A DNA stretch of 52,656 nt from IMG/VR virus record IMGVR_UViG_3300049893_002244, positions 1 through 52,656 of that record; one strand, written 5' to 3'. The translations under genes and the position numbers were made by a program. Positions 1 to 52,656 of this stretch are shown piece by piece. Below the pieces are notes generated by a model. It ran no database searches. It had not been told where the DNA came from and saw nothing but the letters and a program-made list of their open reading frames with translations. The stretch comes from a virus. Taxonomy: Duplodnaviria > Caudoviricetes. Numbering within the stretch: position 1 is the first letter of the stretch; every line of letters starts with the position of its first letter.

Positions 1-8
1 ATATTTAG

Positions 9-242
9 GTGCCCCCCCCTCTTATGGACAAAGCAAAACAAGATATCATCGACTGTGTCGCTCAACTAGGTAAGCGAGCCCAAGAGCTAGGCTATGGCCC
101 TCTGGCAGCTAGCCTCTATGTCGTGGCAGGTAGCGCATATGAAGGTGGAGAATCTGAGGAGATTGTCGCCTATGTGCTGAAAGCATATGCCGAGAGCAGG
201 ATGCGGCAGATGAAGGGTGAGAGCGAGGAAACACAAACTTGA
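9..242 (+). CDS. hypothetical protein
   Basis: ORF; start could be GTG 9 or ATG 24. Confidence 0.6.
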   Translation: MPPPLMDKAKQDIIDCVAQLGKRAQELGYGPLAASLYVVAGSAYEGGESEEIVAYVLKAYAESRMRQMKGESEETQT

Positions 243-249
243 CCTTCAT

Positions 250-456
250 ATGAAAGTGATTCTTCCCAGTAATTGGTTTGGCATATGCATCATGCTGCTT
301 GCGATTGCGCTCGTGATAACCGTTCCTTTCGTGCTGGTTCTTTGGTTGATGCTCAAAGTGGCACCGGCATATGTGGCACTGCCGCTTGCTATGCTGGCTT
401 CACTCGTGTCGTTTCTCGGCACCGTGAAGTATCGCCCGGAGCAGAAGCAGCCTTGA
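250..456 (+). CDS. small membrane protein
   Basis: Two hydrophobic segments; ATG at 250. Confidence 0.6.
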   Translation: MKVILPSNWFGICIMLLAIALVITVPFVLVLWLMLKVAPAYVALPLAMLASLVSFLGTVKYRPEQKQP

Positions 457-483
457 GGTTGATAGGGCCGTTCATGGCCGTGG

Positions 484-606
484 GTCTAGGGTGTTTACCC
501 TATGCTCGATATAGGGTGTTCTATCTATATGTCCATGAGGGGTTTCCGCATAGGGTAAACACCCTAGACATATGTCCATTTACCCCTAGCGACTCTAGGG
601 TGTTTC
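484..606. repeat. 22-bp perfect inverted repeat plus TAGGGTGTT direct repeats
   Basis: gtctagggtgtttaccctatgc (484-505) is the exact reverse complement of 548-569; further TAGGGTGTT copies near 512 and 596. Confidence 0.9.
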
Positions 607-958
607 ATCCCACGGGAAGTGTCAAGTGTAAAAACGGAATGCCTTATGTGGCAACGAGTTGTGCAATGTTATAAGTTGTGAATAACTAACAGGTTGCCAA
701 ATTGTAAAAAATTATAATCGCCCACGAATAATCTGGACATTTTATAAAAAGTGTGCTATACTACTTGAGTCAGGGGGAGTCAAAAATTTCGAGGCATATG
801 TGCAGCCTCCGGTCCCCCACTCTAGGAGTTTCATCTCCGCAACTAGTATCTTCGGAATCGAGTCCTACTCTTTACTATGCATACAGTGTGATGCATTTAT
901 TATAAAAAGTCGAGCATATTCTTTAACTTTTTTCAACCCGCGCAAGTAGTTATATCTC

Positions 959-1141
959 ATGAGCCTCGGACAATCCTACACATCTGAAAACGCTGGCCAA
1001 CTGCGTTCTGCCCTAAACGGATTCAACGACGAGACGCCAATCAAGATAGTGTTCATCAACCCAGTCACGTCTCTCCCAGAAGAACGAGTTGTGACATTCA
1101 CAGTTGAGAGCACTGGTCTGGTGATAGATGTTTCTAGTTGA
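959..1141 (+). CDS. hypothetical protein
   Basis: ORF preceded by TAGTTATA late-type motif; TGA stop lies inside the next TTGAC. Confidence 0.7.
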   Translation: MSLGQSYTSENAGQLRSALNGFNDETPIKIVFINPVTSLPEERVVTFTVESTGLVIDVSS

Positions 1142-1174
1142 CTTTTGATATTTTCCAACCAAGTTGGTTGGACA

Positions 1175-1354
1175 ATGAAGACCATATCCTATGAAGGACG
1201 GCGATACCAAATCGCCTTCATTTTTGGTAACCAAGTCGTCGTTGAACTTCCTCCGACCAAGCGCTGGAGTCAATATGGACGTATGCCCATTCCTTTCAGT
1301 AGCCTCACGAAGCGTCAGCGCATCGCTCTGCGCAAGCTACAAGCCACTGTATGA
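1175..1354 (+). CDS. hypothetical protein
   Basis: Near-leaderless ATG after promoter at 1138. Confidence 0.7.
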   Translation: MKTISYEGRRYQIAFIFGNQVVVELPPTKRWSQYGRMPIPFSSLTKRQRIALRKLQATV

Positions 1355-1587
1355 AAACCAAAACTATCGAATACCACACTTGGATGGTCGTCGCCAAGCT
1401 TATGGACGGCACCACATATTGTTATGGTCACGGCGAGGGTGTTCCCAAGAAGAAAGCCGCCACGCTGTTTGACCGTGTTGTGGCCTTGTCTCCGAAAGGA
1501 ACAAAGGTGAACCTCGTTCATACAGTCAAAACGGAAACGGTCACCACCAACTTGGAAAAAATCACGAAGTCTTCTATCACGGTATGA
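1351..1587 (+). CDS. hypothetical protein
   Basis: ATGA overlap with previous ORF. Confidence 0.7.
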   Translation: MKTKTIEYHTWMVVAKLMDGTTYCYGHGEGVPKKKAATLFDRVVALSPKGTKVNLVHTVKTETVTTNLEKITKSSITV

Positions 1588-1716
1588 ACCCGTCCGAGTC
1601 CATCCAGAGAGTAAATGAGCAGAAGCTCAAGAATTTTGGCACGTAAAGAACGTTCTATACGAACGATTGAAAAAATTGACTTTTTATAAAAAGTCTTCAA
1701 GCTACTCATCATTCAA

Positions 1717-1839
1717 ATGAAGACCATCGACGCAATTGAACAGAACGAGGAATCCCTCGACACTATTCTCCCGCTGGACACAGATGCCGAGCTTGCAGAG
1801 CACTTTGGTATTTTCGTGCCCGCAGATGAGACTTCTTGA
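1717..1839 (+). CDS. small acidic peptide (40 aa)
   Basis: MKTIDAIEQNEESLDTILPLDTDAELAEHFGIFVPADETS, downstream of promoter 1676; below the ORF-track cutoff. Confidence 0.65.
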   Translation: MKTIDAIEQNEESLDTILPLDTDAELAEHFGIFVPADETS

Positions 1840-1869
1840 TATTGTTTAACCGCTAACCAAAATACCACC

Positions 1870-2361
1870 ATGCCCAATCATTGTGACTCCGACCTGATTG
1901 TATCAGGCGACCCGAAGCTCCTTGACGAGATTCTCGCCAAGTTTTTCAACGAAGAGGGAGAACTCAACTGCGATGCCGTGATTCCATATCCCGACAAGTT
2001 CAAGCGGCTCGATGAAGCTGCAAAGAAGTGGGATGACGAAAAGAAGGGTTGGGAAGGCCGTCCGAAGGATGGTTTCAACTCTGGCGGCTACGAGTGGTGC
2101 TGCAACAACTGGGGAACCAAGTGGGGCACATATGACGGCTCTGGCGTCGAGCGCAAGCCTCGCAGCTTCAGCGTTCGCTTCAACAGCGCGTGGGCTCCTC
2201 CGACTCCGGTGGTGAACAAGCTGGCGGAAATGTATCCGACCATCAAGTTCTCCCTCGACGGCTACGAGCAGGGTGCGGCATATCACTACATCGGTCGCTG
2301 GGAGAACGGTGTGCAGACCCGTGATGAGGAACTCAGCTATCGCGGTGGACGTGGTGGTTGA
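1870..2361 (+). CDS. DUF1281/YubB ferredoxin-like family protein
   Basis: MPNHC start, WCxxNWGTKW and FxSAWAPP motifs. Confidence 0.8.
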   Translation: MPNHCDSDLIVSGDPKLLDEILAKFFNEEGELNCDAVIPYPDKFKRLDEAAKKWDDEKKGWEGRPKDGFNSGGYEWCCNNWGTKWGTYDGSGVERKPRSFSVRFNSAWAPPTPVVNKLAEMYPTIKFSLDGYEQGAAYHYIGRWENGVQTRDEELSYRGGRGG

Positions 2362-2398
2362 GCTTGACTTTTCATAAAAAGTCGCCACTGTTGACGAC

Positions 2399-3793
2399 AT
2401 GCTAACCGATACCACCGGTCTTCTGCGTCCACAGATTCCGCACGCCAATACGCTGCTGCGTTCACTCGTTGAAAACGGTTTCGCTCTGGATATGAGCGAA
2501 ACCGGCACGGGCAAGAGCTATGCATCTGCGGCCATCGCCCGGGAACATCGTGGACCCGTCGTCCTCATTTCCCCAAAGGCAGTTATTCCGCAGTGGCTCA
2601 AGGTGCTGATGAAGTTCGGCGTCAAGCCTCTCGTGATTGTAAACTACGAGAAGATTGGACGTGGCAACACTCCTTGGATGAAGTGGAAGAAGCTGCCCGA
2701 CCCGATGAAGCCGTGGAAGGAAGGCGAGGTTGTGGAAATGCCTTTCTTCAAGTTTCCTGCCAACGCTCTGGTCATTCTTGACGAAGGCCATCGCTGCAAG
2801 GGCAATGACACCACCAATGCGTGGATGCTCATCGCGCTCAAGCGTCAGGGATACAAGGTGCTCGTGGCCTCTGCTACTCTCGCGACTACTCCGATGGAAA
2901 TGCGCGCCAGTGGATATCTCAGCGGTCTCCACGCGCTCTACAATTTCAGCGACTTCTGCCGCGTGCATGGTGCTGCGGACGTGGGTCGATATGGTGCTCT
3001 GTCTTGGAATGCGGACAATCCCGAAGCCAAGAAGGCCATGATGCTGCTCAACCAGTATCTCTTTGAAACCAGCAAGTGCGCATCTCGTATGCGCGTGGAA
3101 GACTTTGGAGACCTGTTTCCCGAGAGCCATATCGTGGCCGAGGCATATGACCTTGGTGCGAATTCCAGCAAGGTGCAGGAGGCTTACGAGGAAATGGAGC
3201 GCGAAATCGCCAAGCTGGAAAAGCGCTGTGAGAACTACAGCGAACACATCTTCGCCATCATGATGGCTGCACGTCGCAAGAGCGAACTCCTCAAGGTTCC
3301 TCTCTTTGCGGAAATGGTGGAAGACCTCTTCGACGAAGGCAAGAGCGTTTGCATCTTCCTCAACTTCGAAGACAGCATCGATGCCCTGCGTTCACGTCTC
3401 GTGAAGACGAAGAAGTTCGACAAGCTCATTGGATACATCGTCGGCGGCCAGAACGCTGAGACCCGGCAGAAGCATATCGATGAGTTCAATGCGGACCAGC
3501 GCCGGGTGATGCTCTGCAATATTAAGGCGGGCGGCATCGGTGTGAGCCTTCACGACCTCAACGGCAATTTTCCACGTGCTAGCATCGTGAGCCCGAACTT
3601 CAGCGCTTTCGAACTGGTGCAAGCCCTCGGTCGTGTCTGGCGTCAGGGTGGTTTGACCAAGTCCTATCAGAACATCGTGTTCGCAGCTGGCACAATTGAG
3701 GAGCAAGCTTGCCGACGTGTGCAGGCTCGCATCGACAACCTGTCTACGCTGAACGATGCCGACCTTCGCGAAGGCATTCAGATTTTCGGTTAG
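2399..3793 (+). CDS. superfamily 2 (SNF2/DEAH-like) helicase
   Basis: Motif I ETGTGKS, II DEGH, III SAT, VI QALGRVWRQG. Confidence 0.9.
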   Translation: MLTDTTGLLRPQIPHANTLLRSLVENGFALDMSETGTGKSYASAAIAREHRGPVVLISPKAVIPQWLKVLMKFGVKPLVIVNYEKIGRGNTPWMKWKKLPDPMKPWKEGEVVEMPFFKFPANALVILDEGHRCKGNDTTNAWMLIALKRQGYKVLVASATLATTPMEMRASGYLSGLHALYNFSDFCRVHGAADVGRYGALSWNADNPEAKKAMMLLNQYLFETSKCASRMRVEDFGDLFPESHIVAEAYDLGANSSKVQEAYEEMEREIAKLEKRCENYSEHIFAIMMAARRKSELLKVPLFAEMVEDLFDEGKSVCIFLNFEDSIDALRSRLVKTKKFDKLIGYIVGGQNAETRQKHIDEFNADQRRVMLCNIKAGGIGVSLHDLNGNFPRASIVSPNFSAFELVQALGRVWRQGGLTKSYQNIVFAAGTIEEQACRRVQARIDNLSTLNDADLREGIQIFG

Positions 3794-3880
3794 CCATAAA
3801 GTCCTCCGGGTGTGAGTGGTATCCACCCGGAGGCAAATCTTTCTTGACTTTTTATAAAAATCCATCAACCTGAAAGCACT

Positions 3881-4732
3881 ATGGGACTCGACATTTATCT
3901 TTACCGCTACGACAAGAGCCGTGCGGAAATCGAAAAGGAAGACGCTGCTTGGGAGAAAGTTTCCAGCGAAATTTTCCACAAGCATTTTGACCCCGTTGAA
4001 CAGGCTCGGGGCAAGGACGCCAATCTGACCGAAGCCGAGCGCGAAGCGTGGAAGAAGGAACAGAACCGCGCCGCTGAAGAGTTCGGTCGTGTTGGGGAGT
4101 GGCACGACAATCCCCACAAGCCGAAAATCGAAATCGACTCCGCGCTCTATCCTGAACATATGTTCAAGATTGGCTATTTCTGCTCGTCCTACAACGGCGG
4201 CGGCATCAACAACATTCTCAGCGACCGCATCGGGCAAGACCTTTACAGCGTCATCGGTCTTGACCACAACGAGTATGTCCAGCAACCCGACTGGAACAAG
4301 GTCATCGAAAATTGCGACCTTGCCATCGCCAAGTTCCGCGAAGTGGTCGCGAAGAATCCTTTCAGCTACATCGAGGTTTCTCCGAATATGTTCACGAATC
4401 CTTCGGAGCTTCCCAAGAACGGAGAAGAGGCACTCGAACTCGCTCGCACGACCATCGTGGACCGCAAGCCGTGCGAAATCATGGACGACGGTTTCAGCAA
4501 CCGTGACGGTAGCTGGTATCCGAAGGGTCTCAAGGTCTATGGCATCGTCCCCGGTGTCAATACCCTTTTCGGCAAGGCCCATCCCACGACCTACGTCATC
4601 GTTCGCTGAGAAAAGGATGGCGAGGAACCGTTCAAGTGGTATGTCAATGCCCTTGAAATCGTGAAGGAGACCGCTCAGTGGGTGCTCAAGCAAGAGAACC
4701 CTGAGAAGTATTATCTTCACGTGTCTGGCTGA
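3881..4732 (+). pseudogene. MGLD-type phage protein interrupted by an in-frame TGA at 4607-4609 (nonsense allele, error or readthrough)
   Basis: Frame continues 40 codons past the TGA (EKDGEEPFKWY...KYYLHVSG) to a stop just before the next promoter. Confidence 0.7.
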
Positions 4733-4773
4733 ACCAGCTTGACTTTTCTTAAAAAAACTCAATCATCATCACC

Positions 4774-4977
4774 ATGAACAAGACTCCCTACTTCATTCGC
4801 AACGAGAATGGAACGTTCACGTTCCTCGGCTACTTCACCAACCTCGCTGATGCGCAGGTTGCGCATCTCGGTCTCGGTGACGCCACCGTGGTCGATGCGT
4901 CGTTCCTCTACCGCACCATCGACGCGGCTAAGGACGCCCTGAACAACATGCCGCTGCCGGAAGGCTGCACCAAGTAA
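4774..4977 (+). CDS. hypothetical protein
   Basis: Leaderless ATG 35 nt after TTGAC 4739. Confidence 0.75.
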   Translation: MNKTPYFIRNENGTFTFLGYFTNLADAQVAHLGLGDATVVDASFLYRTIDAAKDALNNMPLPEGCTK

Positions 4978-4978
4978 C

Positions 4979-5488
4979 ATGGGCTACACAACCGAGTTCA
5001 CTGGGCGGTTTGAACTGGACCGTCCTCTCTCCGAGGCTCACGCCGCGTATCTCAATCAGTTTTCTGAGACGCGCCGCATGAAGCGCAACGCTGCGCTCAC
5101 CGAGGCTCGCCCCGACCCCCTTCGCATCGCCGCTGGTCTCCCGGTCGGTAAGCAAGGTGCCTACTTCGTGAACGAAGATGGCTTCGCTGGTCAGGGCAAT
5201 GGTCCCGATGTGCTCGACCACAATCTTCCGCCGAAGGGCCAGCCCGGTCTTTGGTGTCAGTGGGTTCCTTCTGCCGACCGCTCTGCTATTGAGTGGAACG
5301 GTGGCGAGAAGTTTTACTACTACACCGAATGGCTCGAATACATCATCGAGCACTTCCTCAAACCGTGGGGCTATGTGCTGAACGGTGAGGTGGCGTGGGA
5401 TGGTGAGGACCGAGGTGACATTGGCAAGATTGTTGTTGACAACAATTCTGTCAAGGCGCTGAATGGGCGTATCACTTATGGCGACTAA
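4979..5488 (+). CDS. conserved phage hypothetical protein (MGYTT...WCQW...GGEKFY type)
   Basis: ORF with motif pattern recurrent in phage proteins. Confidence 0.8.
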   Translation: MGYTTEFTGRFELDRPLSEAHAAYLNQFSETRRMKRNAALTEARPDPLRIAAGLPVGKQGAYFVNEDGFAGQGNGPDVLDHNLPPKGQPGLWCQWVPSADRSAIEWNGGEKFYYYTEWLEYIIEHFLKPWGYVLNGEVAWDGEDRGDIGKIVVDNNSVKALNGRITYGD

Positions 5489-5744
5489 CGCCTCCAAAAT
5501 CCTGTTCATCAACAAAGCCGGTCAGTCCTCGTTGGTAACAAACTGCGAGTTCTTCGACGGCACCGATGATGAATTAAAGAAGTTCGTTCTTGACACGCTT
5601 AATCTGCTTGGCAAGTCGGCTCATGCATTAATCAAGCGGGGCGACAAGTTTTTTGTTGTTGACCACACCGCCCGCAAGGGTTTGAGTAAGGTGTATTGGG
5701 AACATGAAACCAAGTATCACCCCTACATGAAGGAACTCGTCTAA
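5478..5744 (+). CDS. hypothetical protein
   Basis: ORF coupled to neighbours. Confidence 0.65.
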   Translation: MATNASKILFINKAGQSSLVTNCEFFDGTDDELKKFVLDTLNLLGKSAHALIKRGDKFFVVDHTARKGLSKVYWEHETKYHPYMKELV

Positions 5745-5959
5745 TGTTCATCGTCTACGGTCAACGCTATCACGCTTACGAGCCTTTCGTTCTGACCAAG
5801 GATATCGCCGGTGTTGGTGAGGCCGGTGATGTTCTGGACGATGGTCAACCGAAGAAGATTATCCTCGGGCGTTGGGATGATGAGAAGATTGCGCAGAACT
5901 TTGCCGCCAATATCAAGGCGAGCGTTCCCAAGCGCAGTTGGAATGTTTGGGTAGAGTGA
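5744..5959 (+). CDS. hypothetical protein
   Basis: TAATG overlap with previous ORF. Confidence 0.7.
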   Translation: MFIVYGQRYHAYEPFVLTKDIAGVGEAGDVLDDGQPKKIILGRWDDEKIAQNFAANIKASVPKRSWNVWVE

Positions 5960-6020
5960 TATAAAAAATGCAGATTTCGTCACTTTTTTGTTGACGGTTG
6001 CATATATATCCGTAAAGTTG

Positions 6021-6248
6021 GTCTTGTTCTTTGAGAGAGTTGTCACGACACACACATAAAAGCACCCCTTTGATGAACCCGTGGTGCGCCAATTTCGCGC
6101 CGCCAGTATAATGCAAACGCTGTAAGAAGTGGAAGCAAGAGTAAGGTGGATGAGAAGAGGTAGAGACGTAATGGAGATAGAGATTCCGTTTGTGAAAATC
6201 ACGGGCTGTGGGTAGAATGGAAAATCAGCGGATTTCTGAAAACAAGAC
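6021..6248 (+). ncRNA. putative ~230-nt non-coding RNA with paired ends
   Basis: Own promoter (TTGACG 5991), boxA-like GTTCTTTGA, terminal complementarity gtcttgtt/aacaagac, no credible ORF. Confidence 0.4.
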
Positions 6249-6375
6249 TTGACTTTTGATAAAAGTGTGCTAGAGTGGTGGCTCAATCAGTTCTTTGAAG
6301 GTCTAAGAGTAAGCTGCTGGGAAATGCCGATGTGCCGTATGGCACACAAAACATCCCGACCTATTACAATTTCAT

Positions 6376-6450
6376 GGCAGGGTAGAGTATGTGGTAACTC
6401 AGCACGCTCATAATGTGCCGCAACGGATTCAAACGCCGTCCCTGCTCCCA
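6376..6450 (+). tRNA. tRNA with CAT anticodon (Met or Ile2)
   Basis: GGCAGGG/CCCTGCT acceptor, GAGT/ACTC D stem, GCACG-CT CAT AA-TGTGC, TTCAAAC T loop with one T-stem mismatch, encoded CCA. Confidence 0.85.
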
Positions 6451-6651
6451 ATTTGGACAACAGTCAAGTAGCGACGTTGGTATTATTCCAGCAAGCAAAC
6501 GTGAGTCCAAATCTGCTACAGAAGATAGTCTCTAGCCATCGGGCTAGTTAATATCATCTCTAGCAACAATTTCCGCCTACCATGTGTAGGAGAGGAGTTT
6601 AGCCTTCGTCCATGTGGCGCAGGCCGTTTTCAGTTCTTTAACAATACAATT

Positions 6652-7445
6652 TACGGGGGGTATGACCTCCGACAGCATCGCAAGATGTTGTGAAGATACG
6701 CCAATCGAAAGGTTGGGAAAGGTAGAGCACCCAAGCTCTATCGCCGCTTCGCGGTCAGTTATACAAGCGTAGTCTCTTGGCTTTACCCGTATGGAGTAGA
6801 GCTATGTTCGAAGAGTGATAGACTGTAGCCGTTCAAGTTCCAGAGCCAATCGGTGAGGATATAAGAAGGTGGAACCTTCCGGGGCGGTCTTACCAACATT
6901 CGAGAAAGGAAGATGAAGCGTATGATACATGCTGCGAGGTATTGCAACCGAGTGGTGAGTATCAGTTGGCGATGGTAGCGTTGGCTCGAAAGGGCTGGCT
7001 GTCTATCTTTGACAACCGGATAAACTACATGCAAGTAGAATCTAAGGCGATGGTTCTTATACACTGGCTCAAAAGGTCAGTCGTAGATGCCAGAGCACGT
7101 CGCTATTGGGTATCGCCCGCAAAGGGCACCGAATATTGAATTCGACCATACAAAAGCATAAGCCTCTGGCTCTGTGAACCGAAAAAGGTTTAAGTCCATC
7201 CGTAAGAAGGTGGAGCGCGTTGGGACCGCAAGTCCTGATGTGTTTGATAAGAGAAGTAAGCGTTGTGGGGGTTTAGCGGCCTTCGCACGTTGAAAGTCCT
7301 GTCGAGTAAGTTCACGGTAAACTCTACTGCATGAGTCTAAACTAGCAACCTTGGCCGATACGACCCGCGAGGGCGTGGACAAGCTGGGAAAAAATAATCC
7401 AGCGAAAGTCGGGACCGTTTAGGGTGTAATCTCAACCCGTTGAAA
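6652..7445 (+). ncRNA. giant structured ncRNA, GOLLD-like
   Basis: ~790 nt without a credible ORF, many GNRA-capped hairpins, between boxA and an intrinsic terminator, adjacent to a tRNA in a phage. Confidence 0.65.
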
Positions 7446-7451
7446 ATCTTT

Positions 7452-7479
7452 AGGCCACTCTTAGCGGAGTGGCTTTTTT
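7452..7479 (+). terminator. intrinsic terminator
   Basis: aggccactc/gagtggctt stem followed by a T tract. Confidence 0.85.
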
Positions 7480-7515
7480 GTTGACTATTTATAATCACCT
7501 GTCAACGTAGGGGAT

Positions 7516-7734
7516 ATGGCTAAAACCAAAACCTACCGAATCCCTGTTTCGTGGTCTGTCATGGCCACTATCGAAGTCGAGGCGAAAAGTCTCGCAGAAG
7601 CAATCGAGGAAGCCGACAATCGTGCGCTTCCCACCGACCCGGAATATATCGACGGCTCGTTTGAAGTGAATCGCTCCTTCATCACCGCCGTCAACGAGAA
7701 TCTCTCGGAGAAAGACTTGGAAGAGTGTGAGTGA
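7516..7734 (+). CDS. hypothetical protein
   Basis: Leaderless after promoter 7481. Confidence 0.75.
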   Translation: MAKTKTYRIPVSWSVMATIEVEAKSLAEAIEEADNRALPTDPEYIDGSFEVNRSFITAVNENLSEKDLEECE

Positions 7735-7775
7735 AACGACTTGACTTTTTATAAATCATCGTCCTTAATAACGAC

Positions 7776-8111
7776 ATGAACCTCACTGAACTCGCCACCC
7801 TTCATGGTGTGAAGCTGTCCAAGCCCGATGCCAACCTGCTCGCCAAGCTGGATTCATATGGCATCGTTCTGTCCGACAACCCCACCGCCACGCTGACTGT
7901 GACCAATCCCATTTCTGGTTACAGCGCAGAAGTTCCGCGTCTCGTTGGTTGCCTCGTGAACCTCACCTACAAGCTCATGCAGAGCTACGAACGCAGCCCC
8001 AGCTACCAGATGACCTTCAACGGCCACAAGGTTGCCATCCAAACCTATGACCGGGTGAAGATGCTGGTGCTCAAGCTCGACCCGAAAGTTTACAGCAACT
8101 TCATCGACTGA
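7776..8111 (+). CDS. hypothetical protein
   Basis: Leaderless after promoter 7741. Confidence 0.8.
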   Translation: MNLTELATLHGVKLSKPDANLLAKLDSYGIVLSDNPTATLTVTNPISGYSAEVPRLVGCLVNLTYKLMQSYERSPSYQMTFNGHKVAIQTYDRVKMLVLKLDPKVYSNFID

Positions 8112-8189
8112 GCGAAAAGTCAAGAAAAGTTTTGACATTACAAAGACCGTTGCTATTTATTGGCAACGGTCTTTCTGTTTTTCCTAGCA

Positions 8190-8327
8190 ATGAAAATCTC
8201 CAATCGCAATTCCTTCGGCTTCATCGTTGCTAATCATCCAGTTATCAAGGTGAATGCCACTCCTCAAGTCCCTTCAAATCCTCCGCGCTTCACTGGCCCG
8301 AAGAAGGAATTGAAGAAAAAGTCTTGA
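8190..8327 (+). CDS. small basic protein (45 aa)
   Basis: Stop TGA embedded in the next TTGAC. Confidence 0.55.
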   Translation: MKISNRNSFGFIVANHPVIKVNATPQVPSNPPRFTGPKKELKKKS

Positions 8328-8375
8328 CTTTTGATATGCGTGAGGTCATCGTGTGGCTTCTTCAATAGAAACCAT

Positions 8376-9002
8376 ATGAAAATCCTCACTCGTCTGAGTC
8401 TCGTCGCGGCCCTGCTGTTCGCCGGTGCTGCTTTCGCCCAAGAGCAGTCTGCTCCGAAGCCCCAAGAAGTCGTCGTCCGCATCCAGCAAGATGCCCCGAA
8501 GCCCGCTGCCCCGGCTCCTACCGTCGCTCAGAAGGCGAATGAGTGGGTGGACGTTGGCACCAACCTCGGCACCGCGTTCGGTGCGGCTGCGAAGAGCATC
8601 CTGCACGAAACCCGTGACGCCACGTTCGGCAAGGACGTTTCCCTTGTGGATGGCATCGACAAGTTCAGCAAGACCGAAGCCGGTCGCTTTACGATGCTCA
8701 TGGTGGGCTGGAAGATTATGGGCAAGGACGCCGTGGATTTGCTCGACCGTGTGAAGAACGTCGCCATCGGTGTGCCGTTCCTTATCGGCTGGTCGTGGCT
8801 CTTCATCTGGTTCTACCGTCGAAACTTCATGACTTACAGTGTCAAGACTGGCTCCACCGGGCCGTTCTGGAACAAGACGCACACCTACAAGGTCGTGAAC
8901 GAGGACAACGATTTCAGTGACGGCAAGAGCGCAGGCGCAGTGATTTCCGGCCTCGTGTTCGCTGCCATCACCCTCGGCATCGCCATCAATGTCATCTTTT
9001 GA
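8376..9002 (+). CDS. exported/membrane protein
   Basis: Signal peptide ending AFA-Q plus two C-terminal TM segments. Confidence 0.8.
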   Translation: MKILTRLSLVAALLFAGAAFAQEQSAPKPQEVVVRIQQDAPKPAAPAPTVAQKANEWVDVGTNLGTAFGAAAKSILHETRDATFGKDVSLVDGIDKFSKTEAGRFTMLMVGWKIMGKDAVDLLDRVKNVAIGVPFLIGWSWLFIWFYRRNFMTYSVKTGSTGPFWNKTHTYKVVNEDNDFSDGKSAGAVISGLVFAAITLGIAINVIF

Positions 9003-9145
9003 TGAGCATCATCCCGGCAGTAATCCACTCCACTATCTCTAGGAAAAGAGGTGGTGGGGGTGGAGGCGGCGGGGGTGATGGATGGAACTTTTTTGATTCC
9101 ATGCTCCTTGTCGCGCTCATTCTGCTCATCATCTTCTTTTGGTAA
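9002..9145 (+). CDS. small poly-Gly membrane peptide (47 aa)
   Basis: TGATG coupling; RKR-G9-DGW followed by a hydrophobic tail. Confidence 0.55.
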   Translation: MSIIPAVIHSTISRKRGGGGGGGGGDGWNFFDSMLLVALILLIIFFW

Positions 9146-9150
9146 GTTTC

Positions 9151-9180
9151 GAGCCCGCTCCCAAAAAGAGCGGGTTTTTT
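9151..9180 (+). terminator. intrinsic terminator
   Basis: gagcccgctc/gagcgggttt stem followed by a T tract. Confidence 0.85.
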
Positions 9181-9216
9181 GTTGACATTTATAAAAACGC
9201 GGGCATTCTCTTTCAT

Positions 9217-10359
9217 ATGAAGCTCGACCTATCACTCGCTGACGCTGAAAACTTTATGTGCCACCAACACCTGATTGGTGAGCATCAAGTTATGCTTATC
9301 CAGCCGGTGCATATCGGCTGCAACTGGACCAAGGACAACATGGTTTTCCGTTCGGTTGTCGTGGACGTTGAAGGCAACATCGTTTCTGCCTCGTTCAAGA
9401 AGTTCGTCAACTGGGGCGAGAAGCCTCACCTGACCCCGCCGCCGACCAATCTGGCGAACGCTCGCCTCATGGAGAAGCTGGACGGTTCGACCCTGATTTT
9501 CTCCCGCTACAAGGGCCACACTGTTATCCGCACTCGTGGCACCGTGGATGCTCGTAAGCAAGAGAACGGCTACGAGATTGACATCCTGTGCGAGAAGTAT
9601 CCGCGACTCCTTGAAACCTTGGAGTCAACCGACACTCACACTGAGTCATTCATCTTCGAGTGGACCTCTCCCTCGAACAAGATTGTGCTGAACTATGGCG
9701 ACGAGCCGGACATGGTGCTGACTGGCATCATCGACCACACCGACTATTCCTATATGTCGCAGGCTCACCTCGACGTTGTGGCGAAGTCGCTTGGTCTGCG
9801 TCGTCCGAAGACCTACTCCTACAACTCGGTTGAGGAGATGCAGCAAGCCGTGACCGACATGAAGGGTATGGAGGGTCTGTGCATTTACTTCCACAACGAC
9901 CAAGAGATTCTCAAGGTCAAGTCGGCACAGTATCTTTATCTGCACCGTGCCAAGTCGGAGATTTCCTCGGTGGAGAAAGTGATGGACCTGTATCTGTCCT
10001 ATCGGGACGAGCTTGGTCACACTCCTTCCTATCAGGAGTTCTTCGCCTACCTTGAGAAGATGTTCGATTACGAGATTGCGACGATGGCAATCTCCAACGT
10101 TTCCCAAATCGCTGACGCGATGAAGGAGGTTGAGAACATCCTCGACGGCATGAAGCGTTTCATCGAGTCAATCCGTGTGCAGAAGATTGGCAACTACACC
10201 GTCACCCTCAACGACCGTCAGGTTCGTCGTGGTGCTGCGGAGCGCATCATTCAGGCTTATGGCAACACTGGTCGCTCTGCGATGGTGTTCAAGATGCTTG
10301 ACGGCAAGCCGCTGGTTGCCGATGATTACAAGAAGCTCCTCTTTCAAGTCCTCAAGTGA
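9217..10359 (+). CDS. T4 Rnl1-like RNA ligase
   Basis: Nucleotidyltransferase motifs KFVN, EKLDGS (adenylated Lys), FEW, EG, KVKS. Confidence 0.85.
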   Translation: MKLDLSLADAENFMCHQHLIGEHQVMLIQPVHIGCNWTKDNMVFRSVVVDVEGNIVSASFKKFVNWGEKPHLTPPPTNLANARLMEKLDGSTLIFSRYKGHTVIRTRGTVDARKQENGYEIDILCEKYPRLLETLESTDTHTESFIFEWTSPSNKIVLNYGDEPDMVLTGIIDHTDYSYMSQAHLDVVAKSLGLRRPKTYSYNSVEEMQQAVTDMKGMEGLCIYFHNDQEILKVKSAQYLYLHRAKSEISSVEKVMDLYLSYRDELGHTPSYQEFFAYLEKMFDYEIATMAISNVSQIADAMKEVENILDGMKRFIESIRVQKIGNYTVTLNDRQVRRGAAERIIQAYGNTGRSAMVFKMLDGKPLVADDYKKLLFQVLK

Positions 10360-10703
10360 ACATCCAAACCGTCATCGATAACCTATCTCGCACCATTGAC
10401 GGCAAGAACCAGTTTCTTGCCGCTTTGGAGCGGGAAGGTTCCACTTTCAACCTTGGCATCGCCAAGATAGTCCGGCTCAATATCGAAGAGCTTGAACGAA
10501 TCAAGGCTGACCTTGAGGCGTGCCAAGTCAAATGGAAGGTCGAGTGCTGGTATCAATACAAGATTGGTAACGGCCCTTTTGAGCACAATCCCACTCGCGA
10601 CGTTTATTTCACAACCGAAGAGAAGGCCAACGAATATGCCCGAAACGCTGACAGCGGTTTTTCTGGCGATACTCGCTTTCGTTACAAGGTGGTTCCTGCT
10701 TGA
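10356..10703 (+). CDS. hypothetical protein
   Basis: GTGA overlap; stop lies in the next TTGAC. Confidence 0.7.
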   Translation: MNIQTVIDNLSRTIDGKNQFLAALEREGSTFNLGIAKIVRLNIEELERIKADLEACQVKWKVECWYQYKIGNGPFEHNPTRDVYFTTEEKANEYARNADSGFSGDTRFRYKVVPA

Positions 10704-10734
10704 CTTTTCATAACAATTCGTCACTCTAACTCAC

Positions 10735-11406
10735 ATGGGTTACACTCATTACATGAACAACAAGCCTGCCTTCACTGATGCTCAGTGGGCGGCTTTCTGT
10801 GCAGACGTTCGTGCCATCTTGGCCGAACATTCCGATGAAGTTGCCAACGCCAACGGCGTTGCGCGCAGCAAGCCCAGCATCACCCGAAACGAAATCTGTT
10901 TCAACGGCATCGAAGATGACTCTCACGAAACCTGCTGCGTTCGTCGTGGCCGGGTCAAGTTCGAGTTCTGCAAGACCGCCCGCAAGCCTTATGACAAGGT
11001 TGTGGTGAAGGTCTACAAGCTCGTCAAGAAGTATCTGCCGGAAACCAAGCTGCTGTCCGATGGCGGCGAGGCTGTGTTTGGCAACGTGGTTGTCGTGGAA
11101 GCTCCCAACGGCAAGAAGCTGACCTACTCTGCTGGCGATTGGTCCGTCAAGGTTGGCGATACCGTCATTCTTCCGCCGCTGTCCTATGACAAGTATGGCG
11201 ACGAGTGGAGCGCCAAGGTTGTTTCCACCGAAACCGACTATGAGGGTCGGTTGGTTGAAATCCTCGGAGTGGAGGAAGAGGTTAAGCCAAAGGCTTCGCT
11301 TGAGGATGAAATCGCCGTCATCATTCACAATGAGACCGGCGCGACTGTCAATCTCGACGTTGCGGCCAAGGAAATCATCTTGCTCGTCAAGTCCCGTTTG
11401 GAGTAA
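10735..11406 (+). CDS. phage hypothetical protein (MGYTHY...FCKTARKPYD type)
   Basis: Leaderless ORF with recurrent phage motif. Confidence 0.8.
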   Translation: MGYTHYMNNKPAFTDAQWAAFCADVRAILAEHSDEVANANGVARSKPSITRNEICFNGIEDDSHETCCVRRGRVKFEFCKTARKPYDKVVVKVYKLVKKYLPETKLLSDGGEAVFGNVVVVEAPNGKKLTYSAGDWSVKVGDTVILPPLSYDKYGDEWSAKVVSTETDYEGRLVEILGVEEEVKPKASLEDEIAVIIHNETGATVNLDVAAKEIILLVKSRLE

Positions 11407-11457
11407 TTTTGGTTGACGAAACCCGGGATAACCCCATAGTTATCCCTGTTCTTTGAT

Positions 11458-11532
11458 GCCGAGTTAGCTCAATGGTAGAGCACCTGTTTTGTAAACAGGC
11501 GGTTGTCGGTTCGAGTCCGACACTCGGCTCCA
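11458..11532 (+). tRNA. tRNA-Thr(TGT)
   Basis: Canonical cloverleaf GCCGAGT/ACTCGGC, CCTGT-TT TGT AA-ACAGG, TTCGAGT, CCA. Confidence 0.97.
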
Positions 11533-11535
11533 TAC

Positions 11536-11612
11536 GTCCCTATCGTCTAGTTGGTCTAGGACACCACCCTTTCACGGTGAGAACCCGGGTTCAAATCCCG
11601 GTGGGGACGCCA
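11536..11612 (+). tRNA. tRNA-Glu(TTC)
   Basis: GTCCCTA/TGGGGAC acceptor, CT TTC AC loop, TTCAAAT, CCA. Confidence 0.95.
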
Positions 11613-11644
11613 CTTTCAAGCGCCGGATTTTCGACCGACGCCTC

Positions 11645-11850
11645 GTAGATGGTAGCGCAGACCGAAACACTAGGAAATCATATTACCTCTGGGAATCCTG
11701 CTTCTCCTTATGTGCTGATGGGATTCAAACGAGCCAGCGGGCCATCTACTTTTAATTTCCGACTAAGCGCGCAAAAGTCGGCGCAGATTTGGTAGCTGCG
11801 TCAACAAAGACTCACCCGGGGCTGGCCCGACCGAAATATCGTGGCCACTA
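11645..11850 (+). ncRNA. unidentified structured RNA(s) downstream of the tRNAs
   Basis: gtagatgg/ccatctac closing stem of ~105 nt, then ccgact/agtcgg and cgcag/ctgcg hairpins. Confidence 0.45.
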
Positions 11851-11902
11851 TTTTTCAGTTTGTGCTTGCTTTTTATAACAGGACAGTCATTCTATATCAA
11901 TC

Positions 11903-12211
11903 ATGCCACTAACACTCGGAGAAGTTAAGACTGCTATCATCGTTGGCGACCTCGATGCCAACCTCGACGCCCTCAAGCAAGCCATCAAGACCCGCGAGGG
12001 TATGAAGGCCATCCAACTCAAGAGCGAACTCAGCATCGGTGACACGGTGTATTTCACGAACAAGGTGCGCCCTGCCTATATGGCCGGTGCCGCTGCCACG
12101 GTCAAGGAAATCAATCGCGTTCGCATCGTGGTTGACCTCGTGAAGCCCGCTGGTCGCTTCAACAAGAATGTCACGGTTCCCGTCGAACTGGTGACGACAG
12201 TGAAGCCCTAA
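11903..12211 (+). CDS. hypothetical protein (possible SH3-like barrel)
   Basis: Promoter-driven ORF; LSIGDTVYF..VKEINR pattern. Confidence 0.75.
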   Translation: MPLTLGEVKTAIIVGDLDANLDALKQAIKTREGMKAIQLKSELSIGDTVYFTNKVRPAYMAGAAATVKEINRVRIVVDLVKPAGRFNKNVTVPVELVTTVKP

Positions 12212-12254
12212 AAGGCTTGACTTTTGATAAGAACAGTATCACACTGTTCTTCCA

Positions 12255-12845
12255 ATCGTGAGGTGGGCCTCACAACAACTCCAACGCCGGGTAGGCCCGG
12301 CAATCACTTTCAGTTCTTTGTATACAAACACCGATAAGAGGGGCGTGTGAAATAAAACGCCGAAGAACTTCACCCTCTGATTGTGGGGACCGCTGGTCCC
12401 ACGGCGAGAGCCATCGGAAACCCAGCAAACAATTTCTATCCCTTAGAGCCGATGCCATGTGTGCTAGGATTGGGATATGTGGGGACGTTATACCCTGATG
12501 CCCGAAAGGGGGTTTATGGGAAGTTGCCACAAAGATTTCGGTGTAGCATGTGGCGTTAGGGGAAATCCCGAAGCGTCAAAGGAATGCAGCCTCACTTTGA
12601 ACGAGGAAGCGTGGGTTTCGAGCCCCACACACTGATTATGACCGAGCGCACCCGGGGTAAACTGGGGGGACCGTGGTGAAAATCCCGGCATCGTCCAAAA
12701 GCGGCGGTGTGGTGTAACTAAGAGGTCATTGGGGTGTCCTGAGCATGACGTTAAAAGGTTCTTGGCGTTCACGCGCCGTAAACACCTCTCTGCGTCCAAA
12801 ACCGGGCGGGAGTTCGTGAAGGTGGGGTAAAAGTCCCAAAACCAT
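12255..12845 (+). ncRNA. array of structured non-coding RNAs including a tRNA-Gln-like element
   Basis: Promoter 12217, boxA 12313, successive closed stems (ccgat/atcgg, tatccc/gggata, atgacc/ggtcat), no credible ORF. Confidence 0.6.
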
Positions 12846-12853
12846 TTCTTTCA

Positions 12854-13297
12854 ATGTTCAAATTCAACGACCAGCTATCCGTGGGTGGGAGCGGGGAAGC
12901 ATTCTTCCTTTCGCTCCATCCTTGGTTGAACAAGGCTGACGGCATCAAGTTTGACTTTGAACGCGACGGCAAGAGTGTCGAGTTGAAAACCGACACCTAC
13001 TCCATGAAGCGCACGCCAAACTTCTTCATGGAACGATACAGCGACACCGAGCGAGGAACGCTTGGTGGTCCGTGGCGAGCCGCCCGAGACAACGTAGACT
13101 ATTTCGTTTACATGTATGCCACCGAGAAGGTGTGCTTCTGGTTCGACAGCAAAGAGCTTGTAGCGTTTCTCGATGAGTATTGCAAGAGCAAGCGCCTCGT
13201 GGAGATTCCCAACAAGAGTTGGGTGACGACAGGATATCTCGTGCCACGCTCTGCTGTTGAGCATCTTGTGAAAGTTAAAAGTGGCAACAAAACTTGA
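12854..13297 (+). CDS. PD-(D/E)XK nuclease-like protein
   Basis: D...VELKTD...NFFME motif. Confidence 0.7.
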   Translation: MFKFNDQLSVGGSGEAFFLSLHPWLNKADGIKFDFERDGKSVELKTDTYSMKRTPNFFMERYSDTERGTLGGPWRAARDNVDYFVYMYATEKVCFWFDSKELVAFLDEYCKSKRLVEIPNKSWVTTGYLVPRSAVEHLVKVKSGNKT

Positions 13298-13328
13298 CAT
13301 TCATAAAAAGTCTGCCAAGATAAACGAC

Positions 13329-13448
13329 ATGAAACCTCGCTCCACTGTTGGCAAGAACCTGAACCTAACCACTCGTGTTGAGAAGCAGCGCCGTGGCACG
13401 GGCAGCTATTCCCGCAAGACCAAGTATGGTAAGCGGTGGGAGGACTGA
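13329..13448 (+). CDS. arfA: ArfA-like alternative ribosome rescue factor (39 aa)
   Basis: RVEKQRRGTGSYSRKTKY matches the ArfA core RVEKxKKGKGSYxRKxKH; leaderless after promoter 13294. Confidence 0.7.
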   Translation: MKPRSTVGKNLNLTTRVEKQRRGTGSYSRKTKYGKRWED

Positions 13449-13451
13449 GCC

Positions 13452-13634
13452 ATGAAGCACGAGTGGTGGGTATATTCCACCTGTCTTTCCACCGGCTGGC
13501 TTATGCTTGAGTGTGCTATCACCAAACAGACGGCATATGTCAAGAATCCCAGCAAGCAAGAATGGAGCGAAGCGTGGCGTGCTCCTAGCCATCCATATCG
13601 GTGGTATGATGAATCTCGGGTAGAACTTTCTTAA
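13452..13634 (+). CDS. hypothetical Trp-rich protein
   Basis: ORF in operon. Confidence 0.65.
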   Translation: MKHEWWVYSTCLSTGWLMLECAITKQTAYVKNPSKQEWSEAWRAPSHPYRWYDESRVELS

Positions 13635-13638
13635 CATC

Positions 13639-13788
13639 ATGGACAAACAAAAAATCAATCTCATCGGACGCTGGGCCATCATGGGCATTCTTGCTTGTGG
13701 TGGCGTGGCTTGTGTTTTCACTGGCAAGGCAGAATACGCTGTCGGCTTCGCGGTGGCGGCTTTCTGGTTCTGGATAATTACGGATTGA
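13639..13788 (+). CDS. small membrane protein (49 aa)
   Basis: Two hydrophobic segments; below the ORF-track cutoff. Confidence 0.6.
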   Translation: MDKQKINLIGRWAIMGILACGGVACVFTGKAEYAVGFAVAAFWFWIITD

Positions 13789-13825
13789 CCTTGACTTTTG
13801 ATAAAACTCGGTCACTTTAATAGAC

Positions 13826-14008
13826 ATGCCGAGATGCTTCAAACGAAACGGGTGGGTCTGGTTGGACAATGAACCAGTCTGTCTGAACATGGACACGAAG
13901 AAATCCGCCAAGCAGCTGGTCCGTGAACACATTCTCGACCAAGATGCATATATAAAACGCTTGACAGACCGTCTATCCCGCATCAAGAATACTCTCCATG
14001 CCTCGTAA
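13826..14008 (+). CDS. hypothetical protein
   Basis: Leaderless after promoter 13791. Confidence 0.65.
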   Translation: MPRCFKRNGWVWLDNEPVCLNMDTKKSAKQLVREHILDQDAYIKRLTDRLSRIKNTLHAS

Positions 14009-14678
14009 AGCCCAACCTCGCATCAAGCGCCCGTCTGGTATCGAACAGAGTGCCAACGGTAAATACTTCTACTGGAAGTGCAACATCAGCGGTCTCGAAA
14101 CCTTTGCTGACGAAAAGCGCTTCAAGGAAGTGGTCAAGAGCTACGGCGGCGAAGACAAGCTGTTCAAGGAATACGTGCTGCGTCCTGCACAGAAGTATAT
14201 CGATGCCGGGTTTGACGCGGAATATGTTCGCGAACTCGCCAAACGCTCCGGTGGCAAGAAGCTTCCTCGCATCGATGCTGGTGAGAAGGCCCGCAAGAAG
14301 GAAATCAAGGAACTGAACAAGGGCAAGAAGCGTGGTCGCAAACCGAAGCTCAAGAGTTTCGCCAATGGCGAGACGGTGGAGACGGTGGTTAACAGCGACG
14401 GCGTCTCCGAGGAAGTTGTGCGCAAGGTATACCCTTGGAGCAACAACCCCGACTATTTCAAGTCGCCGCCCGCGATGATGGAAATCAGCGAAGCCACGAA
14501 AGACACGTGCCTGTTTCCCAACCGATATCTCGACGATGCCTGCTACGGCTGTCCGGTTTACGCCAACTGCGCCTGCAAGCTCAAGATGGGTGAGGAGGAT
14601 TGGAAGCAGCCAAAAAAGAAGCAGGATGTCAAGATTACTCCGATTCGTGCGTTTGAGCCGGAAGAAATCGAATCTTGA
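13998..14678 (+). CDS. basic protein with Cys cluster (possible Zn-binding) and KKRGRKPK AT-hook-like motif
   Basis: CYGCPVYANCAC; KKRGRKPK. Confidence 0.75.
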   Translation: MPRKAQPRIKRPSGIEQSANGKYFYWKCNISGLETFADEKRFKEVVKSYGGEDKLFKEYVLRPAQKYIDAGFDAEYVRELAKRSGGKKLPRIDAGEKARKKEIKELNKGKKRGRKPKLKSFANGETVETVVNSDGVSEEVVRKVYPWSNNPDYFKSPPAMMEISEATKDTCLFPNRYLDDACYGCPVYANCACKLKMGEEDWKQPKKKQDVKITPIRAFEPEEIES

Positions 14679-14709
14679 CTTTGTATAACCCGTTGTCACT
14701 CTATGGCTC

Positions 14710-15120
14710 ATGGCTAACTACTATGAGTCCGCGAGGACAAATTACTTCCGCGTGAAGGACGTTGCTGCCTTCATCGCGTTCATCGAAACCGTGCCGGGGT
14801 GTGAGCATCACGCCTCGTTTAACAACCCCGACCAGTTTTGTGTTCTGTTCACTGACGAGACTGTGCCGAACAGTCGCTACAATGAAGAGACGCAGGATTA
14901 TGACGAGTTCGACTTCATGGATGAACTCGCTCCTCATCTCGCTGACGGAAGTATCGCGGTTCTTCAGGCATCCGGGCACGAGAAGCTGCGTTACATCACG
15001 GGATATGCAATTGCCATTGACAACACTGGCAAAAGCGTCAGCGTGAACATCGACAACATCTACGACCTTGCCAAGAAGAAATTTGGTAAGGAGGCTGAAA
15101 TCACTCAGGCACACTACTAA
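14710..15120 (+). CDS. conserved hypothetical protein (MANYYxxARTNYFRVKD type)
   Basis: Leaderless ORF with recurrent N-terminal motif. Confidence 0.8.
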   Translation: MANYYESARTNYFRVKDVAAFIAFIETVPGCEHHASFNNPDQFCVLFTDETVPNSRYNEETQDYDEFDFMDELAPHLADGSIAVLQASGHEKLRYITGYAIAIDNTGKSVSVNIDNIYDLAKKKFGKEAEITQAHY

Positions 15121-15184
15121 CAAAAAACGAGGGAGAACGAAAGTTCTCCCTTGACTTTTTATATATTTAAGTCAACCTAGTCCC

Positions 15185-15529
15185 ATGCTCACTCCTCTGA
15201 CTATTCGCCAACAGCAACTCATCGTCGCCTCGTTCCGCAAGGTGTTTCAGACGGACAACATCGAACACCTCACGAAGTCGGCCTACAACTTCATCTATCT
15301 TTCGAGCGGGTTCATCGCTCACTACAACCTCCACGGCTTCCGTGACCACTACGCGAACGTGAACGACCTCAAGCGAGCCATTGCTCGCAACTACGGTGCG
15401 AATCAGTGGCGCAACTTCCGCCCCGGCGAGCGCGACTACGAGTATCAGATGGCCAAGCGCGACTGCTACAACAGCATCGCCGCGCTGCTCGAAGCCGAAG
15501 GCTATGAACTCAATCAGGGCTTCTGGTAA
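15185..15529 (+). CDS. phage hypothetical protein (GFIAHYN motif)
   Basis: Leaderless ORF. Confidence 0.8.
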   Translation: MLTPLTIRQQQLIVASFRKVFQTDNIEHLTKSAYNFIYLSSGFIAHYNLHGFRDHYANVNDLKRAIARNYGANQWRNFRPGERDYEYQMAKRDCYNSIAALLEAEGYELNQGFW

Positions 15530-15530
15530 C

Positions 15531-16019
15531 ATGGAAAAAGCCGACATCATTTCCGCTGTGCGGGGTCTTGACCACGAAACTCTCAAGACCCTTCTTCCCA
15601 TCGTTCAGGCCGAACTGGACCGCAAGAACCCTGAGAACATCGAGCGTGACCGCCGCATGAATGCGTTCTGGGCTGAACAGAAGCGCAAGAACGATGCTCG
15701 GGAATCCGAGCGGGCTGCGCTCGTTGGGGTTTTCAAGGCAAAGCTGGTCCCGGGTATGCTCCTCAAGATGCGTGGCTGTCGGGATGGTGGTGGACTGCGC
15801 GAGTTCATCAAGTGGGACGGTGACAAGGTTGTGTGCTGGCAGGTTGTTTCGCGCCGCTGGTGGAAGGCCACAGGTCGGGGCGATTCCGGCAGCTATGTCA
15901 CCACTTTCGAGAACACCCATCAAGCAACGACGCACATGGTTGACAAGATTGCTGGTGTCTATATCACTGGAACCAGAACGCTTGTGAAGACGGCACAGAT
16001 TGTCGCCGGTTCTTCTTGA
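15531..16019 (+). CDS. hypothetical protein
   Basis: ORF ending in the TGA of the next TTGAC. Confidence 0.75.
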   Translation: MEKADIISAVRGLDHETLKTLLPIVQAELDRKNPENIERDRRMNAFWAEQKRKNDARESERAALVGVFKAKLVPGMLLKMRGCRDGGGLREFIKWDGDKVVCWQVVSRRWWKATGRGDSGSYVTTFENTHQATTHMVDKIAGVYITGTRTLVKTAQIVAGSS

Positions 16020-16050
16020 CATTTATAAATAATCCGTCACTCTTGTTGGT

Positions 16051-16440
16051 ATGAAAGCTACCAAGAGCAACGTTCTCTCCTTCGTCAAGAATCAGCTGGC
16101 GACCAACCGTGCTTGGGCGCTCAAGGGTCTGGTCCGCATCTTCGAACGTCAGACTGCCGACGAGCAGAGCAGCGAAAGCACCAGCCACGACAACGGCATT
16201 GGCTTCACTGGTGCGGACGCCAATTTTCTCACCAGCCTCGCCAAGCAGTATATGCAGCGCGGCAGCTTGAGCGACAAGCAGATGGCTTTCGTCTTCAAGA
16301 AGATGCCGAAGTATGCGGGCCAAATCGTCAGCATCAGTGACGTGGCCAAGCTCAACAAGATGGTCGAGGCCACCCCGGTTCGCGTCTATCCGAGCTTCAA
16401 CGCATATCTCCGCGACAATTTTCGCAGTGAGTGCGAGTGA
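16051..16440 (+). CDS. conserved phage hypothetical protein (QTxDEQ..NGxGF..LSxKQ)
   Basis: Leaderless ORF with recurrent motif. Confidence 0.8.
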   Translation: MKATKSNVLSFVKNQLATNRAWALKGLVRIFERQTADEQSSESTSHDNGIGFTGADANFLTSLAKQYMQRGSLSDKQMAFVFKKMPKYAGQIVSISDVAKLNKMVEATPVRVYPSFNAYLRDNFRSECE

Positions 16441-16478
16441 GACTTGACTTTTATAACAAATCATTCAGTCTGGTTTCA

Positions 16479-17069
16479 ATGAAAGTCGTCGCCACTCTTC
16501 CTATCAAGGAGACGCTGTATCGCAGTCTCCGTGTCAGCAAAAACCGCAGCATTGTAATTGAGGGCAAGCGGTTCAGCATCGCCAACCTCACAACCTTTGC
16601 GATTCATGGGTGCAAGTGTGTGCGCTGTGGCCGTGAGGGTAATCAGCTTCTCGCGTGGATTGACAACGGCGGCGGGCATCACGTTGACCTGTTCAGTGTG
16701 AATCCTGCGGAGAAGTTTCATCCCAAGCATGTGCTCATGAACCGGGACCATATCATCCCCAAGAGCAAGCACGGCGGCAACACAAACTGGAACTACCAGC
16801 CGATGTGCGTCAAGTGCAACTCCAAGAAGGGTAATAACGAGTGTGCTCGGGACAAGAAGCTCAGTCTCTTCCGCAACCACTGGAAGAAGATTTACATGCG
16901 GACTCACGAGTTTTTCACCCGCTATGTTCTGCGCCATCTGCACAAGCATCCTGCGCTTTACAGCTTTGGGCAGACGGTTCGTGAGGTTCATCTGCACAAG
17001 ATTACCTTTGTGCTCGCCAAGTTCACTTCACCTTTCGCCACGCTGGAATCTCACGGACGAGTGATTTGA
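16479..17069 (+). CDS. HNH endonuclease
   Basis: CxxC...DHIIPKSxxGGN..N..CxxCN.KKG. Confidence 0.85.
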   Translation: MKVVATLPIKETLYRSLRVSKNRSIVIEGKRFSIANLTTFAIHGCKCVRCGREGNQLLAWIDNGGGHHVDLFSVNPAEKFHPKHVLMNRDHIIPKSKHGGNTNWNYQPMCVKCNSKKGNNECARDKKLSLFRNHWKKIYMRTHEFFTRYVLRHLHKHPALYSFGQTVREVHLHKITFVLAKFTSPFATLESHGRVI

Positions 17070-17105
17070 ATTGACTTTTATAAAAAATAACCCACTCTCT
17101 CAGCA

Positions 17106-17645
17106 ATGAAACATTCTCCTGCCATTTCCAAGGTGTCGCAAACCATTCTCTCCAAGTTCAACAGTGGTGCTGAACTGACCGAGAAGTTCCACAATCTCGT
17201 TCGTCAGAGCATTGACGAAGTGGTTGACACCGCTCGCACTGGCCGCACTTCCCTGTCGGAACTGGAAAAGACCGAGAAAACCTACATTGGCACGAAGGTC
17301 GAAATCCTCACTCGCGCCATGCTCGGCTTGACGAAGGGCGAGCGTCTGGACCTCAAGGTGGCTGGCATCGAGGTTGACGTGAAGTTCACCGTTGGCAAGA
17401 CGTGGATGATTCCGATGGAGGCTTTTGGTGAAATCTGCCTGCTCATCTACGGCAACGAGAAGAAGGGCACCTTCGGCGTCGGCCTGCTCAAAATGACTCC
17501 GGGCAATCTCACCAAGGGAGCCAACCGCGACCGCAAGCTCAGTGTTTCCTCGCGGGGCAAGAAGAACATCGTTTGGCTGGCTCACGCTGGCCTCATGTCT
17601 GCCAGCGAAGTTCTTGCCATCAAGGAGAAGCACAACCGGAAGTAA
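17106..17645 (+). CDS. NaeI-family restriction endonuclease, catalytic domain only
   Basis: RTGR..L.KTEKT..GT.VEI, D..AG..VD.KF, WMIP.E..G.ICL and ANRD match the NaeI Endo domain; 179 aa. Confidence 0.8.
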   Translation: MKHSPAISKVSQTILSKFNSGAELTEKFHNLVRQSIDEVVDTARTGRTSLSELEKTEKTYIGTKVEILTRAMLGLTKGERLDLKVAGIEVDVKFTVGKTWMIPMEAFGEICLLIYGNEKKGTFGVGLLKMTPGNLTKGANRDRKLSVSSRGKKNIVWLAHAGLMSASEVLAIKEKHNRK

Positions 17646-17720
17646 AAACTTCTTGACTTTTTACAAAACACATATCAACCTTTCACCCGTAATCATCAAC
17701 ATCAACCAAATCAAAACAAC

Positions 17721-18002
17721 ATGAGCGTCACCGCCCCTGCCACATCGTCCAAGCGCGCCCCCTACGGCTTCAAGCTGGACTTCCCCACCAACGATTTCAC
17801 GATGCGCGACCTGCGCAAGCAGAAGTCGCACAAGGTCAAGTATATCACGCTCTACATGCGTGTCAAGAACGCCCTCAAGGACGGCACCCTCATCGTCGCC
17901 GGTGAGAAGGCTCCGAGCAAGGTCCGTCGTGGCCGCAAGGAACTGGTGTTCCGTCGCGTGGACGCCAAGACCAACTTCGTCACCGTCACGCCCGTTTCCT
18001 AA
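17721..18002 (+). CDS. basic putative winged-helix DNA-binding protein
   Basis: FT..DL..helix..G..GRK.LVF wing-like pattern. Confidence 0.6.
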   Translation: MSVTAPATSSKRAPYGFKLDFPTNDFTMRDLRKQKSHKVKYITLYMRVKNALKDGTLIVAGEKAPSKVRRGRKELVFRRVDAKTNFVTVTPVS

Positions 18003-18066
18003 CCGAAAAGGAACAAATTGTTTGACAAGAAACCCATCGCCAACAACGATGGGTTTCTTCTTCTCC

Positions 18067-18468
18067 ATGAAGTTTGCTCCCAAACTGCCACGTTACATGA
18101 CAACGGATGACTTGGTAAACCAAGTCGAGGTTCTTGACAACACCAAACAGACATCCGGTCTGGGCTGGTCGCGTTTCACGAGCACATATCGCACCCTTCA
18201 GGCATATCGCCACAAGGCTCTCGGTATCGTGCTCAAGAAACCGAACTGTATCCTCGAACCCCGCACACCACTCTCAGTGCGCGTTCCCACGGTGAAGCTC
18301 AAGAACGGCTGGGTCATGCAACCACTGGTGAAGAAGGTCGAACTGCGCAAGGCGTGTGATATCATCTCCGGTCATCTCAAGGATGCTCGCGAGCGACAGA
18401 TTTATCCCGACCTTCACACCGGCAACGTCGGCTGGTATAACGGCCATCCGGTCATGTTCGATTGGTAA
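18067..18468 (+). CDS. minimal protein-kinase-like (ePK/APH fold) protein
   Basis: VLK, DLHTGNVG catalytic loop, terminal FDW. Confidence 0.65.
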   Translation: MKFAPKLPRYMTTDDLVNQVEVLDNTKQTSGLGWSRFTSTYRTLQAYRHKALGIVLKKPNCILEPRTPLSVRVPTVKLKNGWVMQPLVKKVELRKACDIISGHLKDARERQIYPDLHTGNVGWYNGHPVMFDW

Positions 18469-18513
18469 AACAAAATCTTGACTTTTCATAACAACTCAAC
18501 CAACCTCATTCAC

Positions 18514-18729
18514 ATGAAAGCATCTGCAATCATCAGCATCATCATCACCGTCGTTCTTCTCGCGCTTCTCATCTCGGTCATCCTCGCCCTACCGGTGATG
18601 TGGCTCTGGAACGCCACGCTGCCGGAACTGTTCAAGTTCCCCGAAATCGGCCTGTGGATGGCGTGGAAGCTCGCCTTCCTTTCCAGCCTGCTCTTCAAGA
18701 GCACCAGCACCACCACCTCCAAATCCTAA
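18514..18729 (+). CDS. small membrane protein
   Basis: MWLWN..P.LF..P.I.. pattern; hydrophobic. Confidence 0.75.
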   Translation: MKASAIISIIITVVLLALLISVILALPVMWLWNATLPELFKFPEIGLWMAWKLAFLSSLLFKSTSTTTSKS

Positions 18730-18743
18730 AAGGAAACACTACC

Positions 18744-19067
18744 ATGCCCTGCCGCTCATACGAAGACGACTCCCCGAGAGTGGTCTATCAGGATGACCCG
18801 AAGACCAAGAAGCTGGTGGAGGACCAGAAGACCAAGCTCGACCTTCTCACCCGCCTGCTCTGCTTTGTGCTCACCAATGCGACGGACTCGTTTTGGCTCA
18901 CACTGAGCAAGGTCAAGAAGACCGCCGCGCACGGTGATGCCTTCAAGGAACTGTCTGTGTGGTGGGAACAGCACAAAGCCGACGACAAGCGCGAGCGCAA
19001 GAAGATTCGTCAGGCTGCTCTCGCCAAGCTCTCCCCCGAGGAAAAAGAAGCTCTCGGCCTCGACTGA
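18744..19067 (+). CDS. phage hypothetical protein (MPC...WW..H...ALAKLS.EE..ALGL)
   Basis: Recurrent phage motif. Confidence 0.75.
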   Translation: MPCRSYEDDSPRVVYQDDPKTKKLVEDQKTKLDLLTRLLCFVLTNATDSFWLTLSKVKKTAAHGDAFKELSVWWEQHKADDKRERKKIRQAALAKLSPEEKEALGLD

Positions 19068-19105
19068 GGCTTGACTTTTATAAAAAAATCGTCACTGTTG
19101 GCAGC

Positions 19106-19366
19106 ATGAACTCTTGCTATACCGAAACGCTTGGTCAGGCGATGGAAGCCATCGTCAAGGACATTGAAGCTCGTGGTATCGTTCTTGCTGAAATCAACAA
19201 GGACTGGCTCGATGCGTTTAATTTCGGTGGGCTGTCATATGGTCAGGACCGCGAGGTTCATGCCGAAATCGAAACCATCAAGGGCAAGAAGACTTGGAAG
19301 TTTGCCCATGCCCACATCTGGCGTTTCGAGAACGGTCGCTACGAGTGGCTGGTTTACGTTCTGTGA
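19106..19366 (+). CDS. hypothetical protein
   Basis: Leaderless after promoter 19071. Confidence 0.75.
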   Translation: MNSCYTETLGQAMEAIVKDIEARGIVLAEINKDWLDAFNFGGLSYGQDREVHAEIETIKGKKTWKFAHAHIWRFENGRYEWLVYVL

Positions 19367-19368
19367 CC

Positions 19369-19509
19369 ATGAAAGCAATCCCCTGCAATCTCATCGTGCA
19401 TGGCAAGTGGACTGAACTGGATATGGGCAACTTCCCGTCCATCCGAGCCGCAAAGAAATATGTTGCGGTTTTGAACAAGCCTCACACCATCAAGCGACTC
19501 AAGAAATGA
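19369..19509 (+). CDS. hypothetical protein
   Basis: Coupled small ORF. Confidence 0.55.
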   Translation: MKAIPCNLIVHGKWTELDMGNFPSIRAAKKYVAVLNKPHTIKRLKK

Positions 19510-19682
19510 ACAACTGGACCCTCCGCGTCTACGACTTCGACGGTCGCACTCGACTGCACGAGGAATCTTTCTTCGCCAGCACGGAAGTCACGGCTGACAA
19601 GACTGCGCTTGCCATCGTGGAGCGCGACTGGCCGGGACACGAGTGGTCCCTCATGCCGCTCGACTGGCAAGAACAATCTTAA
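19506..19682 (+). CDS. hypothetical protein (58 aa)
   Basis: ATGA overlap; below the ORF-track cutoff. Confidence 0.6.
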   Translation: MNNWTLRVYDFDGRTRLHEESFFASTEVTADKTALAIVERDWPGHEWSLMPLDWQEQS

Positions 19683-19693
19683 CCAAGAAAACA

Positions 19694-19906
19694 ATGACAC
19701 CCACAACCCTGCTCATCATCGGTATCATCAGCCTCTTCATCGGGGCCATCGCCGCCTTCATCAACATCGCGACGGCGTCTTCAACCGGGCGTTCCATTCT
19801 CTCCGTGATGGTCTGCCACGCCTTCGCTGGACTGTTCTGGATTGGTGGTGGTATCACCACCCTCGTCGCCATCGTCATGTTCCTCATCAACTACGCCAAG
19901 CACTAA
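19694..19906 (+). CDS. small membrane protein
   Basis: Two TM segments. Confidence 0.7.
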   Translation: MTPTTLLIIGIISLFIGAIAAFINIATASSTGRSILSVMVCHAFAGLFWIGGGITTLVAIVMFLINYAKH

Positions 19907-19907
19907 C

Positions 19908-20036
19908 ATGGACTCCTTCTACAAGTTCGCTTCCGAGAATCCGTGGCTCACGTTTTTCCTCGCCGTCGTCATTGGCAACACCATCTACTACAGCGTGGAG
20001 AAGATTTGCGGGGTTTTCACTTCCCGCAAAAAGTAA
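19908..20036 (+). CDS. small membrane peptide
   Basis: Hydrophobic 42 aa ORF. Confidence 0.6.
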   Translation: MDSFYKFASENPWLTFFLAVVIGNTIYYSVEKICGVFTSRKK

Positions 20037-20074
20037 GCCTTGACTTTTATAAAATCTCTGCCACTTTAATTGGC

Positions 20075-20200
20075 ATGGACTCAAAGGACATTCTTCAAAA
20101 ACTCGTTGTCGAGATGGTTGACAACGGTTCTGTCACCATCAAACTCGGCACCCCTGAATCCAAGGCACTCATCGCTGCGGCTCTTGGGAAGAAAAAGTAA
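20075..20200 (+). CDS. small hypothetical protein
   Basis: Leaderless after promoter 20040. Confidence 0.6.
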   Translation: MDSKDILQKLVVEMVDNGSVTIKLGTPESKALIAAALGKKK

Positions 20201-20201
20201 C

Positions 20202-20594
20202 ATGAATCGCCCTTGGCCAGAAGACCGTTCCAAAACCGTGGTGTTCGATGAACTCTCGGACCCACTTCGCAAGGCGTTTCGTTCGCTCTATTCCATGCGG
20301 CGCAAAGCCAATGGAACTGATTGGACCGGTCTGGATATCGGCAGGAGCCTGAAGGCTGGTTGCACCTCGCCTGACGATAATCTCTCGAAGGAAGGGCTGG
20401 CATACCACCGTGAACAAGGTCGGGATGCTCTCGACGCGCTAATCCAAGTTGCTCTGCAAACTGGCATGGAGCAGGGTGAACGTATGCTGCGGGAACGTCA
20501 GAAAACGATGGTCATGCTGCTCAAGATACTCGCCAAGGATTCCAAGAACCGCGATAGTATTCTTCAGGCCATCGAGTGTCTCGAAGAGTCTTGA
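20202..20594 (+). CDS. hypothetical protein
   Basis: ORF ending in the TGA of the next TTGAC. Confidence 0.75.
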   Translation: MNRPWPEDRSKTVVFDELSDPLRKAFRSLYSMRRKANGTDWTGLDIGRSLKAGCTSPDDNLSKEGLAYHREQGRDALDALIQVALQTGMEQGERMLRERQKTMVMLLKILAKDSKNRDSILQAIECLEES

Positions 20595-20625
20595 CATTTA
20601 TAAAATCTCTGGCACTTTAATCGAT

Positions 20626-21513
20626 ATGGAACTCGACTTCCGCAACGTTATTGCCGAGCCGCCCTATGACCAGATGGGTGCGGACTTCAAGGAAATCTTC
20701 GGCAAGTGGGTGAACGAAACCCAGCTTCACAATCCGAACGAGCTTAATCAGCTTGCCTTTGGTTTGTTCCGTATGCGGCTGGCTCTGGCTCAGAAGTATA
20801 ACACCTACTTCGCCAAGCAGGTTACGGCTGGCGGCAAGGAACTCTGGAAAGAACGCTATGCTGGTGTGGGCAATGAGCCGTGTTATTCATTCGCCAGCCC
20901 ACTTGTTCCCCGGACCCTGCGCTTCTACAAGTGGACCATTCAGCGCAATCTCGAAGATACCCGCATCAACACCACGATTCGCTACTGGAATACGAACTAC
21001 GCTGAATATCCGACCTTTCCTGTCCCGGTGACGCCGTTCAAGGACATGATTGTGTGGTCCAGCACTTATCAGCCTCGTTTCACCGCTCGCACAGGTGGTC
21101 CGTTTGAAGTTCGCCGGATGCTCTATGGCTTGTCTGAGCAGGAAGGTTCTGCCGGTGAGCGCATGTTTCTTTTCGAGCATCCCCGCAGCCGTTGGATTGG
21201 CCAGATTCGTTCCGAGGCCACCACGTTCTGGAACATCGCTTGGGACAAGAACAACGACCAATACACCCGCTTTGCTGCCCTCGCCTCGTTTGAGTGGCTG
21301 TGGAACTGGGCGAATCCCTTCATGCGTTCTGGTGCGCTCACCAGCGATGCCTTGAGCCTCGTGATGCAGAAGCATATCGGAGCCAAGAGCCGTGAATCGT
21401 TCTATCATCAGGACTGCGAAGCTCTGCTTCTGCCCTTCGATGAATATGTCACAAAGCGAGTGAACGACATGACCCACGGTTTTGTTCCTCGGTTTGATAT
21501 GAATGTCGCTTGA
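20626..21513 (+). CDS. putative Fido (Fic/Doc/AvrB)-fold protein with degenerate motif
   Basis: WLWNWANPFMRSGALTS and D.EAL.LP..EYV resemble the AvrB-type Fido core. Confidence 0.5.
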   Translation: MELDFRNVIAEPPYDQMGADFKEIFGKWVNETQLHNPNELNQLAFGLFRMRLALAQKYNTYFAKQVTAGGKELWKERYAGVGNEPCYSFASPLVPRTLRFYKWTIQRNLEDTRINTTIRYWNTNYAEYPTFPVPVTPFKDMIVWSSTYQPRFTARTGGPFEVRRMLYGLSEQEGSAGERMFLFEHPRSRWIGQIRSEATTFWNIAWDKNNDQYTRFAALASFEWLWNWANPFMRSGALTSDALSLVMQKHIGAKSRESFYHQDCEALLLPFDEYVTKRVNDMTHGFVPRFDMNVA

Positions 21514-21543
21514 CATTTATAAAAATCGGTTCATCTTCGTCGC

Positions 21544-21912
21544 ATGGAAACAACGCTTGACCAAAAGCTGATTCGTCTTGCTTTCGACCCCGGTGCCACC
21601 GAGGGTGAAGCCGTCAATGCCTTTCTCATGTATCGGAGAAAGTTTGGCAAGATGCCTTCGCTTACGGTGGAGGCTCCGAAACCATCCCGGTTTACCAGCA
21701 AATGGGAAATCACCGTTGGCGCAAAGAAGATGGATGGTCTGCTCTATATTCTTTCGCATTGGAGCAAAGAGGCGTTCTATGTCATCATCTACGAGGACAT
21801 GCGCAAGGGACTGTTCGACTCTTGGAAGATTCAACTCGCTGTGCGGTTTGACTCTCAGGATGAACTGGACAACTTCAATGGCTATTTCAAGAAAGCGTTC
21901 GACCTTCTTTAA
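21544..21912 (+). CDS. hypothetical protein with DUF2786-like N-terminus
   Basis: KLIRLA....TEGEA.NA. Confidence 0.65.
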   Translation: METTLDQKLIRLAFDPGATEGEAVNAFLMYRRKFGKMPSLTVEAPKPSRFTSKWEITVGAKKMDGLLYILSHWSKEAFYVIIYEDMRKGLFDSWKIQLAVRFDSQDELDNFNGYFKKAFDLL

Positions 21913-21948
21913 CCTTGACTTTTCATAAAACATCAACATATTACCACC

Positions 21949-22203
21949 ATGCTCAAAATTCTACCTGACGAAGTTCCCGAAATTACTCCCGATACCCGCA
22001 TCGAAAATGGCGACCCGACCTACGGTGCCACGGTTGGCAAGCTTGATGAGTTTGTCGGTAAGAACGTGTTTGTCACCCTCATCACTGGCGAATTTTTCGT
22101 GGGTCGCTGTGAGTCCGTCGTTCATGATGGACGAACGATGTTCACCGTCGGTCAGTGCCAACGGTTTCACCAAAGCTTTGTCGAATCGGTGCGCGAAACC
22201 TGA
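21949..22203 (+). CDS. hypothetical protein
   Basis: Leaderless after promoter 21915. Confidence 0.7.
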   Translation: MLKILPDEVPEITPDTRIENGDPTYGATVGKLDEFVGKNVFVTLITGEFFVGRCESVVHDGRTMFTVGQCQRFHQSFVESVRET

Positions 22204-22257
22204 GCTTGACTTTTTTATAACATATGGCAGTGTGAAGACCTCACACTGCCTTTTTTT

Positions 22258-22500
22258 ATGACCAAAACAATCGAAAACTTTCAACACGGTTTCACCATCC
22301 TCGGAGTCATCGCGTTTGTGCTCATTCTGCTGGTGCTGGCGTTTCATACATTCAACATTTTGAAGAATGCCATCCGAGACACCCTCAAGTGGCCGTTCAA
22401 TTATAAACTTCCTCTCGTGTTCCTTGGGAACCTGTGGGACCAGTTCATCGCTGAGTGCCAAGGTCAGGAAGTCGTGATTAGTCCAGTCAAAAAGGATTGA
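22258..22500 (+). CDS. small membrane protein
   Basis: One TM segment; stop lies in the next TTGAC. Confidence 0.65.
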   Translation: MTKTIENFQHGFTILGVIAFVLILLVLAFHTFNILKNAIRDTLKWPFNYKLPLVFLGNLWDQFIAECQGQEVVISPVKKD

Positions 22501-22533
22501 CTTTCATAAAAAGTCGATTCTTAATATAACGAC

Positions 22534-22725
22534 ATGAACCCTCACACTCTGGAATTCGCTCTCGGTCTTGGCGGCTCTCTGTTTGGAGCAATCGCATTTG
22601 CTGCGTATCTCATCGCTGACCGCAGTCGTGGCGAGCCGTCAATCTACAAGGCGCATATGGCGTGGGCCATCGGCCTTGGTCTCGCCTCGGTTGGCTGCTT
22701 CATCGGGCTTCATCTTCTTTCTTGA
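22534..22725 (+). CDS. small membrane protein
   Basis: Two TM segments. Confidence 0.7.
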   Translation: MNPHTLEFALGLGGSLFGAIAFAAYLIADRSRGEPSIYKAHMAWAIGLGLASVGCFIGLHLLS

Positions 22726-22757
22726 CTTTTTATAATTAATCGTCACTCTCTTGTGTA

Positions 22758-22819
22758 GGGTCGGGTGGCAAGGTGCCACTGGATGATAGCCCAAGAGTTC
22801 GATTCTCTCCTTCCCACCA
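22758..22819 (+). ncRNA. miniature tRNA-like RNA (62 nt) lacking a normal anticodon arm
   Basis: Starts at the predicted +1 of promoter 22722; gtggc/gccac arm, AGAG-TTCGATT-CTCT T arm, ends CCC-A-CCA. Confidence 0.6.
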
Positions 22820-22827
22820 ATTTCAAA

Positions 22828-23082
22828 ATGAACACCATCCTCGCCACCACCGAAGTCGTAGTTTACACTCCGCTCGAAAACTTCTTCTACAACACCCGCG
22901 AAGGTCAGGTTTTTCTCGGTGGGCTGTCGATGATTCTTCTCGCGGTGCTCGTCGGCTTCGTCGTTTGGGCGATGGTCGAGAGCAAGCTTCAATACAAGCG
23001 CAACGGCCACACGATTGCCACGGTCATTGGTGTTGCCGCTGGTCTGCTCGCTGGCTACGGCGTCTTCAGCTACATTTTCTAA
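22828..23082 (+). CDS. small membrane protein
   Basis: Two TM segments. Confidence 0.7.
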   Translation: MNTILATTEVVVYTPLENFFYNTREGQVFLGGLSMILLAVLVGFVVWAMVESKLQYKRNGHTIATVIGVAAGLLAGYGVFSYIF

Positions 23083-23088
23083 ACCAAC

Positions 23089-23352
23089 ATGAACGAATAT
23101 CTCCTGTTCTTCTCCCTGTTCTTCCCGCGCATTTCTCTCTTTGTCGCGTGGCTTTCTGGTGCCATTCCTCCGAACGGCGTGCCCTTCTGGTTCGAGTTCT
23201 TCCTCACCCTGTTCGTTCCGCGTGCGCTGATTATCTTCTACATCGGCACCACGCTCGGCTGGAACAGCGGTTGGTTGGTCGCACATGTCATCGCGTGGCT
23301 CCTCGCCATGCTGTTCGGTGGAAGTTCTGCCTCGAAGAGCAAAAAGAGTTGA
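23089..23352 (+). CDS. small membrane protein
   Basis: Hydrophobic; repeated F(F/V)PR motif. Confidence 0.75.
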   Translation: MNEYLLFFSLFFPRISLFVAWLSGAIPPNGVPFWFEFFLTLFVPRALIIFYIGTTLGWNSGWLVAHVIAWLLAMLFGGSSASKSKKS

Positions 23353-23383
23353 CATTTATAAAAAAGCAGTCACTCTCCTAGCT

Positions 23384-23824
23384 ATGAACTACAGCTACAA
23401 GTTTGACCCCAAGAAGCTCGCGAAGGAGACGGCCAACATCCCCGCCGCTGGTTTCTTCACCTCGTGGAATCGCGTCGTGCGTCTGCTGGCCGAACGCCAT
23501 TTCAACATTTGGGAGGCCGAAGCTCTCATCAAGTCCAACGTGCTGAAGCTCGCTGTCAAGGGCGTTTCGGCTACCAAGGTGGCCACTTCCGGCACCCTCG
23601 CCAGCTACTTCGACAATCACGGCATCGCTCCGGGCAGTAAGTTCGTGAACGACCTCGTGATGAAGACTTTCGCCAAGGAATATGACCTCGAACTCAACGA
23701 GAAGGGTCAGCCCTGCCGTCGAGGCACGATGCCGGGCAACTATCACCCGAATCGCACCATCCTCGTTCCCCTCGGCACGCCTGCTTGCTGCGACCCGACC
23801 AGCGAAACTTACTGGTCGATGTAA
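23384..23824 (+). CDS. phage hypothetical protein with C-terminal TPxCCDPxSETYWSM motif
   Basis: Leaderless ORF. Confidence 0.8.
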   Translation: MNYSYKFDPKKLAKETANIPAAGFFTSWNRVVRLLAERHFNIWEAEALIKSNVLKLAVKGVSATKVATSGTLASYFDNHGIAPGSKFVNDLVMKTFAKEYDLELNEKGQPCRRGTMPGNYHPNRTILVPLGTPACCDPTSETYWSM

Positions 23825-23895
23825 TTTCAACCACCCAAACACATGGACGACAACTAGAGGCTTGACTTTTATAAAAATTCCATCATCGTGATGGC

Positions 23896-24246
23896 ATGAA
23901 ACTCATCAAGACATCCCATTCGTCCAGCGGCGAGTATTACGAGAACGGTCACATGTATCCGGCCTCGATGGGCAGCGTGAGCATGGAAGTCGCTCCCGAG
24001 AACCACAACGCCGCTATCTACTGGAAGCACTACTACGCCAACCTCGGCAACATGAAGGAGCAGATTTCTCGCGAAGAGTATCTCAGCCTTCTCGGCAAGA
24101 TTCTCGCTTCCCACGGCACGAACCATCCCACTTACGGTTGCAAGATGAGCGTCTGGATGAACGTGGAGCAGTGTGAGGGCTCTGGTTATGACTGGACCGG
24201 TCGCAACGCCATGCCCATCAATTTCGGTCTTGGTCGTCGTGGATAA
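23896..24246 (+). CDS. hypothetical protein
   Basis: Leaderless after promoter 23862. Confidence 0.75.
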   Translation: MKLIKTSHSSSGEYYENGHMYPASMGSVSMEVAPENHNAAIYWKHYYANLGNMKEQISREEYLSLLGKILASHGTNHPTYGCKMSVWMNVEQCEGSGYDWTGRNAMPINFGLGRRG

Positions 24247-24256
24247 CATCAAGGAC

Positions 24257-24409
24257 ATGACCGACGAGGAACTGCGGTCGCATATCCTCACCTGCGATTA
24301 CAAGGGCAAGAGCTTCAAGGCTCTTGTCCTGCAAGAAATCATCAACCGCGAAGTAACGGAAGCATATCTCACCGGACAATACGATGCCAAAAACGAACAT
24401 CACCCCTGA
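24257..24409 (+). CDS. hypothetical protein
   Basis: Small ORF; start uncertain. Confidence 0.55.
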   Translation: MTDEELRSHILTCDYKGKSFKALVLQEIINREVTEAYLTGQYDAKNEHHP

Positions 24410-24671
24410 AATCGGCAAGATTTATCTTGGTCGGCGCTACCACAACAGCAAGCGCATTGTGTGGGAACCGTTTCGCGTGGAATCAGAAAACATCAGCACC
24501 GTGGCCTTCTATCGCTATCGTGGCACGTGGTTGCTGGACAATTCACCGGGTTCTGCTGGCAGTTTCAAGGATTATGACCCGAAGTGGACCGCTCGCAAGG
24601 TCTGTGACCTTGAGCGTGAGGTGAAAATGCTTCAGGACCAAATCAATCAATTGAAGAGCATACAGGCTTGA
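24384..24671 (+). CDS. hypothetical protein
   Basis: Stop lies in the next TTGAC. Confidence 0.7.
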   Translation: MPKTNITPEIGKIYLGRRYHNSKRIVWEPFRVESENISTVAFYRYRGTWLLDNSPGSAGSFKDYDPKWTARKVCDLEREVKMLQDQINQLKSIQA

Positions 24672-24702
24672 CTTTCATAAAAAGCCTGCCACTTTAATTG
24701 AC

Positions 24703-24912
24703 ATGAAGATTTACATTGTCAGTGAAAGCAATCTCGACTGTGAGGGCCGCTCTTATTTGCCGCCGACGCACAAATATTTCCTCAAGCGGGAGAAGGCAAT
24801 TGACTTCATCAACCGCAAGCTCAAGACGTGCGAGGATGCCAAGAAGGTTGAAAGCACTCGCTGGACTCATTACTGGGGGGAATACAGGCTGCGCGTCGTA
24901 AACGCAACGTAA
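24703..24912 (+). CDS. hypothetical protein
   Basis: Leaderless after promoter 24668. Confidence 0.7.
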   Translation: MKIYIVSESNLDCEGRSYLPPTHKYFLKREKAIDFINRKLKTCEDAKKVESTRWTHYWGEYRLRVVNAT

Positions 24913-24943
24913 CCTTCTCAAAAACATCAACCTCTCAACTCAT

Positions 24944-25165
24944 ATGACTGAATATCTTTCCGTTGGCTGCTGGGTGCTGTATATCATCTGGTTCATCGTC
25001 TGGATGGTGCTGACGCCGCCCGCCAATACTTGGAGCGTTGGTCAGTGGGTTTTCGTCACTCTGATGGCCGGGCCGGTTGCATGGGCCATCGCTGTAGTGT
25101 GCGGCCTGTTTGCTGGCGTGGCGTGGCTTTGGAATTTTCTTGGTCGCTGGGGTAAACCCAACTGA
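24944..25165 (+). CDS. Trp-rich membrane protein (paralog of 25906-26130)
   Basis: IWF..TPP..W...GPV.W shared motif. Confidence 0.75.
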   Translation: MTEYLSVGCWVLYIIWFIVWMVLTPPANTWSVGQWVFVTLMAGPVAWAIAVVCGLFAGVAWLWNFLGRWGKPN

Positions 25166-25206
25166 ACTGACTTGACTTTTATAAAAACTCTGTCACTTTA
25201 ATTGAC

Positions 25207-25422
25207 ATGAAGAAAAAGGTCAACCACAAGAACTGGACCACGTTCGGCGTGGTCAAGGTTTCCGAAGGCGGCATGGGCGTGAGCCACGCCAAGTTTCTGC
25301 TCCACGAGGCTGGCATTCCCACTCGTCCGGGCTATTCCCCGTTTGTCGGTGAATCCGGCATCATGGTTCCCGACACGAAGAAAATCGTTCGCAAAACCGA
25401 GCGCATCCTCTACCGGTCATGA
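25207..25422 (+). CDS. hypothetical protein
   Basis: Leaderless after promoter 25172. Confidence 0.7.
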   Translation: MKKKVNHKNWTTFGVVKVSEGGMGVSHAKFLLHEAGIPTRPGYSPFVGESGIMVPDTKKIVRKTERILYRS

Positions 25423-25874
25423 ACTACCCCAAAGTGGTTTTTCCCGAGTGCGCTTCGCACTTGAGCAAGGCGTTTGGCAACCGTGAAGCACATCAGGCAT
25501 ATGCCGCCGAGCAGTTGAAGACGGTTGACTTTGACACCATCGTTGTCACAGGCATCAGCGGCATGGTGTTCGGCAGCGTGCTTTCTTTTCTCATGAAGAA
25601 GCATCTGGTGGTCGTGCGCAAGGGTGGCGACCGCTGTCATTCTTTCCGCAAGGTGGAAACCTCGTTTGTTGAACGCGATGGTCATCTGAGCAAGGTTTCG
25701 TTCCGCTGGGTCTTTCTCGATGACCTTGTGGACAGCGGCAAGACTTTCAAGCGTGTTCGCAGGAAGGTCAAGGAAATGCTTCCCGGTGGTGTGTATGTTG
25801 GACGGTATATGTTTGACACTCACAACTTTGTGTCGGTGAAGGAAGACGGTCGATTTGCCAAGCTTGGTGCTTGA
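25419..25874 (+). CDS. type I phosphoribosyltransferase-fold protein
   Basis: VVTGISG, VVRK and PRPP-binding loop FLDDLVDSGKT. Confidence 0.8.
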   Translation: MNYPKVVFPECASHLSKAFGNREAHQAYAAEQLKTVDFDTIVVTGISGMVFGSVLSFLMKKHLVVVRKGGDRCHSFRKVETSFVERDGHLSKVSFRWVFLDDLVDSGKTFKRVRRKVKEMLPGGVYVGRYMFDTHNFVSVKEDGRFAKLGA

Positions 25875-25905
25875 CTTCAATAAAATCTCAATCACTTTAA
25901 TTCCC

Positions 25906-26130
25906 ATGCACGACATACTCACTTCACCCGGCTTCTGGTTTTACAGCGTCATTTGGTTCGCTCTCGTCATGATGTTCACCCCACCTTTCGAGGACTGGAA
26001 CTGGAAGCAAGGCATATTCGCTGGTGTGATTTCTGGCCCGGTTGGATGGGTGCTCGGTAGCATCGTCACAATCCTCTTTGGCATCGCAACTCTTTGGGAT
26101 TTGCTCAAAGACAAACCGAAGAAGTCTTGA
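25906..26130 (+). CDS. Trp-rich membrane protein (paralog of 24944-25165)
   Basis: IWF..TPP..W...GPV.W shared motif. Confidence 0.75.
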   Translation: MHDILTSPGFWFYSVIWFALVMMFTPPFEDWNWKQGIFAGVISGPVGWVLGSIVTILFGIATLWDLLKDKPKKS

Positions 26131-26160
26131 CATTTATAAAATAGAAGTCACTCTAGCGCC

Positions 26161-26655
26161 ATGTCCTTCACTGTTTCTCTGAAGCCTTACTGCCCGAGAA
26201 TCACTCGGAGCAAAATCGCCAAGCTTTCCCACGAACTGCGCGCCGCAATGAATCGTGTGAAATACACGGACAAGACCACGTGGCGTGACGTTGTCAGGAA
26301 GCTCGACCCCTGTTGGAAGTTTGAAATCGTGCGAGCCGCTGGTCTCAGTGGTCACATCGCCATCAGCAAGACTCATGGTATTGTGGTCAAGTGTCCCTAC
26401 AACGCGGACATTGATGCCACGCCCGACCATGCGATTTTCACACGGACTATTCCCCTGAAGCGGCAGAGCTACGCCGACGACAACGAGTATATTTTCATCC
26501 AGCCTCTCGCGGACGTTACCGCCAATGCTCGTAGTCGCGCCTGTGAACTGATTCAGGAAGCGGTCGAGAGCGGTGAAATTGAAAACGCCGCCGATGATGA
26601 CCATGACGGCAACGTGGCAATTTTCTACGGTAAGGCGGTTGCCATCGACTGGTAA
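26161..26655 (+). CDS. minimal protein-kinase-like protein (paralog of 18067-18468)
   Basis: GIVVK, IQPL, DDHDGNVA, terminal IDW. Confidence 0.65.
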   Translation: MSFTVSLKPYCPRITRSKIAKLSHELRAAMNRVKYTDKTTWRDVVRKLDPCWKFEIVRAAGLSGHIAISKTHGIVVKCPYNADIDATPDHAIFTRTIPLKRQSYADDNEYIFIQPLADVTANARSRACELIQEAVESGEIENAADDDHDGNVAIFYGKAVAIDW

Positions 26656-26693
26656 GGCTTGACTTTTATAAATAAGTCGTCACTCTCATCACC

Positions 26694-27014
26694 ATGACCG
26701 ACCCACTTCGCTATCTCATCTCGGAAGGTTTCATCGCGCTGTTCTACTATCCAAACCTTGACCAGTTTGGAAAGTTCTCGGGCAGGTTGCGCACCACCGA
26801 GAACGTGAGAAACTCTGTCAGCATCCTCACGCTCAACGGCAAAAAGTGTATGCGCGTTGGTTTGATGGTCTATCCCATCGACGCCGATTTCTGGCTCGAA
26901 TATGGCGTGCGCTGCACCGATGCGGACGATGCTCTCGCCAAGTCGGAAGCGTGGGCGAAGGAAACGAACGAGCTTTACGAGATTTTCTCGAAGCAGCAGG
27001 AGACTGCATCGTAA
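26694..27014 (+). CDS. hypothetical protein
   Basis: Leaderless after promoter 26659. Confidence 0.75.
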   Translation: MTDPLRYLISEGFIALFYYPNLDQFGKFSGRLRTTENVRNSVSILTLNGKKCMRVGLMVYPIDADFWLEYGVRCTDADDALAKSEAWAKETNELYEIFSKQQETAS

Positions 27015-27063
27015 ATTTCACGTTCCGCTTGACATTTCAAAAAAACTCCAACACTCTATCACC

Positions 27064-27459
27064 ATGAGCAAACAAAGCATCGAAGACATTCTGGCCGACT
27101 ACCAGCGCAACAAGAACAAAGAGAGCAATCTAGCCAAGCTGATTATCTCGCTTTTCGCAGTGCTGCTCACGATTCCGTCGTCTCTCCTGCGCGGCTGGGT
27201 CATCAATCTCTACTGGGGTTGGTTCATCACGTTGATTTTCAACGTGCCTGCGCCGGGCACGCTGCTCTGCACCGCGCTCTACTTCATGTGGAATCTGCCC
27301 AAGGGCGTTTACTACAAGAACGTCGAGGAACTGGAAGAAGCCTCAAATGCCGATGCGGGCGATACCTTCAAGGTGTCCGTGTCGAATGTGGTTCTCAGTG
27401 TGTTGTATTCTCTCTCCGCTGGCTTCTTCGGCTGGATTCTGCATCTGCTCACTTCCTGA
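27064..27459 (+). CDS. membrane protein
   Basis: Leaderless; several TM segments. Confidence 0.75.
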   Translation: MSKQSIEDILADYQRNKNKESNLAKLIISLFAVLLTIPSSLLRGWVINLYWGWFITLIFNVPAPGTLLCTALYFMWNLPKGVYYKNVEELEEASNADAGDTFKVSVSNVVLSVLYSLSAGFFGWILHLLTS

Positions 27460-27463
27460 AAAC

Positions 27464-27640
27464 ATGAACGACTACCACTACTTTCAGCAGCTCGTCTCGT
27501 ATTACAACATCGCTGATGCCATCAACATCATGTTGAACAAACATCCCGAAGCCGAGGTTTTTTCCGTCATCGGTTCATCCAACAACAACGGTGGTCAGGG
27601 CGATGCCATCATCCTCTATCGCAAGCCCATCACTCGGTAA
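27464..27640 (+). CDS. hypothetical protein
   Basis: Small ORF in operon. Confidence 0.6.
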   Translation: MNDYHYFQQLVSYYNIADAINIMLNKHPEAEVFSVIGSSNNNGGQGDAIILYRKPITR

Positions 27641-27646
27641 TTTACC

Positions 27647-27820
27647 ATGAGAGCCAGTCTGTGGTGGGCGGTGGTTCTTCCAAACACCGGCGTTGTTGGT
27701 CAACTTTACGTTACGAAGGGAGCCGCCGACATGAGTTGGGGAAACGTTGATGGTGCAAAGTTCATTCAAGTCAAACTCGTTCCCGTCAAGACCAAGAAGA
27801 AAACCAATCGAAAGTCTTGA
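27647..27820 (+). CDS. hypothetical protein (57 aa)
   Basis: Stop lies in the next TTGAC; below the ORF-track cutoff. Confidence 0.55.
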   Translation: MRASLWWAVVLPNTGVVGQLYVTKGAADMSWGNVDGAKFIQVKLVPVKTKKKTNRKS

Positions 27821-27851
27821 CATTTATAAAAAAACTGTCACTTTGATACCC

Positions 27852-28187
27852 ATGAAAACTTCTGTTGTCATCGATTCGTGTGTCATGGCCGGTCTGAACG
27901 AGATGGACAAGCGTTTCCTCCGCGATTATCAGGAGCTTCGCTGCAACGACATTAGCGCCAATGGCTGTCACCTTACGGTGTATCGCCAATATCATGTTTG
28001 GGATGATGACGCTGGTGATTTCTATCCCGACAACGACGGTTATTATCTCAGCGAAGACACCATTCGTTGCTTCAACAAGAAAGTGACGCCCAAGGAGTTT
28101 TGCGACGACCTCAATCGTCAGATGAACGATTTCTTCGACCGCAATGGCATCGAGGGCGACACCTTCCTCCTTTACGTTTCGTGGTAA
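27852..28187 (+). CDS. acidic hypothetical protein
   Basis: Leaderless after promoter 27817. Confidence 0.75.
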   Translation: MKTSVVIDSCVMAGLNEMDKRFLRDYQELRCNDISANGCHLTVYRQYHVWDDDAGDFYPDNDGYYLSEDTIRCFNKKVTPKEFCDDLNRQMNDFFDRNGIEGDTFLLYVSW

Positions 28188-28230
28188 CGAAGGGCTTGAC
28201 ATTTATAAAAATGTCTGCACACTGGGGACC

Positions 28231-28515
28231 ATGAAGAACAACATTCGCCTTCACTTCGGTCAAGCCATCGCAGTTGAGCCCAAGGCGGTGGGCAAGCCGG
28301 TGGACAGCGGCAATGGCTATTACAGCTACAGCTACTATCTCCTGCCCTACACTGGCACGCTGACCACCGAGGCTGGCGCTGCGGTTCGCCGCCATCTTCA
28401 CAACAAGCACTATCACTATCCGTTCACCAGTCTGAACTGTGTGGAGGTGTTCGGCAGTCAGAACGAAAACAACGGTCTGTTGCTCGTCAGCACGACCTAT
28501 CACCACGGAGACTGA
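28231..28515 (+). CDS. hypothetical protein
   Basis: Leaderless after promoter 28196. Confidence 0.75.
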   Translation: MKNNIRLHFGQAIAVEPKAVGKPVDSGNGYYSYSYYLLPYTGTLTTEAGAAVRRHLHNKHYHYPFTSLNCVEVFGSQNENNGLLLVSTTYHHGD

Positions 28516-28518
28516 GCC

Positions 28519-28734
28519 ATGCCAGCGATTCTTATTCTCCTACTCGCTCTGCGCAACCGGGATGAAAGCGGGCCGTTTTTCCCGCTGCTCGACACCAATC
28601 CTCCGACCAAAACGGAGAAGTTCCTCAACTGGCTGCTCAAGGCTTGGCTTTGGGTTGCTGGGGTGGTTGTCGTGCTCGGTCTGCTGTGGGTCGTGTTTCT
28701 CATCGGCTTTGCAATTTACACTCTCTTCACATGA
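28519..28734 (+). CDS. small membrane protein
   Basis: C-terminal TM segment. Confidence 0.65.
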   Translation: MPAILILLLALRNRDESGPFFPLLDTNPPTKTEKFLNWLLKAWLWVAGVVVVLGLLWVVFLIGFAIYTLFT

Positions 28735-28973
28735 AATTCATTGTCTCAGATTCCAAACGTTGGGGTGCTCGTGGAAACGGTATTCGCTGGGGCATTCTCT
28801 GCACGGACAGTAATGGCACGCAATCACTTTATCAAATTGACCGCTGCCATTTCTACATCGCTGATTACAAGGAGCAGGCTCGCCTGTATCTCATCAAGCT
28901 CGACCCACACATGCGCAAGGCGTGGAAGATGAAAGTTGTCAAGTTGCAGGAAGCATATCATCTTGCGTCTTGA
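28731..28973 (+). CDS. hypothetical protein
   Basis: ATGA overlap; stop lies in the next TTGAC. Confidence 0.7.
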   Translation: MKFIVSDSKRWGARGNGIRWGILCTDSNGTQSLYQIDRCHFYIADYKEQARLYLIKLDPHMRKAWKMKVVKLQEAYHLAS

Positions 28974-29004
28974 CTTTTATAAGAACTTCGTCACTTTAAT
29001 CCAC

Positions 29005-29241
29005 ATGAATCTCATCATCATCCTCGCCGCCATTCTCTTCGTCGTCGCTCTGTTCAACATCAAGAAGATTGGCAGCTTCATCCACGCCTTCACCATCTGG
29101 CCGTGGGAATTGCTTCTCGACAACAAGGCGAGCACTGGTAATGGAGCCGGAATGTTCGGCCCAATCCTCGGTCTGATTCTCGTCGCGGGTCAACTTCTCG
29201 TGGTCATCGTGGGAGTCATCCTCTGGCTGATTTTTGGTTGA
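29005..29241 (+). CDS. small membrane protein
   Basis: Leaderless; two TM segments. Confidence 0.75.
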   Translation: MNLIIILAAILFVVALFNIKKIGSFIHAFTIWPWELLLDNKASTGNGAGMFGPILGLILVAGQLLVVIVGVILWLIFG

Positions 29242-29272
29242 CTTTTATAATAAACCTCTCATTCTTCTCGTC

Positions 29273-29677
29273 ATGGGCTACCTTACCACCATCACCATTC
29301 ACAACGACGCGCTGCACGCTTTCGAGAAGAACCCCGAGCAGTTTGGCAAGGCCATCCTCGAAGGCATCTCCCGTGCCCGCATGGAACGCAAGGCCGTTGA
29401 CGTTGGCTTTGACGGTTACTGCAATTACATCACCGTCGAGCCGAGCCGTCATGCCGATGACCATACTGTGTTCGTTCACACTGGCAACACCGTTTTCAAC
29501 GTGAATCCTTACAACGAGGACTTCCGTGAACTGCTTGCTCGCAGTCCCGAAGTGGCCGCGCAGTTCGTCGGAGTGGCTGACGGAGTGGTGGCAATGGCCA
29601 AAGAGAAGCTCAAGGTGGAAGCCAAGAAGAAGAAGAAGGCTCTCAGCCACCGCGAAGAATTTGGAAGTGGTTCTTGA
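29273..29677 (+). CDS. phage hypothetical protein (MGY.TT....ND...HAD)
   Basis: Leaderless ORF. Confidence 0.8.
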   Translation: MGYLTTITIHNDALHAFEKNPEQFGKAILEGISRARMERKAVDVGFDGYCNYITVEPSRHADDHTVFVHTGNTVFNVNPYNEDFRELLARSPEVAAQFVGVADGVVAMAKEKLKVEAKKKKKALSHREEFGSGS

Positions 29678-29707
29678 CTTTCATAAAAAATCCTCACTCT
29701 TTTCAAC

Positions 29708-29854
29708 ATGAACCCCATCGCATTCGGTATCGGCCTGTTCATCGGCAACACTCTCGGTCAACGCCTGATTGCTCATAAATCGTGGTCCGAGAGCATTGGC
29801 GTTGGAATCCTCTCCGGGTTAATCGGCTGGCTTGTGCTCATCACCATCTCCTAA
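29708..29854 (+). CDS. small membrane peptide (48 aa)
   Basis: Leaderless after promoter 29674. Confidence 0.6.
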   Translation: MNPIAFGIGLFIGNTLGQRLIAHKSWSESIGVGILSGLIGWLVLITIS

Positions 29855-29866
29855 CCAACCAATCTC

Positions 29867-30265
29867 ATGACCACCGCTCAAATTCTTCTTTATAGCTTTT
29901 TCGGATGCGCTTCCACAGCCGCCATCAGCTTTTACTACATCATCACTCGTTCGTGGAGTTGTCCAAACAGTGTGCGCGCCATCGGCGCTGTTTCCGTCGT
30001 CGGCGCGTTCGCGCTGTTCATCGTCTGTCTGGGCCATCCTGTGCGTCATTCGGCAATCAAGCCCACGGACCTTCAAATCACGAAATCTCGTGACATGGTG
30101 CTAATTCAAGGTGTTGTGGACGGCCAGACGTTCGTTGAAACAAACACCAGTGCATTCTTTTTCAATCACGTTGACGACTCTGCCTACGAGGTTATTCATG
30201 AAACAGAGGCTTCGGCGTTTGGTTTGACCACCGCCCGCCGCTACGTTCTTCGCAAGAAGGCTTGA
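29867..30265 (+). CDS. membrane protein
   Basis: Two N-terminal TM segments. Confidence 0.7.
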   Translation: MTTAQILLYSFFGCASTAAISFYYIITRSWSCPNSVRAIGAVSVVGAFALFIVCLGHPVRHSAIKPTDLQITKSRDMVLIQGVVDGQTFVETNTSAFFFNHVDDSAYEVIHETEASAFGLTTARRYVLRKKA

Positions 30266-30296
30266 CTTTTATAATAATTGAGTCACTCTCTCATCC

Positions 30297-30581
30297 ATGA
30301 AGACACTCATCGCCTCCCTCAAGAAGTTCTGCATTCGCCACTTCACCCCGAGTAAGTGGGAAACGGTGTATGCCGCTCGCTGCTCCACCCGCGCCATCTG
30401 GATGTTTGAGGATTATGGTCGCGTGTCAGCCGTGGTCAAGATTCAAGTGGAGCGCCGCAAGAACCTCGCTCGCGGCATCATCGAGGCAATGGGCGATGCA
30501 TCAACTTGCTCTCTCGCTGAGATTGTTCTCGGCAACCTCGAAGCGCAGCGCGTTTGTGCCCGCGAGAACATTTCGATTTGA
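30297..30581 (+). CDS. hypothetical protein
   Basis: Leaderless; stop lies in the next TTGAC. Confidence 0.75.
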   Translation: MKTLIASLKKFCIRHFTPSKWETVYAARCSTRAIWMFEDYGRVSAVVKIQVERRKNLARGIIEAMGDASTCSLAEIVLGNLEAQRVCARENISI

Positions 30582-30612
30582 CTTTTATAAAAAAGTCCTC
30601 ACTCTACCTGTC

Positions 30613-30957
30613 ATGAATCTTCCCCCCGCCGTCGATGTTCTCCGCAAGCAAATCGAAGCTGCTCGCGACCGCAGCCTCGCAAAGCCCCGCAAGGCGGCTG
30701 ATGGCACCATCGAGCGACTGAACGTCCACCTCACCGCTCTGCTGGCGAATCCCGAGAAGTTTACCTCGCACACCACTTTCAGCGAAGAGATGCCTGCGAA
30801 CGCATATCACGGCGGCTCTTACGCTGCTTTTCTCGACGCTCTGCGAGCCAAGCTCACTCCGCTCGGTTATCGGGTGGAACAGTCCCATGACGGCGGCGGG
30901 CAGTATTCCACTGTGGTCATTCGCTGGGATTTGGAGAAGACCGTTCGCCGTTTCTGA
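30613..30957 (+). CDS. hypothetical protein
   Basis: Leaderless after promoter 30578. Confidence 0.75.
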   Translation: MNLPPAVDVLRKQIEAARDRSLAKPRKAADGTIERLNVHLTALLANPEKFTSHTTFSEEMPANAYHGGSYAAFLDALRAKLTPLGYRVEQSHDGGGQYSTVVIRWDLEKTVRRF

Positions 30958-30967
30958 AATTTTCACC

Positions 30968-31129
30968 ATGAACTCACTACAATTGCTCGGTCTCACGGTC
31001 GGCACGGTCGGCATTCTTCTCAACGCCTCGGGTTATATCATCTATCGCGGGAAGGGGTTTCTCATCGGCCTTGCGCTGGGCGTGATTGGAACGGGGATGA
31101 CTCTCTTGAGCATCTTCTCTTCGACTTGA
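30968..31129 (+). CDS. small membrane protein
   Basis: Two TM segments; stop lies in the next TTGAC. Confidence 0.65.
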   Translation: MNSLQLLGLTVGTVGILLNASGYIIYRGKGFLIGLALGVIGTGMTLLSIFSST

Positions 31130-31160
31130 CTTTTATAAGAAAGCCGTCAGGCTCTCAGCC

Positions 31161-31352
31161 ATGTTCAAGAATCTCTCCAAGCGCAAAATCAAGATGACCG
31201 TCACGCTCAAGTCGGGCAAGACCGTCACCTTTGCTTGTTCCAACTTCGTCATCGAGAAGAACGGCAATGATATCGTCAGCCTGAAGGTTGAGGATTGCCC
31301 CGAGTATTTTTATATTCGACTTGACGAAATCGCTCTCATCATCAAGTCATGA
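31161..31352 (+). CDS. hypothetical protein
   Basis: Leaderless after promoter 31126. Confidence 0.7.
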   Translation: MFKNLSKRKIKMTVTLKSGKTVTFACSNFVIEKNGNDIVSLKVEDCPEYFYIRLDEIALIIKS

Positions 31353-31786
31353 TGACCATCACACACCCCAAGCACTTCAAATGGTTGCGCTTGGTGCTGT
31401 CGTCACTCAAGGCGTTCGATTACACGGAAGGCGACTATCCCAGTCGCATCGACCCGAACGCCAGCAAAACAGATGGTGCTGAATACGTTACGCCAAACGT
31501 CGTTCACAAGCTGACCTTCACCGACGCGGGGGTTTTCTACAGAAGCGTTGATGAGCGACTTGGCTGGGTCATTGTCAAGGAATACACCTTCACCATGTTG
31601 CCCAAGGGCAAGGTCAAGGAGGAAAAGGTTGAACATCAATACTTCCGCTCCCAAGAGTGGATTGACAAGGCGAAGGCCGACTTCGAGCAGTATCTCATCA
31701 ACAACCCCAACATGAGAGAATGGGGCGAGAACGCTCGTAAAAATCAAACATACGAACTTCTTCCGCTTGACTTTTATAATAATTAA
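31349..31786 (+). CDS. hypothetical protein
   Basis: ATGA overlap with previous ORF. Confidence 0.75.
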   Translation: MMTITHPKHFKWLRLVLSSLKAFDYTEGDYPSRIDPNASKTDGAEYVTPNVVHKLTFTDAGVFYRSVDERLGWVIVKEYTFTMLPKGKVKEEKVEHQYFRSQEWIDKAKADFEQYLINNPNMREWGENARKNQTYELLPLDFYNN

Positions 31787-31801
31787 GTCACTCTCTCAAA
31801 T

Positions 31802-31984
31802 ATGAAATTCCTTGGCGTCAACATCGACTTCAACAAGAACTACTCGGAAACCGAGCTTGAAGAGCTTGAGGAACAGCTTGACGCGGCCTTTGGCCGCTTC
31901 GTTCGTCGGCTGCTGCGCTTCATGTTCCTCCTCATCGTGCTCGCCGTGCTGGTGAAGTTTGGATATCAACTCTGTCATGGTTGA
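31802..31984 (+). CDS. small membrane protein
   Basis: Leaderless; acidic N-terminus plus TM segment. Confidence 0.7.
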   Translation: MKFLGVNIDFNKNYSETELEELEEQLDAAFGRFVRRLLRFMFLLIVLAVLVKFGYQLCHG

Positions 31985-32183
31985 GTATTACAAATATCCC
32001 GGTGACGGATATAACAACTGGAAGGTTATTGTCCGGTTGATGGATGGAACATATGCTGGCACGACGAGGGTATATCCTTCCGGCCTGCTGCTCGACCCAC
32101 TGACAACCTACTGGCGCGAGGCTGACCCTGCTTGGGGCAAACCCATCAGCTTGGAAGAGGCAGTAGCTCTTACTGCCCGCTAA
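31977..32183 (+). CDS. hypothetical protein
   Basis: Last ORF of the array. Confidence 0.65.
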   Translation: MVEYYKYPGDGYNNWKVIVRLMDGTYAGTTRVYPSGLLLDPLTTYWREADPAWGKPISLEEAVALTAR

Positions 32184-32300
32184 CCCTCCCCCGGTGGGGG
32201 TGTGGGACGGGGGTTTTAACCCCCCTTCTACCCCCCTCTAGGTGGGGGTTCTAGGTGTCTTCTAGGTGGGGTAAAGACCCCCCTCCCCCGGGGGCTCCCC
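32184..32300. repeat. G/C-run-rich non-coding element with TCTAGGTG x3 and CCCTCCCCCGG x2
   Basis: TCTAGGTG at 32237, 32250, 32261; CCCTCCCCCGG at 32184 and 32281. Confidence 0.8.
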
Positions 32301-32532
32301 ATACCTTTTATTTACGAGGTCAATTTTTTCTCCCCACTTTTCATATATACACCAACCCCTCGCAAACATCATCTGGTTTTCCAGTTAGGGCCAGATATAA
32401 CGCCTTCATGTTTTCAGAAACCTCTTTTTAGAGTTTTCCTATACCAGATTTTTCGACCCTCTAACTCGATTTTCGAAAATAACCGTGGAGAAAATTTTTC
32501 TCTGGGGTTTTCGTATATATGATTTCTTTCTT

Positions 32533-33054
32533 TCAAGAAACCTTCTTGCGCAGGTCTATGCGTTTTATCGAAGATATACCGCTTTTGTCCCAAATGCAGC
32601 CCGATGCCACGTCCCAACCATAATACCACATATATTCATGACGATAGTGCCACTGATAGGGCGCTATCTCGACACCCGAGTAGTCCTTTGCTACCTTTTC
32701 CCAATTTATGTATAGGTTGTGCTTGGGACTATACTTGAACCCGGTGGTTTTGTTGGCCTCACCATAGTTCTTCATCAGCATTTCGAACTTTGGCATAGTG
32801 TCGATTCTGAGCACTTTATTTGATATCTCTATTTTATAAAATACCTTGCCTAGCCAATGCGGCATTTCGCTTTCTATCCATTCTATCCATTCTGTTCCCA
32901 CTGCATACCACAATCCTGATGGTTTACCCATTGTGGAAGTATTCTTGTCTTGCTCCACGGGAAACTTGAGTGGCAGTATATCTTTCTTCGCCATGATGAT
33001 TCTGTCATTTGGCTGAATCCGAGATTTTACTTTTACGAGTTTGGCGGCGTCCAT
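32533..33054 (-). CDS. phage hypothetical protein (KP.GLW...WDV.SGCIW type)
   Basis: ORF with TATTTATA-N6-ATG on the minus strand. Confidence 0.8.
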   Translation of the reverse strand: MDAAKLVKVKSRIQPNDRIIMAKKDILPLKFPVEQDKNTSTMGKPSGLWYAVGTEWIEWIESEMPHWLGKVFYKIEISNKVLRIDTMPKFEMLMKNYGEANKTTGFKYSPKHNLYINWEKVAKDYSGVEIAPYQWHYRHEYMWYYGWDVASGCIWDKSGISSIKRIDLRKKVS

Positions 33055-33060
33055 TTTAGG

Positions 33061-33092
33061 TATAAATATGCGGGCGGTGGTTCATATTTATA
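33061..33092. promoter_or_regulatory. divergent pair of TATTTATA-N6-ATG late-type promoters
   Basis: tataaata 33061-33068 (minus gene) and tatttata 33085-33092 (plus gene), each 6 nt from its ATG. Confidence 0.7.
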
Positions 33093-33098
33093 CTCATC

Positions 33099-33836
33099 AT
33101 GAGATACAAAGACTTTTTCCCTTTGAACGAAAGCATGACCACCTCTGTTCGTGGGGCCGATTATAGCAAGCAAGACCTTGACAACATGCTCGGTCTTTCC
33201 TTCGCTTTGAAGAACAAGGTGGTGACTTCCGTGGTGAACGCTCTGGGTGAGTTCGACAAGGAGAATTTCTATCAAAACCGCAACATGGAAATCATCGTTC
33301 CTGACGGCGAGAACACCTTTGACCCCATTGGCACGATGAATTTCTATACTTCTGGCTTCAATGAGGCTGGCGTGCAGGCCGTGATTGATGGTGTGAAAAA
33401 GTATCTGCCGATGATTGGTGCGGCGGTGGGTAGTGTTCGCGGGCCTGAAAAGAGCGGCATGTATAAAAGTCCGGTCGTGCGCTTCGAAATCACCAAGAAC
33501 GACAACGCTGAACGCGGCGGGGAAGTTCCTGAAGTGAACATGAGCAACGCAAATGCCCGCATCATCTATCGCGACGTGCTTGGCCTTGACGATTTCGAAG
33601 AAGGATATAGCATCAAGGCGATTGACCTTTACAATCGCATCAAGGCGGTGTTGGACAACGACAAGAACGATTTGGACAAGGTGCAAAGACTTCCTTCGAT
33701 GGATGCCGGTAATGGTGGAGCCATGATGTATACCGGAGCACTGCGCAGCGATGATATTGTGGAAAGACTGCATCGCATTGCGGAAGTTTGCCTTTATGCG
33801 ATGAAACATGGCCATGCGGAGATTAGCATCGGATGA
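33099..33836 (+). CDS. hypothetical protein
   Basis: 245 aa ORF after TATTTATA. Confidence 0.8.
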   Translation: MRYKDFFPLNESMTTSVRGADYSKQDLDNMLGLSFALKNKVVTSVVNALGEFDKENFYQNRNMEIIVPDGENTFDPIGTMNFYTSGFNEAGVQAVIDGVKKYLPMIGAAVGSVRGPEKSGMYKSPVVRFEITKNDNAERGGEVPEVNMSNANARIIYRDVLGLDDFEEGYSIKAIDLYNRIKAVLDNDKNDLDKVQRLPSMDAGNGGAMMYTGALRSDDIVERLHRIAEVCLYAMKHGHAEISIG

Positions 33837-34663
33837 TACTTTTGTCTGAAATCGTCCACGAGCTTGGGTTTGAGCCGCTTGACGAGATGGCTCCACCGAT
33901 TGCGAACTATGACGATTACATCGGTAGCATGAACAAGAGCATCGGTGAAAAGACTTGGTTTGTGAACAAGCTCGATTTTGATTGCCTCGTGGATTTTGGC
34001 TGTGCGGACGGCACATTGCTCAAGAAGGTGCATGAAATGAAACCCGAGGCCAAGCTCATTGGCTATGACATTGACCCCGGGATGGAAGCTCGCTTCAAGA
34101 AGAACAATCCCGAGCTTGACTTCACGAGTAAGTTTTCTGACGCGGTGAAGGTGGCACGTAAATTTAGCGCGCCCGCCATTCTCCTGAGCAGCGTCATTCA
34201 TGAAGTTTACTCGTATGCCGACAGCACCCATCAACTCAACCGTTTTTGGAAAGACGTTTTTGGCAGCGGCTTCAAATATGTCATCATTCGTGACACCATC
34301 CCTGACCGCATCGACATCGTGAAGCCAAAGGAATTTGCGGAAGACGTGGCGAAGGTGAAGGCCAAGGTTGACCCGAAATATCTCGAAGACTTTGAAAAGA
34401 AGTGGGGTCCGATTGACAAGAGCTATCGCCTGTTTGTCCGTTTCATCTTGACCTATCGCTATAAAGACAACTGGGACCGTGAAAGCCTTGAGAACTATAT
34501 GCCGCTTTCGTATAGCACACTCTTGCGCCGCATTCCTAGCAACTATAAAATCGTCGATGGTGCAAACTACAAATTTCAACCCGTCGCCGCCAACTTCAAG
34601 GATGAATATGACATTGTGTTGCGCGTGAACACACATCTCAGCATGATATTGTCCCGAGCCTGA
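33833..34663 (+). CDS. class I SAM-dependent methyltransferase
   Basis: LVDFGCADG motif I, GYD motif II, SSVIHE. Confidence 0.85.
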   Translation: MILLSEIVHELGFEPLDEMAPPIANYDDYIGSMNKSIGEKTWFVNKLDFDCLVDFGCADGTLLKKVHEMKPEAKLIGYDIDPGMEARFKKNNPELDFTSKFSDAVKVARKFSAPAILLSSVIHEVYSYADSTHQLNRFWKDVFGSGFKYVIIRDTIPDRIDIVKPKEFAEDVAKVKAKVDPKYLEDFEKKWGPIDKSYRLFVRFILTYRYKDNWDRESLENYMPLSYSTLLRRIPSNYKIVDGANYKFQPVAANFKDEYDIVLRVNTHLSMILSRA

Positions 34664-34678
34664 TATATATAGAAACAT

Positions 34679-35788
34679 ATGGCATCAGGTAGTATTTATC
34701 TTTCCGACCTAGCATCAAGCTATTTGGCAGTTTCCGCTAGCCAAGATTTTTCGTTTGGTATTGGTGACTATACGGTAGAGTGGTGGCAATTGCAGAGTCA
34801 AGCTCCGGGCAGAACTCGTCCAACGATTTTGTCCATCTCCGGTTCGCTCAACGTCGAAATGCGCAATGGTTCGGTGGCGGTTCTTGAACGTGGGCAAACG
34901 GTAATCAGTGCGTCGGTTGTTGAGTGGCAGGACAGATGGTCGAACTATTCCATCAGCCGCATTTCCGATGTTGTTTTTGCATTTGAAAATGGTAGGTTGA
35001 TTGGCACGGGCTCGTCGAACAACGATTTGTCTTCTGCAACTCCGTCACTGTTCATTGGTGCGGATATCAACAGTCTTGATAGCACCGGTCCAACCTACTA
35101 TCGCGGCAATATCACCAATCTTCATTTGGTTAGGGGCATCGGCATGTATTCCGGTTCCGTGGTGGGTCATACCAGTTACTCACCACCAATCCCAGCAGTG
35201 GTCAATGCCAACACCGTCCTTTATCTTGGCGTTCCAGATTCAGCCAGCTATCTTGCAGACGGTAGCGTATACAACAGAACGGTTGATATGTTTGGCGGCG
35301 GCATGTATCAAACATACTATCCCGTCCCACTGCCGACGCCGACTCCGACTCCGACGCCAACACCAACGGCGACGACTCCTCCAACTCCAACTCCGACAGT
35401 CACGCCGACGCCGACACCAACGGTCACTCCAACCCCGACCCCGACGCCGACGCCGACACCAACACCGATTTTCAATCTGTCGATTCAACCGATTCTTATC
35501 ACCGAGGCCGGATTCCCGCTTGGGGTGGAAGAGATTCAAACCGACGTGTCAACATTCAGTCCGGGGCAAGTGGTGGAACTGAGGGCGACTCAGGAGAAAT
35601 ACAGCTTTGACTATTACGAAGTGTGGCCACCAAACCAAGTTTACATTTCCGGGGCATCTCACTACATTACACGATATGGATTCACCTCGTCCTTTGACCC
35701 AGTGACCTCGGTTGTTCTCAACGACACCGCCAGCATCACGGGCACCGGACTGAATCGCCGTTCCGGTATCGTGGCTCGCTATCGCTAA
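34679..35788 (+). CDS. LamG/ConA-like putative virion protein with Pro/Thr repeat
   Basis: FGIGDYTVEWW and GNITNL.. LamG motifs; (PT)n linker. Confidence 0.75.
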   Translation: MASGSIYLSDLASSYLAVSASQDFSFGIGDYTVEWWQLQSQAPGRTRPTILSISGSLNVEMRNGSVAVLERGQTVISASVVEWQDRWSNYSISRISDVVFAFENGRLIGTGSSNNDLSSATPSLFIGADINSLDSTGPTYYRGNITNLHLVRGIGMYSGSVVGHTSYSPPIPAVVNANTVLYLGVPDSASYLADGSVYNRTVDMFGGGMYQTYYPVPLPTPTPTPTPTPTATTPPTPTPTVTPTPTPTVTPTPTPTPTPTPTPIFNLSIQPILITEAGFPLGVEEIQTDVSTFSPGQVVELRATQEKYSFDYYEVWPPNQVYISGASHYITRYGFTSSFDPVTSVVLNDTASITGTGLNRRSGIVARYR

Positions 35789-35797
35789 CTTTACACT

Positions 35798-35977
35798 ATG
35801 AAACCAGACCTATCCGAAATCGGTAAGATTGTTCGGGACATGACTCCCAAAAATGGCACGCCCGGCTACAACGCCGCAGCGGCAGAAATCGTCAAGCAAG
35901 GTATCGACGACAAGCAGAAGGCCCGCTACAATTACGAGCCAATGCTCACCAAACCATCGCCTAAAAAAACACTGTAA
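35798..35977 (+). CDS. hypothetical protein (59 aa)
   Basis: ORF filling the gap; below the ORF-track cutoff. Confidence 0.55.
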   Translation: MKPDLSEIGKIVRDMTPKNGTPGYNAAAAEIVKQGIDDKQKARYNYEPMLTKPSPKKTL

Positions 35978-36021
35978 GTCGGTGTCCATAATGTGCGCCC
36001 AACCTATATTTATAGGTATAT

Positions 36022-36891
36022 ATGAAGCGCCGCGTTCCACTGGACATTGAATTTTTGCTTGAGGGGATTCTGAGTGAATCTCCTGACGAAGTTCGTTCGT
36101 CGGACCATGTATGCGACTGGACGGACGATGATGCGATGAGCTTCATGATTTTTGACACGTTCAGCGTAATGGCTCCGAAGAGACCACACTATACCATAAT
36201 GAGCAACCTGCATCGGGTGTATGAAAGCATAACCGGTGGTAAAGCGATACTCAAATTGCTCGAAGACACCGGCAAATTCTACGTCTCGGACATTGACGCG
36301 GCGGTAATTGAGATAAAGTCAAAAGAGAGTGCATTGGGAAAATATTTCAAGCGATATGGCCAATATGAAAACGACATGATGTATCGCACCAAGCTCGGTT
36401 TAACGGGAAGGCTTTGGATGGATGTCAAAGTGATATCCTTCTGGAATAAATCAACCGACGTGGCAACAAAGATGCCCCAACTTGAGAAAATGTTTGTTCG
36501 CTTCGCAAAGCAACTTGGAAAGCTTGATGACTATCGAGTTGATTTTTTGGAACGTGGGTCAGACCGTAAAACCACATTGCCTCTAATTTCATCAATTCGC
36601 TCCTCATCCGACCCAGAGCAAACCGACTTCATGCAAAATTTGTTTGGTGGAAATGCAGCCAAACTTTCAGATGACCAAATCAAGCAGCTGCAAAAGAAAA
36701 TCCACACTCTTCCACCAGAAAAGAAAAAACAAGTGTTCGACATGCTCGGAGTAAAGAATTTCAAGGCATCTGAAATCGCTGCCAAACTGGGCATCAGTGT
36801 TGCGGAGTTCAATCACATCATGCAGGTCAACGAAGATGAATTTCCGAGCCTGACAGAAATCATCAGGGAAATTCGCAACAAGAAGATATAA
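36022..36891 (+). CDS. hypothetical protein
   Basis: 289 aa ORF after TATTTATA at 36007. Confidence 0.8.
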
Positions 36892-36893
36892 CC

Positions 36894-38687
36894 ATGTCCA
36901 AGTATATCGCATACAACGGAAATCCAGAGGGAAAAATCTACGGTAAGATTGGCACAATCATTCGCACCGACGAAGGAAAAATTTACTACAAGCAGTATGA
37001 CGATGCAATGAATACTGGTTGGGTGGATATCACTCCGGTTGTTCCTACTCCGACCCCTACACCTACGCCGACACCAACACCTACTTATTTGCCTGCGTTT
37101 TACACTCCAACGCCCACACCAACAAGCACGGCAACGCCAACCCCGACGCCAACCCCGACGCTTGTTCCCGGCAATCCAACACCAACGCCGACGCCAACCC
37201 CGACGCCAACACCTTCACCAACTCCAACCCCGACCCCGACGCCAACCCCAACGTTGCCGCCGACACCAACCCCGTCGGCATTCTACTATCTTTCAGTCAA
37301 CGGTGGCCCAAACATGACCACGTCTGGAAGTGGAACCTATGCCACTGGTTCGGTGGTAAACATCGTTGGGTATCCAAACGCAGGATATGTCTTCAAGGAG
37401 TGGTCGGATTATGGCGTGGGTTATTTACTGGATGGTGGTGTTCAGGCACAATTCACCAACCCAAATCGCGTTCAAATTCCGGCTTCGCCTTATGGAAATC
37501 CAATCGTCATCACGGCGGTTCCTGAAGTGAATCCGGTTCCCGGTGTGAGAAATTTCGTGGACGGCACGGAGTCTGGACCTGTGAACTATACCACCGGAAA
37601 GAATTCTATTTTGTCCACCATCATCACCGACACACCACTGCATACTTTGAGTGTTGTGACCATGTCCATCGTGTGTGCTGGTCGTGGCATCAATCGCAAC
37701 TGGTATTATCTCCAACCATTCTCCTTTGATGGCTATCATACCACAACAAAGAGCGAGACATATTCGTTTGACTTGAGCGGCACTTACACTCTGACGGCGT
37801 ATGCAAAGAATGCCTATGGCACCAACTCAGCCAGCTCAATTAGTGTTGTCGTGACCGGCGCGGACACTTACGCCGCTCCCACATTCAACACGATGATTGC
37901 AAGCGGCAAGGTCTACTTCAATTCCGGCAATCAACTCGTCGCCATGTGGACTCAGACTGGAACAACGACGGTGTCTTATGTTGTAACATGGGACCGCGCT
38001 GCATCTGCAAGCGACCCAGTGCTAATTACCGGTGTTGTGTCAGCGACCCGCACATCGGGCAACAGCTATTCTGGAACCGTTACGAACGGTGCTGGCACAT
38101 TTATCATCAACGTATATCGCAACTCAACCGTCGAAGACAATGTGCGAATTATCATCAACAATGCTTCCGGTGGGGCTCTGAGCAAGGCTTATGTTCAGGG
38201 TCGCATCACAAACATCAATGACATTGGTTTGGATGTTACGGGCCTCAACGGATACTATCGATATAACCGCCGCAATTGCACACTTGGAACAAATCTCACC
38301 AGCGCGGTGCTTAATAACACTTCCGAAACTCTGACAAAGAACACGGCGGGAGATTACCCACAAAGTCCGGCAATAGGCGTGATTGAGTTGGTGAAATATG
38401 ACGACAATTTTAGCACGCCAACCTTGTCGCCAACTGCTCCAAGCACGGGATTCCAATACATCAACGCCATTACCGATAATCTCGGTCGCGCACGCTTTAA
38501 GTATATTTCCTACAACTTGTCTGAACAGGAATACAACATCACCTCAACGCCAACCACCACCATTTACTTTGTGGCATGTGGTATCTCTGTCACCAGCACC
38601 ACTTATGGTTGGTATGAAATGAGTGGCGTGCCATGTTACGGCGACGTGGGTAGCCAAGGTGGATGGGGCAACTTCGCTGCGAACTAA
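36894..38687 (+). CDS. Pro/Thr-repeat putative virion fibre/decoration protein with InlB B-repeat-like and Ig-like modules
   Basis: (PT)n; [15 protein letters not shown]......AGYVFKEW; GTYTLT. Confidence 0.75.
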
Positions 38688-38830
38688 TAGTTCCAGCTAA
38701 AAAACGTTCTGTAAATCCCTCTTATAAAGGGACTTGGGTTTTTGCCCGTGCGTATGCATCTCAAGACGCACTTGAAGTGAATGTAACCATGCAATATTCT
38801 GTCTTTCGCAGAGAATGATGGTTTTGCCAT
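38684..38830 (-). CDS. small basic protein (48 aa)
   Basis: Minus-strand TATTTATA-N4-ATG; [20 protein letters not shown]... Confidence 0.5.
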
Positions 38831-38900
38831 GAGATATAAATAGTCTGCGCTAATGAAAACCCCTTGACATTTTACAAACTAGCAGCCAATCTATCACCCG

Positions 38901-39083
38901 ATGAAGAAAACATCTAATACAGCAACCAAGCGCGGTCGTCCTAAGAAGGTCGTAACGGTTGAAAACACAGAGCGGAAGGCTGTTCAGAAGGTTGGAGTGC
39001 CTCTTTGGCTTGAGCCGACAGAGCATGATATTTCCGATGAACTGAGCCGTTTGGACAGTTTCAACTACTCGCGTCGTTTCTAA
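38901..39083 (+). CDS. small basic protein with KRGRPKK AT-hook
   Basis: Follows a TTGACA promoter near 38864. Confidence 0.65.
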   Translation: MKKTSNTATKRGRPKKVVTVENTERKAVQKVGVPLWLEPTEHDISDELSRLDSFNYSRRF

Positions 39084-39095
39084 CAAATACAACAT

Positions 39096-39320
39096 ATGCC
39101 TGACAATACCGTTGAGGTAAACAACACACCAACATACGCCGTTTTTCGGAATGGCGTTCGCGTATCGGACTCGGAATACGAGAACAAGATGCACGCCCAG
39201 CACGAATACAACTACTGGGCCGGAATTCTCAAGCGCTGGCCGGATGGCTCAAAGCTTGATGTGAGAGAAGTGTTTCGTCGTCGTCGCCCCGCCGCTTCGA
39301 CTGAAAAGACAAACGCCTAA
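39096..39320 (+). CDS. hypothetical protein
   Basis: ORF in operon. Confidence 0.7.
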   Translation: MPDNTVEVNNTPTYAVFRNGVRVSDSEYENKMHAQHEYNYWAGILKRWPDGSKLDVREVFRRRRPAASTEKTNA

Positions 39321-39325
39321 ACTTT

Positions 39326-39541
39326 ATGCAAGGACTACGTCAAAAAATCCTCGCAGCTACTTCCGAGGTGGAAGTGACCCAGCTGCTTGAGGCAGGTAAG
39401 AAATTTGAATTTGCCAGTCGCAAGATGGTAAATTCTTGGAAGAGTGCCGCTCGTCGAGCACTCAAACAAAAGCCAGCCGCTCCAACAGAAGTTGTTGAAG
39501 AGGTTGAAGCTCCGAAGAAAAATCGCAAGCGCAAGAAGTAA
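39326..39541 (+). CDS. hypothetical basic protein
   Basis: ORF followed by a terminator. Confidence 0.7.
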   Translation: MQGLRQKILAATSEVEVTQLLEAGKKFEFASRKMVNSWKSAARRALKQKPAAPTEVVEEVEAPKKNRKRKK

Positions 39542-39543
39542 TC

Positions 39544-39571
39544 AAGGGGAGCGAAAGCTCCCCTTCTCTTT
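39544..39571 (+). terminator. intrinsic terminator
   Basis: aaggggagc-GAAA-gctcccctt followed by a pyrimidine tract. Confidence 0.75.
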
Positions 39572-39574
39572 CGA

Positions 39575-40039
39575 ATGAAAACGATTGGCTCAAAAGAACG
39601 TGGCTGGATTGGTTTACGGTTGTATGCCATCAACCACTCATTTGGGATGATGTGGAATCGGTTTGAACCAATGCAATTCAGAGACGATGTTGAAACCGTG
39701 GAGTTGGAGATTCACAAGAACAATTTTCGCATCGTCGCCAATGGAGAATTTTGGGAATGTTGCGGTGAAACAAAGCGACTTTTTCTCATATGCCACGAAA
39801 TGTGTCATGTGATGTTTGCTCACTGGCTCGTTCCCGAAAATGTAAATCGCGAGTGGTGGAACGTTGCACAGGATATTGAAGTGAACGAGTATCTGCTCAA
39901 GACATTTTTCAAGGACAAGCATCTGAAAAAGGACGAAGACATTCTTACCATCAAGGGAGTGTTTCGTCACAAGAGCGGGGTGGTCAAGAAAGACCGCGAC
40001 CACAAATATTACTACGACCTGATAATGCAGTGCGTCTAG
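39575..40039 (+). CDS. HExxH metallopeptidase-like protein (DUF2201 N-terminal type)
   Basis: FLICHEMCHV...WNVAQDIEVN. Confidence 0.7.
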   Translation: MKTIGSKERGWIGLRLYAINHSFGMMWNRFEPMQFRDDVETVELEIHKNNFRIVANGEFWECCGETKRLFLICHEMCHVMFAHWLVPENVNREWWNVAQDIEVNEYLLKTFFKDKHLKKDEDILTIKGVFRHKSGVVKKDRDHKYYYDLIMQCV

Positions 40040-40060
40040 CGCATACTATTTATTGATATC

Positions 40061-40264
40061 ATGAATCTCGTGATATCAGACAAAGAAGTAAGCGTGCGCA
40101 GAGCACAAGGAACGGTATATCTTTGCCGCCCATGCTCAGATTTGAAGCGCAAGAACGTTCTTGTGTCCACCGACCTCAATGGACCAAAAGAGGTTCGTTA
40201 TTCTCTATGTGAGAATTGCAAGAAGCTGCTGACCGGGTGCTCTACTTGTCGGGGGCTGAGATAG
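40061..40264 (+). CDS. Cys-rich putative Zn-binding protein
   Basis: Three CxxC motifs; TATTTATT-N6-ATG. Confidence 0.7.
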   Translation: MNLVISDKEVSVRRAQGTVYLCRPCSDLKRKNVLVSTDLNGPKEVRYSLCENCKKLLTGCSTCRGLR

Positions 40265-40523
40265 AATTCCAGCGGGCGGGGATATCGGGGCAAACGCTGC
40301 TCGGGATGTAAAGTTTTAGCACGCTGCATCCACACAGAGAACAGCCACCCATCCCACCAAAGTCGGTGGGTTTCCAATGGGGACACGAGTTGCAGATACC
40401 GTGCCGTATTTGAAAATCTTCACTGGAAACAGAGGAAAATTTGTCAGTGGTTGCCCAGTCGTATATAGCGCCGCCAAAATTTTTGGCTTTGTTCAGCAAA
40501 TTGACATCTTCGGGGGTTTCCAT
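40242..40523 (-). CDS. Cys-rich phage protein (R..IC..C...C..CGC...CP...W)
   Basis: Motif; TAGTTATA-N6-ATG on the minus strand. Confidence 0.75.
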   Translation of the reverse strand: METPEDVNLLNKAKNFGGAIYDWATTDKFSSVSSEDFQIRHGICNSCPHWKPTDFGGMGGCSLCGCSVLKLYIPSSVCPDIPARWNSISAPDK

Positions 40524-40537
40524 GATACTTATAACTA

Positions 40538-40936
40538 GTGTTTACAGAGGACAAAACTACCCTGCAAATTCCTAGCCAATTCACCTTGTTTGGTCATAGC
40601 TACAGCGTCTCGTTTGACAAAGACCTGTATGAAAAGGAAGGGTGTTATGGAACCGCCGACGACGACCTCAAACAGATTCGTTTACAGCCTCCCGGTGAAG
40701 TTGTGAAGAGATATGAAGATGAGGGTGTGATGAAAGAAGACAAAATGGTTATCACGAACAATGTGGTTATCGAAACCTTTTTTCACGAAGTCAACCATAT
40801 CATCTTGGACGCGATGGGAGAAACCGAATTGTCCGAAAACGAGAAGTTTGTGAACATGCTCGGAAAAGCGTGGCTGGAAATATACTTATCCAATAGACAT
40901 GAAGAAGTCTCCAAAGAAAAAGAAGCCAGCATCTAA
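40538..40936 (+). CDS. HExxH zincin-like phage protein
   Basis: TFFHEVNHII...E.FV. Confidence 0.7.
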   Translation: MFTEDKTTLQIPSQFTLFGHSYSVSFDKDLYEKEGCYGTADDDLKQIRLQPPGEVVKRYEDEGVMKEDKMVITNNVVIETFFHEVNHIILDAMGETELSENEKFVNMLGKAWLEIYLSNRHEEVSKEKEASI

Positions 40937-41267
40937 GTCAACGCTACGCTATGAGGTCACGGAACTTCCATCCGACAACAACGGTATGGAAGAATACGTA
41001 AAAAAGAACCGCAAAGAGTTGAACGAACGCATCGTCGCCAACATCGAGTATGCGCTCAAAAATCGTCTCGGGGGCGTGGAAGTCTTCTGCTTCGAGAATT
41101 CAAGTTTCGTGGTTGTCATCAATCGCAAAGATTTCAGAGAAGCCCTTCAAGGCGTCTTTGATTATTGCCTCGACAACGAACAGTTTGAACTGTGCGAAAA
41201 AACAAAGCGGGCCATCAACAAAATGGATAAGCTTAGTTACGTCTACTCATACACAAAGGTAAAATAA
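40899..41267 (+). CDS. hypothetical protein
   Basis: ORF; C-terminal EQFELC UVR-like helix. Confidence 0.75.
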   Translation: MKKSPKKKKPASKSTLRYEVTELPSDNNGMEEYVKKNRKELNERIVANIEYALKNRLGGVEVFCFENSSFVVVINRKDFREALQGVFDYCLDNEQFELCEKTKRAINKMDKLSYVYSYTKVK

Positions 41268-41268
41268 C

Positions 41269-42036
41269 ATGTCCAAATCAAAACGACTGAAGAACCAAAA
41301 ACTAAAACAGCTAGACGCCCAAAACCCAAACCAAAAGAAAGACAGAAGCCCAGTAGTATACCAACGCGACAAGATTCAAACTCCGCTCTCAATCATCCAT
41401 CGAGAATTGACTGAGAAGCAAAAAAAGTTCATTGAACTAGCTCTCGATAAAAAAGTCAAAATGGTGTTAGTGTCCGGTCCTGCCGGAACCACCAAAACAT
41501 ATCTCGCCGTTCTTGCAGCACTCATGCTGATGAACGAAAAACGAGTCAGCGACATTCTCTATGTTCGCAGTATCGTTGAAAGTGCCGATGTTAAAATGGG
41601 CACGCTTCCCGGCGAGGCTGACGACAAACTTTCTCCATACACTCGTCCGTTGCTGGATAAGCTGGACGAGCTTCTACCAAAAGACAATGTGCAGTATCTC
41701 ATCAAAGACCAACGTGTGGAAGGTCTTCCTGTTGGATATCTCCGTGGTCTAAACTGGAACGCCAAGGCAGTGGTTGGCGATGAAATGCAAAACCTCACCA
41801 AAAAGGAACTGGTCACTCTCATGACCCGTGCCGGTGAATTCAGCAAGTTATTCCTGTGCGGCGACCCGCAACAATCCGACATCAACGGTCGGTCGGGATT
41901 CCAGTCCATTTTCAACCTGTTCAACGACGACGGAAGCAAAGAGCAAGGAATTTACACTTTCGAGTTCACCGAAGAGGACATTCTGCGAAGCGCACTCGTA
42001 AAATACATCGTATCGAAGGTCAAGAGCCTCGGTTAA
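41269..42036 (+). CDS. phoH: PhoH family ATPase
   Basis: GPAGTTKT, G.LPG...K, YLRG, DEMQN, GDPQQSD, DILRS.LV. Confidence 0.92.
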   Translation: MSKSKRLKNQKLKQLDAQNPNQKKDRSPVVYQRDKIQTPLSIIHRELTEKQKKFIELALDKKVKMVLVSGPAGTTKTYLAVLAALMLMNEKRVSDILYVRSIVESADVKMGTLPGEADDKLSPYTRPLLDKLDELLPKDNVQYLIKDQRVEGLPVGYLRGLNWNAKAVVGDEMQNLTKKELVTLMTRAGEFSKLFLCGDPQQSDINGRSGFQSIFNLFNDDGSKEQGIYTFEFTEEDILRSALVKYIVSKVKSLG

Positions 42037-42117
42037 GATATAATAATTCCGGGTGGTTTCTGGTTTGGCCAATATATACACATTTTGGCCATGTGTTGAT
42101 ATTTATAATGAAACCGT

Positions 42118-44361
42118 ATGATACAACATAGTCAGAAAACAAGCGAGCTGCTGATTCTATCTGGTAGTGAGGTTCAACGAGGCGACACGATTGGCCTCGT
42201 TGACATCACAGCCAGTTTGTATCCTCCACACGAGGAAACGAAGAAAATCACCGCCGAAGCGCTTGCTCGATATCTGTTTTCTGCCAGCGGTCAGTGGAGC
42301 AACAACCAACACGGATATCTTCGCAGCAACGGTTTGGGTTTTGACCCCTCGGTTGTTCCAGCGGGCGATGTTGATTTGCGTTGCTATGGCAGCATCCCAG
42401 CATTGCTCACCGATTATACCATCATGGCGCGGGTGTTTGTGCCACAAGGGTTTGAAACGTCTTCGCTCACAAGAGCCTTTGTTGGTGTTGGCGAATCGCT
42501 CGATAAATTGTCAGGAGGTGCGAACGTCGCGTTTATTGGTGTTCAAGGAACGGACATTGTCGCTGGCGTGGACGGATTGACTTTCCCAATTTCATATCCT
42601 TTCTTCTTTGAATATTACGGCAATCACGTGCTACACACCGCATTGAGCGTCTCGAATGGAACGGCTTCATTTTATGTGAACGCCGCACTCGTGGGTCAGT
42701 TGTATGGCGCGGTTCCAATTTACAACAAGGTGATTGCGCTGGGTAACGGCACCGAGACCGAAGCGAACATTGATTGCAAAATCTATGACGTTTCCGTGTT
42801 CGGTGTTGGTTTGAGTGAACAAGAAATTTACCAGAGTTTCCACGCCGGTATCAGTGCAACCGATTCGAGGCTGGTGGCGAGTTACAGTCCAGTCAACCTG
42901 AACCCGGGTCCAACACAATGGCTTGATGGCACCAACGGAAATCATTTGCTGCTGCCATTGCGCGGGGCAAGCGCCACCCGTCCAAGAAAGGATTTCCATC
43001 TTCGCTTCAAGAGTGATGGTTTGGATGGATATCTCGGCAATGGAAATAAGCGTCAGGTGTTGCCGGAAAACTACGTGCTGACTAACTGTTTCGTTTACAG
43101 CGTTGGTTCTCCATCACTTTCAGTTGGCACTACTTCATCGGTTGCCCCCGCTGGCGCAAGCAATGTGTATTCGTGGCGTGACAACCGCGTTGCACTAACT
43201 GATGCAATCTATAGCAAGAATTTGCTTGAGTTGGACTACTTTGGTGTGGCCCACATGGACAAGACTCTGTATGTTTATCACAACAGCAACGCGGCACCAT
43301 GCACGTTCAGTTTTGAGGGATACACGGCTCCGTATGACGTAGTTTCATACATCCAGCCGCCGACACCAACACCAACGTCCACCCCGACGCCAACACCTAC
43401 TCCGACCCCAACTCCGACCCCAACGGCGACGGCTACCCCAACACCTACTCCGACCCCGACAGCCACACCAACGCCAACGCCGACCTCTACTCCAACACCA
43501 ACACCGACGTTGACCCCAACTCCGACCCCGGTTCCTGCGACCCCAACTCCGACACCAACTCCGTCGCCAACTCCGACTCCGACTCCGACGCCAACTCCAA
43601 CTTCTCTCTATTCTCTATCGGTCAACGGTGGAGCTAATATCGCCAGCACCACTGGCACAGGCAACTATGCTGGTGGCTCGTCGATTAACATCAGCGCCAC
43701 GATTGACAGTGGTTATCAACTGGATTACTGGTCAACCACACCAAGCATTACGGTTTCGGGTCAATACAACATTGGTCAGACATGGTATGGAACCATCACC
43801 ATGCCAGCATATGCTCAAAGCATTACTCCGGTTGCAATGGCCGGTGTGGCTCCAACCCCAACCCCAACGTTGACGCCAACTCCGACCCCAACGCCTACAC
43901 CAACCCCAACCCCAACCCCGGGACTGGTAACTGACACGTTGTTTAGCGGAGGAGCCGGTAGTGGCACAACAAACGTGAACTTGAACAGCTACAGCTCAAC
44001 CTACATCGAATCGTTGTATATCAACGCCTACAGCTTTGGTGAGTTCAATGGTGTGGCCAGCTCGGAAACTCGCATCAATGGCACTAACTATGGTGCGGAC
44101 AAGACCGACACAGGATTTGAGGCTGAATGCACAGTGTCCTTGACGGCCACCGGAATCAACAAGGTTGGTCCAGACTGGATTGCGGATTCTATCACCGCAA
44201 CCTACACCACTTTCCATAGCGGCAATTACTCCAACACGGTTTATAGCGTCAATCTTGGTGACGGCACAGCGGTTGCCTTGTTTGCTCTCGCCAATGCAAG
44301 TTCGGATTCTCCGGGCGTCGAGGGTGCCTCAAGAACCATCCAGATTTCTTATTATACGTGA
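42118..44361 (+). CDS. LamG-like Pro/Thr-repeat putative virion protein (paralog of next gene)
   Basis: ~410-aa N-terminal region shared with 44396-47401; two (PT)n tracts; B-repeat module. Confidence 0.8.
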
Positions 44362-44395
44362 TAGAACCGCCGCGACTTAATATATATTCATAGCA

Positions 44396-47300
44396 ATGTC
44401 TAACCAGAAAATTACAGACCTAAACAGACTTGTCGTGGGCAACGTGGTTGCCGGTGACTTGATTCCAATCGTTGACGTAAGCGCAACCAGCAGCGCGACC
44501 GGCGAGACCAAGGCCATCACAGTTGAGCAATTGGGTCAGTATATGGCTTCGGGTGGGTTCTTTGAATGGAACATGCCACAACAGTCGTTCCAAAATGCGA
44601 ACGGCTTGCGCTTCACCGGTTCTGCTTCCAACGTCTCCTTGAACGACCGCTGTTACTCAAGCTTCCCGATGCAGGGCAATGAATATACCCTGATGGTTCG
44701 CGCCGCCATCCCTGAAAACTTTTTTGCTACCTCATCCCAGCGCGTTCTTTTTGGTCTCGGTGAAAGCGCATATGACCTGACGAGCAACGGAAACCAGTCT
44801 TTCATCGGTGTGAGAAACAATGACCTCGTTGGATATATCAGCGGCTTGCCAGCCTATCTCACCAGTTCCAATTTTGTGACGAACAATCAGAGTCACGCTT
44901 TTGAGGCGGTGATGACAGTGAATCGTGGCACAGCCTCGCTTTACATCAACGGTGATTTTGTTACCAGTGGCAGCGGATATGTTGGCACCACCAGTTCATT
45001 CGCCGTGATGGGCAACGGCGTTGAAATCGGACCAAACATCGACTGCACAATTTACGAAGCACATGTCTTCAACATTGCTCTTGCTCCAAGCGCAGTGAAA
45101 TCAATGTTCTATTCCGGCGTTAACTGTGCCAGCGGTCAATTGATTTCTTCTTACCTCTCCGAGAATCTCAATCCGGGTCCAACTCAATGGCTCGACGCCG
45201 TGGGCACGAATCATATGCTCATCCCGACCGGCAGCAATGTTCGCGCAACCAATCCAAGCAAGAGATTCCAGCTGTATTTCAAGCAGAGTGGTTCCGGTTA
45301 TCTTGGCAACGGCACAAAGCGGGACGTGTTGCCAGACAATTACGTTTTGACCGAATGCTTCCTGTATACCACGGGTTCCGCACTGCTCACCATCGGCACC
45401 AGCGCATCGGTTGCTCCATATGGTGCATCTGGTGTTGGTTCTTGGCGCGATAACCGCGTTGGTCTTGTCAATGCCATCTTCAATCGCAACAATCTTCCTC
45501 TGACCGAGTTCGGCGTGGCTCACACCGAAAAGAGCATCTATACTTTCCTCAGTTCCAGCAACGCTCCATGCACATTCAGCTTTGTGGGCTATGTTTCGGA
45601 ATACGGTCCATTGTATTACACCCCACCAGCACCGGTTATCACAAGCAGTCTGCTACTCAATGGCGAAGTGAACGGCGCATTCAATTATCAGATTGGCGCA
45701 ACAAACGCACCAACCCGCTACAGCGCAAGCGGATTCACGTGGGGCAGTATCGGCATCAACCCAACAACGGGCACACTCACCGGCACCAACTACGGCGCTG
45801 CTGGAACATATTACGGTTTCGTGTTCGCTTCAAATCTTTACGGCACAGGTAGTGCGGCAGTCACCATGTCTTTGGTTCCGCAACCTACCCCAACTCCGAC
45901 CCCGACGGTCACGCCAACCCCAACACCAACGTCTACCCCGACGCCAACTCCAACGGTCACGCCAACACCAACCCCGACCGTTACTCCAACACCAACCCCA
46001 ACCGTTACTCCAACACCAACGGTCACAATTGGGCCAACCCCAACCCCAACTCCAACGCCGACGCCAACCCCAACACCTTCTGGTGCTACATTGGCCAGTG
46101 TGCGCAGTTTCGTGGATGGCTTCGAAGCTGGTATCACTGGCTCGGTTGCTGGAAACACCGTCACTCTCACCGCGCTGGTCACGGATGCAACTCATACCGT
46201 GTCACTCATCACCATGACCATCTCTGGTCCAACTTCCCAAACTTGGAACTACAGTGGCGGTGCCTTGACTTACAGTGGTAATGACATCACGAAGAATGAA
46301 TCCTTCACGTTCACCACGGCTGGAACATACACCCTCAACGTCACCGGCATCAACGTGGCGGGAGCCAACTATGCTTCGTCGATTCAAATCAACGTTGCTT
46401 CGGCTCCTACTCCGACCCCAACGCCGACGCCAACCCCAACTCCGACCCCAACACCGGTCGCTGACTTGACCTACACCTCGGCAGACTATGTTGGCTGGAT
46501 TTACAGTTCCGGTTGGTATTACGGCACGCGCTACGCGAACAACTTCAACGCTGGCTTCATCGTGAACGGTGCAGCCGGTGCAACCTCGGTTCAGGTTTAT
46601 GTCTGCGACGACGGCGCGGGCAATTTCCCATATCCGATGAACATCGTCATCACGGAAAATGGCTCGACCATCGCAAGCGCAACCGGCGTTACCGCAGCAC
46701 AAACCTTCAATATCAGCACGTCTGAATTGGAAGACGGTAAGTCTTACAACGTGGCCGTCACCTTCAACGGAAGCCCGAACAGCGCAGTCAAGTGTCGCGT
46801 TTCGACTTCTATCACCGCTGGTTCTGGTAAGTTCGTTGACTCCTCCCTCGCAACCTCTGGTCAAACCAGTGGACCAAGCGGCATGGGTTGGACCGATGGC
46901 TACATCACCATCCACGGAGCCCCAGCCGGATGCAATATCCCATATCTCAGCGTGGCCGACAACACCATTGGTGGTTACATGACGAGCAATAACACATACT
47001 ATCAGCGTTATTGGAATTTCAACGGCGACACAACAACGAGCCCGGCCTACAAGACCAACACCACACACGGCGGCGGCGATTTCAACATCAATGCTTCTTG
47101 GAACATGCAGGGTGCCACGAGCTTCGAACTCGGTATCTCGCGCTATGCTCCACCAAATCCATCTACTCCTAACTACACCCTGACAACGAACACGTCTGGT
47201 GACGGAAGTGTGACGGCTGGTGGCACCTATGCGGCTGGCACGACCCACGTCTTGGTGGCAACCGAAGGCAGCGACTTCTGGGATGGTTGGAATTCGACCG

Positions 47301-47401
47301 GCACCGGTATCAACAATACCGTTATCACGAACGACACGTCACAGACCGTCACGGTGTTCATGGACGGCAACCGCACTGTCACCGCGATGTTCTCGCCATA
47401 A
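44396..47401 (+). CDS. LamG/Ig-like Pro/Thr-repeat putative virion protein
   Basis: KITDL..L start typical of fibre proteins; He_PIG-like F.YQI.ATN.PT..SA; (PT)n tracts. Confidence 0.8.
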
Positions 47402-47479
47402 GATTTGGCCGAGTTATTTTACTTGGCCATTTCTTATTTTTAACTTGTATATATAGAAAACTAGTCTATATAACAGGTT

Positions 47480-48691
47480 ATGAGTAATCGCAAAATCTTC
47501 GTTCAAATCGCGTCTTATCGCGACCCCGAGTTGCTTCCAACAATTCGTGACTGTATCACCAAGGCTGCAAAGCCGGAACTTCTCACCTTCGGCATTTGCT
47601 GGCAACGTGATGAAAACGAAACAATGGCTGAATTCGCCAGTGACCCACGTTTCACCATTTTGGATATTCCGTGGCAGCAGAGCAAAGGTCTTTGCTGGGC
47701 TCGCAGCCTGATTCAACCGATGTGGAAGGGTGAAGAGTATACCCTTCAGCTTGACTCACACCATCGCTTCTTGCAAAACTGGGACGAAGAGCTTATCGAA
47801 ATGATGCGACTCACCGGCAGTCCGAAGCCAATTGTGGGCTCATACGCTGGCATGTATTCTCCCAAAGAGAACAAGCTGCTCAACGTTGACCCATACAAGA
47901 TGGTTCCGTCCAATTTCACGGAAGGCGGCACGATTCTTTTCTATCCTCACAGCATCGCTGGTTGGGAAAATCTCAAGAAGCCAATCCGCGCCCGCTTTGT
48001 CAGCGGTCACTATTTCTTCACCATCGGTCAACACTGTCAGGAATACAAGTATGACCCGAACATCTACTTCGCGGGCGACGAAATCAGCTTGAGCATTCGT
48101 TCGTTCACGCTCGGTTATGATTTGTTCCATCCCCACAAAACCATCATCTGGCACGAATATACCCGCGAAGGCCGCACAAAGCACTGGTCAGACCATGACC
48201 AAAAGCTGAAAGAGCAGGGGTTGACTGAACTCACTTGGTATGAGCGCGACGTGGCATCCAAGCGCCGTTTGCGTCACATGCTTCGTGAAGAAGACAACAA
48301 CATCGACCTCACGATTTACGGTCTCGGCACCGTTCGCACCCACCACGACTATGAGTTGTATGCTGGTATCGATTTTGCCAAACGCAAACTGCATCCTCGT
48401 TCTATCCTTGGCGACGAGCCACCAATCAACGATACCACCGATTGGGCCAAGCTTGAGGAAAAAGAATACAGTTACACCCTGACCCTGCCTCCACTCGCTG
48501 ACCAGAACATCAAGTTCATTTACGTTGGCGTGGAATCTCAGCACGGTCGCGTGCTTTTCCGCCAAGACCTCGCCGCTTACACCCCAACCCATGATGTAAA
48601 ATTCAAGTCATTCGATGAACCAAAAAAGTGGGTATTCTGGCCGCATGGCACTGATGGGCAATGGAAGAACCGGGTAGATACTCCGCTCTGA
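47480..48691 (+). CDS. GT60-like polypeptide alpha-GlcNAc transferase
   Basis: IFVQIASYRDPEL..T, G.CWAR, LQLDSHHRF..NWD, F.GDEISL..R.FT.GYDLFHP. Confidence 0.85.
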   Translation: MSNRKIFVQIASYRDPELLPTIRDCITKAAKPELLTFGICWQRDENETMAEFASDPRFTILDIPWQQSKGLCWARSLIQPMWKGEEYTLQLDSHHRFLQNWDEELIEMMRLTGSPKPIVGSYAGMYSPKENKLLNVDPYKMVPSNFTEGGTILFYPHSIAGWENLKKPIRARFVSGHYFFTIGQHCQEYKYDPNIYFAGDEISLSIRSFTLGYDLFHPHKTIIWHEYTREGRTKHWSDHDQKLKEQGLTELTWYERDVASKRRLRHMLREEDNNIDLTIYGLGTVRTHHDYELYAGIDFAKRKLHPRSILGDEPPINDTTDWAKLEEKEYSYTLTLPPLADQNIKFIYVGVESQHGRVLFRQDLAAYTPTHDVKFKSFDEPKKWVFWPHGTDGQWKNRVDTPL

Positions 48692-49440
48692 TGAACGAAA
48701 AATTCCTCATCATCCTCTTCTATTATAACCGCCCAAACCTAGTCAAATACGGACTAAACAGCGTCAAGGGACAAGCATACACCAACTGGGAGATTGCGTT
48801 CATTGATGATGGTTCTGAGACTCCGGGTGAACCCATCGCACGTGAAGTTCTTGGTGCAGACGCACACAAAGCCAAGTTTTATCGCATCAACGACACGATA
48901 GAAGAGAAGATGAAGAGAAACGGCGTCAACGGTTCTCTCATGGGCAAGTATGCCAATGAAGCTATCGCCGCCAGCAACGCGGATTATGTTTTCATGCTCT
49001 GCGACGACGATTCGCTTTATGGCGACTATCTTGCCAATCTGAGGCGCTGGTTTCTGGAACATCCCTCAAAAAACTACGTTTACAGCCACATCAAGCAATA
49101 TAATCCGCCCGCAGAGATTCCAGTGGAACCGCTCGAATTCAGGAATCACACTCTGAACAAAACGGGCACCATTCACCCATACTATGCGCTGGATATGTCT
49201 CAAATCGCTTGGCGGCGCAAGGCATTCATTGACTCCAAGATTGAGTTCCCATATCCATTCACGGTGAACATTGACGCGGAAGTGTTCTTGCAGATGGCAA
49301 GAGAATGGGGGCATGTCGATTTCTCCGGGTTCATTGGACAATACAAGGCCATCCACCTTGACAATCTCAGTCATCGCATGGGCAATGTTATCGGAAAGAG
49401 GCAACAAACAACTCACGTATACGAAATAGGAACAAAATAA
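48691..49440 (+). CDS. GT2 family glycosyltransferase
   Basis: YYNRP....SV..Q.Y.NWE...IDDGS; LCDDD. Confidence 0.85.
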   Translation: MNEKFLIILFYYNRPNLVKYGLNSVKGQAYTNWEIAFIDDGSETPGEPIAREVLGADAHKAKFYRINDTIEEKMKRNGVNGSLMGKYANEAIAASNADYVFMLCDDDSLYGDYLANLRRWFLEHPSKNYVYSHIKQYNPPAEIPVEPLEFRNHTLNKTGTIHPYYALDMSQIAWRRKAFIDSKIEFPYPFTVNIDAEVFLQMAREWGHVDFSGFIGQYKAIHLDNLSHRMGNVIGKRQQTTHVYEIGTK

Positions 49441-49441
49441 C

Positions 49442-50461
49442 ATGACAGAACTATGGTTTTACAGTGGTCGGGTGGGAAATTGCATGTTCATGCACGCATT
49501 CACGCGCATCGTTGCCGACGCGCTTGGCACCGCCGTCAATATTCCCAAGGGCACGGAAATAACCGAATTCCCTCTTATCGCTGAAGCCACCAAGGACGTG
49601 GCCAAACATGACGACAAATTCACGATGAACGAGCATCTGCCACAGAACGTTCGCACGATAGTCCACGACAACGACAACATGGCGTGGTTTATCGACCCAC
49701 ATTTTCAGGGCAAGAAGGTCGAGAAATATTCCGACATCATCACGGTCAAGAAAATCTTGGACACCCCGGATATCCACAAAAAGTGGCTGGTTCTTCTCGG
49801 CAATTTCGAAATCGGAGACAACTATCACGCATATCGCAACAAGCTCAAAGCTTGGTATAAGTTCCCAGAAATCGACATGAGCAAGTTTGAGTTTTTCAAG
49901 CTGCACCCGGACCTTGGCACAAGAAACTGGTTTAACCGTTACGAGTTTGATGGTAATATTCATCCCGACGACCTTGTTATTTCTCTGCGCTTGGAAGACT
50001 ATACCAACGACCAGAACAAGGACCGTTTGCTTGGTTTCGATTTCTTCAAGATTGTCCTTGAGAGCCGCAAGTGGAATCGCGTGTTCATCATTACCAACCC
50101 GGGTAGCATTGGGCACAACAACCAATATCAGTATCTCAAGGAGTTCTATCCATACGACCCAATTTTTGTGCGCATTTACGACCGCCCGATTATGTCGATG
50201 GCCTTCGGTGCGAAGTTTCAGCATATCGCCATCTCGCAGAGCACATATTCGTGGTGGGTAGCATTCTTGTCAGACGCCAAGACGGTTTACTATCCAATGC
50301 CAATCACCGGCCCGTTCGCGCTAGGAGACATGAAATATCCTGCGTGCGACCTGCGTGTTCCTCTTTCTGAATGGAAGTATGTGGACTACGCCACAAGAAC
50401 GGTTCTTCCTGACGACTATTACAAGCGCATCGACTATACCAACCGCTCATGGAAAACCTAG
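49442..50461 (+). CDS. GT11-like (alpha-1,2-fucosyltransferase-type) glycosyltransferase
   Basis: GRVGN.MF, LRLEDY (HxRxxDY variant), SQSTYSWW.AFL. Confidence 0.8.
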   Translation: MTELWFYSGRVGNCMFMHAFTRIVADALGTAVNIPKGTEITEFPLIAEATKDVAKHDDKFTMNEHLPQNVRTIVHDNDNMAWFIDPHFQGKKVEKYSDIITVKKILDTPDIHKKWLVLLGNFEIGDNYHAYRNKLKAWYKFPEIDMSKFEFFKLHPDLGTRNWFNRYEFDGNIHPDDLVISLRLEDYTNDQNKDRLLGFDFFKIVLESRKWNRVFIITNPGSIGHNNQYQYLKEFYPYDPIFVRIYDRPIMSMAFGAKFQHIAISQSTYSWWVAFLSDAKTVYYPMPITGPFALGDMKYPACDLRVPLSEWKYVDYATRTVLPDDYYKRIDYTNRSWKT

Positions 50462-51249
50462 AAATTCACACCCTGATTTGCAAACGCGATGTCAATCTGT
50501 GGATTGATACCATCAAGCTATTCAAGCACCACACCGGTTTGAATTTTCTCACCGTCGTTCATGAAGATGGCTCGTTTGATGACATGGACATACTCACGTT
50601 GTCAATGGCTATCCAACCATTGAAAATATGGCGCAGGAAGGATGCTGATGCTGCTGTGGCTCCACTGCTCATCAACCATCCACACTGCTTCCATTTCCGC
50701 TTCGCGGCCCATCATACCATTTTCAGAATCAAGTTGTTTGACCCATTCCTGCTTTCTGAAAGCGGTCGAGTGATTCAGATGGACGCAGACATTCTTTTCT
50801 GCCGTCGCCCCGAAGCATTGCTTGATTGCGTTCGCCGTGGAGTTGGTTTCTATTTCCGCGACACGTGGTCTGCTTACTGCGTTCCATTCCGCGATGAAGA
50901 CAACGACACAACGATTCGACGCAACATCAATGCGGGCATGACTTTCTTTCCGTCCAAGAGCCACTTCTCACTTGACGAAGTTGAAAAATGTTTGGAGATA
51001 TTATATCGCCACGGTTCTCGTGGAGCCACTCACCCGTTCTTGGAACAAAATTGCATCGCGTATCTAATCAGCCGTCAGTTAGAAAAAGGCATCAATTTTT
51101 CTCAATTGCCACACCCGGACTATTGCATTCCCACATTTGGTGAGTTTCGTCCAGAACACGGCTGCGTTGCTCTTCATTTGAATAGCTCGCCGCTCGTTGG
51201 TAAATTCAAGGACGCCCACTACCAACACGAACTCAGCAAGATTCGCTGA
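50449..51249 (+). CDS. GT-A fold glycosyltransferase (GT8-like)
   Basis: KLFD, MDADILF DxD motif, INAG, EQ. Confidence 0.7.
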   Translation: MENLEIHTLICKRDVNLWIDTIKLFKHHTGLNFLTVVHEDGSFDDMDILTLSMAIQPLKIWRRKDADAAVAPLLINHPHCFHFRFAAHHTIFRIKLFDPFLLSESGRVIQMDADILFCRRPEALLDCVRRGVGFYFRDTWSAYCVPFRDEDNDTTIRRNINAGMTFFPSKSHFSLDEVEKCLEILYRHGSRGATHPFLEQNCIAYLISRQLEKGINFSQLPHPDYCIPTFGEFRPEHGCVALHLNSSPLVGKFKDAHYQHELSKIR

Positions 51250-51295
51250 GTTCTTATAGATTGACTTTTGTTTGTGTGCTCCCTACACATAAGGG

Positions 51296-51733
51296 ATGAC
51301 AAATATCTATTCGCAGTTGTCCCGGGCATCAAAAGGCGTGATACAATCGCTAGAAAAACAAGGCTGGGAATTCTTGGACGACTCTTGGGAGTATATTCGC
51401 AAGGGCGACGAATACAAGGATGTTCGTTTCAAGAGCCCGAACATGAGACGATTCGCGAGTATACCAGAACGCCATTGGAAAGAAGTCTCTTTGGAATATC
51501 TCTTGGAGCGCGAAGCGCACCACGCTGCGAACGACTGGGCCAGCGACGTGTTTCATTATACGAGCGTTGTCACCAATCCAGTCACAAAGGAATTGAAAGA
51601 ACATTTCTTGAAAACGAAGAACAGCAAATTTTCCCCGCTATATGCCTCTTCCGCCGAATTTGATGTAAAGGTTTCTCCGAACATCGCCAACAACACCCCC
51701 AGAAAAGTCAAAGTGACAATTGAAATCATATGA
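51296..51733 (+). CDS. hypothetical protein
   Basis: Leaderless, 35 nt after TTGACT 51261. Confidence 0.75.
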   Translation: MTNIYSQLSRASKGVIQSLEKQGWEFLDDSWEYIRKGDEYKDVRFKSPNMRRFASIPERHWKEVSLEYLLEREAHHAANDWASDVFHYTSVVTNPVTKELKEHFLKTKNSKFSPLYASSAEFDVKVSPNIANNTPRKVKVTIEII

Positions 51734-52434
51734 GTTACAACTTCCATAATGGACACGTATTGAACGAAAACCAAATTCAAGAGAACTACAACTACTTCCT
51801 TGAGTTTTTGAAAACAAGCTTCAAAGGCGAACGCCTCGAAGGCTTGCTTCACATGTATAGCGAAAACGAGCTTGGCTTGTCTCTCGCAACTGCGCCAGCC
51901 TCATCCTATCTTCATTTCCACCATGCGTGGGAGGGTGGTTATCTCCAACACGTGTTGCACGTTGAACGAGCATCTCGTGGCGTGGCCAAACTTTATGCGG
52001 CCATCGGCGGCGAAGCCAGTTTCACAGACGAAGAGCGCATCTTCGCCGCACTGCACCACGACCTTGGTAAGCTTGGTGACGTTGAAAGCGGTCCCCAATA
52101 CATTCCAAACACGAGCGAGTGGCACGTCAAAAACCGTGGCGAAATCTACAAGTTCAATCCCAAGTTGCAATTCATGACAGTTCCAGACCGTGCCCTGTTC
52201 CAGCTTCAAAAGTATGGCATCAAAGTCACGATGGCAGAAACGCTGGGCATCAAGCTCGCAGATGGTCTGTATGACGAAGCTTCCCACGACTACTTTATCA
52301 CCAAGAACAGCGACCAGAACCTCAAAACCAATCTGCCGTATGTTCTCCACGTTTCAGACCTTCTCGCTTGTCGTGCTGAACACGATGAATGGAAGCGTTT
52401 GAATTCATCCGAAAACCTAAAGGATATCGAATGA
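51730..52434 (+). CDS. HD-domain phosphohydrolase
   Basis: APAS...HHA..GG...H, HHDLGK, D. Confidence 0.85.
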   Translation: MSYNFHNGHVLNENQIQENYNYFLEFLKTSFKGERLEGLLHMYSENELGLSLATAPASSYLHFHHAWEGGYLQHVLHVERASRGVAKLYAAIGGEASFTDEERIFAALHHDLGKLGDVESGPQYIPNTSEWHVKNRGEIYKFNPKLQFMTVPDRALFQLQKYGIKVTMAETLGIKLADGLYDEASHDYFITKNSDQNLKTNLPYVLHVSDLLACRAEHDEWKRLNSSENLKDIE

Positions 52435-52656
52435 GCAACTACAAATCGATAAAAAGAAATGTGAAGCAAATCGAGATGTTGATTCAATCTCTGGATTTTG
52501 AACTAGAATCCCGAGATTTGCAGGATTTGTAATTGGCAACCCGCGTTCAAGACATTGCTTACTTCGTCGATAAATTGAAGTTGGAAGCCAACCGACTCGC
52601 AAGAAACAACAAAGATTAACACACATGAAACTCAAACTGACACGACCCGAGGTCTA

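Follow-up and report, generated by a model that had tools for sequence, protein, structure and literature searches.

The array described here is probably best understood as a hyperplastic early region, with promoters that behave like pared-down, leaderless forms of the PeSL elements of T4-type phages, and not as an integron analogue. It occupies positions 1138..32183 (+) of a fragment (CheckV completeness 59%) from a large uncultured freshwater phage; the whole 52,656 nt of this fragment are referred to as the window. The 81 called genes of the array are of early type, with a median length of 87 aa, and lie on the + strand together with 48 promoter-like elements, which over the 31 kb amounts to one roughly every 0.65 kb. 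Only two paralogue pairs occur within the array, and a Pfam scan of 70 array proteins returned only six families with one member each. In the best reading, which as a whole explanation we regard as likely, these are small, mostly orphan genes, about 81 of them arranged in about 48 short transcription units.

The repeated element and its conservation

At 41 sites on the + strand the consensus cTTGACWTTTATAAAAA-N5-tGtCAcTnT-N7-ATG opens an ORF of at least 35 codons. The rule defining these sites (TTGAC followed by 11 nt of which 8 or more are A/T, with an ATG 32-39 nt downstream that opens a frame of 35 or more codons) returned 41 on the + and 0 on the - strand, and a mean of 0.2 and a maximum of 2 in 100 Markov-1 random sequences. 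The pattern written down in the first-pass annotation, with at most one mismatch, gave 20 matches (19 +, 1 -) versus 0.11 in shuffles. Hand curation yielded 50 promoter-like sites, 48 of them at 1138-31767 and the other two at 38864 and 51261, which bears out the earlier estimate of about 50 copies on one strand.

Counted from the first T of TTGAC, the ATG stands at 35 in 30 of the 41 sites, at 34 in six, at 36 in one and at 37 in four, and at +34 to +37 in 42 of the 50 curated sites. Among the 30 offset-35 sites the -10 hexamer falls at positions 22-27, leaving a 16-nt spacer, and reads C (28/30), A (27/30), c, T (23/30), n, T (27/30), with A-11 and T-7 thus each retained in 27/30; a G at position 20 (G-14; 21/30) fits a TG extension, and C precedes TTGAC in 23/30 and the ATG in 21/30. 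The 16-nt spacing, the usual ATG distance of 35 nt and the C that opens the -10 had all been recognized at first pass; the spacer TTTATAAAAA, described there as being as conserved as the -35, is nearly so, with 0.7-1.8 bits per position versus 2 bits for TTGAC. Judged by its letters, the element would be a strong sigma-70-type promoter, its perfect -35 separated by a 16-nt spacer from a TG-extended -10 in which C stands for T at -12. The -35, again with a -10 at 16 nt, also lies upstream of tRNA-Met and a GOLLD-like RNA (6249) and of tRNA-Thr/Glu (11413), and since these genes need no translation signal, the element is better read as a promoter than as a signal for translation. An upstream hairpin accompanies only a minority of elements, and terminators between units are few. 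Degraded or slipped copies, TTGAC-like and offset by 6 nt, are also present. The putative promoters are as follows (ATG offsets from the first T of TTGAC):

1138..1177 (+), promoter element, ATG +37; TGA closes 63-codon upstream frame
1676..1703 (+), promoter element, first ATG +41 after a short leader
2364..2401 (+), promoter element, ATG +35, helicase gene; TTGAGC before it (TTGAC-like copy at 6-nt offset, in-frame TGA)
3844..3883 (+), promoter element, ATG +37; 1.5-kb insertion here in G001, flanked by two promoter copies
4739..4776 (+), promoter element, ATG +35
6249..6276 (+), promoter element TTGACT-16-TAGAGT, TG-extended; no ATG; upstream of tRNA-Met and GOLLD-like RNA
7481..7518 (+), promoter element, ATG +35; T-run of terminator 7452-7475 enters its TTGAC
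7741..7778 (+), promoter element, ATG +35
8324..8351 (+), promoter-like element, ATG +52; TGA closes ORF 8190-8327
9182..9219 (+), promoter element, ATG +35, RNA ligase gene; terminator 9151-9177 directly upstream
10700..10737 (+), promoter element, ATG +35; TGA closes 125-codon frame
11413..11440 (+), promoter-like site TTGACG-16-CATAGT upstream of tRNA-Thr and tRNA-Glu
12217..12244 (+), promoter element, no ATG at +35; then ORF-poor conserved stretch to about 12850
13294..13331 (+), promoter element, ATG +35; TGA closes 171-codon frame
13791..13828 (+), promoter element, ATG +35; 6-nt offset TTGACC copy before it; fused directly to the gene 13998 homologue in G001
13961..14000 (+), weaker site TTGACA-18-AAGAAT, ATG +37
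14675..14712 (+), promoter element, ATG +35; TGA closes 237-codon frame; left arm of chimeric G001 promoter
15151..15187 (+), promoter element, ATG +34; right arm of chimeric G001 promoter; terminator 15128-15153 overlaps
16016..16053 (+), promoter element, ATG +35; TGA closes 218-codon frame
16444..16481 (+), promoter element, ATG +35
17071..17108 (+), promoter element, ATG +35
17653..17680 (+), promoter element; about 33 nt of CA-rich leader, then ATG 17721
18478..18516 (+), promoter element, ATG +36
19071..19108 (+), promoter element, ATG +35
20040..20077 (+), promoter element, ATG +35; TGA closes 177-codon open frame, gene call ambiguous
20591..20628 (+), promoter element, ATG +35; TGA closes 174-codon frame
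21510..21546 (+), promoter element, ATG +34; TGA closes 356-codon frame; left edge of module replaced in G001
21915..21951 (+), promoter element, ATG +34; TTAACC, a 6-nt offset copy, before it
22206..22233 (+), promoter-like element, then hairpin and T-run, then ATG +52
22497..22536 (+), promoter element, ATG +37; TGA closes 96-codon frame
22722..22749 (+), promoter element, no ATG at +35 (leadered); TGA closes ORF 22534-22725; right edge of module replaced in G001
23349..23386 (+), promoter element, ATG +35; TGA closes 89-codon frame
23862..23898 (+), promoter element, ATG +34
24668..24705 (+), promoter element, ATG +35; identical run CACTTTAATTGACATGAAG common to the 25172 element
25172..25209 (+), promoter element, ATG +35
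25871..25908 (+), promoter element, ATG +35; TGA closes 173-codon frame
26127..26163 (+), promoter element, ATG +34; TGA closes 96-codon frame
26659..26696 (+), promoter element, ATG +35
27029..27066 (+), promoter element, ATG +35
27817..27854 (+), promoter element, ATG +35; left edge of cassette 27816-28194, missing from X2-run contig
28196..28233 (+), promoter element, ATG +35; right edge of cassette 27816-28194
28970..29007 (+), promoter element, ATG +35; TGA closes 135-codon frame
29238..29275 (+), promoter element, ATG +35; TGA closes 102-codon frame
29674..29710 (+), promoter element, ATG +34; TGA closes 148-codon frame
30262..30299 (+), promoter element, ATG +35; TGA closes 136-codon frame
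30578..30615 (+), promoter element, ATG +35; TGA closes 99-codon frame
31126..31163 (+), promoter element, ATG +35; TGA closes 135-codon frame
31767..31804 (+), promoter element, ATG +35; upstream gene reads through the -35 to TAA at +17
38864..38903 (+), outlying element copy in late-type region, ATG +37
51261..51298 (+), outlying degenerate copy, ATG +35

This architecture is conserved across the clade, being found in at least eight related IMG/VR contigs that span a GC content of 38-50%, one of them a complete genome of 297 kb that carries a T4-type capsid gene. G001 has 42 sites (25 at +35) and L121 (G002), L043, L014, L098, L070, L092 and L106 have 6-15 each, always on one strand. Only 44 of the 81 array genes have a G001 homologue, though the common DNA is 70-90% identical. 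Given that the array proteins shared with G002/G003 are only 41-66% identical and the box is nevertheless kept, spacer included, the box is under constraint. The nearest cultured capsid relatives (Microcystis phage Mel-JY01, Flavobacterium phage immuto and Rhodothermus RM378) gave 0-1 matches to TTGACWTTNNTAA, no more than the reversed-pattern control. The lineage of the window itself probably has a T4-type capsid, an indirect link made through G002 by the motif, a G/C-rich element and seven array genes in common.

Probable leaderless starts and shared stop codons

None of the 41 promoter-led genes is preceded by an SD-like 4-mer, and 11 of 63 non-promoter-led genes are, versus a background of 11%. 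The geometry of the element would place +1 on the A of the start codon (C-ATG, 7 nt after the -10), giving a leaderless mRNA translated without an SD, and downstream genes of a unit would be translationally coupled through ATGA, TAATG or TAACATG junctions. In Deinococcus the -10 motif is described as typically lying about 6-7 bp before leaderless ORFs (PMC12340547), and the corresponding distance in the array is 7 nt. Geometry and analogy together suggest that the mRNAs are leaderless, with the TSS at the ATG, and that the genes are expressed early.

Late-type boxes, TATA-rich and without a -35 (TATTTATA or TATATATA), lie upstream of structural-type genes, 6-10 nt before the ATG at 33085, 34664, 36007 and 42100. 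These boxes look leaderless too.

When the upstream stop was assigned mechanically, as that of the longest frame ending within -90 to +20 of a site, the TGA of TTGAC ended the upstream frame at 18 of 40 sites. Three further sites (8324, 22722 and 24668) share it under alternative gene calls, and at all 14 example coordinates from the first pass a TTGAC supplies the TGA that ends a long upstream frame, in agreement with the roughly 20 cases reported there. The proposal that the element serves as a stop supplier fares less evenly, for 18/40 is not significantly above the one-third frame chance (P 0.08) and G001, with 16/41, is not above it either (P 0.27), whereas the upstream frame relative to TTGAC is significantly biased (26/10/4, P 6e-5), as it is in the other relatives pooled with L014 left out (34/15/10, P 3e-4). 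Intergenic space would have shrunk to the promoter itself, so that the upstream gene would often end on the TGA within TTGAC. The most plausible reading is that compaction produced the sharing as a by-product, since only that frame stops a promoter-entering gene at once.

Breakpoints and rival explanations

Block ends were taken as the limits of blastn HSPs between the array and an about 80% identical relative and are approximate only. Promoter elements, 7.9% of the array by length, hold 20 of the 60 (P 2e-8), 17 fall at non-promoter gene boundaries and 23 elsewhere; 15 of 30 junctions have at least one end in a promoter element and five have both. At three junctions (3844, 14675/15151 and 21510/22722) the promoter is chimeric, with the crossover inside cTTGACWTTTATAA and different flanks on each side. 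In an X2-run contig, about 96% identical, 27815 is joined directly to 28195, so that exactly one promoter-to-promoter cassette is removed, and a second X2-run contig has 13628-13996 replaced by a 37-nt promoter-like insert. The promoters at 13791 and 24668 are joined at the ATG to different genes in the array and in G001.

We infer that the box itself takes part in these events: about 17 nt of -35/AT sequence in about 48 direct-orientation copies would serve as recombination homology, through which modules of a -10 plus its gene or genes would be deleted, inserted or swapped, as for the PeSL of T4-type phages, and other events would join at the ATG or at ordinary gene boundaries. It is possible, if rather unlikely, that the promoters are real and leaderless but have no mechanistic part in recombination, only whole-unit indels surviving and the chimeras reflecting ordinary short-homology or illegitimate recombination. 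Given that the ends divide 20 to 17 between promoters and other boundaries much as gene starts do (39 promoter-led, 40 other), much of the coincidence is accounted for by selection for whole genes, which alone could place many breakpoints at promoters; several joints, moreover, lie at ATG microhomologies and not in the box (13791/13998 and 24668/25419). However, the three chimeras cross over precisely within a common box of 14-17 nt, these direct repeats are the longest homologies available in the array, and mini-circles arising from PeSL repeats were demonstrated experimentally for RB49/phi1 (PMC2839356). The suggestion that breakpoints fall in the motif is upheld for a third of the ends and the chimeras, and limited by the 17 ends at other boundaries. 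The broader picture of promoter, stop supplier and recombination homology in one element keeps its promoter anatomy, frequent TGA stop and breakpoints, and is weakened by the stop count and by whole-gene selection.

The promoters are probably read by the host primary-sigma holoenzyme, although promoters of that class do not typically have a C at -12. Were the host a member of the Bacteroidota, promoters of the TTGAC/-10 type would not be expected to be recognized by its sigma. It can also be speculated, as an improbable alternative, that the 16-nt box TTGACWTTTATAAAAA is bound, as the MotA box of T4 middle promoters is, by an activator or sigma-appropriator that the phage encodes or the virion delivers, in which case the array would be middle-class rather than immediate-early and the C at -12 (28/30) would reflect a remodelled RNA polymerase. 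Conservation in the A/T half of the spacer comes close to that of the -35 and persists in relatives with such divergent array proteins, more than a sigma-70 model requires, and T4-type phages are described as using boxes of this kind (the PmSLs of nt-1). Yet TTGAC is a perfect primary-sigma -35, A-11, T-7 and the TG extension are standard, and the array shows no second class of promoters from which such a factor could be expressed beforehand. MotA C-terminal domain and AsiA homologues were not found in G000, G001 and G002 in searches that lacked a positive control, sigma-70 region 2 was not found in G000, G001, G002 (complete), G003 and G005 with 10 of 14 control genomes positive, and a gp55 homologue was not identified in what is a weak test.

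Still more doubtful is a dedicated integron-like capture system, in which the element evolved as promoter, stop and recombination site, any DNA between two copies is expressed, and exchange through the motif builds the array. The chimeric promoters, the five junctions with both ends in elements, the cassette missing from the X2-run contig, the promoters fused to different genes, the unrelatedness of the cassette genes and the bias toward the TGA frame all speak for it. Nevertheless, a search for tyrosine integrases in G000, G001 and the complete G002 found none (14/14 controls positive), attC-like sites are absent and each cassette has its own promoter. Breakpoints are nearly as frequent at other gene boundaries, about half of the genes (40/79 starts) are not promoter-led, stop sharing does not exceed frame chance, and inserted DNA would still need an ATG exactly at +1. 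The first-pass label of an integron-like gene-capture array was overstated, and adds nothing beyond the shuffling already covered by the published PeSL model. Very improbable, finally, is an RNA-level signal, with the box acting in long polycistronic RNAs as an A/U-rich, SD-independent translation enhancer or processing site 35 nt before the ATG, since the missing SD, the A/U-rich box at fixed distance and the scarce terminators that would suit it are outweighed by conserved letters that match a -35/-10 at sigma-70 spacing and not an unstructured A/U tract, by the same box before tRNA and GOLLD-like RNA genes, and by internal coupled genes without it.

Relation to known systems

In T4, long conserved early promoters are read by the host polymerase, and the mRNAs are leadered with an SD. 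The window is similar in its long conserved early promoters and its TATA-rich late-type boxes without a -35, and differs in its SD-free starts and in that the weak tests for gp55, MotA and AsiA identified no homologue. The Thermus phage phiYS40 reportedly has leaderless middle and late genes, whereas in the array the early-type class would be leaderless. Integron cassette arrays share with it unrelated small genes on one strand, a repeated element between them and cassette-wise gain and loss; unlike them, the array has no integrase, attI or attC, its cassettes carry their own promoters instead of sharing a Pc, and exchange presumably proceeds by general homologous recombination.

Leaderless genes of Deinococcus-Thermus, as described in PMC12340547, likewise have a TANNNT-like -10 at 6-7 nt before the start codon and no SD, so that the promoter defines the translation start; relative to that description, the array adds a perfect -35 and a conserved spacer, and its -10 begins with C. 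The GC content of 38-51% argues against a Deinococcus-Thermus host.

The closest parallel is the T4-type PeSL (Arbiol et al. 2010, PMC2839356; Comeau et al. 2014, PMC4122927). In these accounts, as in the array, many conserved sigma-70-like early promoters lie among small orphan genes in hyperplastic regions, are located at insertions, deletions and replacements between close relatives, include degraded or slipped copies, and would recombine in their AT-rich/-35 part; PeSL phages are T4-type, and the array lineage probably has a T4-type capsid as well. The PeSL carries an upstream stem-loop terminator and ends in a Shine-Dalgarno and start codon, according to the Fig. 3 legend, whereas in the array a hairpin is a minority feature, SD motifs are lacking and the ATG would lie at +1. 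Also unlike the PeSL, the upstream stop often lies inside the -35, and the elements are packed at the density given above throughout the 31 kb.

Probable promoter element, start codons and shared stops

The first-pass annotation had described about 50 copies of one element on one strand, with 16 nt between -35 and -10 and an ATG usually at +35 from the first T of TTGAC, and this description holds. Its pattern, searched with at most one mismatch, gave 20 matches (19 on the + strand, 1 on the - strand) against 0.11 in shuffled sequences. A mechanical rule asked for TTGAC followed by 11 nt of which 8 or more are A/T, and for an ATG 32-39 nt downstream as the first codon of a frame of at least 35 codons. 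It returned 41 sites on + and 0 on -, against a mean of 0.2 and a maximum of 2 in 100 Markov-1 random sequences. The ATG lies at +35 in 30 of these sites, at +34 in six, at +36 in one and at +37 in four. A curated list holds 50 promoter-like sites, 48 within 1138-31767 and two outliers at 38864 and 51261; 42 of the 50 have the ATG at +34 to +37. The exceptions are:

6249 (+): TTGACT-16-TAGAGT, TG-extended, upstream of tRNA-Met and a GOLLD-like RNA
11413 (+): TTGACG-16-CATAGT, upstream of tRNA-Thr and tRNA-Glu
12217 (+): upstream of an ORF-poor conserved stretch
1676, 8324, 17653, 22206 and 22722 (+): leaders of about 6-33 nt

Because this -35 box also stands before tRNA and non-coding RNA genes, the element would be a DNA-level promoter and not an RNA-level translation signal.

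The 30 offset-35 sites give the consensus cTTGAC(T/A)TTTATAAAAA-N5-(t)G-T-C-A-c-T-n-T-N6-C-ATG-A-A, in which the invariance of TTGAC is a product of site selection. TTGAC is preceded by C in 23/30 sites, position 6 of the -35 is T in 22/30 and A in 8/30, and G20 (G-14), found in 21/30, provides a TG extension. The -10 hexamer is marked by C22 (28/30), A23 (27/30) and T27 (27/30), the base before the ATG is C in 21/30, and the first two letters of codon 2 are each A in 20/30. In primary-sigma promoters, A-11 and T-7 are flipped out and read by sigma; both are present here in 27/30 sites behind a 16-nt spacer, but position -12 is C, not T, in 28/30. Read against this model, the element would combine a perfect -35, a 16-nt spacer, a TG extension at -15/-14 and a -10 with C at -12. 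Some copies form sub-families (24668-24705 with 25172-25209, and 20040 with 20591) that share identical runs beyond the consensus, such as CACTTTAATTGACATGAAG, and these runs suggest that entire promoter-plus-ATG modules have been copied or gene-converted.

In 30 of the 41 sites the -10 ends 7 nt before the ATG; in the remainder the distance is 6-9 nt. Since the gap is 7 nt and the preceding base mostly C, transcription would begin with a favoured pyrimidine(-1)/purine(+1) step on the A of the ATG. The distance rule resembles that of Deinococcus-Thermus leaderless genes, for which the available text of one report describes a TANNNT motif some 6-7 bp upstream of the ORF (PMC12340547). The element is very likely a promoter with a leaderless start, the AUG itself being a requirement of the search rule and not an independent test of leaderlessness. 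An SD-like 4-mer at -18 to -4 occurs in 0/41 promoter-led genes and in 11/63 other genes, a background rate (given as 11%), so that translation appears SD-independent throughout the system. Gene junctions within units take the forms ATGA, TAATG and TAACATG, which suggests SD-free termination-reinitiation coupling. The arrangement TAAC-ATG (stop, one C, start) is recurrent, for example at 4977/4979, 13634/13639, 15529, 19906/19908, 20200/20202, 24246, 41267/41269 and 49440/49442.

Sigma-70 region 2 was absent from the window and four relatives (one of them complete), and control genomes were positive in 10/14 cases; since none is encoded there, the simplest inference is that the host's primary sigma would read the elements. 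Searches for MotCF and AsiA gave no match in the window, G001 or G002, nor in the controls. We do not assign the protein at 36022-36891 as a sigma factor, its Sigma70_r4_2 match being sub-threshold (E 0.004) and a PDB sequence match being absent. The earlier proposal of a factor that reads the spacer box is speculation.

The first-pass annotation also held that the TGA of TTGAC serves as the stop of the upstream gene, and its 14 examples were all verified as such stops (14/14). If the upstream gene is taken to be the longest frame whose end lies between -90 and +20 relative to TTGAC, this stop is used at 18/40 window sites (P 0.08), a count that alone is not significant because one third is expected by frame chance. 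The corresponding values are 16/41 in G001, a relative about 80% identical (P 0.27), and 29/59 in six other relatives pooled (P 0.009). Upstream genes are significantly skewed in their frame with respect to the box, with 26 in the TGA frame versus 10 and 4 in the window (P 6e-5) and 34/15/10 in the other relatives. Eight TGA-frame genes end slightly earlier than TTGAC, and three of them stop at a TGA or TAA inside a TTGAC-like copy offset by 6 nt:

2364 (+): TTGAGC-TTGAC
13791 (+): TTGACC-TTGAC
21915 (+): TTAACC-TTGAC

These copies look like slipped duplications of the box. By direct reading, cTTGACTTTTATAAAAA contains a stop only in the TGA-containing frame, which also reaches TAA. A compaction ratchet could operate here, in which deletions that abut a gene on the next promoter would be tolerated only where the invariant TGA stops translation at once. 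We regard the sharing of stops as real, compaction being its best explanation.

Gene content, late-type boxes and non-coding RNA candidates

The window is a linear virus contig of 52,656 bp, 59% complete by CheckV, whose plausible genes all lie on the + strand. It had no counterpart in INPHARED by megablast with 10 kb and 5.3 kb of its sequence. One public run of a freshwater sediment metagenome contains the sequence and may be where it came from, and a relative occurs in a second aquatic run. For window 20000-29999, DNA contigs but no RNA run were listed. The half of run X1, the possible source, that was examined yielded only 10 pieces, short and matching poorly. Three tRNA genes are present, and the principal protein genes are:

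2399-3793 (+): SF2 helicase
9217-10359 (+): T4-type RNA ligase
33833-34663 (+): methyltransferase
41269-42036 (+): PhoH
42118-47401 (+): two paralogous large proteins with an InlB-B-repeat-like domain
47480-50461 (+): three glycosyltransferases

The two paralogues (42118-44361 and 44396-47401, +) are adjacent, share 43% identity over 424 aa and each contain a divergent InlB B-repeat (Flg_new_2)-like region; they are likely fibre or adhesin-type proteins. A third copy of this domain is found at 36894-38687. In protein comparisons with cultured relatives, the helicase found matches of at most 33% identity, and PhoH found only matches of about 30-37% from many hosts, which are uninformative. A scan of genome contigs with the GlcNAc-transferase gave one 40% match, on a Vicinamibacterales MAG contig, which was not taken as a host signal because the motif is absent from its 7-kb locus. 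The ESM Atlas, consulted for the host, returned viral clusters only, and the psbA family is absent from G002, a complete 297-kb relative.

The array (1138-32183) consists mostly of orphan genes, as 6 Pfam families with one member each were found in the 70 of 81 proteins scanned; the 11 left out are the helicase, the RNA ligase and nine ORFs that are short (40-58 aa), overlap RNA genes or lie at the contig start. The single-member matches include NaeI restriction endonuclease (E 2e-36), HNH endonuclease, DUF1281_C, DUF6225 and ArfA (E 3e-5), and PHROG matches include phosphoribosyl transferase and endonuclease VII. A motif of ArfA (alternative ribosome-rescue factor A) was not found by text match in the array proteins; the ArfA-like match, if true, would be of interest for a phage relying on unusual translation.

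The larger genes beyond 33 kb lack the TTGAC box upstream and are preceded by another type of sequence:

33085, 34664, 36007, 40043, 42100, 44378 and 47466 (+): TATA-rich octamers (TATTTATA, TATATATA and similar), 6-10 nt before the ATG

Those that precede the genes at 40061, 44396 and 47480 are of the similar kind. The octamers, which we take to resemble the T4 late-promoter box, are accompanied by neither a -35 nor an SD, and would give near-leaderless RNAs as well.

Several stretches are candidates for non-coding functions. GOLLD RNA (RF02032) gave a near-threshold match at 7045-7438 (+), with 140.3 bits against a gathering threshold of 150 (E 8e-39) and covering the full model (1-416). It lies in the ORF-poor region 6450-7480, after tRNA-Met and downstream of the promoter at 6249, and ends at a terminator (7452-7475); it is 85.6% identical to G001, above the neighbouring genes, and parts are kept in two further related contigs (L070 and L092). 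The promoter element in the stretch 12217-12850 (+) lacks an ATG at +35 and is followed by about 630 nt that hold no convincing ORF and are 78.7% identical to G001. Rfam gave no credible match to this stretch, which may be a further non-coding RNA or very small genes. The array ends in an element of about 160 nt rich in G-runs and C-runs (about 32185-32345, +), with TCTAGGTGGGG repeated twice, that retains 76-81% nucleotide identity in G001-G005 though these genomes range from 38 to 50% GC. RNAalifold folds it into two long GC helices (-57 kcal/mol) with compensatory changes in 5/47 pairs, and a conserved TCAATTTTT...ACTTTTCATATATAC lies downstream. An array-end terminator, an ncRNA and a DNA site are the candidates for this element.

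Relatives and recombination breakpoints

Relatives were found by scanning IMG/VR with one 17-mer version of the box. Among the matches listed, many contigs have single matches and a handful have clusters, and these clustered contigs show the full architecture, on one strand in every case.

Table. Promoter arrays in related contigs
G001 (63 kb): 42 sites; ATG at +35 in 25; TGA stops 16
L121 (part of G002): 12 sites; ATG at +35 in 9; TGA stops 5
L043 (G003): 11 sites; ATG at +35 in 7; TGA stops 7
L014 (G004): 10 sites; ATG at +35 in 6; TGA stops 5
L098 (G005): 6 sites; ATG at +35 in 3; TGA stops 5
L070 (G006): 12 sites; ATG at +35 in 7; TGA stops 3
L092: 15 sites; ATG at +35 in 4; TGA stops 6
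L106: 6 sites; ATG at +35 in 6; TGA stops 3

L014 and L098 are near-identical by appearance, and the clustered contigs span 38% to 50% GC. Because the array proteins that the window shares with G002 and G003 are only 41-66% identical, the conservation of the box, including its A/T spacer, reflects function and goes beyond recent copying. The complete 297-kb G002 encodes a Gp23-family capsid protein (E 1e-77). It has the motif, the G/C-rich element and 7 array genes in common with the window, in which no capsid gene was found. The nearest cultured relatives of this capsid are those of Microcystis phage Mel-JY01 (58.6%), Flavobacterium phage immuto (55%) and Rhodothermus phage RM378 (38%); TTGACWTTNNTAA has 0-1 matches in these three genomes, no more than a reversed-pattern control. 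The capsid evidence comes via G002, so that the window lineage is linked to a T4-type virion indirectly.

G001 is collinear with the window, with alignable DNA 70-90% identical, and has homologues of 44 of the 81 array genes, one adjacent pair being order-swapped. Growth of the array by tandem gene duplication was rejected, with just 2 weak paralogue pairs among the 81 genes. The methyltransferase gene (33833-34663) distinguishes the window from G001 by clean presence/absence, with homology blocks that abut at 33843 and 34643, outside the promoter array. Upstream of the G001 array (L116, G001 1-16300) lie an HNH homing endonuclease gene and genes of NAD salvage, one for nicotinamide phosphoribosyltransferase (E 1e-156) and one for a cytidylyltransferase/NUDIX fusion; the window begins just past this region.

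Breakpoints were taken from blastn blocks against G001, giving 30 junctions, or 60 ends, inside the array, and the promoter zone was set at -12 to +40 of TTGAC (7.9% of the array). The first-pass annotation had predicted that gene gain and loss would break inside the motif. This is borne out insofar as 20/60 ends fall in the promoter zone (binomial P 2e-8), three promoters are chimeric and one whole cassette is missing from a third genome; 15/30 junctions have at least one end in the zone and 5/30 have both. Of the other ends, 17 lie at most 12 nt from other gene boundaries and 23 elsewhere. A preference for promoters over other gene boundaries is not evident in the 60-end count. Breakpoints favour gene boundaries generally, with 17 ends at other boundaries against 20 at promoters, where 39 gene starts are promoter-led and 40 are not.

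Individual junctions give direct evidence. At 14675/15151, G001 has a single promoter whose upstream flank matches one window promoter and whose -10 and gene match the following one, and at 3844 a 1.5-kb G001 insertion lies between two promoter copies, each of which keeps one of the window's flanks. A whole module is replaced at 21510/22722, where the left homology ends after cTTGACATTTATAAAAA and the right resumes at the next box. The promoters at 13791 and 24668 are each joined, at the ATG, to one gene in the window and to another in G001, and gene 25419 is translationally coupled in the window and promoter-led in G001. The third genome, seen in run X2 contigs that match at about 96% identity in the pieces concerned, joins 27815 straight to 28195, so that exactly one promoter-to-promoter cassette is missing, and elsewhere replaces 13628-13996 by a 37-nt promoter-like sequence. 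From these alignments, we consider a recombination role of the element demonstrated for a few junctions and plausible for more.

Comparison with known systems

A wider reading, which we offer as tentative and on balance doubtful, is that large freshwater phages of a whole clade, the 297-kb T4-type genome among them, use a portable all-in-one module of about 38 nt to express their accessory genomes. The module would comprise the preceding gene's stop, an extended -35/spacer box, an unusual -10 with C-12 and a start codon at +1, with no ribosome-binding site; recombination in the box and at the ATG would let any ORF plug in for immediate expression, and the spacer box may be read by a phage or host factor. 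If true, this would be the first T4-type lineage based on leaderless translation and a natural minimal expression-and-shuffling cassette. If 5' ends confirm the leaderless starts, about 40 promoters in 31 kb would form the densest known leaderless promoter set in a phage. They would also be evidence that a T4-type lineage can dispense with ribosome-binding sites for early-type and probably late-type genes, which would inform on the host's translation. The module could offer a compact natural design for the expression of arbitrary ORFs, and in metagenomes the motif is of practical use for detecting phages of this clade and correcting their annotated gene starts.

Full-text literature searches with four variants of the box string returned only unrelated matches (plant, sea urchin, mouse), and searches for leaderless early promoters in T4-type or jumbo phages returned no prior description within freely accessible main texts. 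The first-pass suggestion of integron-like capture fares poorly. The tyrosine recombinase family PF00589, to which IntI would belong, is absent from the window's own record, G001 and the complete G002, with controls positive in 14/14 cases, and integron cassettes are promoterless, carry attC sites and are expressed from a single Pc, whereas every unit here has its own promoter. The array is not an integron, and describing it as an integron-like capture system is speculation.

The promoter-early stem-loop (PeSL) elements of T4-type phages are closer. In the available text of two reports, PeSLs are composite early-promoter elements concentrated in hyperplastic regions; they occur where close relatives differ by indels, their AT-rich part is where they recombine, and they form mini-circles detected by inverse PCR (PMC4122927; PMC2839356). 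The portions available of one of these reports add a stem-loop terminator and a 3' end made of an SD plus start codon (PMC4122927). The present element differs in both respects: a clear hairpin ending at TTGAC was found in about 4/24 listed elements within window 1-20000 (2332, 7452, 9151 and 15128), and 0/41 sites have an SD, with the ATG at +1. Unlike in PeSLs, the preceding stop here often lies inside the -35, and the upstream ORF runs into the -35 at 18 sites. The likenesses are a repeated early-type promoter in a hyperplastic region beside orphan genes, and indels or replacements between close relatives that end in or beside the element. Its behaviour matches the PeSL model, and it would be a leaderless, minimal PeSL-like element found clade-wide. 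The PeSL idea, of promoters as recombination joints that shuffle orphan genes, would extend to a new lineage in which the element is reduced to a minimum and overlaps the neighbouring gene's stop codon.

Follow-up and report, generated by a model that had tools for sequence, protein, structure and literature searches.

Very few natural RNAs are known to form cages devoid of protein, GOLLD being one of them. In two reports on these assemblies (Kretsch et al., bioRxiv 10.1101/2024.12.08.627333; PMC12990946), the 3' domains of the RNA form the rings and the 5' domains form the caps, the number of subunits being 10, 12 or 14 according to the peripheral elements; the 3' domain is described there as conserved and the 5' domain as "less conserved" or "variable". 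The env-38 GOLLD is described as an RNA of 833 nt, located downstream of a tRNA-Met, which assembles into a 14-mer cage (bioRxiv 10.1101/2024.12.08.627333), and the GOLLD of S. agalactiae as an RNA of 700 nt that forms a 12-mer, its 3' domain alone forming a 10-mer (PMC12990946). Contacts between subunits are reported as kissing loops of L20 with J13/15 or L15 and of the palindromic L21a/L21b.

The window, i.e. the whole stretch of DNA analysed here, comprises the whole of an IMG/VR virus record (52,656 bases; phage completeness estimate 59%), in which ~1.55 kb without a credible ORF lie between the end of an upstream ORF at 5959 and the start of a downstream ORF at 7516. An initial annotation, made from the letters of the DNA, placed at 6652-7445 a ~790-nt highly structured non-coding RNA in a phage tRNA operon and took it for GOLLD or a new giant RNA class. 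According to the present analysis, positions 6651-7449 of the + strand are very probably the gene for a GOLLD-family RNA of ~790-800 nt of an uncultured phage. The features of the locus, compared with those of L090, its one close relative in IMG/VR, are the following:

5991-6018, + strand: promoter-like P1, TTGACG-16-TAAAGT, from a consensus scan; conserved in L090
6026-6036, + strand: boxA-like GTTCTTTGAGA, just 3' of P1; identical in L090
6040-6245, + strand: conserved non-coding element, possibly a leader or a small RNA of its own; identity to L090 ~97%, with indels of 1-2 nt
6249-6276, + strand: promoter-like P2, TTGACT-16-TAGAGT with an upstream TG, before the tRNA-Met; both hexamers kept in L090
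6376-6450, + strand: atypical tRNA-Met (CAT) with encoded CCA, from ARAGORN
6508-6566, + strand: long leader hairpin between tRNA and boxA, conserved in L090; it surfaced through spurious miRNA-model alignments
6567-6632, + strand: window-specific insertion of 66 nt, absent from L090; 99 other letters stand here in the contig of DNA run X2
6633-6643, + strand: boxA GTTCTTTAACA, a perfect match to GYTCTTTAANA and putative NusB/NusE site of an rrn-type antitermination leader
6651-7044, + strand: putative GOLLD 5' domain with a lineage-specific fold; homology to L090 resumes here; 5' end uncertain by ~15 nt
7045-7438, + strand: GOLLD conserved 3' domain (RF02032, 140.3 bits, E 9.6e-39, model positions 1-416 of 416)
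7131-7145, + strand: hairpin in the linker of the 3' domain; relative to L090 both partners differ in 4 of its 5 stem pairs, while the AUUGA loop is conserved
7452-7481, + strand: intrinsic terminator with a 10-bp stem, a 4-nt loop and a T-run; the L090 hairpin differs in its letters and keeps the pairing and the T-run
7482-7508, + strand: palindrome GTTGAC-N15-GTCAAC, read in the sequence; kept in L090 and placed ahead of the ribosome-binding site of the next ORF

Full-length match of the 3' half to the model of the GOLLD 3' domain

The 3' half of the RNA is a statistically unambiguous full-length match to the model of the GOLLD 3' domain, and the guess that the region encodes GOLLD is thereby borne out by an Infernal search against Rfam. 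The same search with RF02032 limited to the own genome gives an E of 8.0e-41, and none of 14 control genomes contains a match. The match begins mid-way in 6652-7445 because the Rfam model spans the conserved 3' half only. An Rfam scan run over the window at the default threshold returns two tRNAs and nothing more, being silent on the GOLLD RNA because 140.3 bits lie below the gathering score of RF02032, which is 150, by 9.7 bits; the match is nevertheless far inside the criterion of E <= 1e-5 by which GOLLDs were collected by Kretsch et al. (bioRxiv 10.1101/2024.12.08.627333).

The unpaired signature motifs that align to the RF02032 consensus include the UCAAAAG loop, AAAGCA.AAG, the GAGUA junction, CGCAA, the GGGAAAAAAUAAUCC loop and the GUAAUCUCA loop, with high posterior probability for UCAAAAG, GAGUA, GGGAAAAAAUAAUCC and GUAAUCUCA, and the long-range helix of the 3' domain has standard pairs at 8 of its 10 positions. 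In 6200-7700 and 5700-6700 no other Rfam family is found at E < 0.7, nor in 6200-7700 at E <= 1, and ROOL, OLE, HEARO, group I/II introns, RNase P and tmRNA are absent from both intervals at E <= 10; ARAGORN likewise finds no tmRNA in the window.

The typicality of the locus can be judged from a motif scan of IMG/VR that returned 104 stretches, RF02032 being run on the records of 50. It matched 46 of these 50 records, 45 of them above the cut-off with 183-333 bits; L090, with 148 bits, is the only other match below the threshold, and the 140.3 bits of the window are the lowest score. The Rfam cut-off thus hides divergent GOLLDs, and the RNA of the window is the most divergent member seen here of a known family.

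The region is not convincingly coding, as the initial annotation had noted: the longest ORFs overlapping 6652-7445 have 101 aa (7077-7382, - strand), 93 aa (6783-7064, - strand) and 65 aa (6942-7139, + strand), and in the alignment with L090 the ORFs overlapping this interval, both minus-strand ORFs included, are interrupted by 1-nt indels. The GC skew is +0.11 to +0.18 over 6600-7599 and negative in the flanking coding DNA. The high degree of structure claimed for the RNA also withstands scrutiny, the minimum free energy of 6651-7445 being -284.9 kcal/mol against a mean of -246.0 for dinucleotide shuffles (n = 20, z = -6.06), none of which folds as well. The short hairpins that had been read in the letters are all present, namely acagcatc-GCAA-gatgttgt at 6672-6691, ccaatc-GAAA-ggttgg at 6701-6716, gctc-GAAA-gggc at 6984-6995 and ccc-GCGA-ggg at 7364-7373.

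Two other readings, a new class of giant RNA that has no relation to GOLLD and a coding region that is decoded unusually, would agree with a 5' half that has no detectable relative among known families and with the existence of minus-strand ORFs of 93 and 101 aa. However, the E of 9.6e-39 extends over the full GOLLD model, the indels affect both of these ORFs and the pattern of substitutions is compensatory, which makes either reading extremely improbable. The new class suggested by the initial annotation is therefore unsupported for the RNA as a whole, only the 5' half being unlike canonical GOLLD.

The 5' half and its relatives

The canonical GOLLD 5' domain was represented by three covariance models built from 44-50 non-identical canonical GOLLDs, R2 for subdomain A, R1 for subdomain B and R3 for subdomains C and D, which together make up the whole domain (P1-P12 in the lake-type consensus). 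With the filters off, the best scores of R2, R1 and R3 in 6400-7500 of the window are 8.2, 5.9 and 2.2 bits respectively, with degenerate alignments, and L090 gives no match to any of the three. The same models are able to recover divergent GOLLDs: R2 scores 49-69 bits and R1 22-35 bits in L081, L086, L097 and L053, while R3 reaches 98 bits in L105 and 31 bits in L053. A nhmmer profile of 56 canonical 5' regions also finds nothing in the window. A resemblance of GGUAUG...UAUAC-AAG-CG to the canonical P1 closing helix and AAG junction was noticed by eye and was set aside, R2 giving it no support.

At the level of sequence and covariance models, the 5' domain of this lineage is hence devoid of recognisable homology to the canonical GOLLD 5' domain, and 6651-7044 is called a GOLLD 5' domain on account of its position, size and contiguity rather than of homology. 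Since the 5' domain is called variable in the literature, the window is an extreme case of a known tendency and not a new class; as a variable domain does not define the family, the failure of R1-R3 counts against the term "canonical GOLLD" and not against family membership.

L090 is the only locus similar to the 5' half of the window (nhmmer E 1.6e-94). When the upstream regions of 80 full-length sequences (79 loci and the window) are clustered, 71 of the 80 fall into one cluster, and L090 and the window cluster alone. Homology between the two drops in the spacer, resumes at the boxA and is uninterrupted over 6651-7449. A blastn search in distant mode with 6300-7500 against 50,697 phage records gives no match; a loose two-anchor pattern in IMG/VR returns at least 119 stretches, none of them related by nhmmer among the matches listed; three lineage-specific patterns in IMG/VR find nothing beyond L090; and two scans of JGI metagenomes yield 0 and then 17 loci, with none of the 17 related according to nhmmer. 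The sole match of a scan of GTDB genomes lies in a coding region of a MAG and was discarded as a chance match.

In the 5' half RNAalifold predicts 122 pairs, 100% of which are standard in both the window and L090, and 10 of them, distributed across 7 of 20 helices, are changed on both sides between the two sequences. When the partners are slid by 1-3 columns only 0-1 double changes remain, and a single one among 500 shuffles attains the observed values. Helices 7-15, which make up the central subdomain of the 5' half, are invariant between the window and L090 and thus carry no covariation signal. In the 3' half the 117 predicted pairs are kept in L090 with 5 double compensatory changes, which brings the total of both halves to 15. 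The covariation comes from this one relative of ~87% identity, with the structure predicted from the same alignment, and from variant letters of contigs. Among these variants, those at 7384/7385 and 7401/7402 compensate each other and keep the helix bearing the GGGAAAAAAUAAUCC loop. The putative P21 loop UUUAGCGG is kept in L090 and is palindromic no further than GC.

Sampled words of the window are present in 24 listed public runs, one DNA run being the probable source of the record; runs with a small share of the words (X4, X5, X7, X8 and X10-X24) do not enter the evidence on habitat or expression. At >=80% identity contigs were mapped from the metatranscriptome runs X3, X6 and X9, belonging to three studies, and from the DNA run X2. 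The contigs of X3, X6 and X9 cover 6693-7447 only, with a depth of zero in 6300-6668 and 7448-7520, a lack of cover in the flanks that is a weak hint only; the 13-kb contig of X2 continues on both sides (6366-6573 and 6644-7494). Three contigs (664, 707 and 781 nt) span both halves without extending beyond the RNA: the first (X3 record 3) corresponds to 6758-7414, the second (X9 record 15) to 6727-7374 with 63 diverged letters upstream, and the third has ends equivalent to ~6664 and ~7436. Record 9 of X6 spans 6999-7249, across the 7044/7045 junction. In two studies a contig ends at 7436, 2 bases from the end of the RF02032 match, and the loose ends of contigs show the same 5' hairpins with compensated stems. 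The relatives in the RNA-library contigs of the three studies have 85-95% identity, and RNA libraries of soil and sediment contain contigs with related sequences.

Contigs from RNA libraries may derive from contaminating DNA, give neither strand nor exact ends and are no proof of transcription; therefore a discrete and abundant RNA of ~780-800 nt in relatives of the window phage has moderate support. Where the initial annotation had named the lack of an Rfam match, of covariation among homologs and of a stable transcript as arguments against itself, an Rfam match is present, compensatory changes are seen in one homolog and RNA-library contigs cover the RNA.

The evidence of this section bears on two further readings. 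According to the first, only 7045-7438 is GOLLD-like and the 5' half, placed upstream by chance, is either a non-coding RNA of its own or a long leader with structure, as could be argued from its not being recognised by the three canonical models and the nhmmer profile, and from the ability of the S. agalactiae 3' domain to assemble alone into a decamer, described in PMC12990946. Against this stand the absence of an ORF, a promoter-like site or a credible terminator-like site between the halves, the bridging of 7044/7045 by RNA-library contigs of X3, X9 and X6, the continuity of L090 conservation over the junction and the total size of 799 nt (6651-7449), which fits that of full-length GOLLDs (median 800 nt for 56 canonical loci), so that a chance neighbour is improbable. 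The 5' half is structured and conserved, and it forms one contiguous unit with the 3' domain.

The second reading, that of a decaying and non-functional remnant whose score falls for this reason below the Rfam cut-off, is less probable still. It would account for the lowest RF02032 score among the loci examined (140 against 183-333 bits) and for the finding of one close relative only in IMG/VR, but pairing is kept in all 122 + 117 predicted pairs with the double compensatory changes given above, the signature loops are intact, relatives recur in the RNA-library contigs of three studies and promoter, boxA and terminator are all intact. The GOLLD gene of the window is real and expressed-looking.

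The boxA leader and the genome setting

The boxA consensus is given by Baniulyte et al. as GYTCTTTAANA. The boxA reported by the initial annotation, GTTCTTTAACA at 6633-6643, is the only match to this consensus in the 52.6-kb window, where 0.15 are expected and 14 of 100 shuffles contain at least one, and it includes the critical C at boxA position 4; boxA-like strings with R at position 8 and one mismatch are not enriched over the window as a whole (11 against 12.7 expected). A boxA-like motif [GT][CT]TCTTT[AG]A[AC]A, mostly GTTCTTTGAAA, occurs 780-1000 nt 5' of the 3' anchor at 70 of the 79 other GOLLD loci whose upstream sequence is long enough, with a chance expectation of 0.0099 per locus; as the loci are related these are not independent events, and the motif is still kept while its surroundings vary. 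It lies 11-111 nt (median 68) 5' of the first base of the 5' domain, the distance being 11 nt for the boxA of the window.

Among 38 distinct canonical contexts there are 23 in which a small hairpin with a covarying stem ends 2-4 nt before the motif, as compared with 13 of 38 in control windows. The long leader hairpin of L090 is immediately followed by the boxA-like motif, which has one mismatch there. The leader hairpin of the window (6508-6566) may hold a boxB-like position or be a processing site. In rrn leaders the order of the elements is boxB-boxA, which the order of hairpin and boxA at GOLLD loci recalls.

The motif is found 23-30 nt 5' of tRNA genes at 11 further places in GOLLD contigs, and 10 nt 5' of the tRNA-Thr of the window. 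GTTCTTTGACA, which contains TTGACA, was considered as a -35 promoter element and rejected, since it stands just 23-30 nt before tRNA 5' ends. A full-text search, with supplements and the 2009 discovery paper outside its scope, found no paper linking GOLLD to boxA or to antitermination, and the conserved boxA leader is possibly an additional, unreported feature of GOLLD loci.

Upstream, P1 is possibly the start of the stable-RNA transcription unit. The element at 6040-6245 contains no + strand ORF of at least 30 aa, matches no Rfam family at E <= 10 and shows no covariation; L090 is the only relative found for it. At the other end, the terminator claimed in the initial annotation is found as a 10-bp hairpin followed by a T-run, at 7452-7475, and is the only convincing one; a second candidate at 6980-6999 is an internal GNRA hairpin devoid of a real T-run. 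The palindrome at 7482-7508 probably belongs to the downstream gene.

Of the phage tRNA operon only a part stands: one tRNA-Met ends ~200 nt 5' of the GOLLD RNA, but the other two tRNAs are 4 kb downstream, past protein-coding genes. The tRNA-Met at 6376-6450 escapes the Rfam tRNA model, also at E <= 10; its counterpart in L090 is nearly the same and has a compensatory change within the anticodon stem. GOLLD genes lie in phages or prophages and often close to tRNA genes, and a tRNA-Met neighbours GOLLD at 21 of 105 loci, upstream of it in the window, L090 and 8 other loci and directly downstream in 11. An RNA ligase of the T4 Rnl1-like type (Pfam PF09511, E 8.4e-14) is encoded 1.7 kb from the GOLLD RNA; this enzyme and a helicase have <33% amino-acid identity to the closest cultured phages, for which reason no host is assigned, and most neighbouring ORFs match no Pfam or PHROG family. 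The atypical tRNA-Met, the two further tRNAs and the nearby RNA ligase fit the published idea that GOLLD is linked to tRNAs or translation, of which they are no test.

Proposed assembly and comparison with known systems

The elements of the locus can be arranged in a putative stable-RNA operon composed, in this order, of P1, the boxA-like motif, the element at 6040-6245, P2, tRNA-Met, the hairpin, boxA, GOLLD and the terminator. The GOLLD RNA would be co-transcribed with the upstream tRNA-Met from promoters of the sigma-70 type; the boxA at 6633 would recruit host NusB/NusE, so that Rho would not stop the polymerase within the 800 nt of highly structured RNA that is not translated, as in rRNA operons, and RNase P with other host nucleases would free the tRNA and trim the ends.

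By analogy with the solved GOLLD structures, the RNA of the window most likely forms a homo-oligomeric RNA cage, in which the 3' domains would assemble into two stacked rings and the 5' domains would cap them, giving a closed cage made of RNA only. Because the 5' domain is different and P21 is a short single hairpin, the number of subunits may differ from those seen. One may speculate that the cage acts in a phage module for the takeover of translation and tRNAs, and that it might hold or shield tRNAs or ribosome-related factors.

A tentative picture, which could well prove wrong, is that the whole cap-forming 5' domain has been swapped for an unrelated fold, giving a cage of other geometry or subunit number; that phages generally transcribe GOLLD and tRNA genes as "rRNA-like" units under host Nus-factor/boxA antitermination; and that the boxB-like hairpin and the boxA shield the 800-nt RNA from Rho and chaperone its co-transcriptional folding.

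With its ring-forming 3' domain intact and its cap domain wholly different, the GOLLD of the window amounts to a domain-swap experiment made by nature and can show which parts set the size of the cage and which are dispensable. The recurrent boxA leader, if functional, is a testable handle on the expression of giant RNAs by phages and a mechanistic tie of GOLLD to the transcription of rRNA and tRNA.

Among the known systems, the closest is the env-38 GOLLD, with which the RNA of the window shares a 3' domain that matches the model from end to end, a length of ~800 nt, the division into two domains, the phage origin and the position 3' of a tRNA-Met; the A-rich L14, the GNRA loop L24, and L26 and L27, described in the solved GOLLDs as tertiary or inter-subunit contacts, are also kept. 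In contrast to canonical GOLLD, it scores 140 bits instead of the 183-333 bits of 45 IMG/VR GOLLDs and its 5' domain is unrecognisable to the canonical models; unlike env-38, its P21 is a single short hairpin and its linker contains extra hairpins. By its short P21 it resembles the GOLLD of S. agalactiae, which is described as lacking P9, P11a-c and P21b, with variation of the 5' domain and of P21 changing the stoichiometry. ROOL, which forms an 8-mer cage, is likewise a large ornate RNA associated with phages and found near tRNAs, but its fold is different and no ROOL match exists at E <= 10 in 6200-7700. With the rrn leaders (boxB-boxA-boxC) the locus has in common a perfect boxA 11 nt before the RNA and a hairpin 5' of it, and with rRNA a transcript that is long, untranslated and highly structured; in contrast to the rrn leaders, it is encoded by a phage, contains no rRNA and has, in the window, an insertion of 66 nt between hairpin and boxA.

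The conserved element and the tRNA-Met upstream of GOLLD

The region preceding the GOLLD gene contains, in addition to a tRNA-Met gene, a non-coding element that is itself preceded by two short motifs, one of which resembles boxA, the putative Nus-factor antitermination leader motif:

5991-6018, promoter-like site P1, ahead of the element
6026-6036, boxA-like motif, ahead of the element
6040-6245, the element itself, non-coding, rich in purines and about 205 nt long

The element has an identity of about 97% to L090, the one close relative of the window, which is maintained although indels of 1-2 nt are present. Neither a match in Rfam, nor covariation, nor relatives beyond L090 were found for it; it may serve as leader to the operon of tRNA and GOLLD, or else represent a further small RNA.

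The tRNA-Met (6376-6450) was called by ARAGORN, whereas the tRNA model of Rfam gives no match to it with a cut-off as loose as E <= 10. It is kept in L090, where the anticodon stem carries a compensatory change. By eye, its T-arm appears irregular. Among 105 oriented GOLLD loci, no other tRNA is found next to GOLLD nearly as often as tRNA-Met (CAT): in 10 loci it is the closest tRNA on the upstream side, and in 11 it follows, at a distance of 12-22 nt, the 3' anchor motif situated near the 3' end of GOLLD.

Features downstream of the terminator

Two features follow the GOLLD terminator:

7482-7508, perfect palindrome GTTGAC-N15-GTCAAC, after the terminator and ahead of the ribosome-binding site for the ORF at 7516-7734
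9139-10359, T4 Rnl1-like RNA ligase (PF09511, E 8.4e-14; phrog_562)

The palindrome is also present in L090 and could act as an operator or form a regulatory hairpin. The RNA ligase gene follows GOLLD at a distance of 1.7 kb and is itself followed, after 1.1 kb, by tRNA-Thr/Glu; its occurrence together with the tRNAs suggests a module for tRNA repair and translation. None of its neighbouring genes was recognised as encoding a polynucleotide kinase.

The tRNA-Thr gene is adjoined by GTTCTTTGATG (11448-11458), and in other GOLLD-bearing phage contigs (L002-L105) the motif GTTCTTTGACATATTG is found at 11 places, 23-30 nt 5' of tRNA genes (Trp, Ser, Gln, Asn, Leu). In phages, stable-RNA genes in general may have boxA-like leaders.

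GOLLD loci and possible GOLLD relatives in other records

Four loci (L017, L035, L089, and L092) contain the pair of GOLLD 3' motifs that served as search pattern, either by chance or because they represent an even more divergent GOLLD relative; RF02032, the Rfam model of the conserved 3' domain, was searched in the records of two of them, L017 and L035, the latter classed as a provirus, and gave no match at E <= 0.001.

In the lineage of L081, L086, and L097, the C+D subdomains of the canonical 5' domain are not retained, the corresponding covariance model (R3) giving no match, while subdomains A (66-69 bits) and B (27-35 bits) are; remodelling of the GOLLD 5' domain therefore happens piecewise in other lineages as well.
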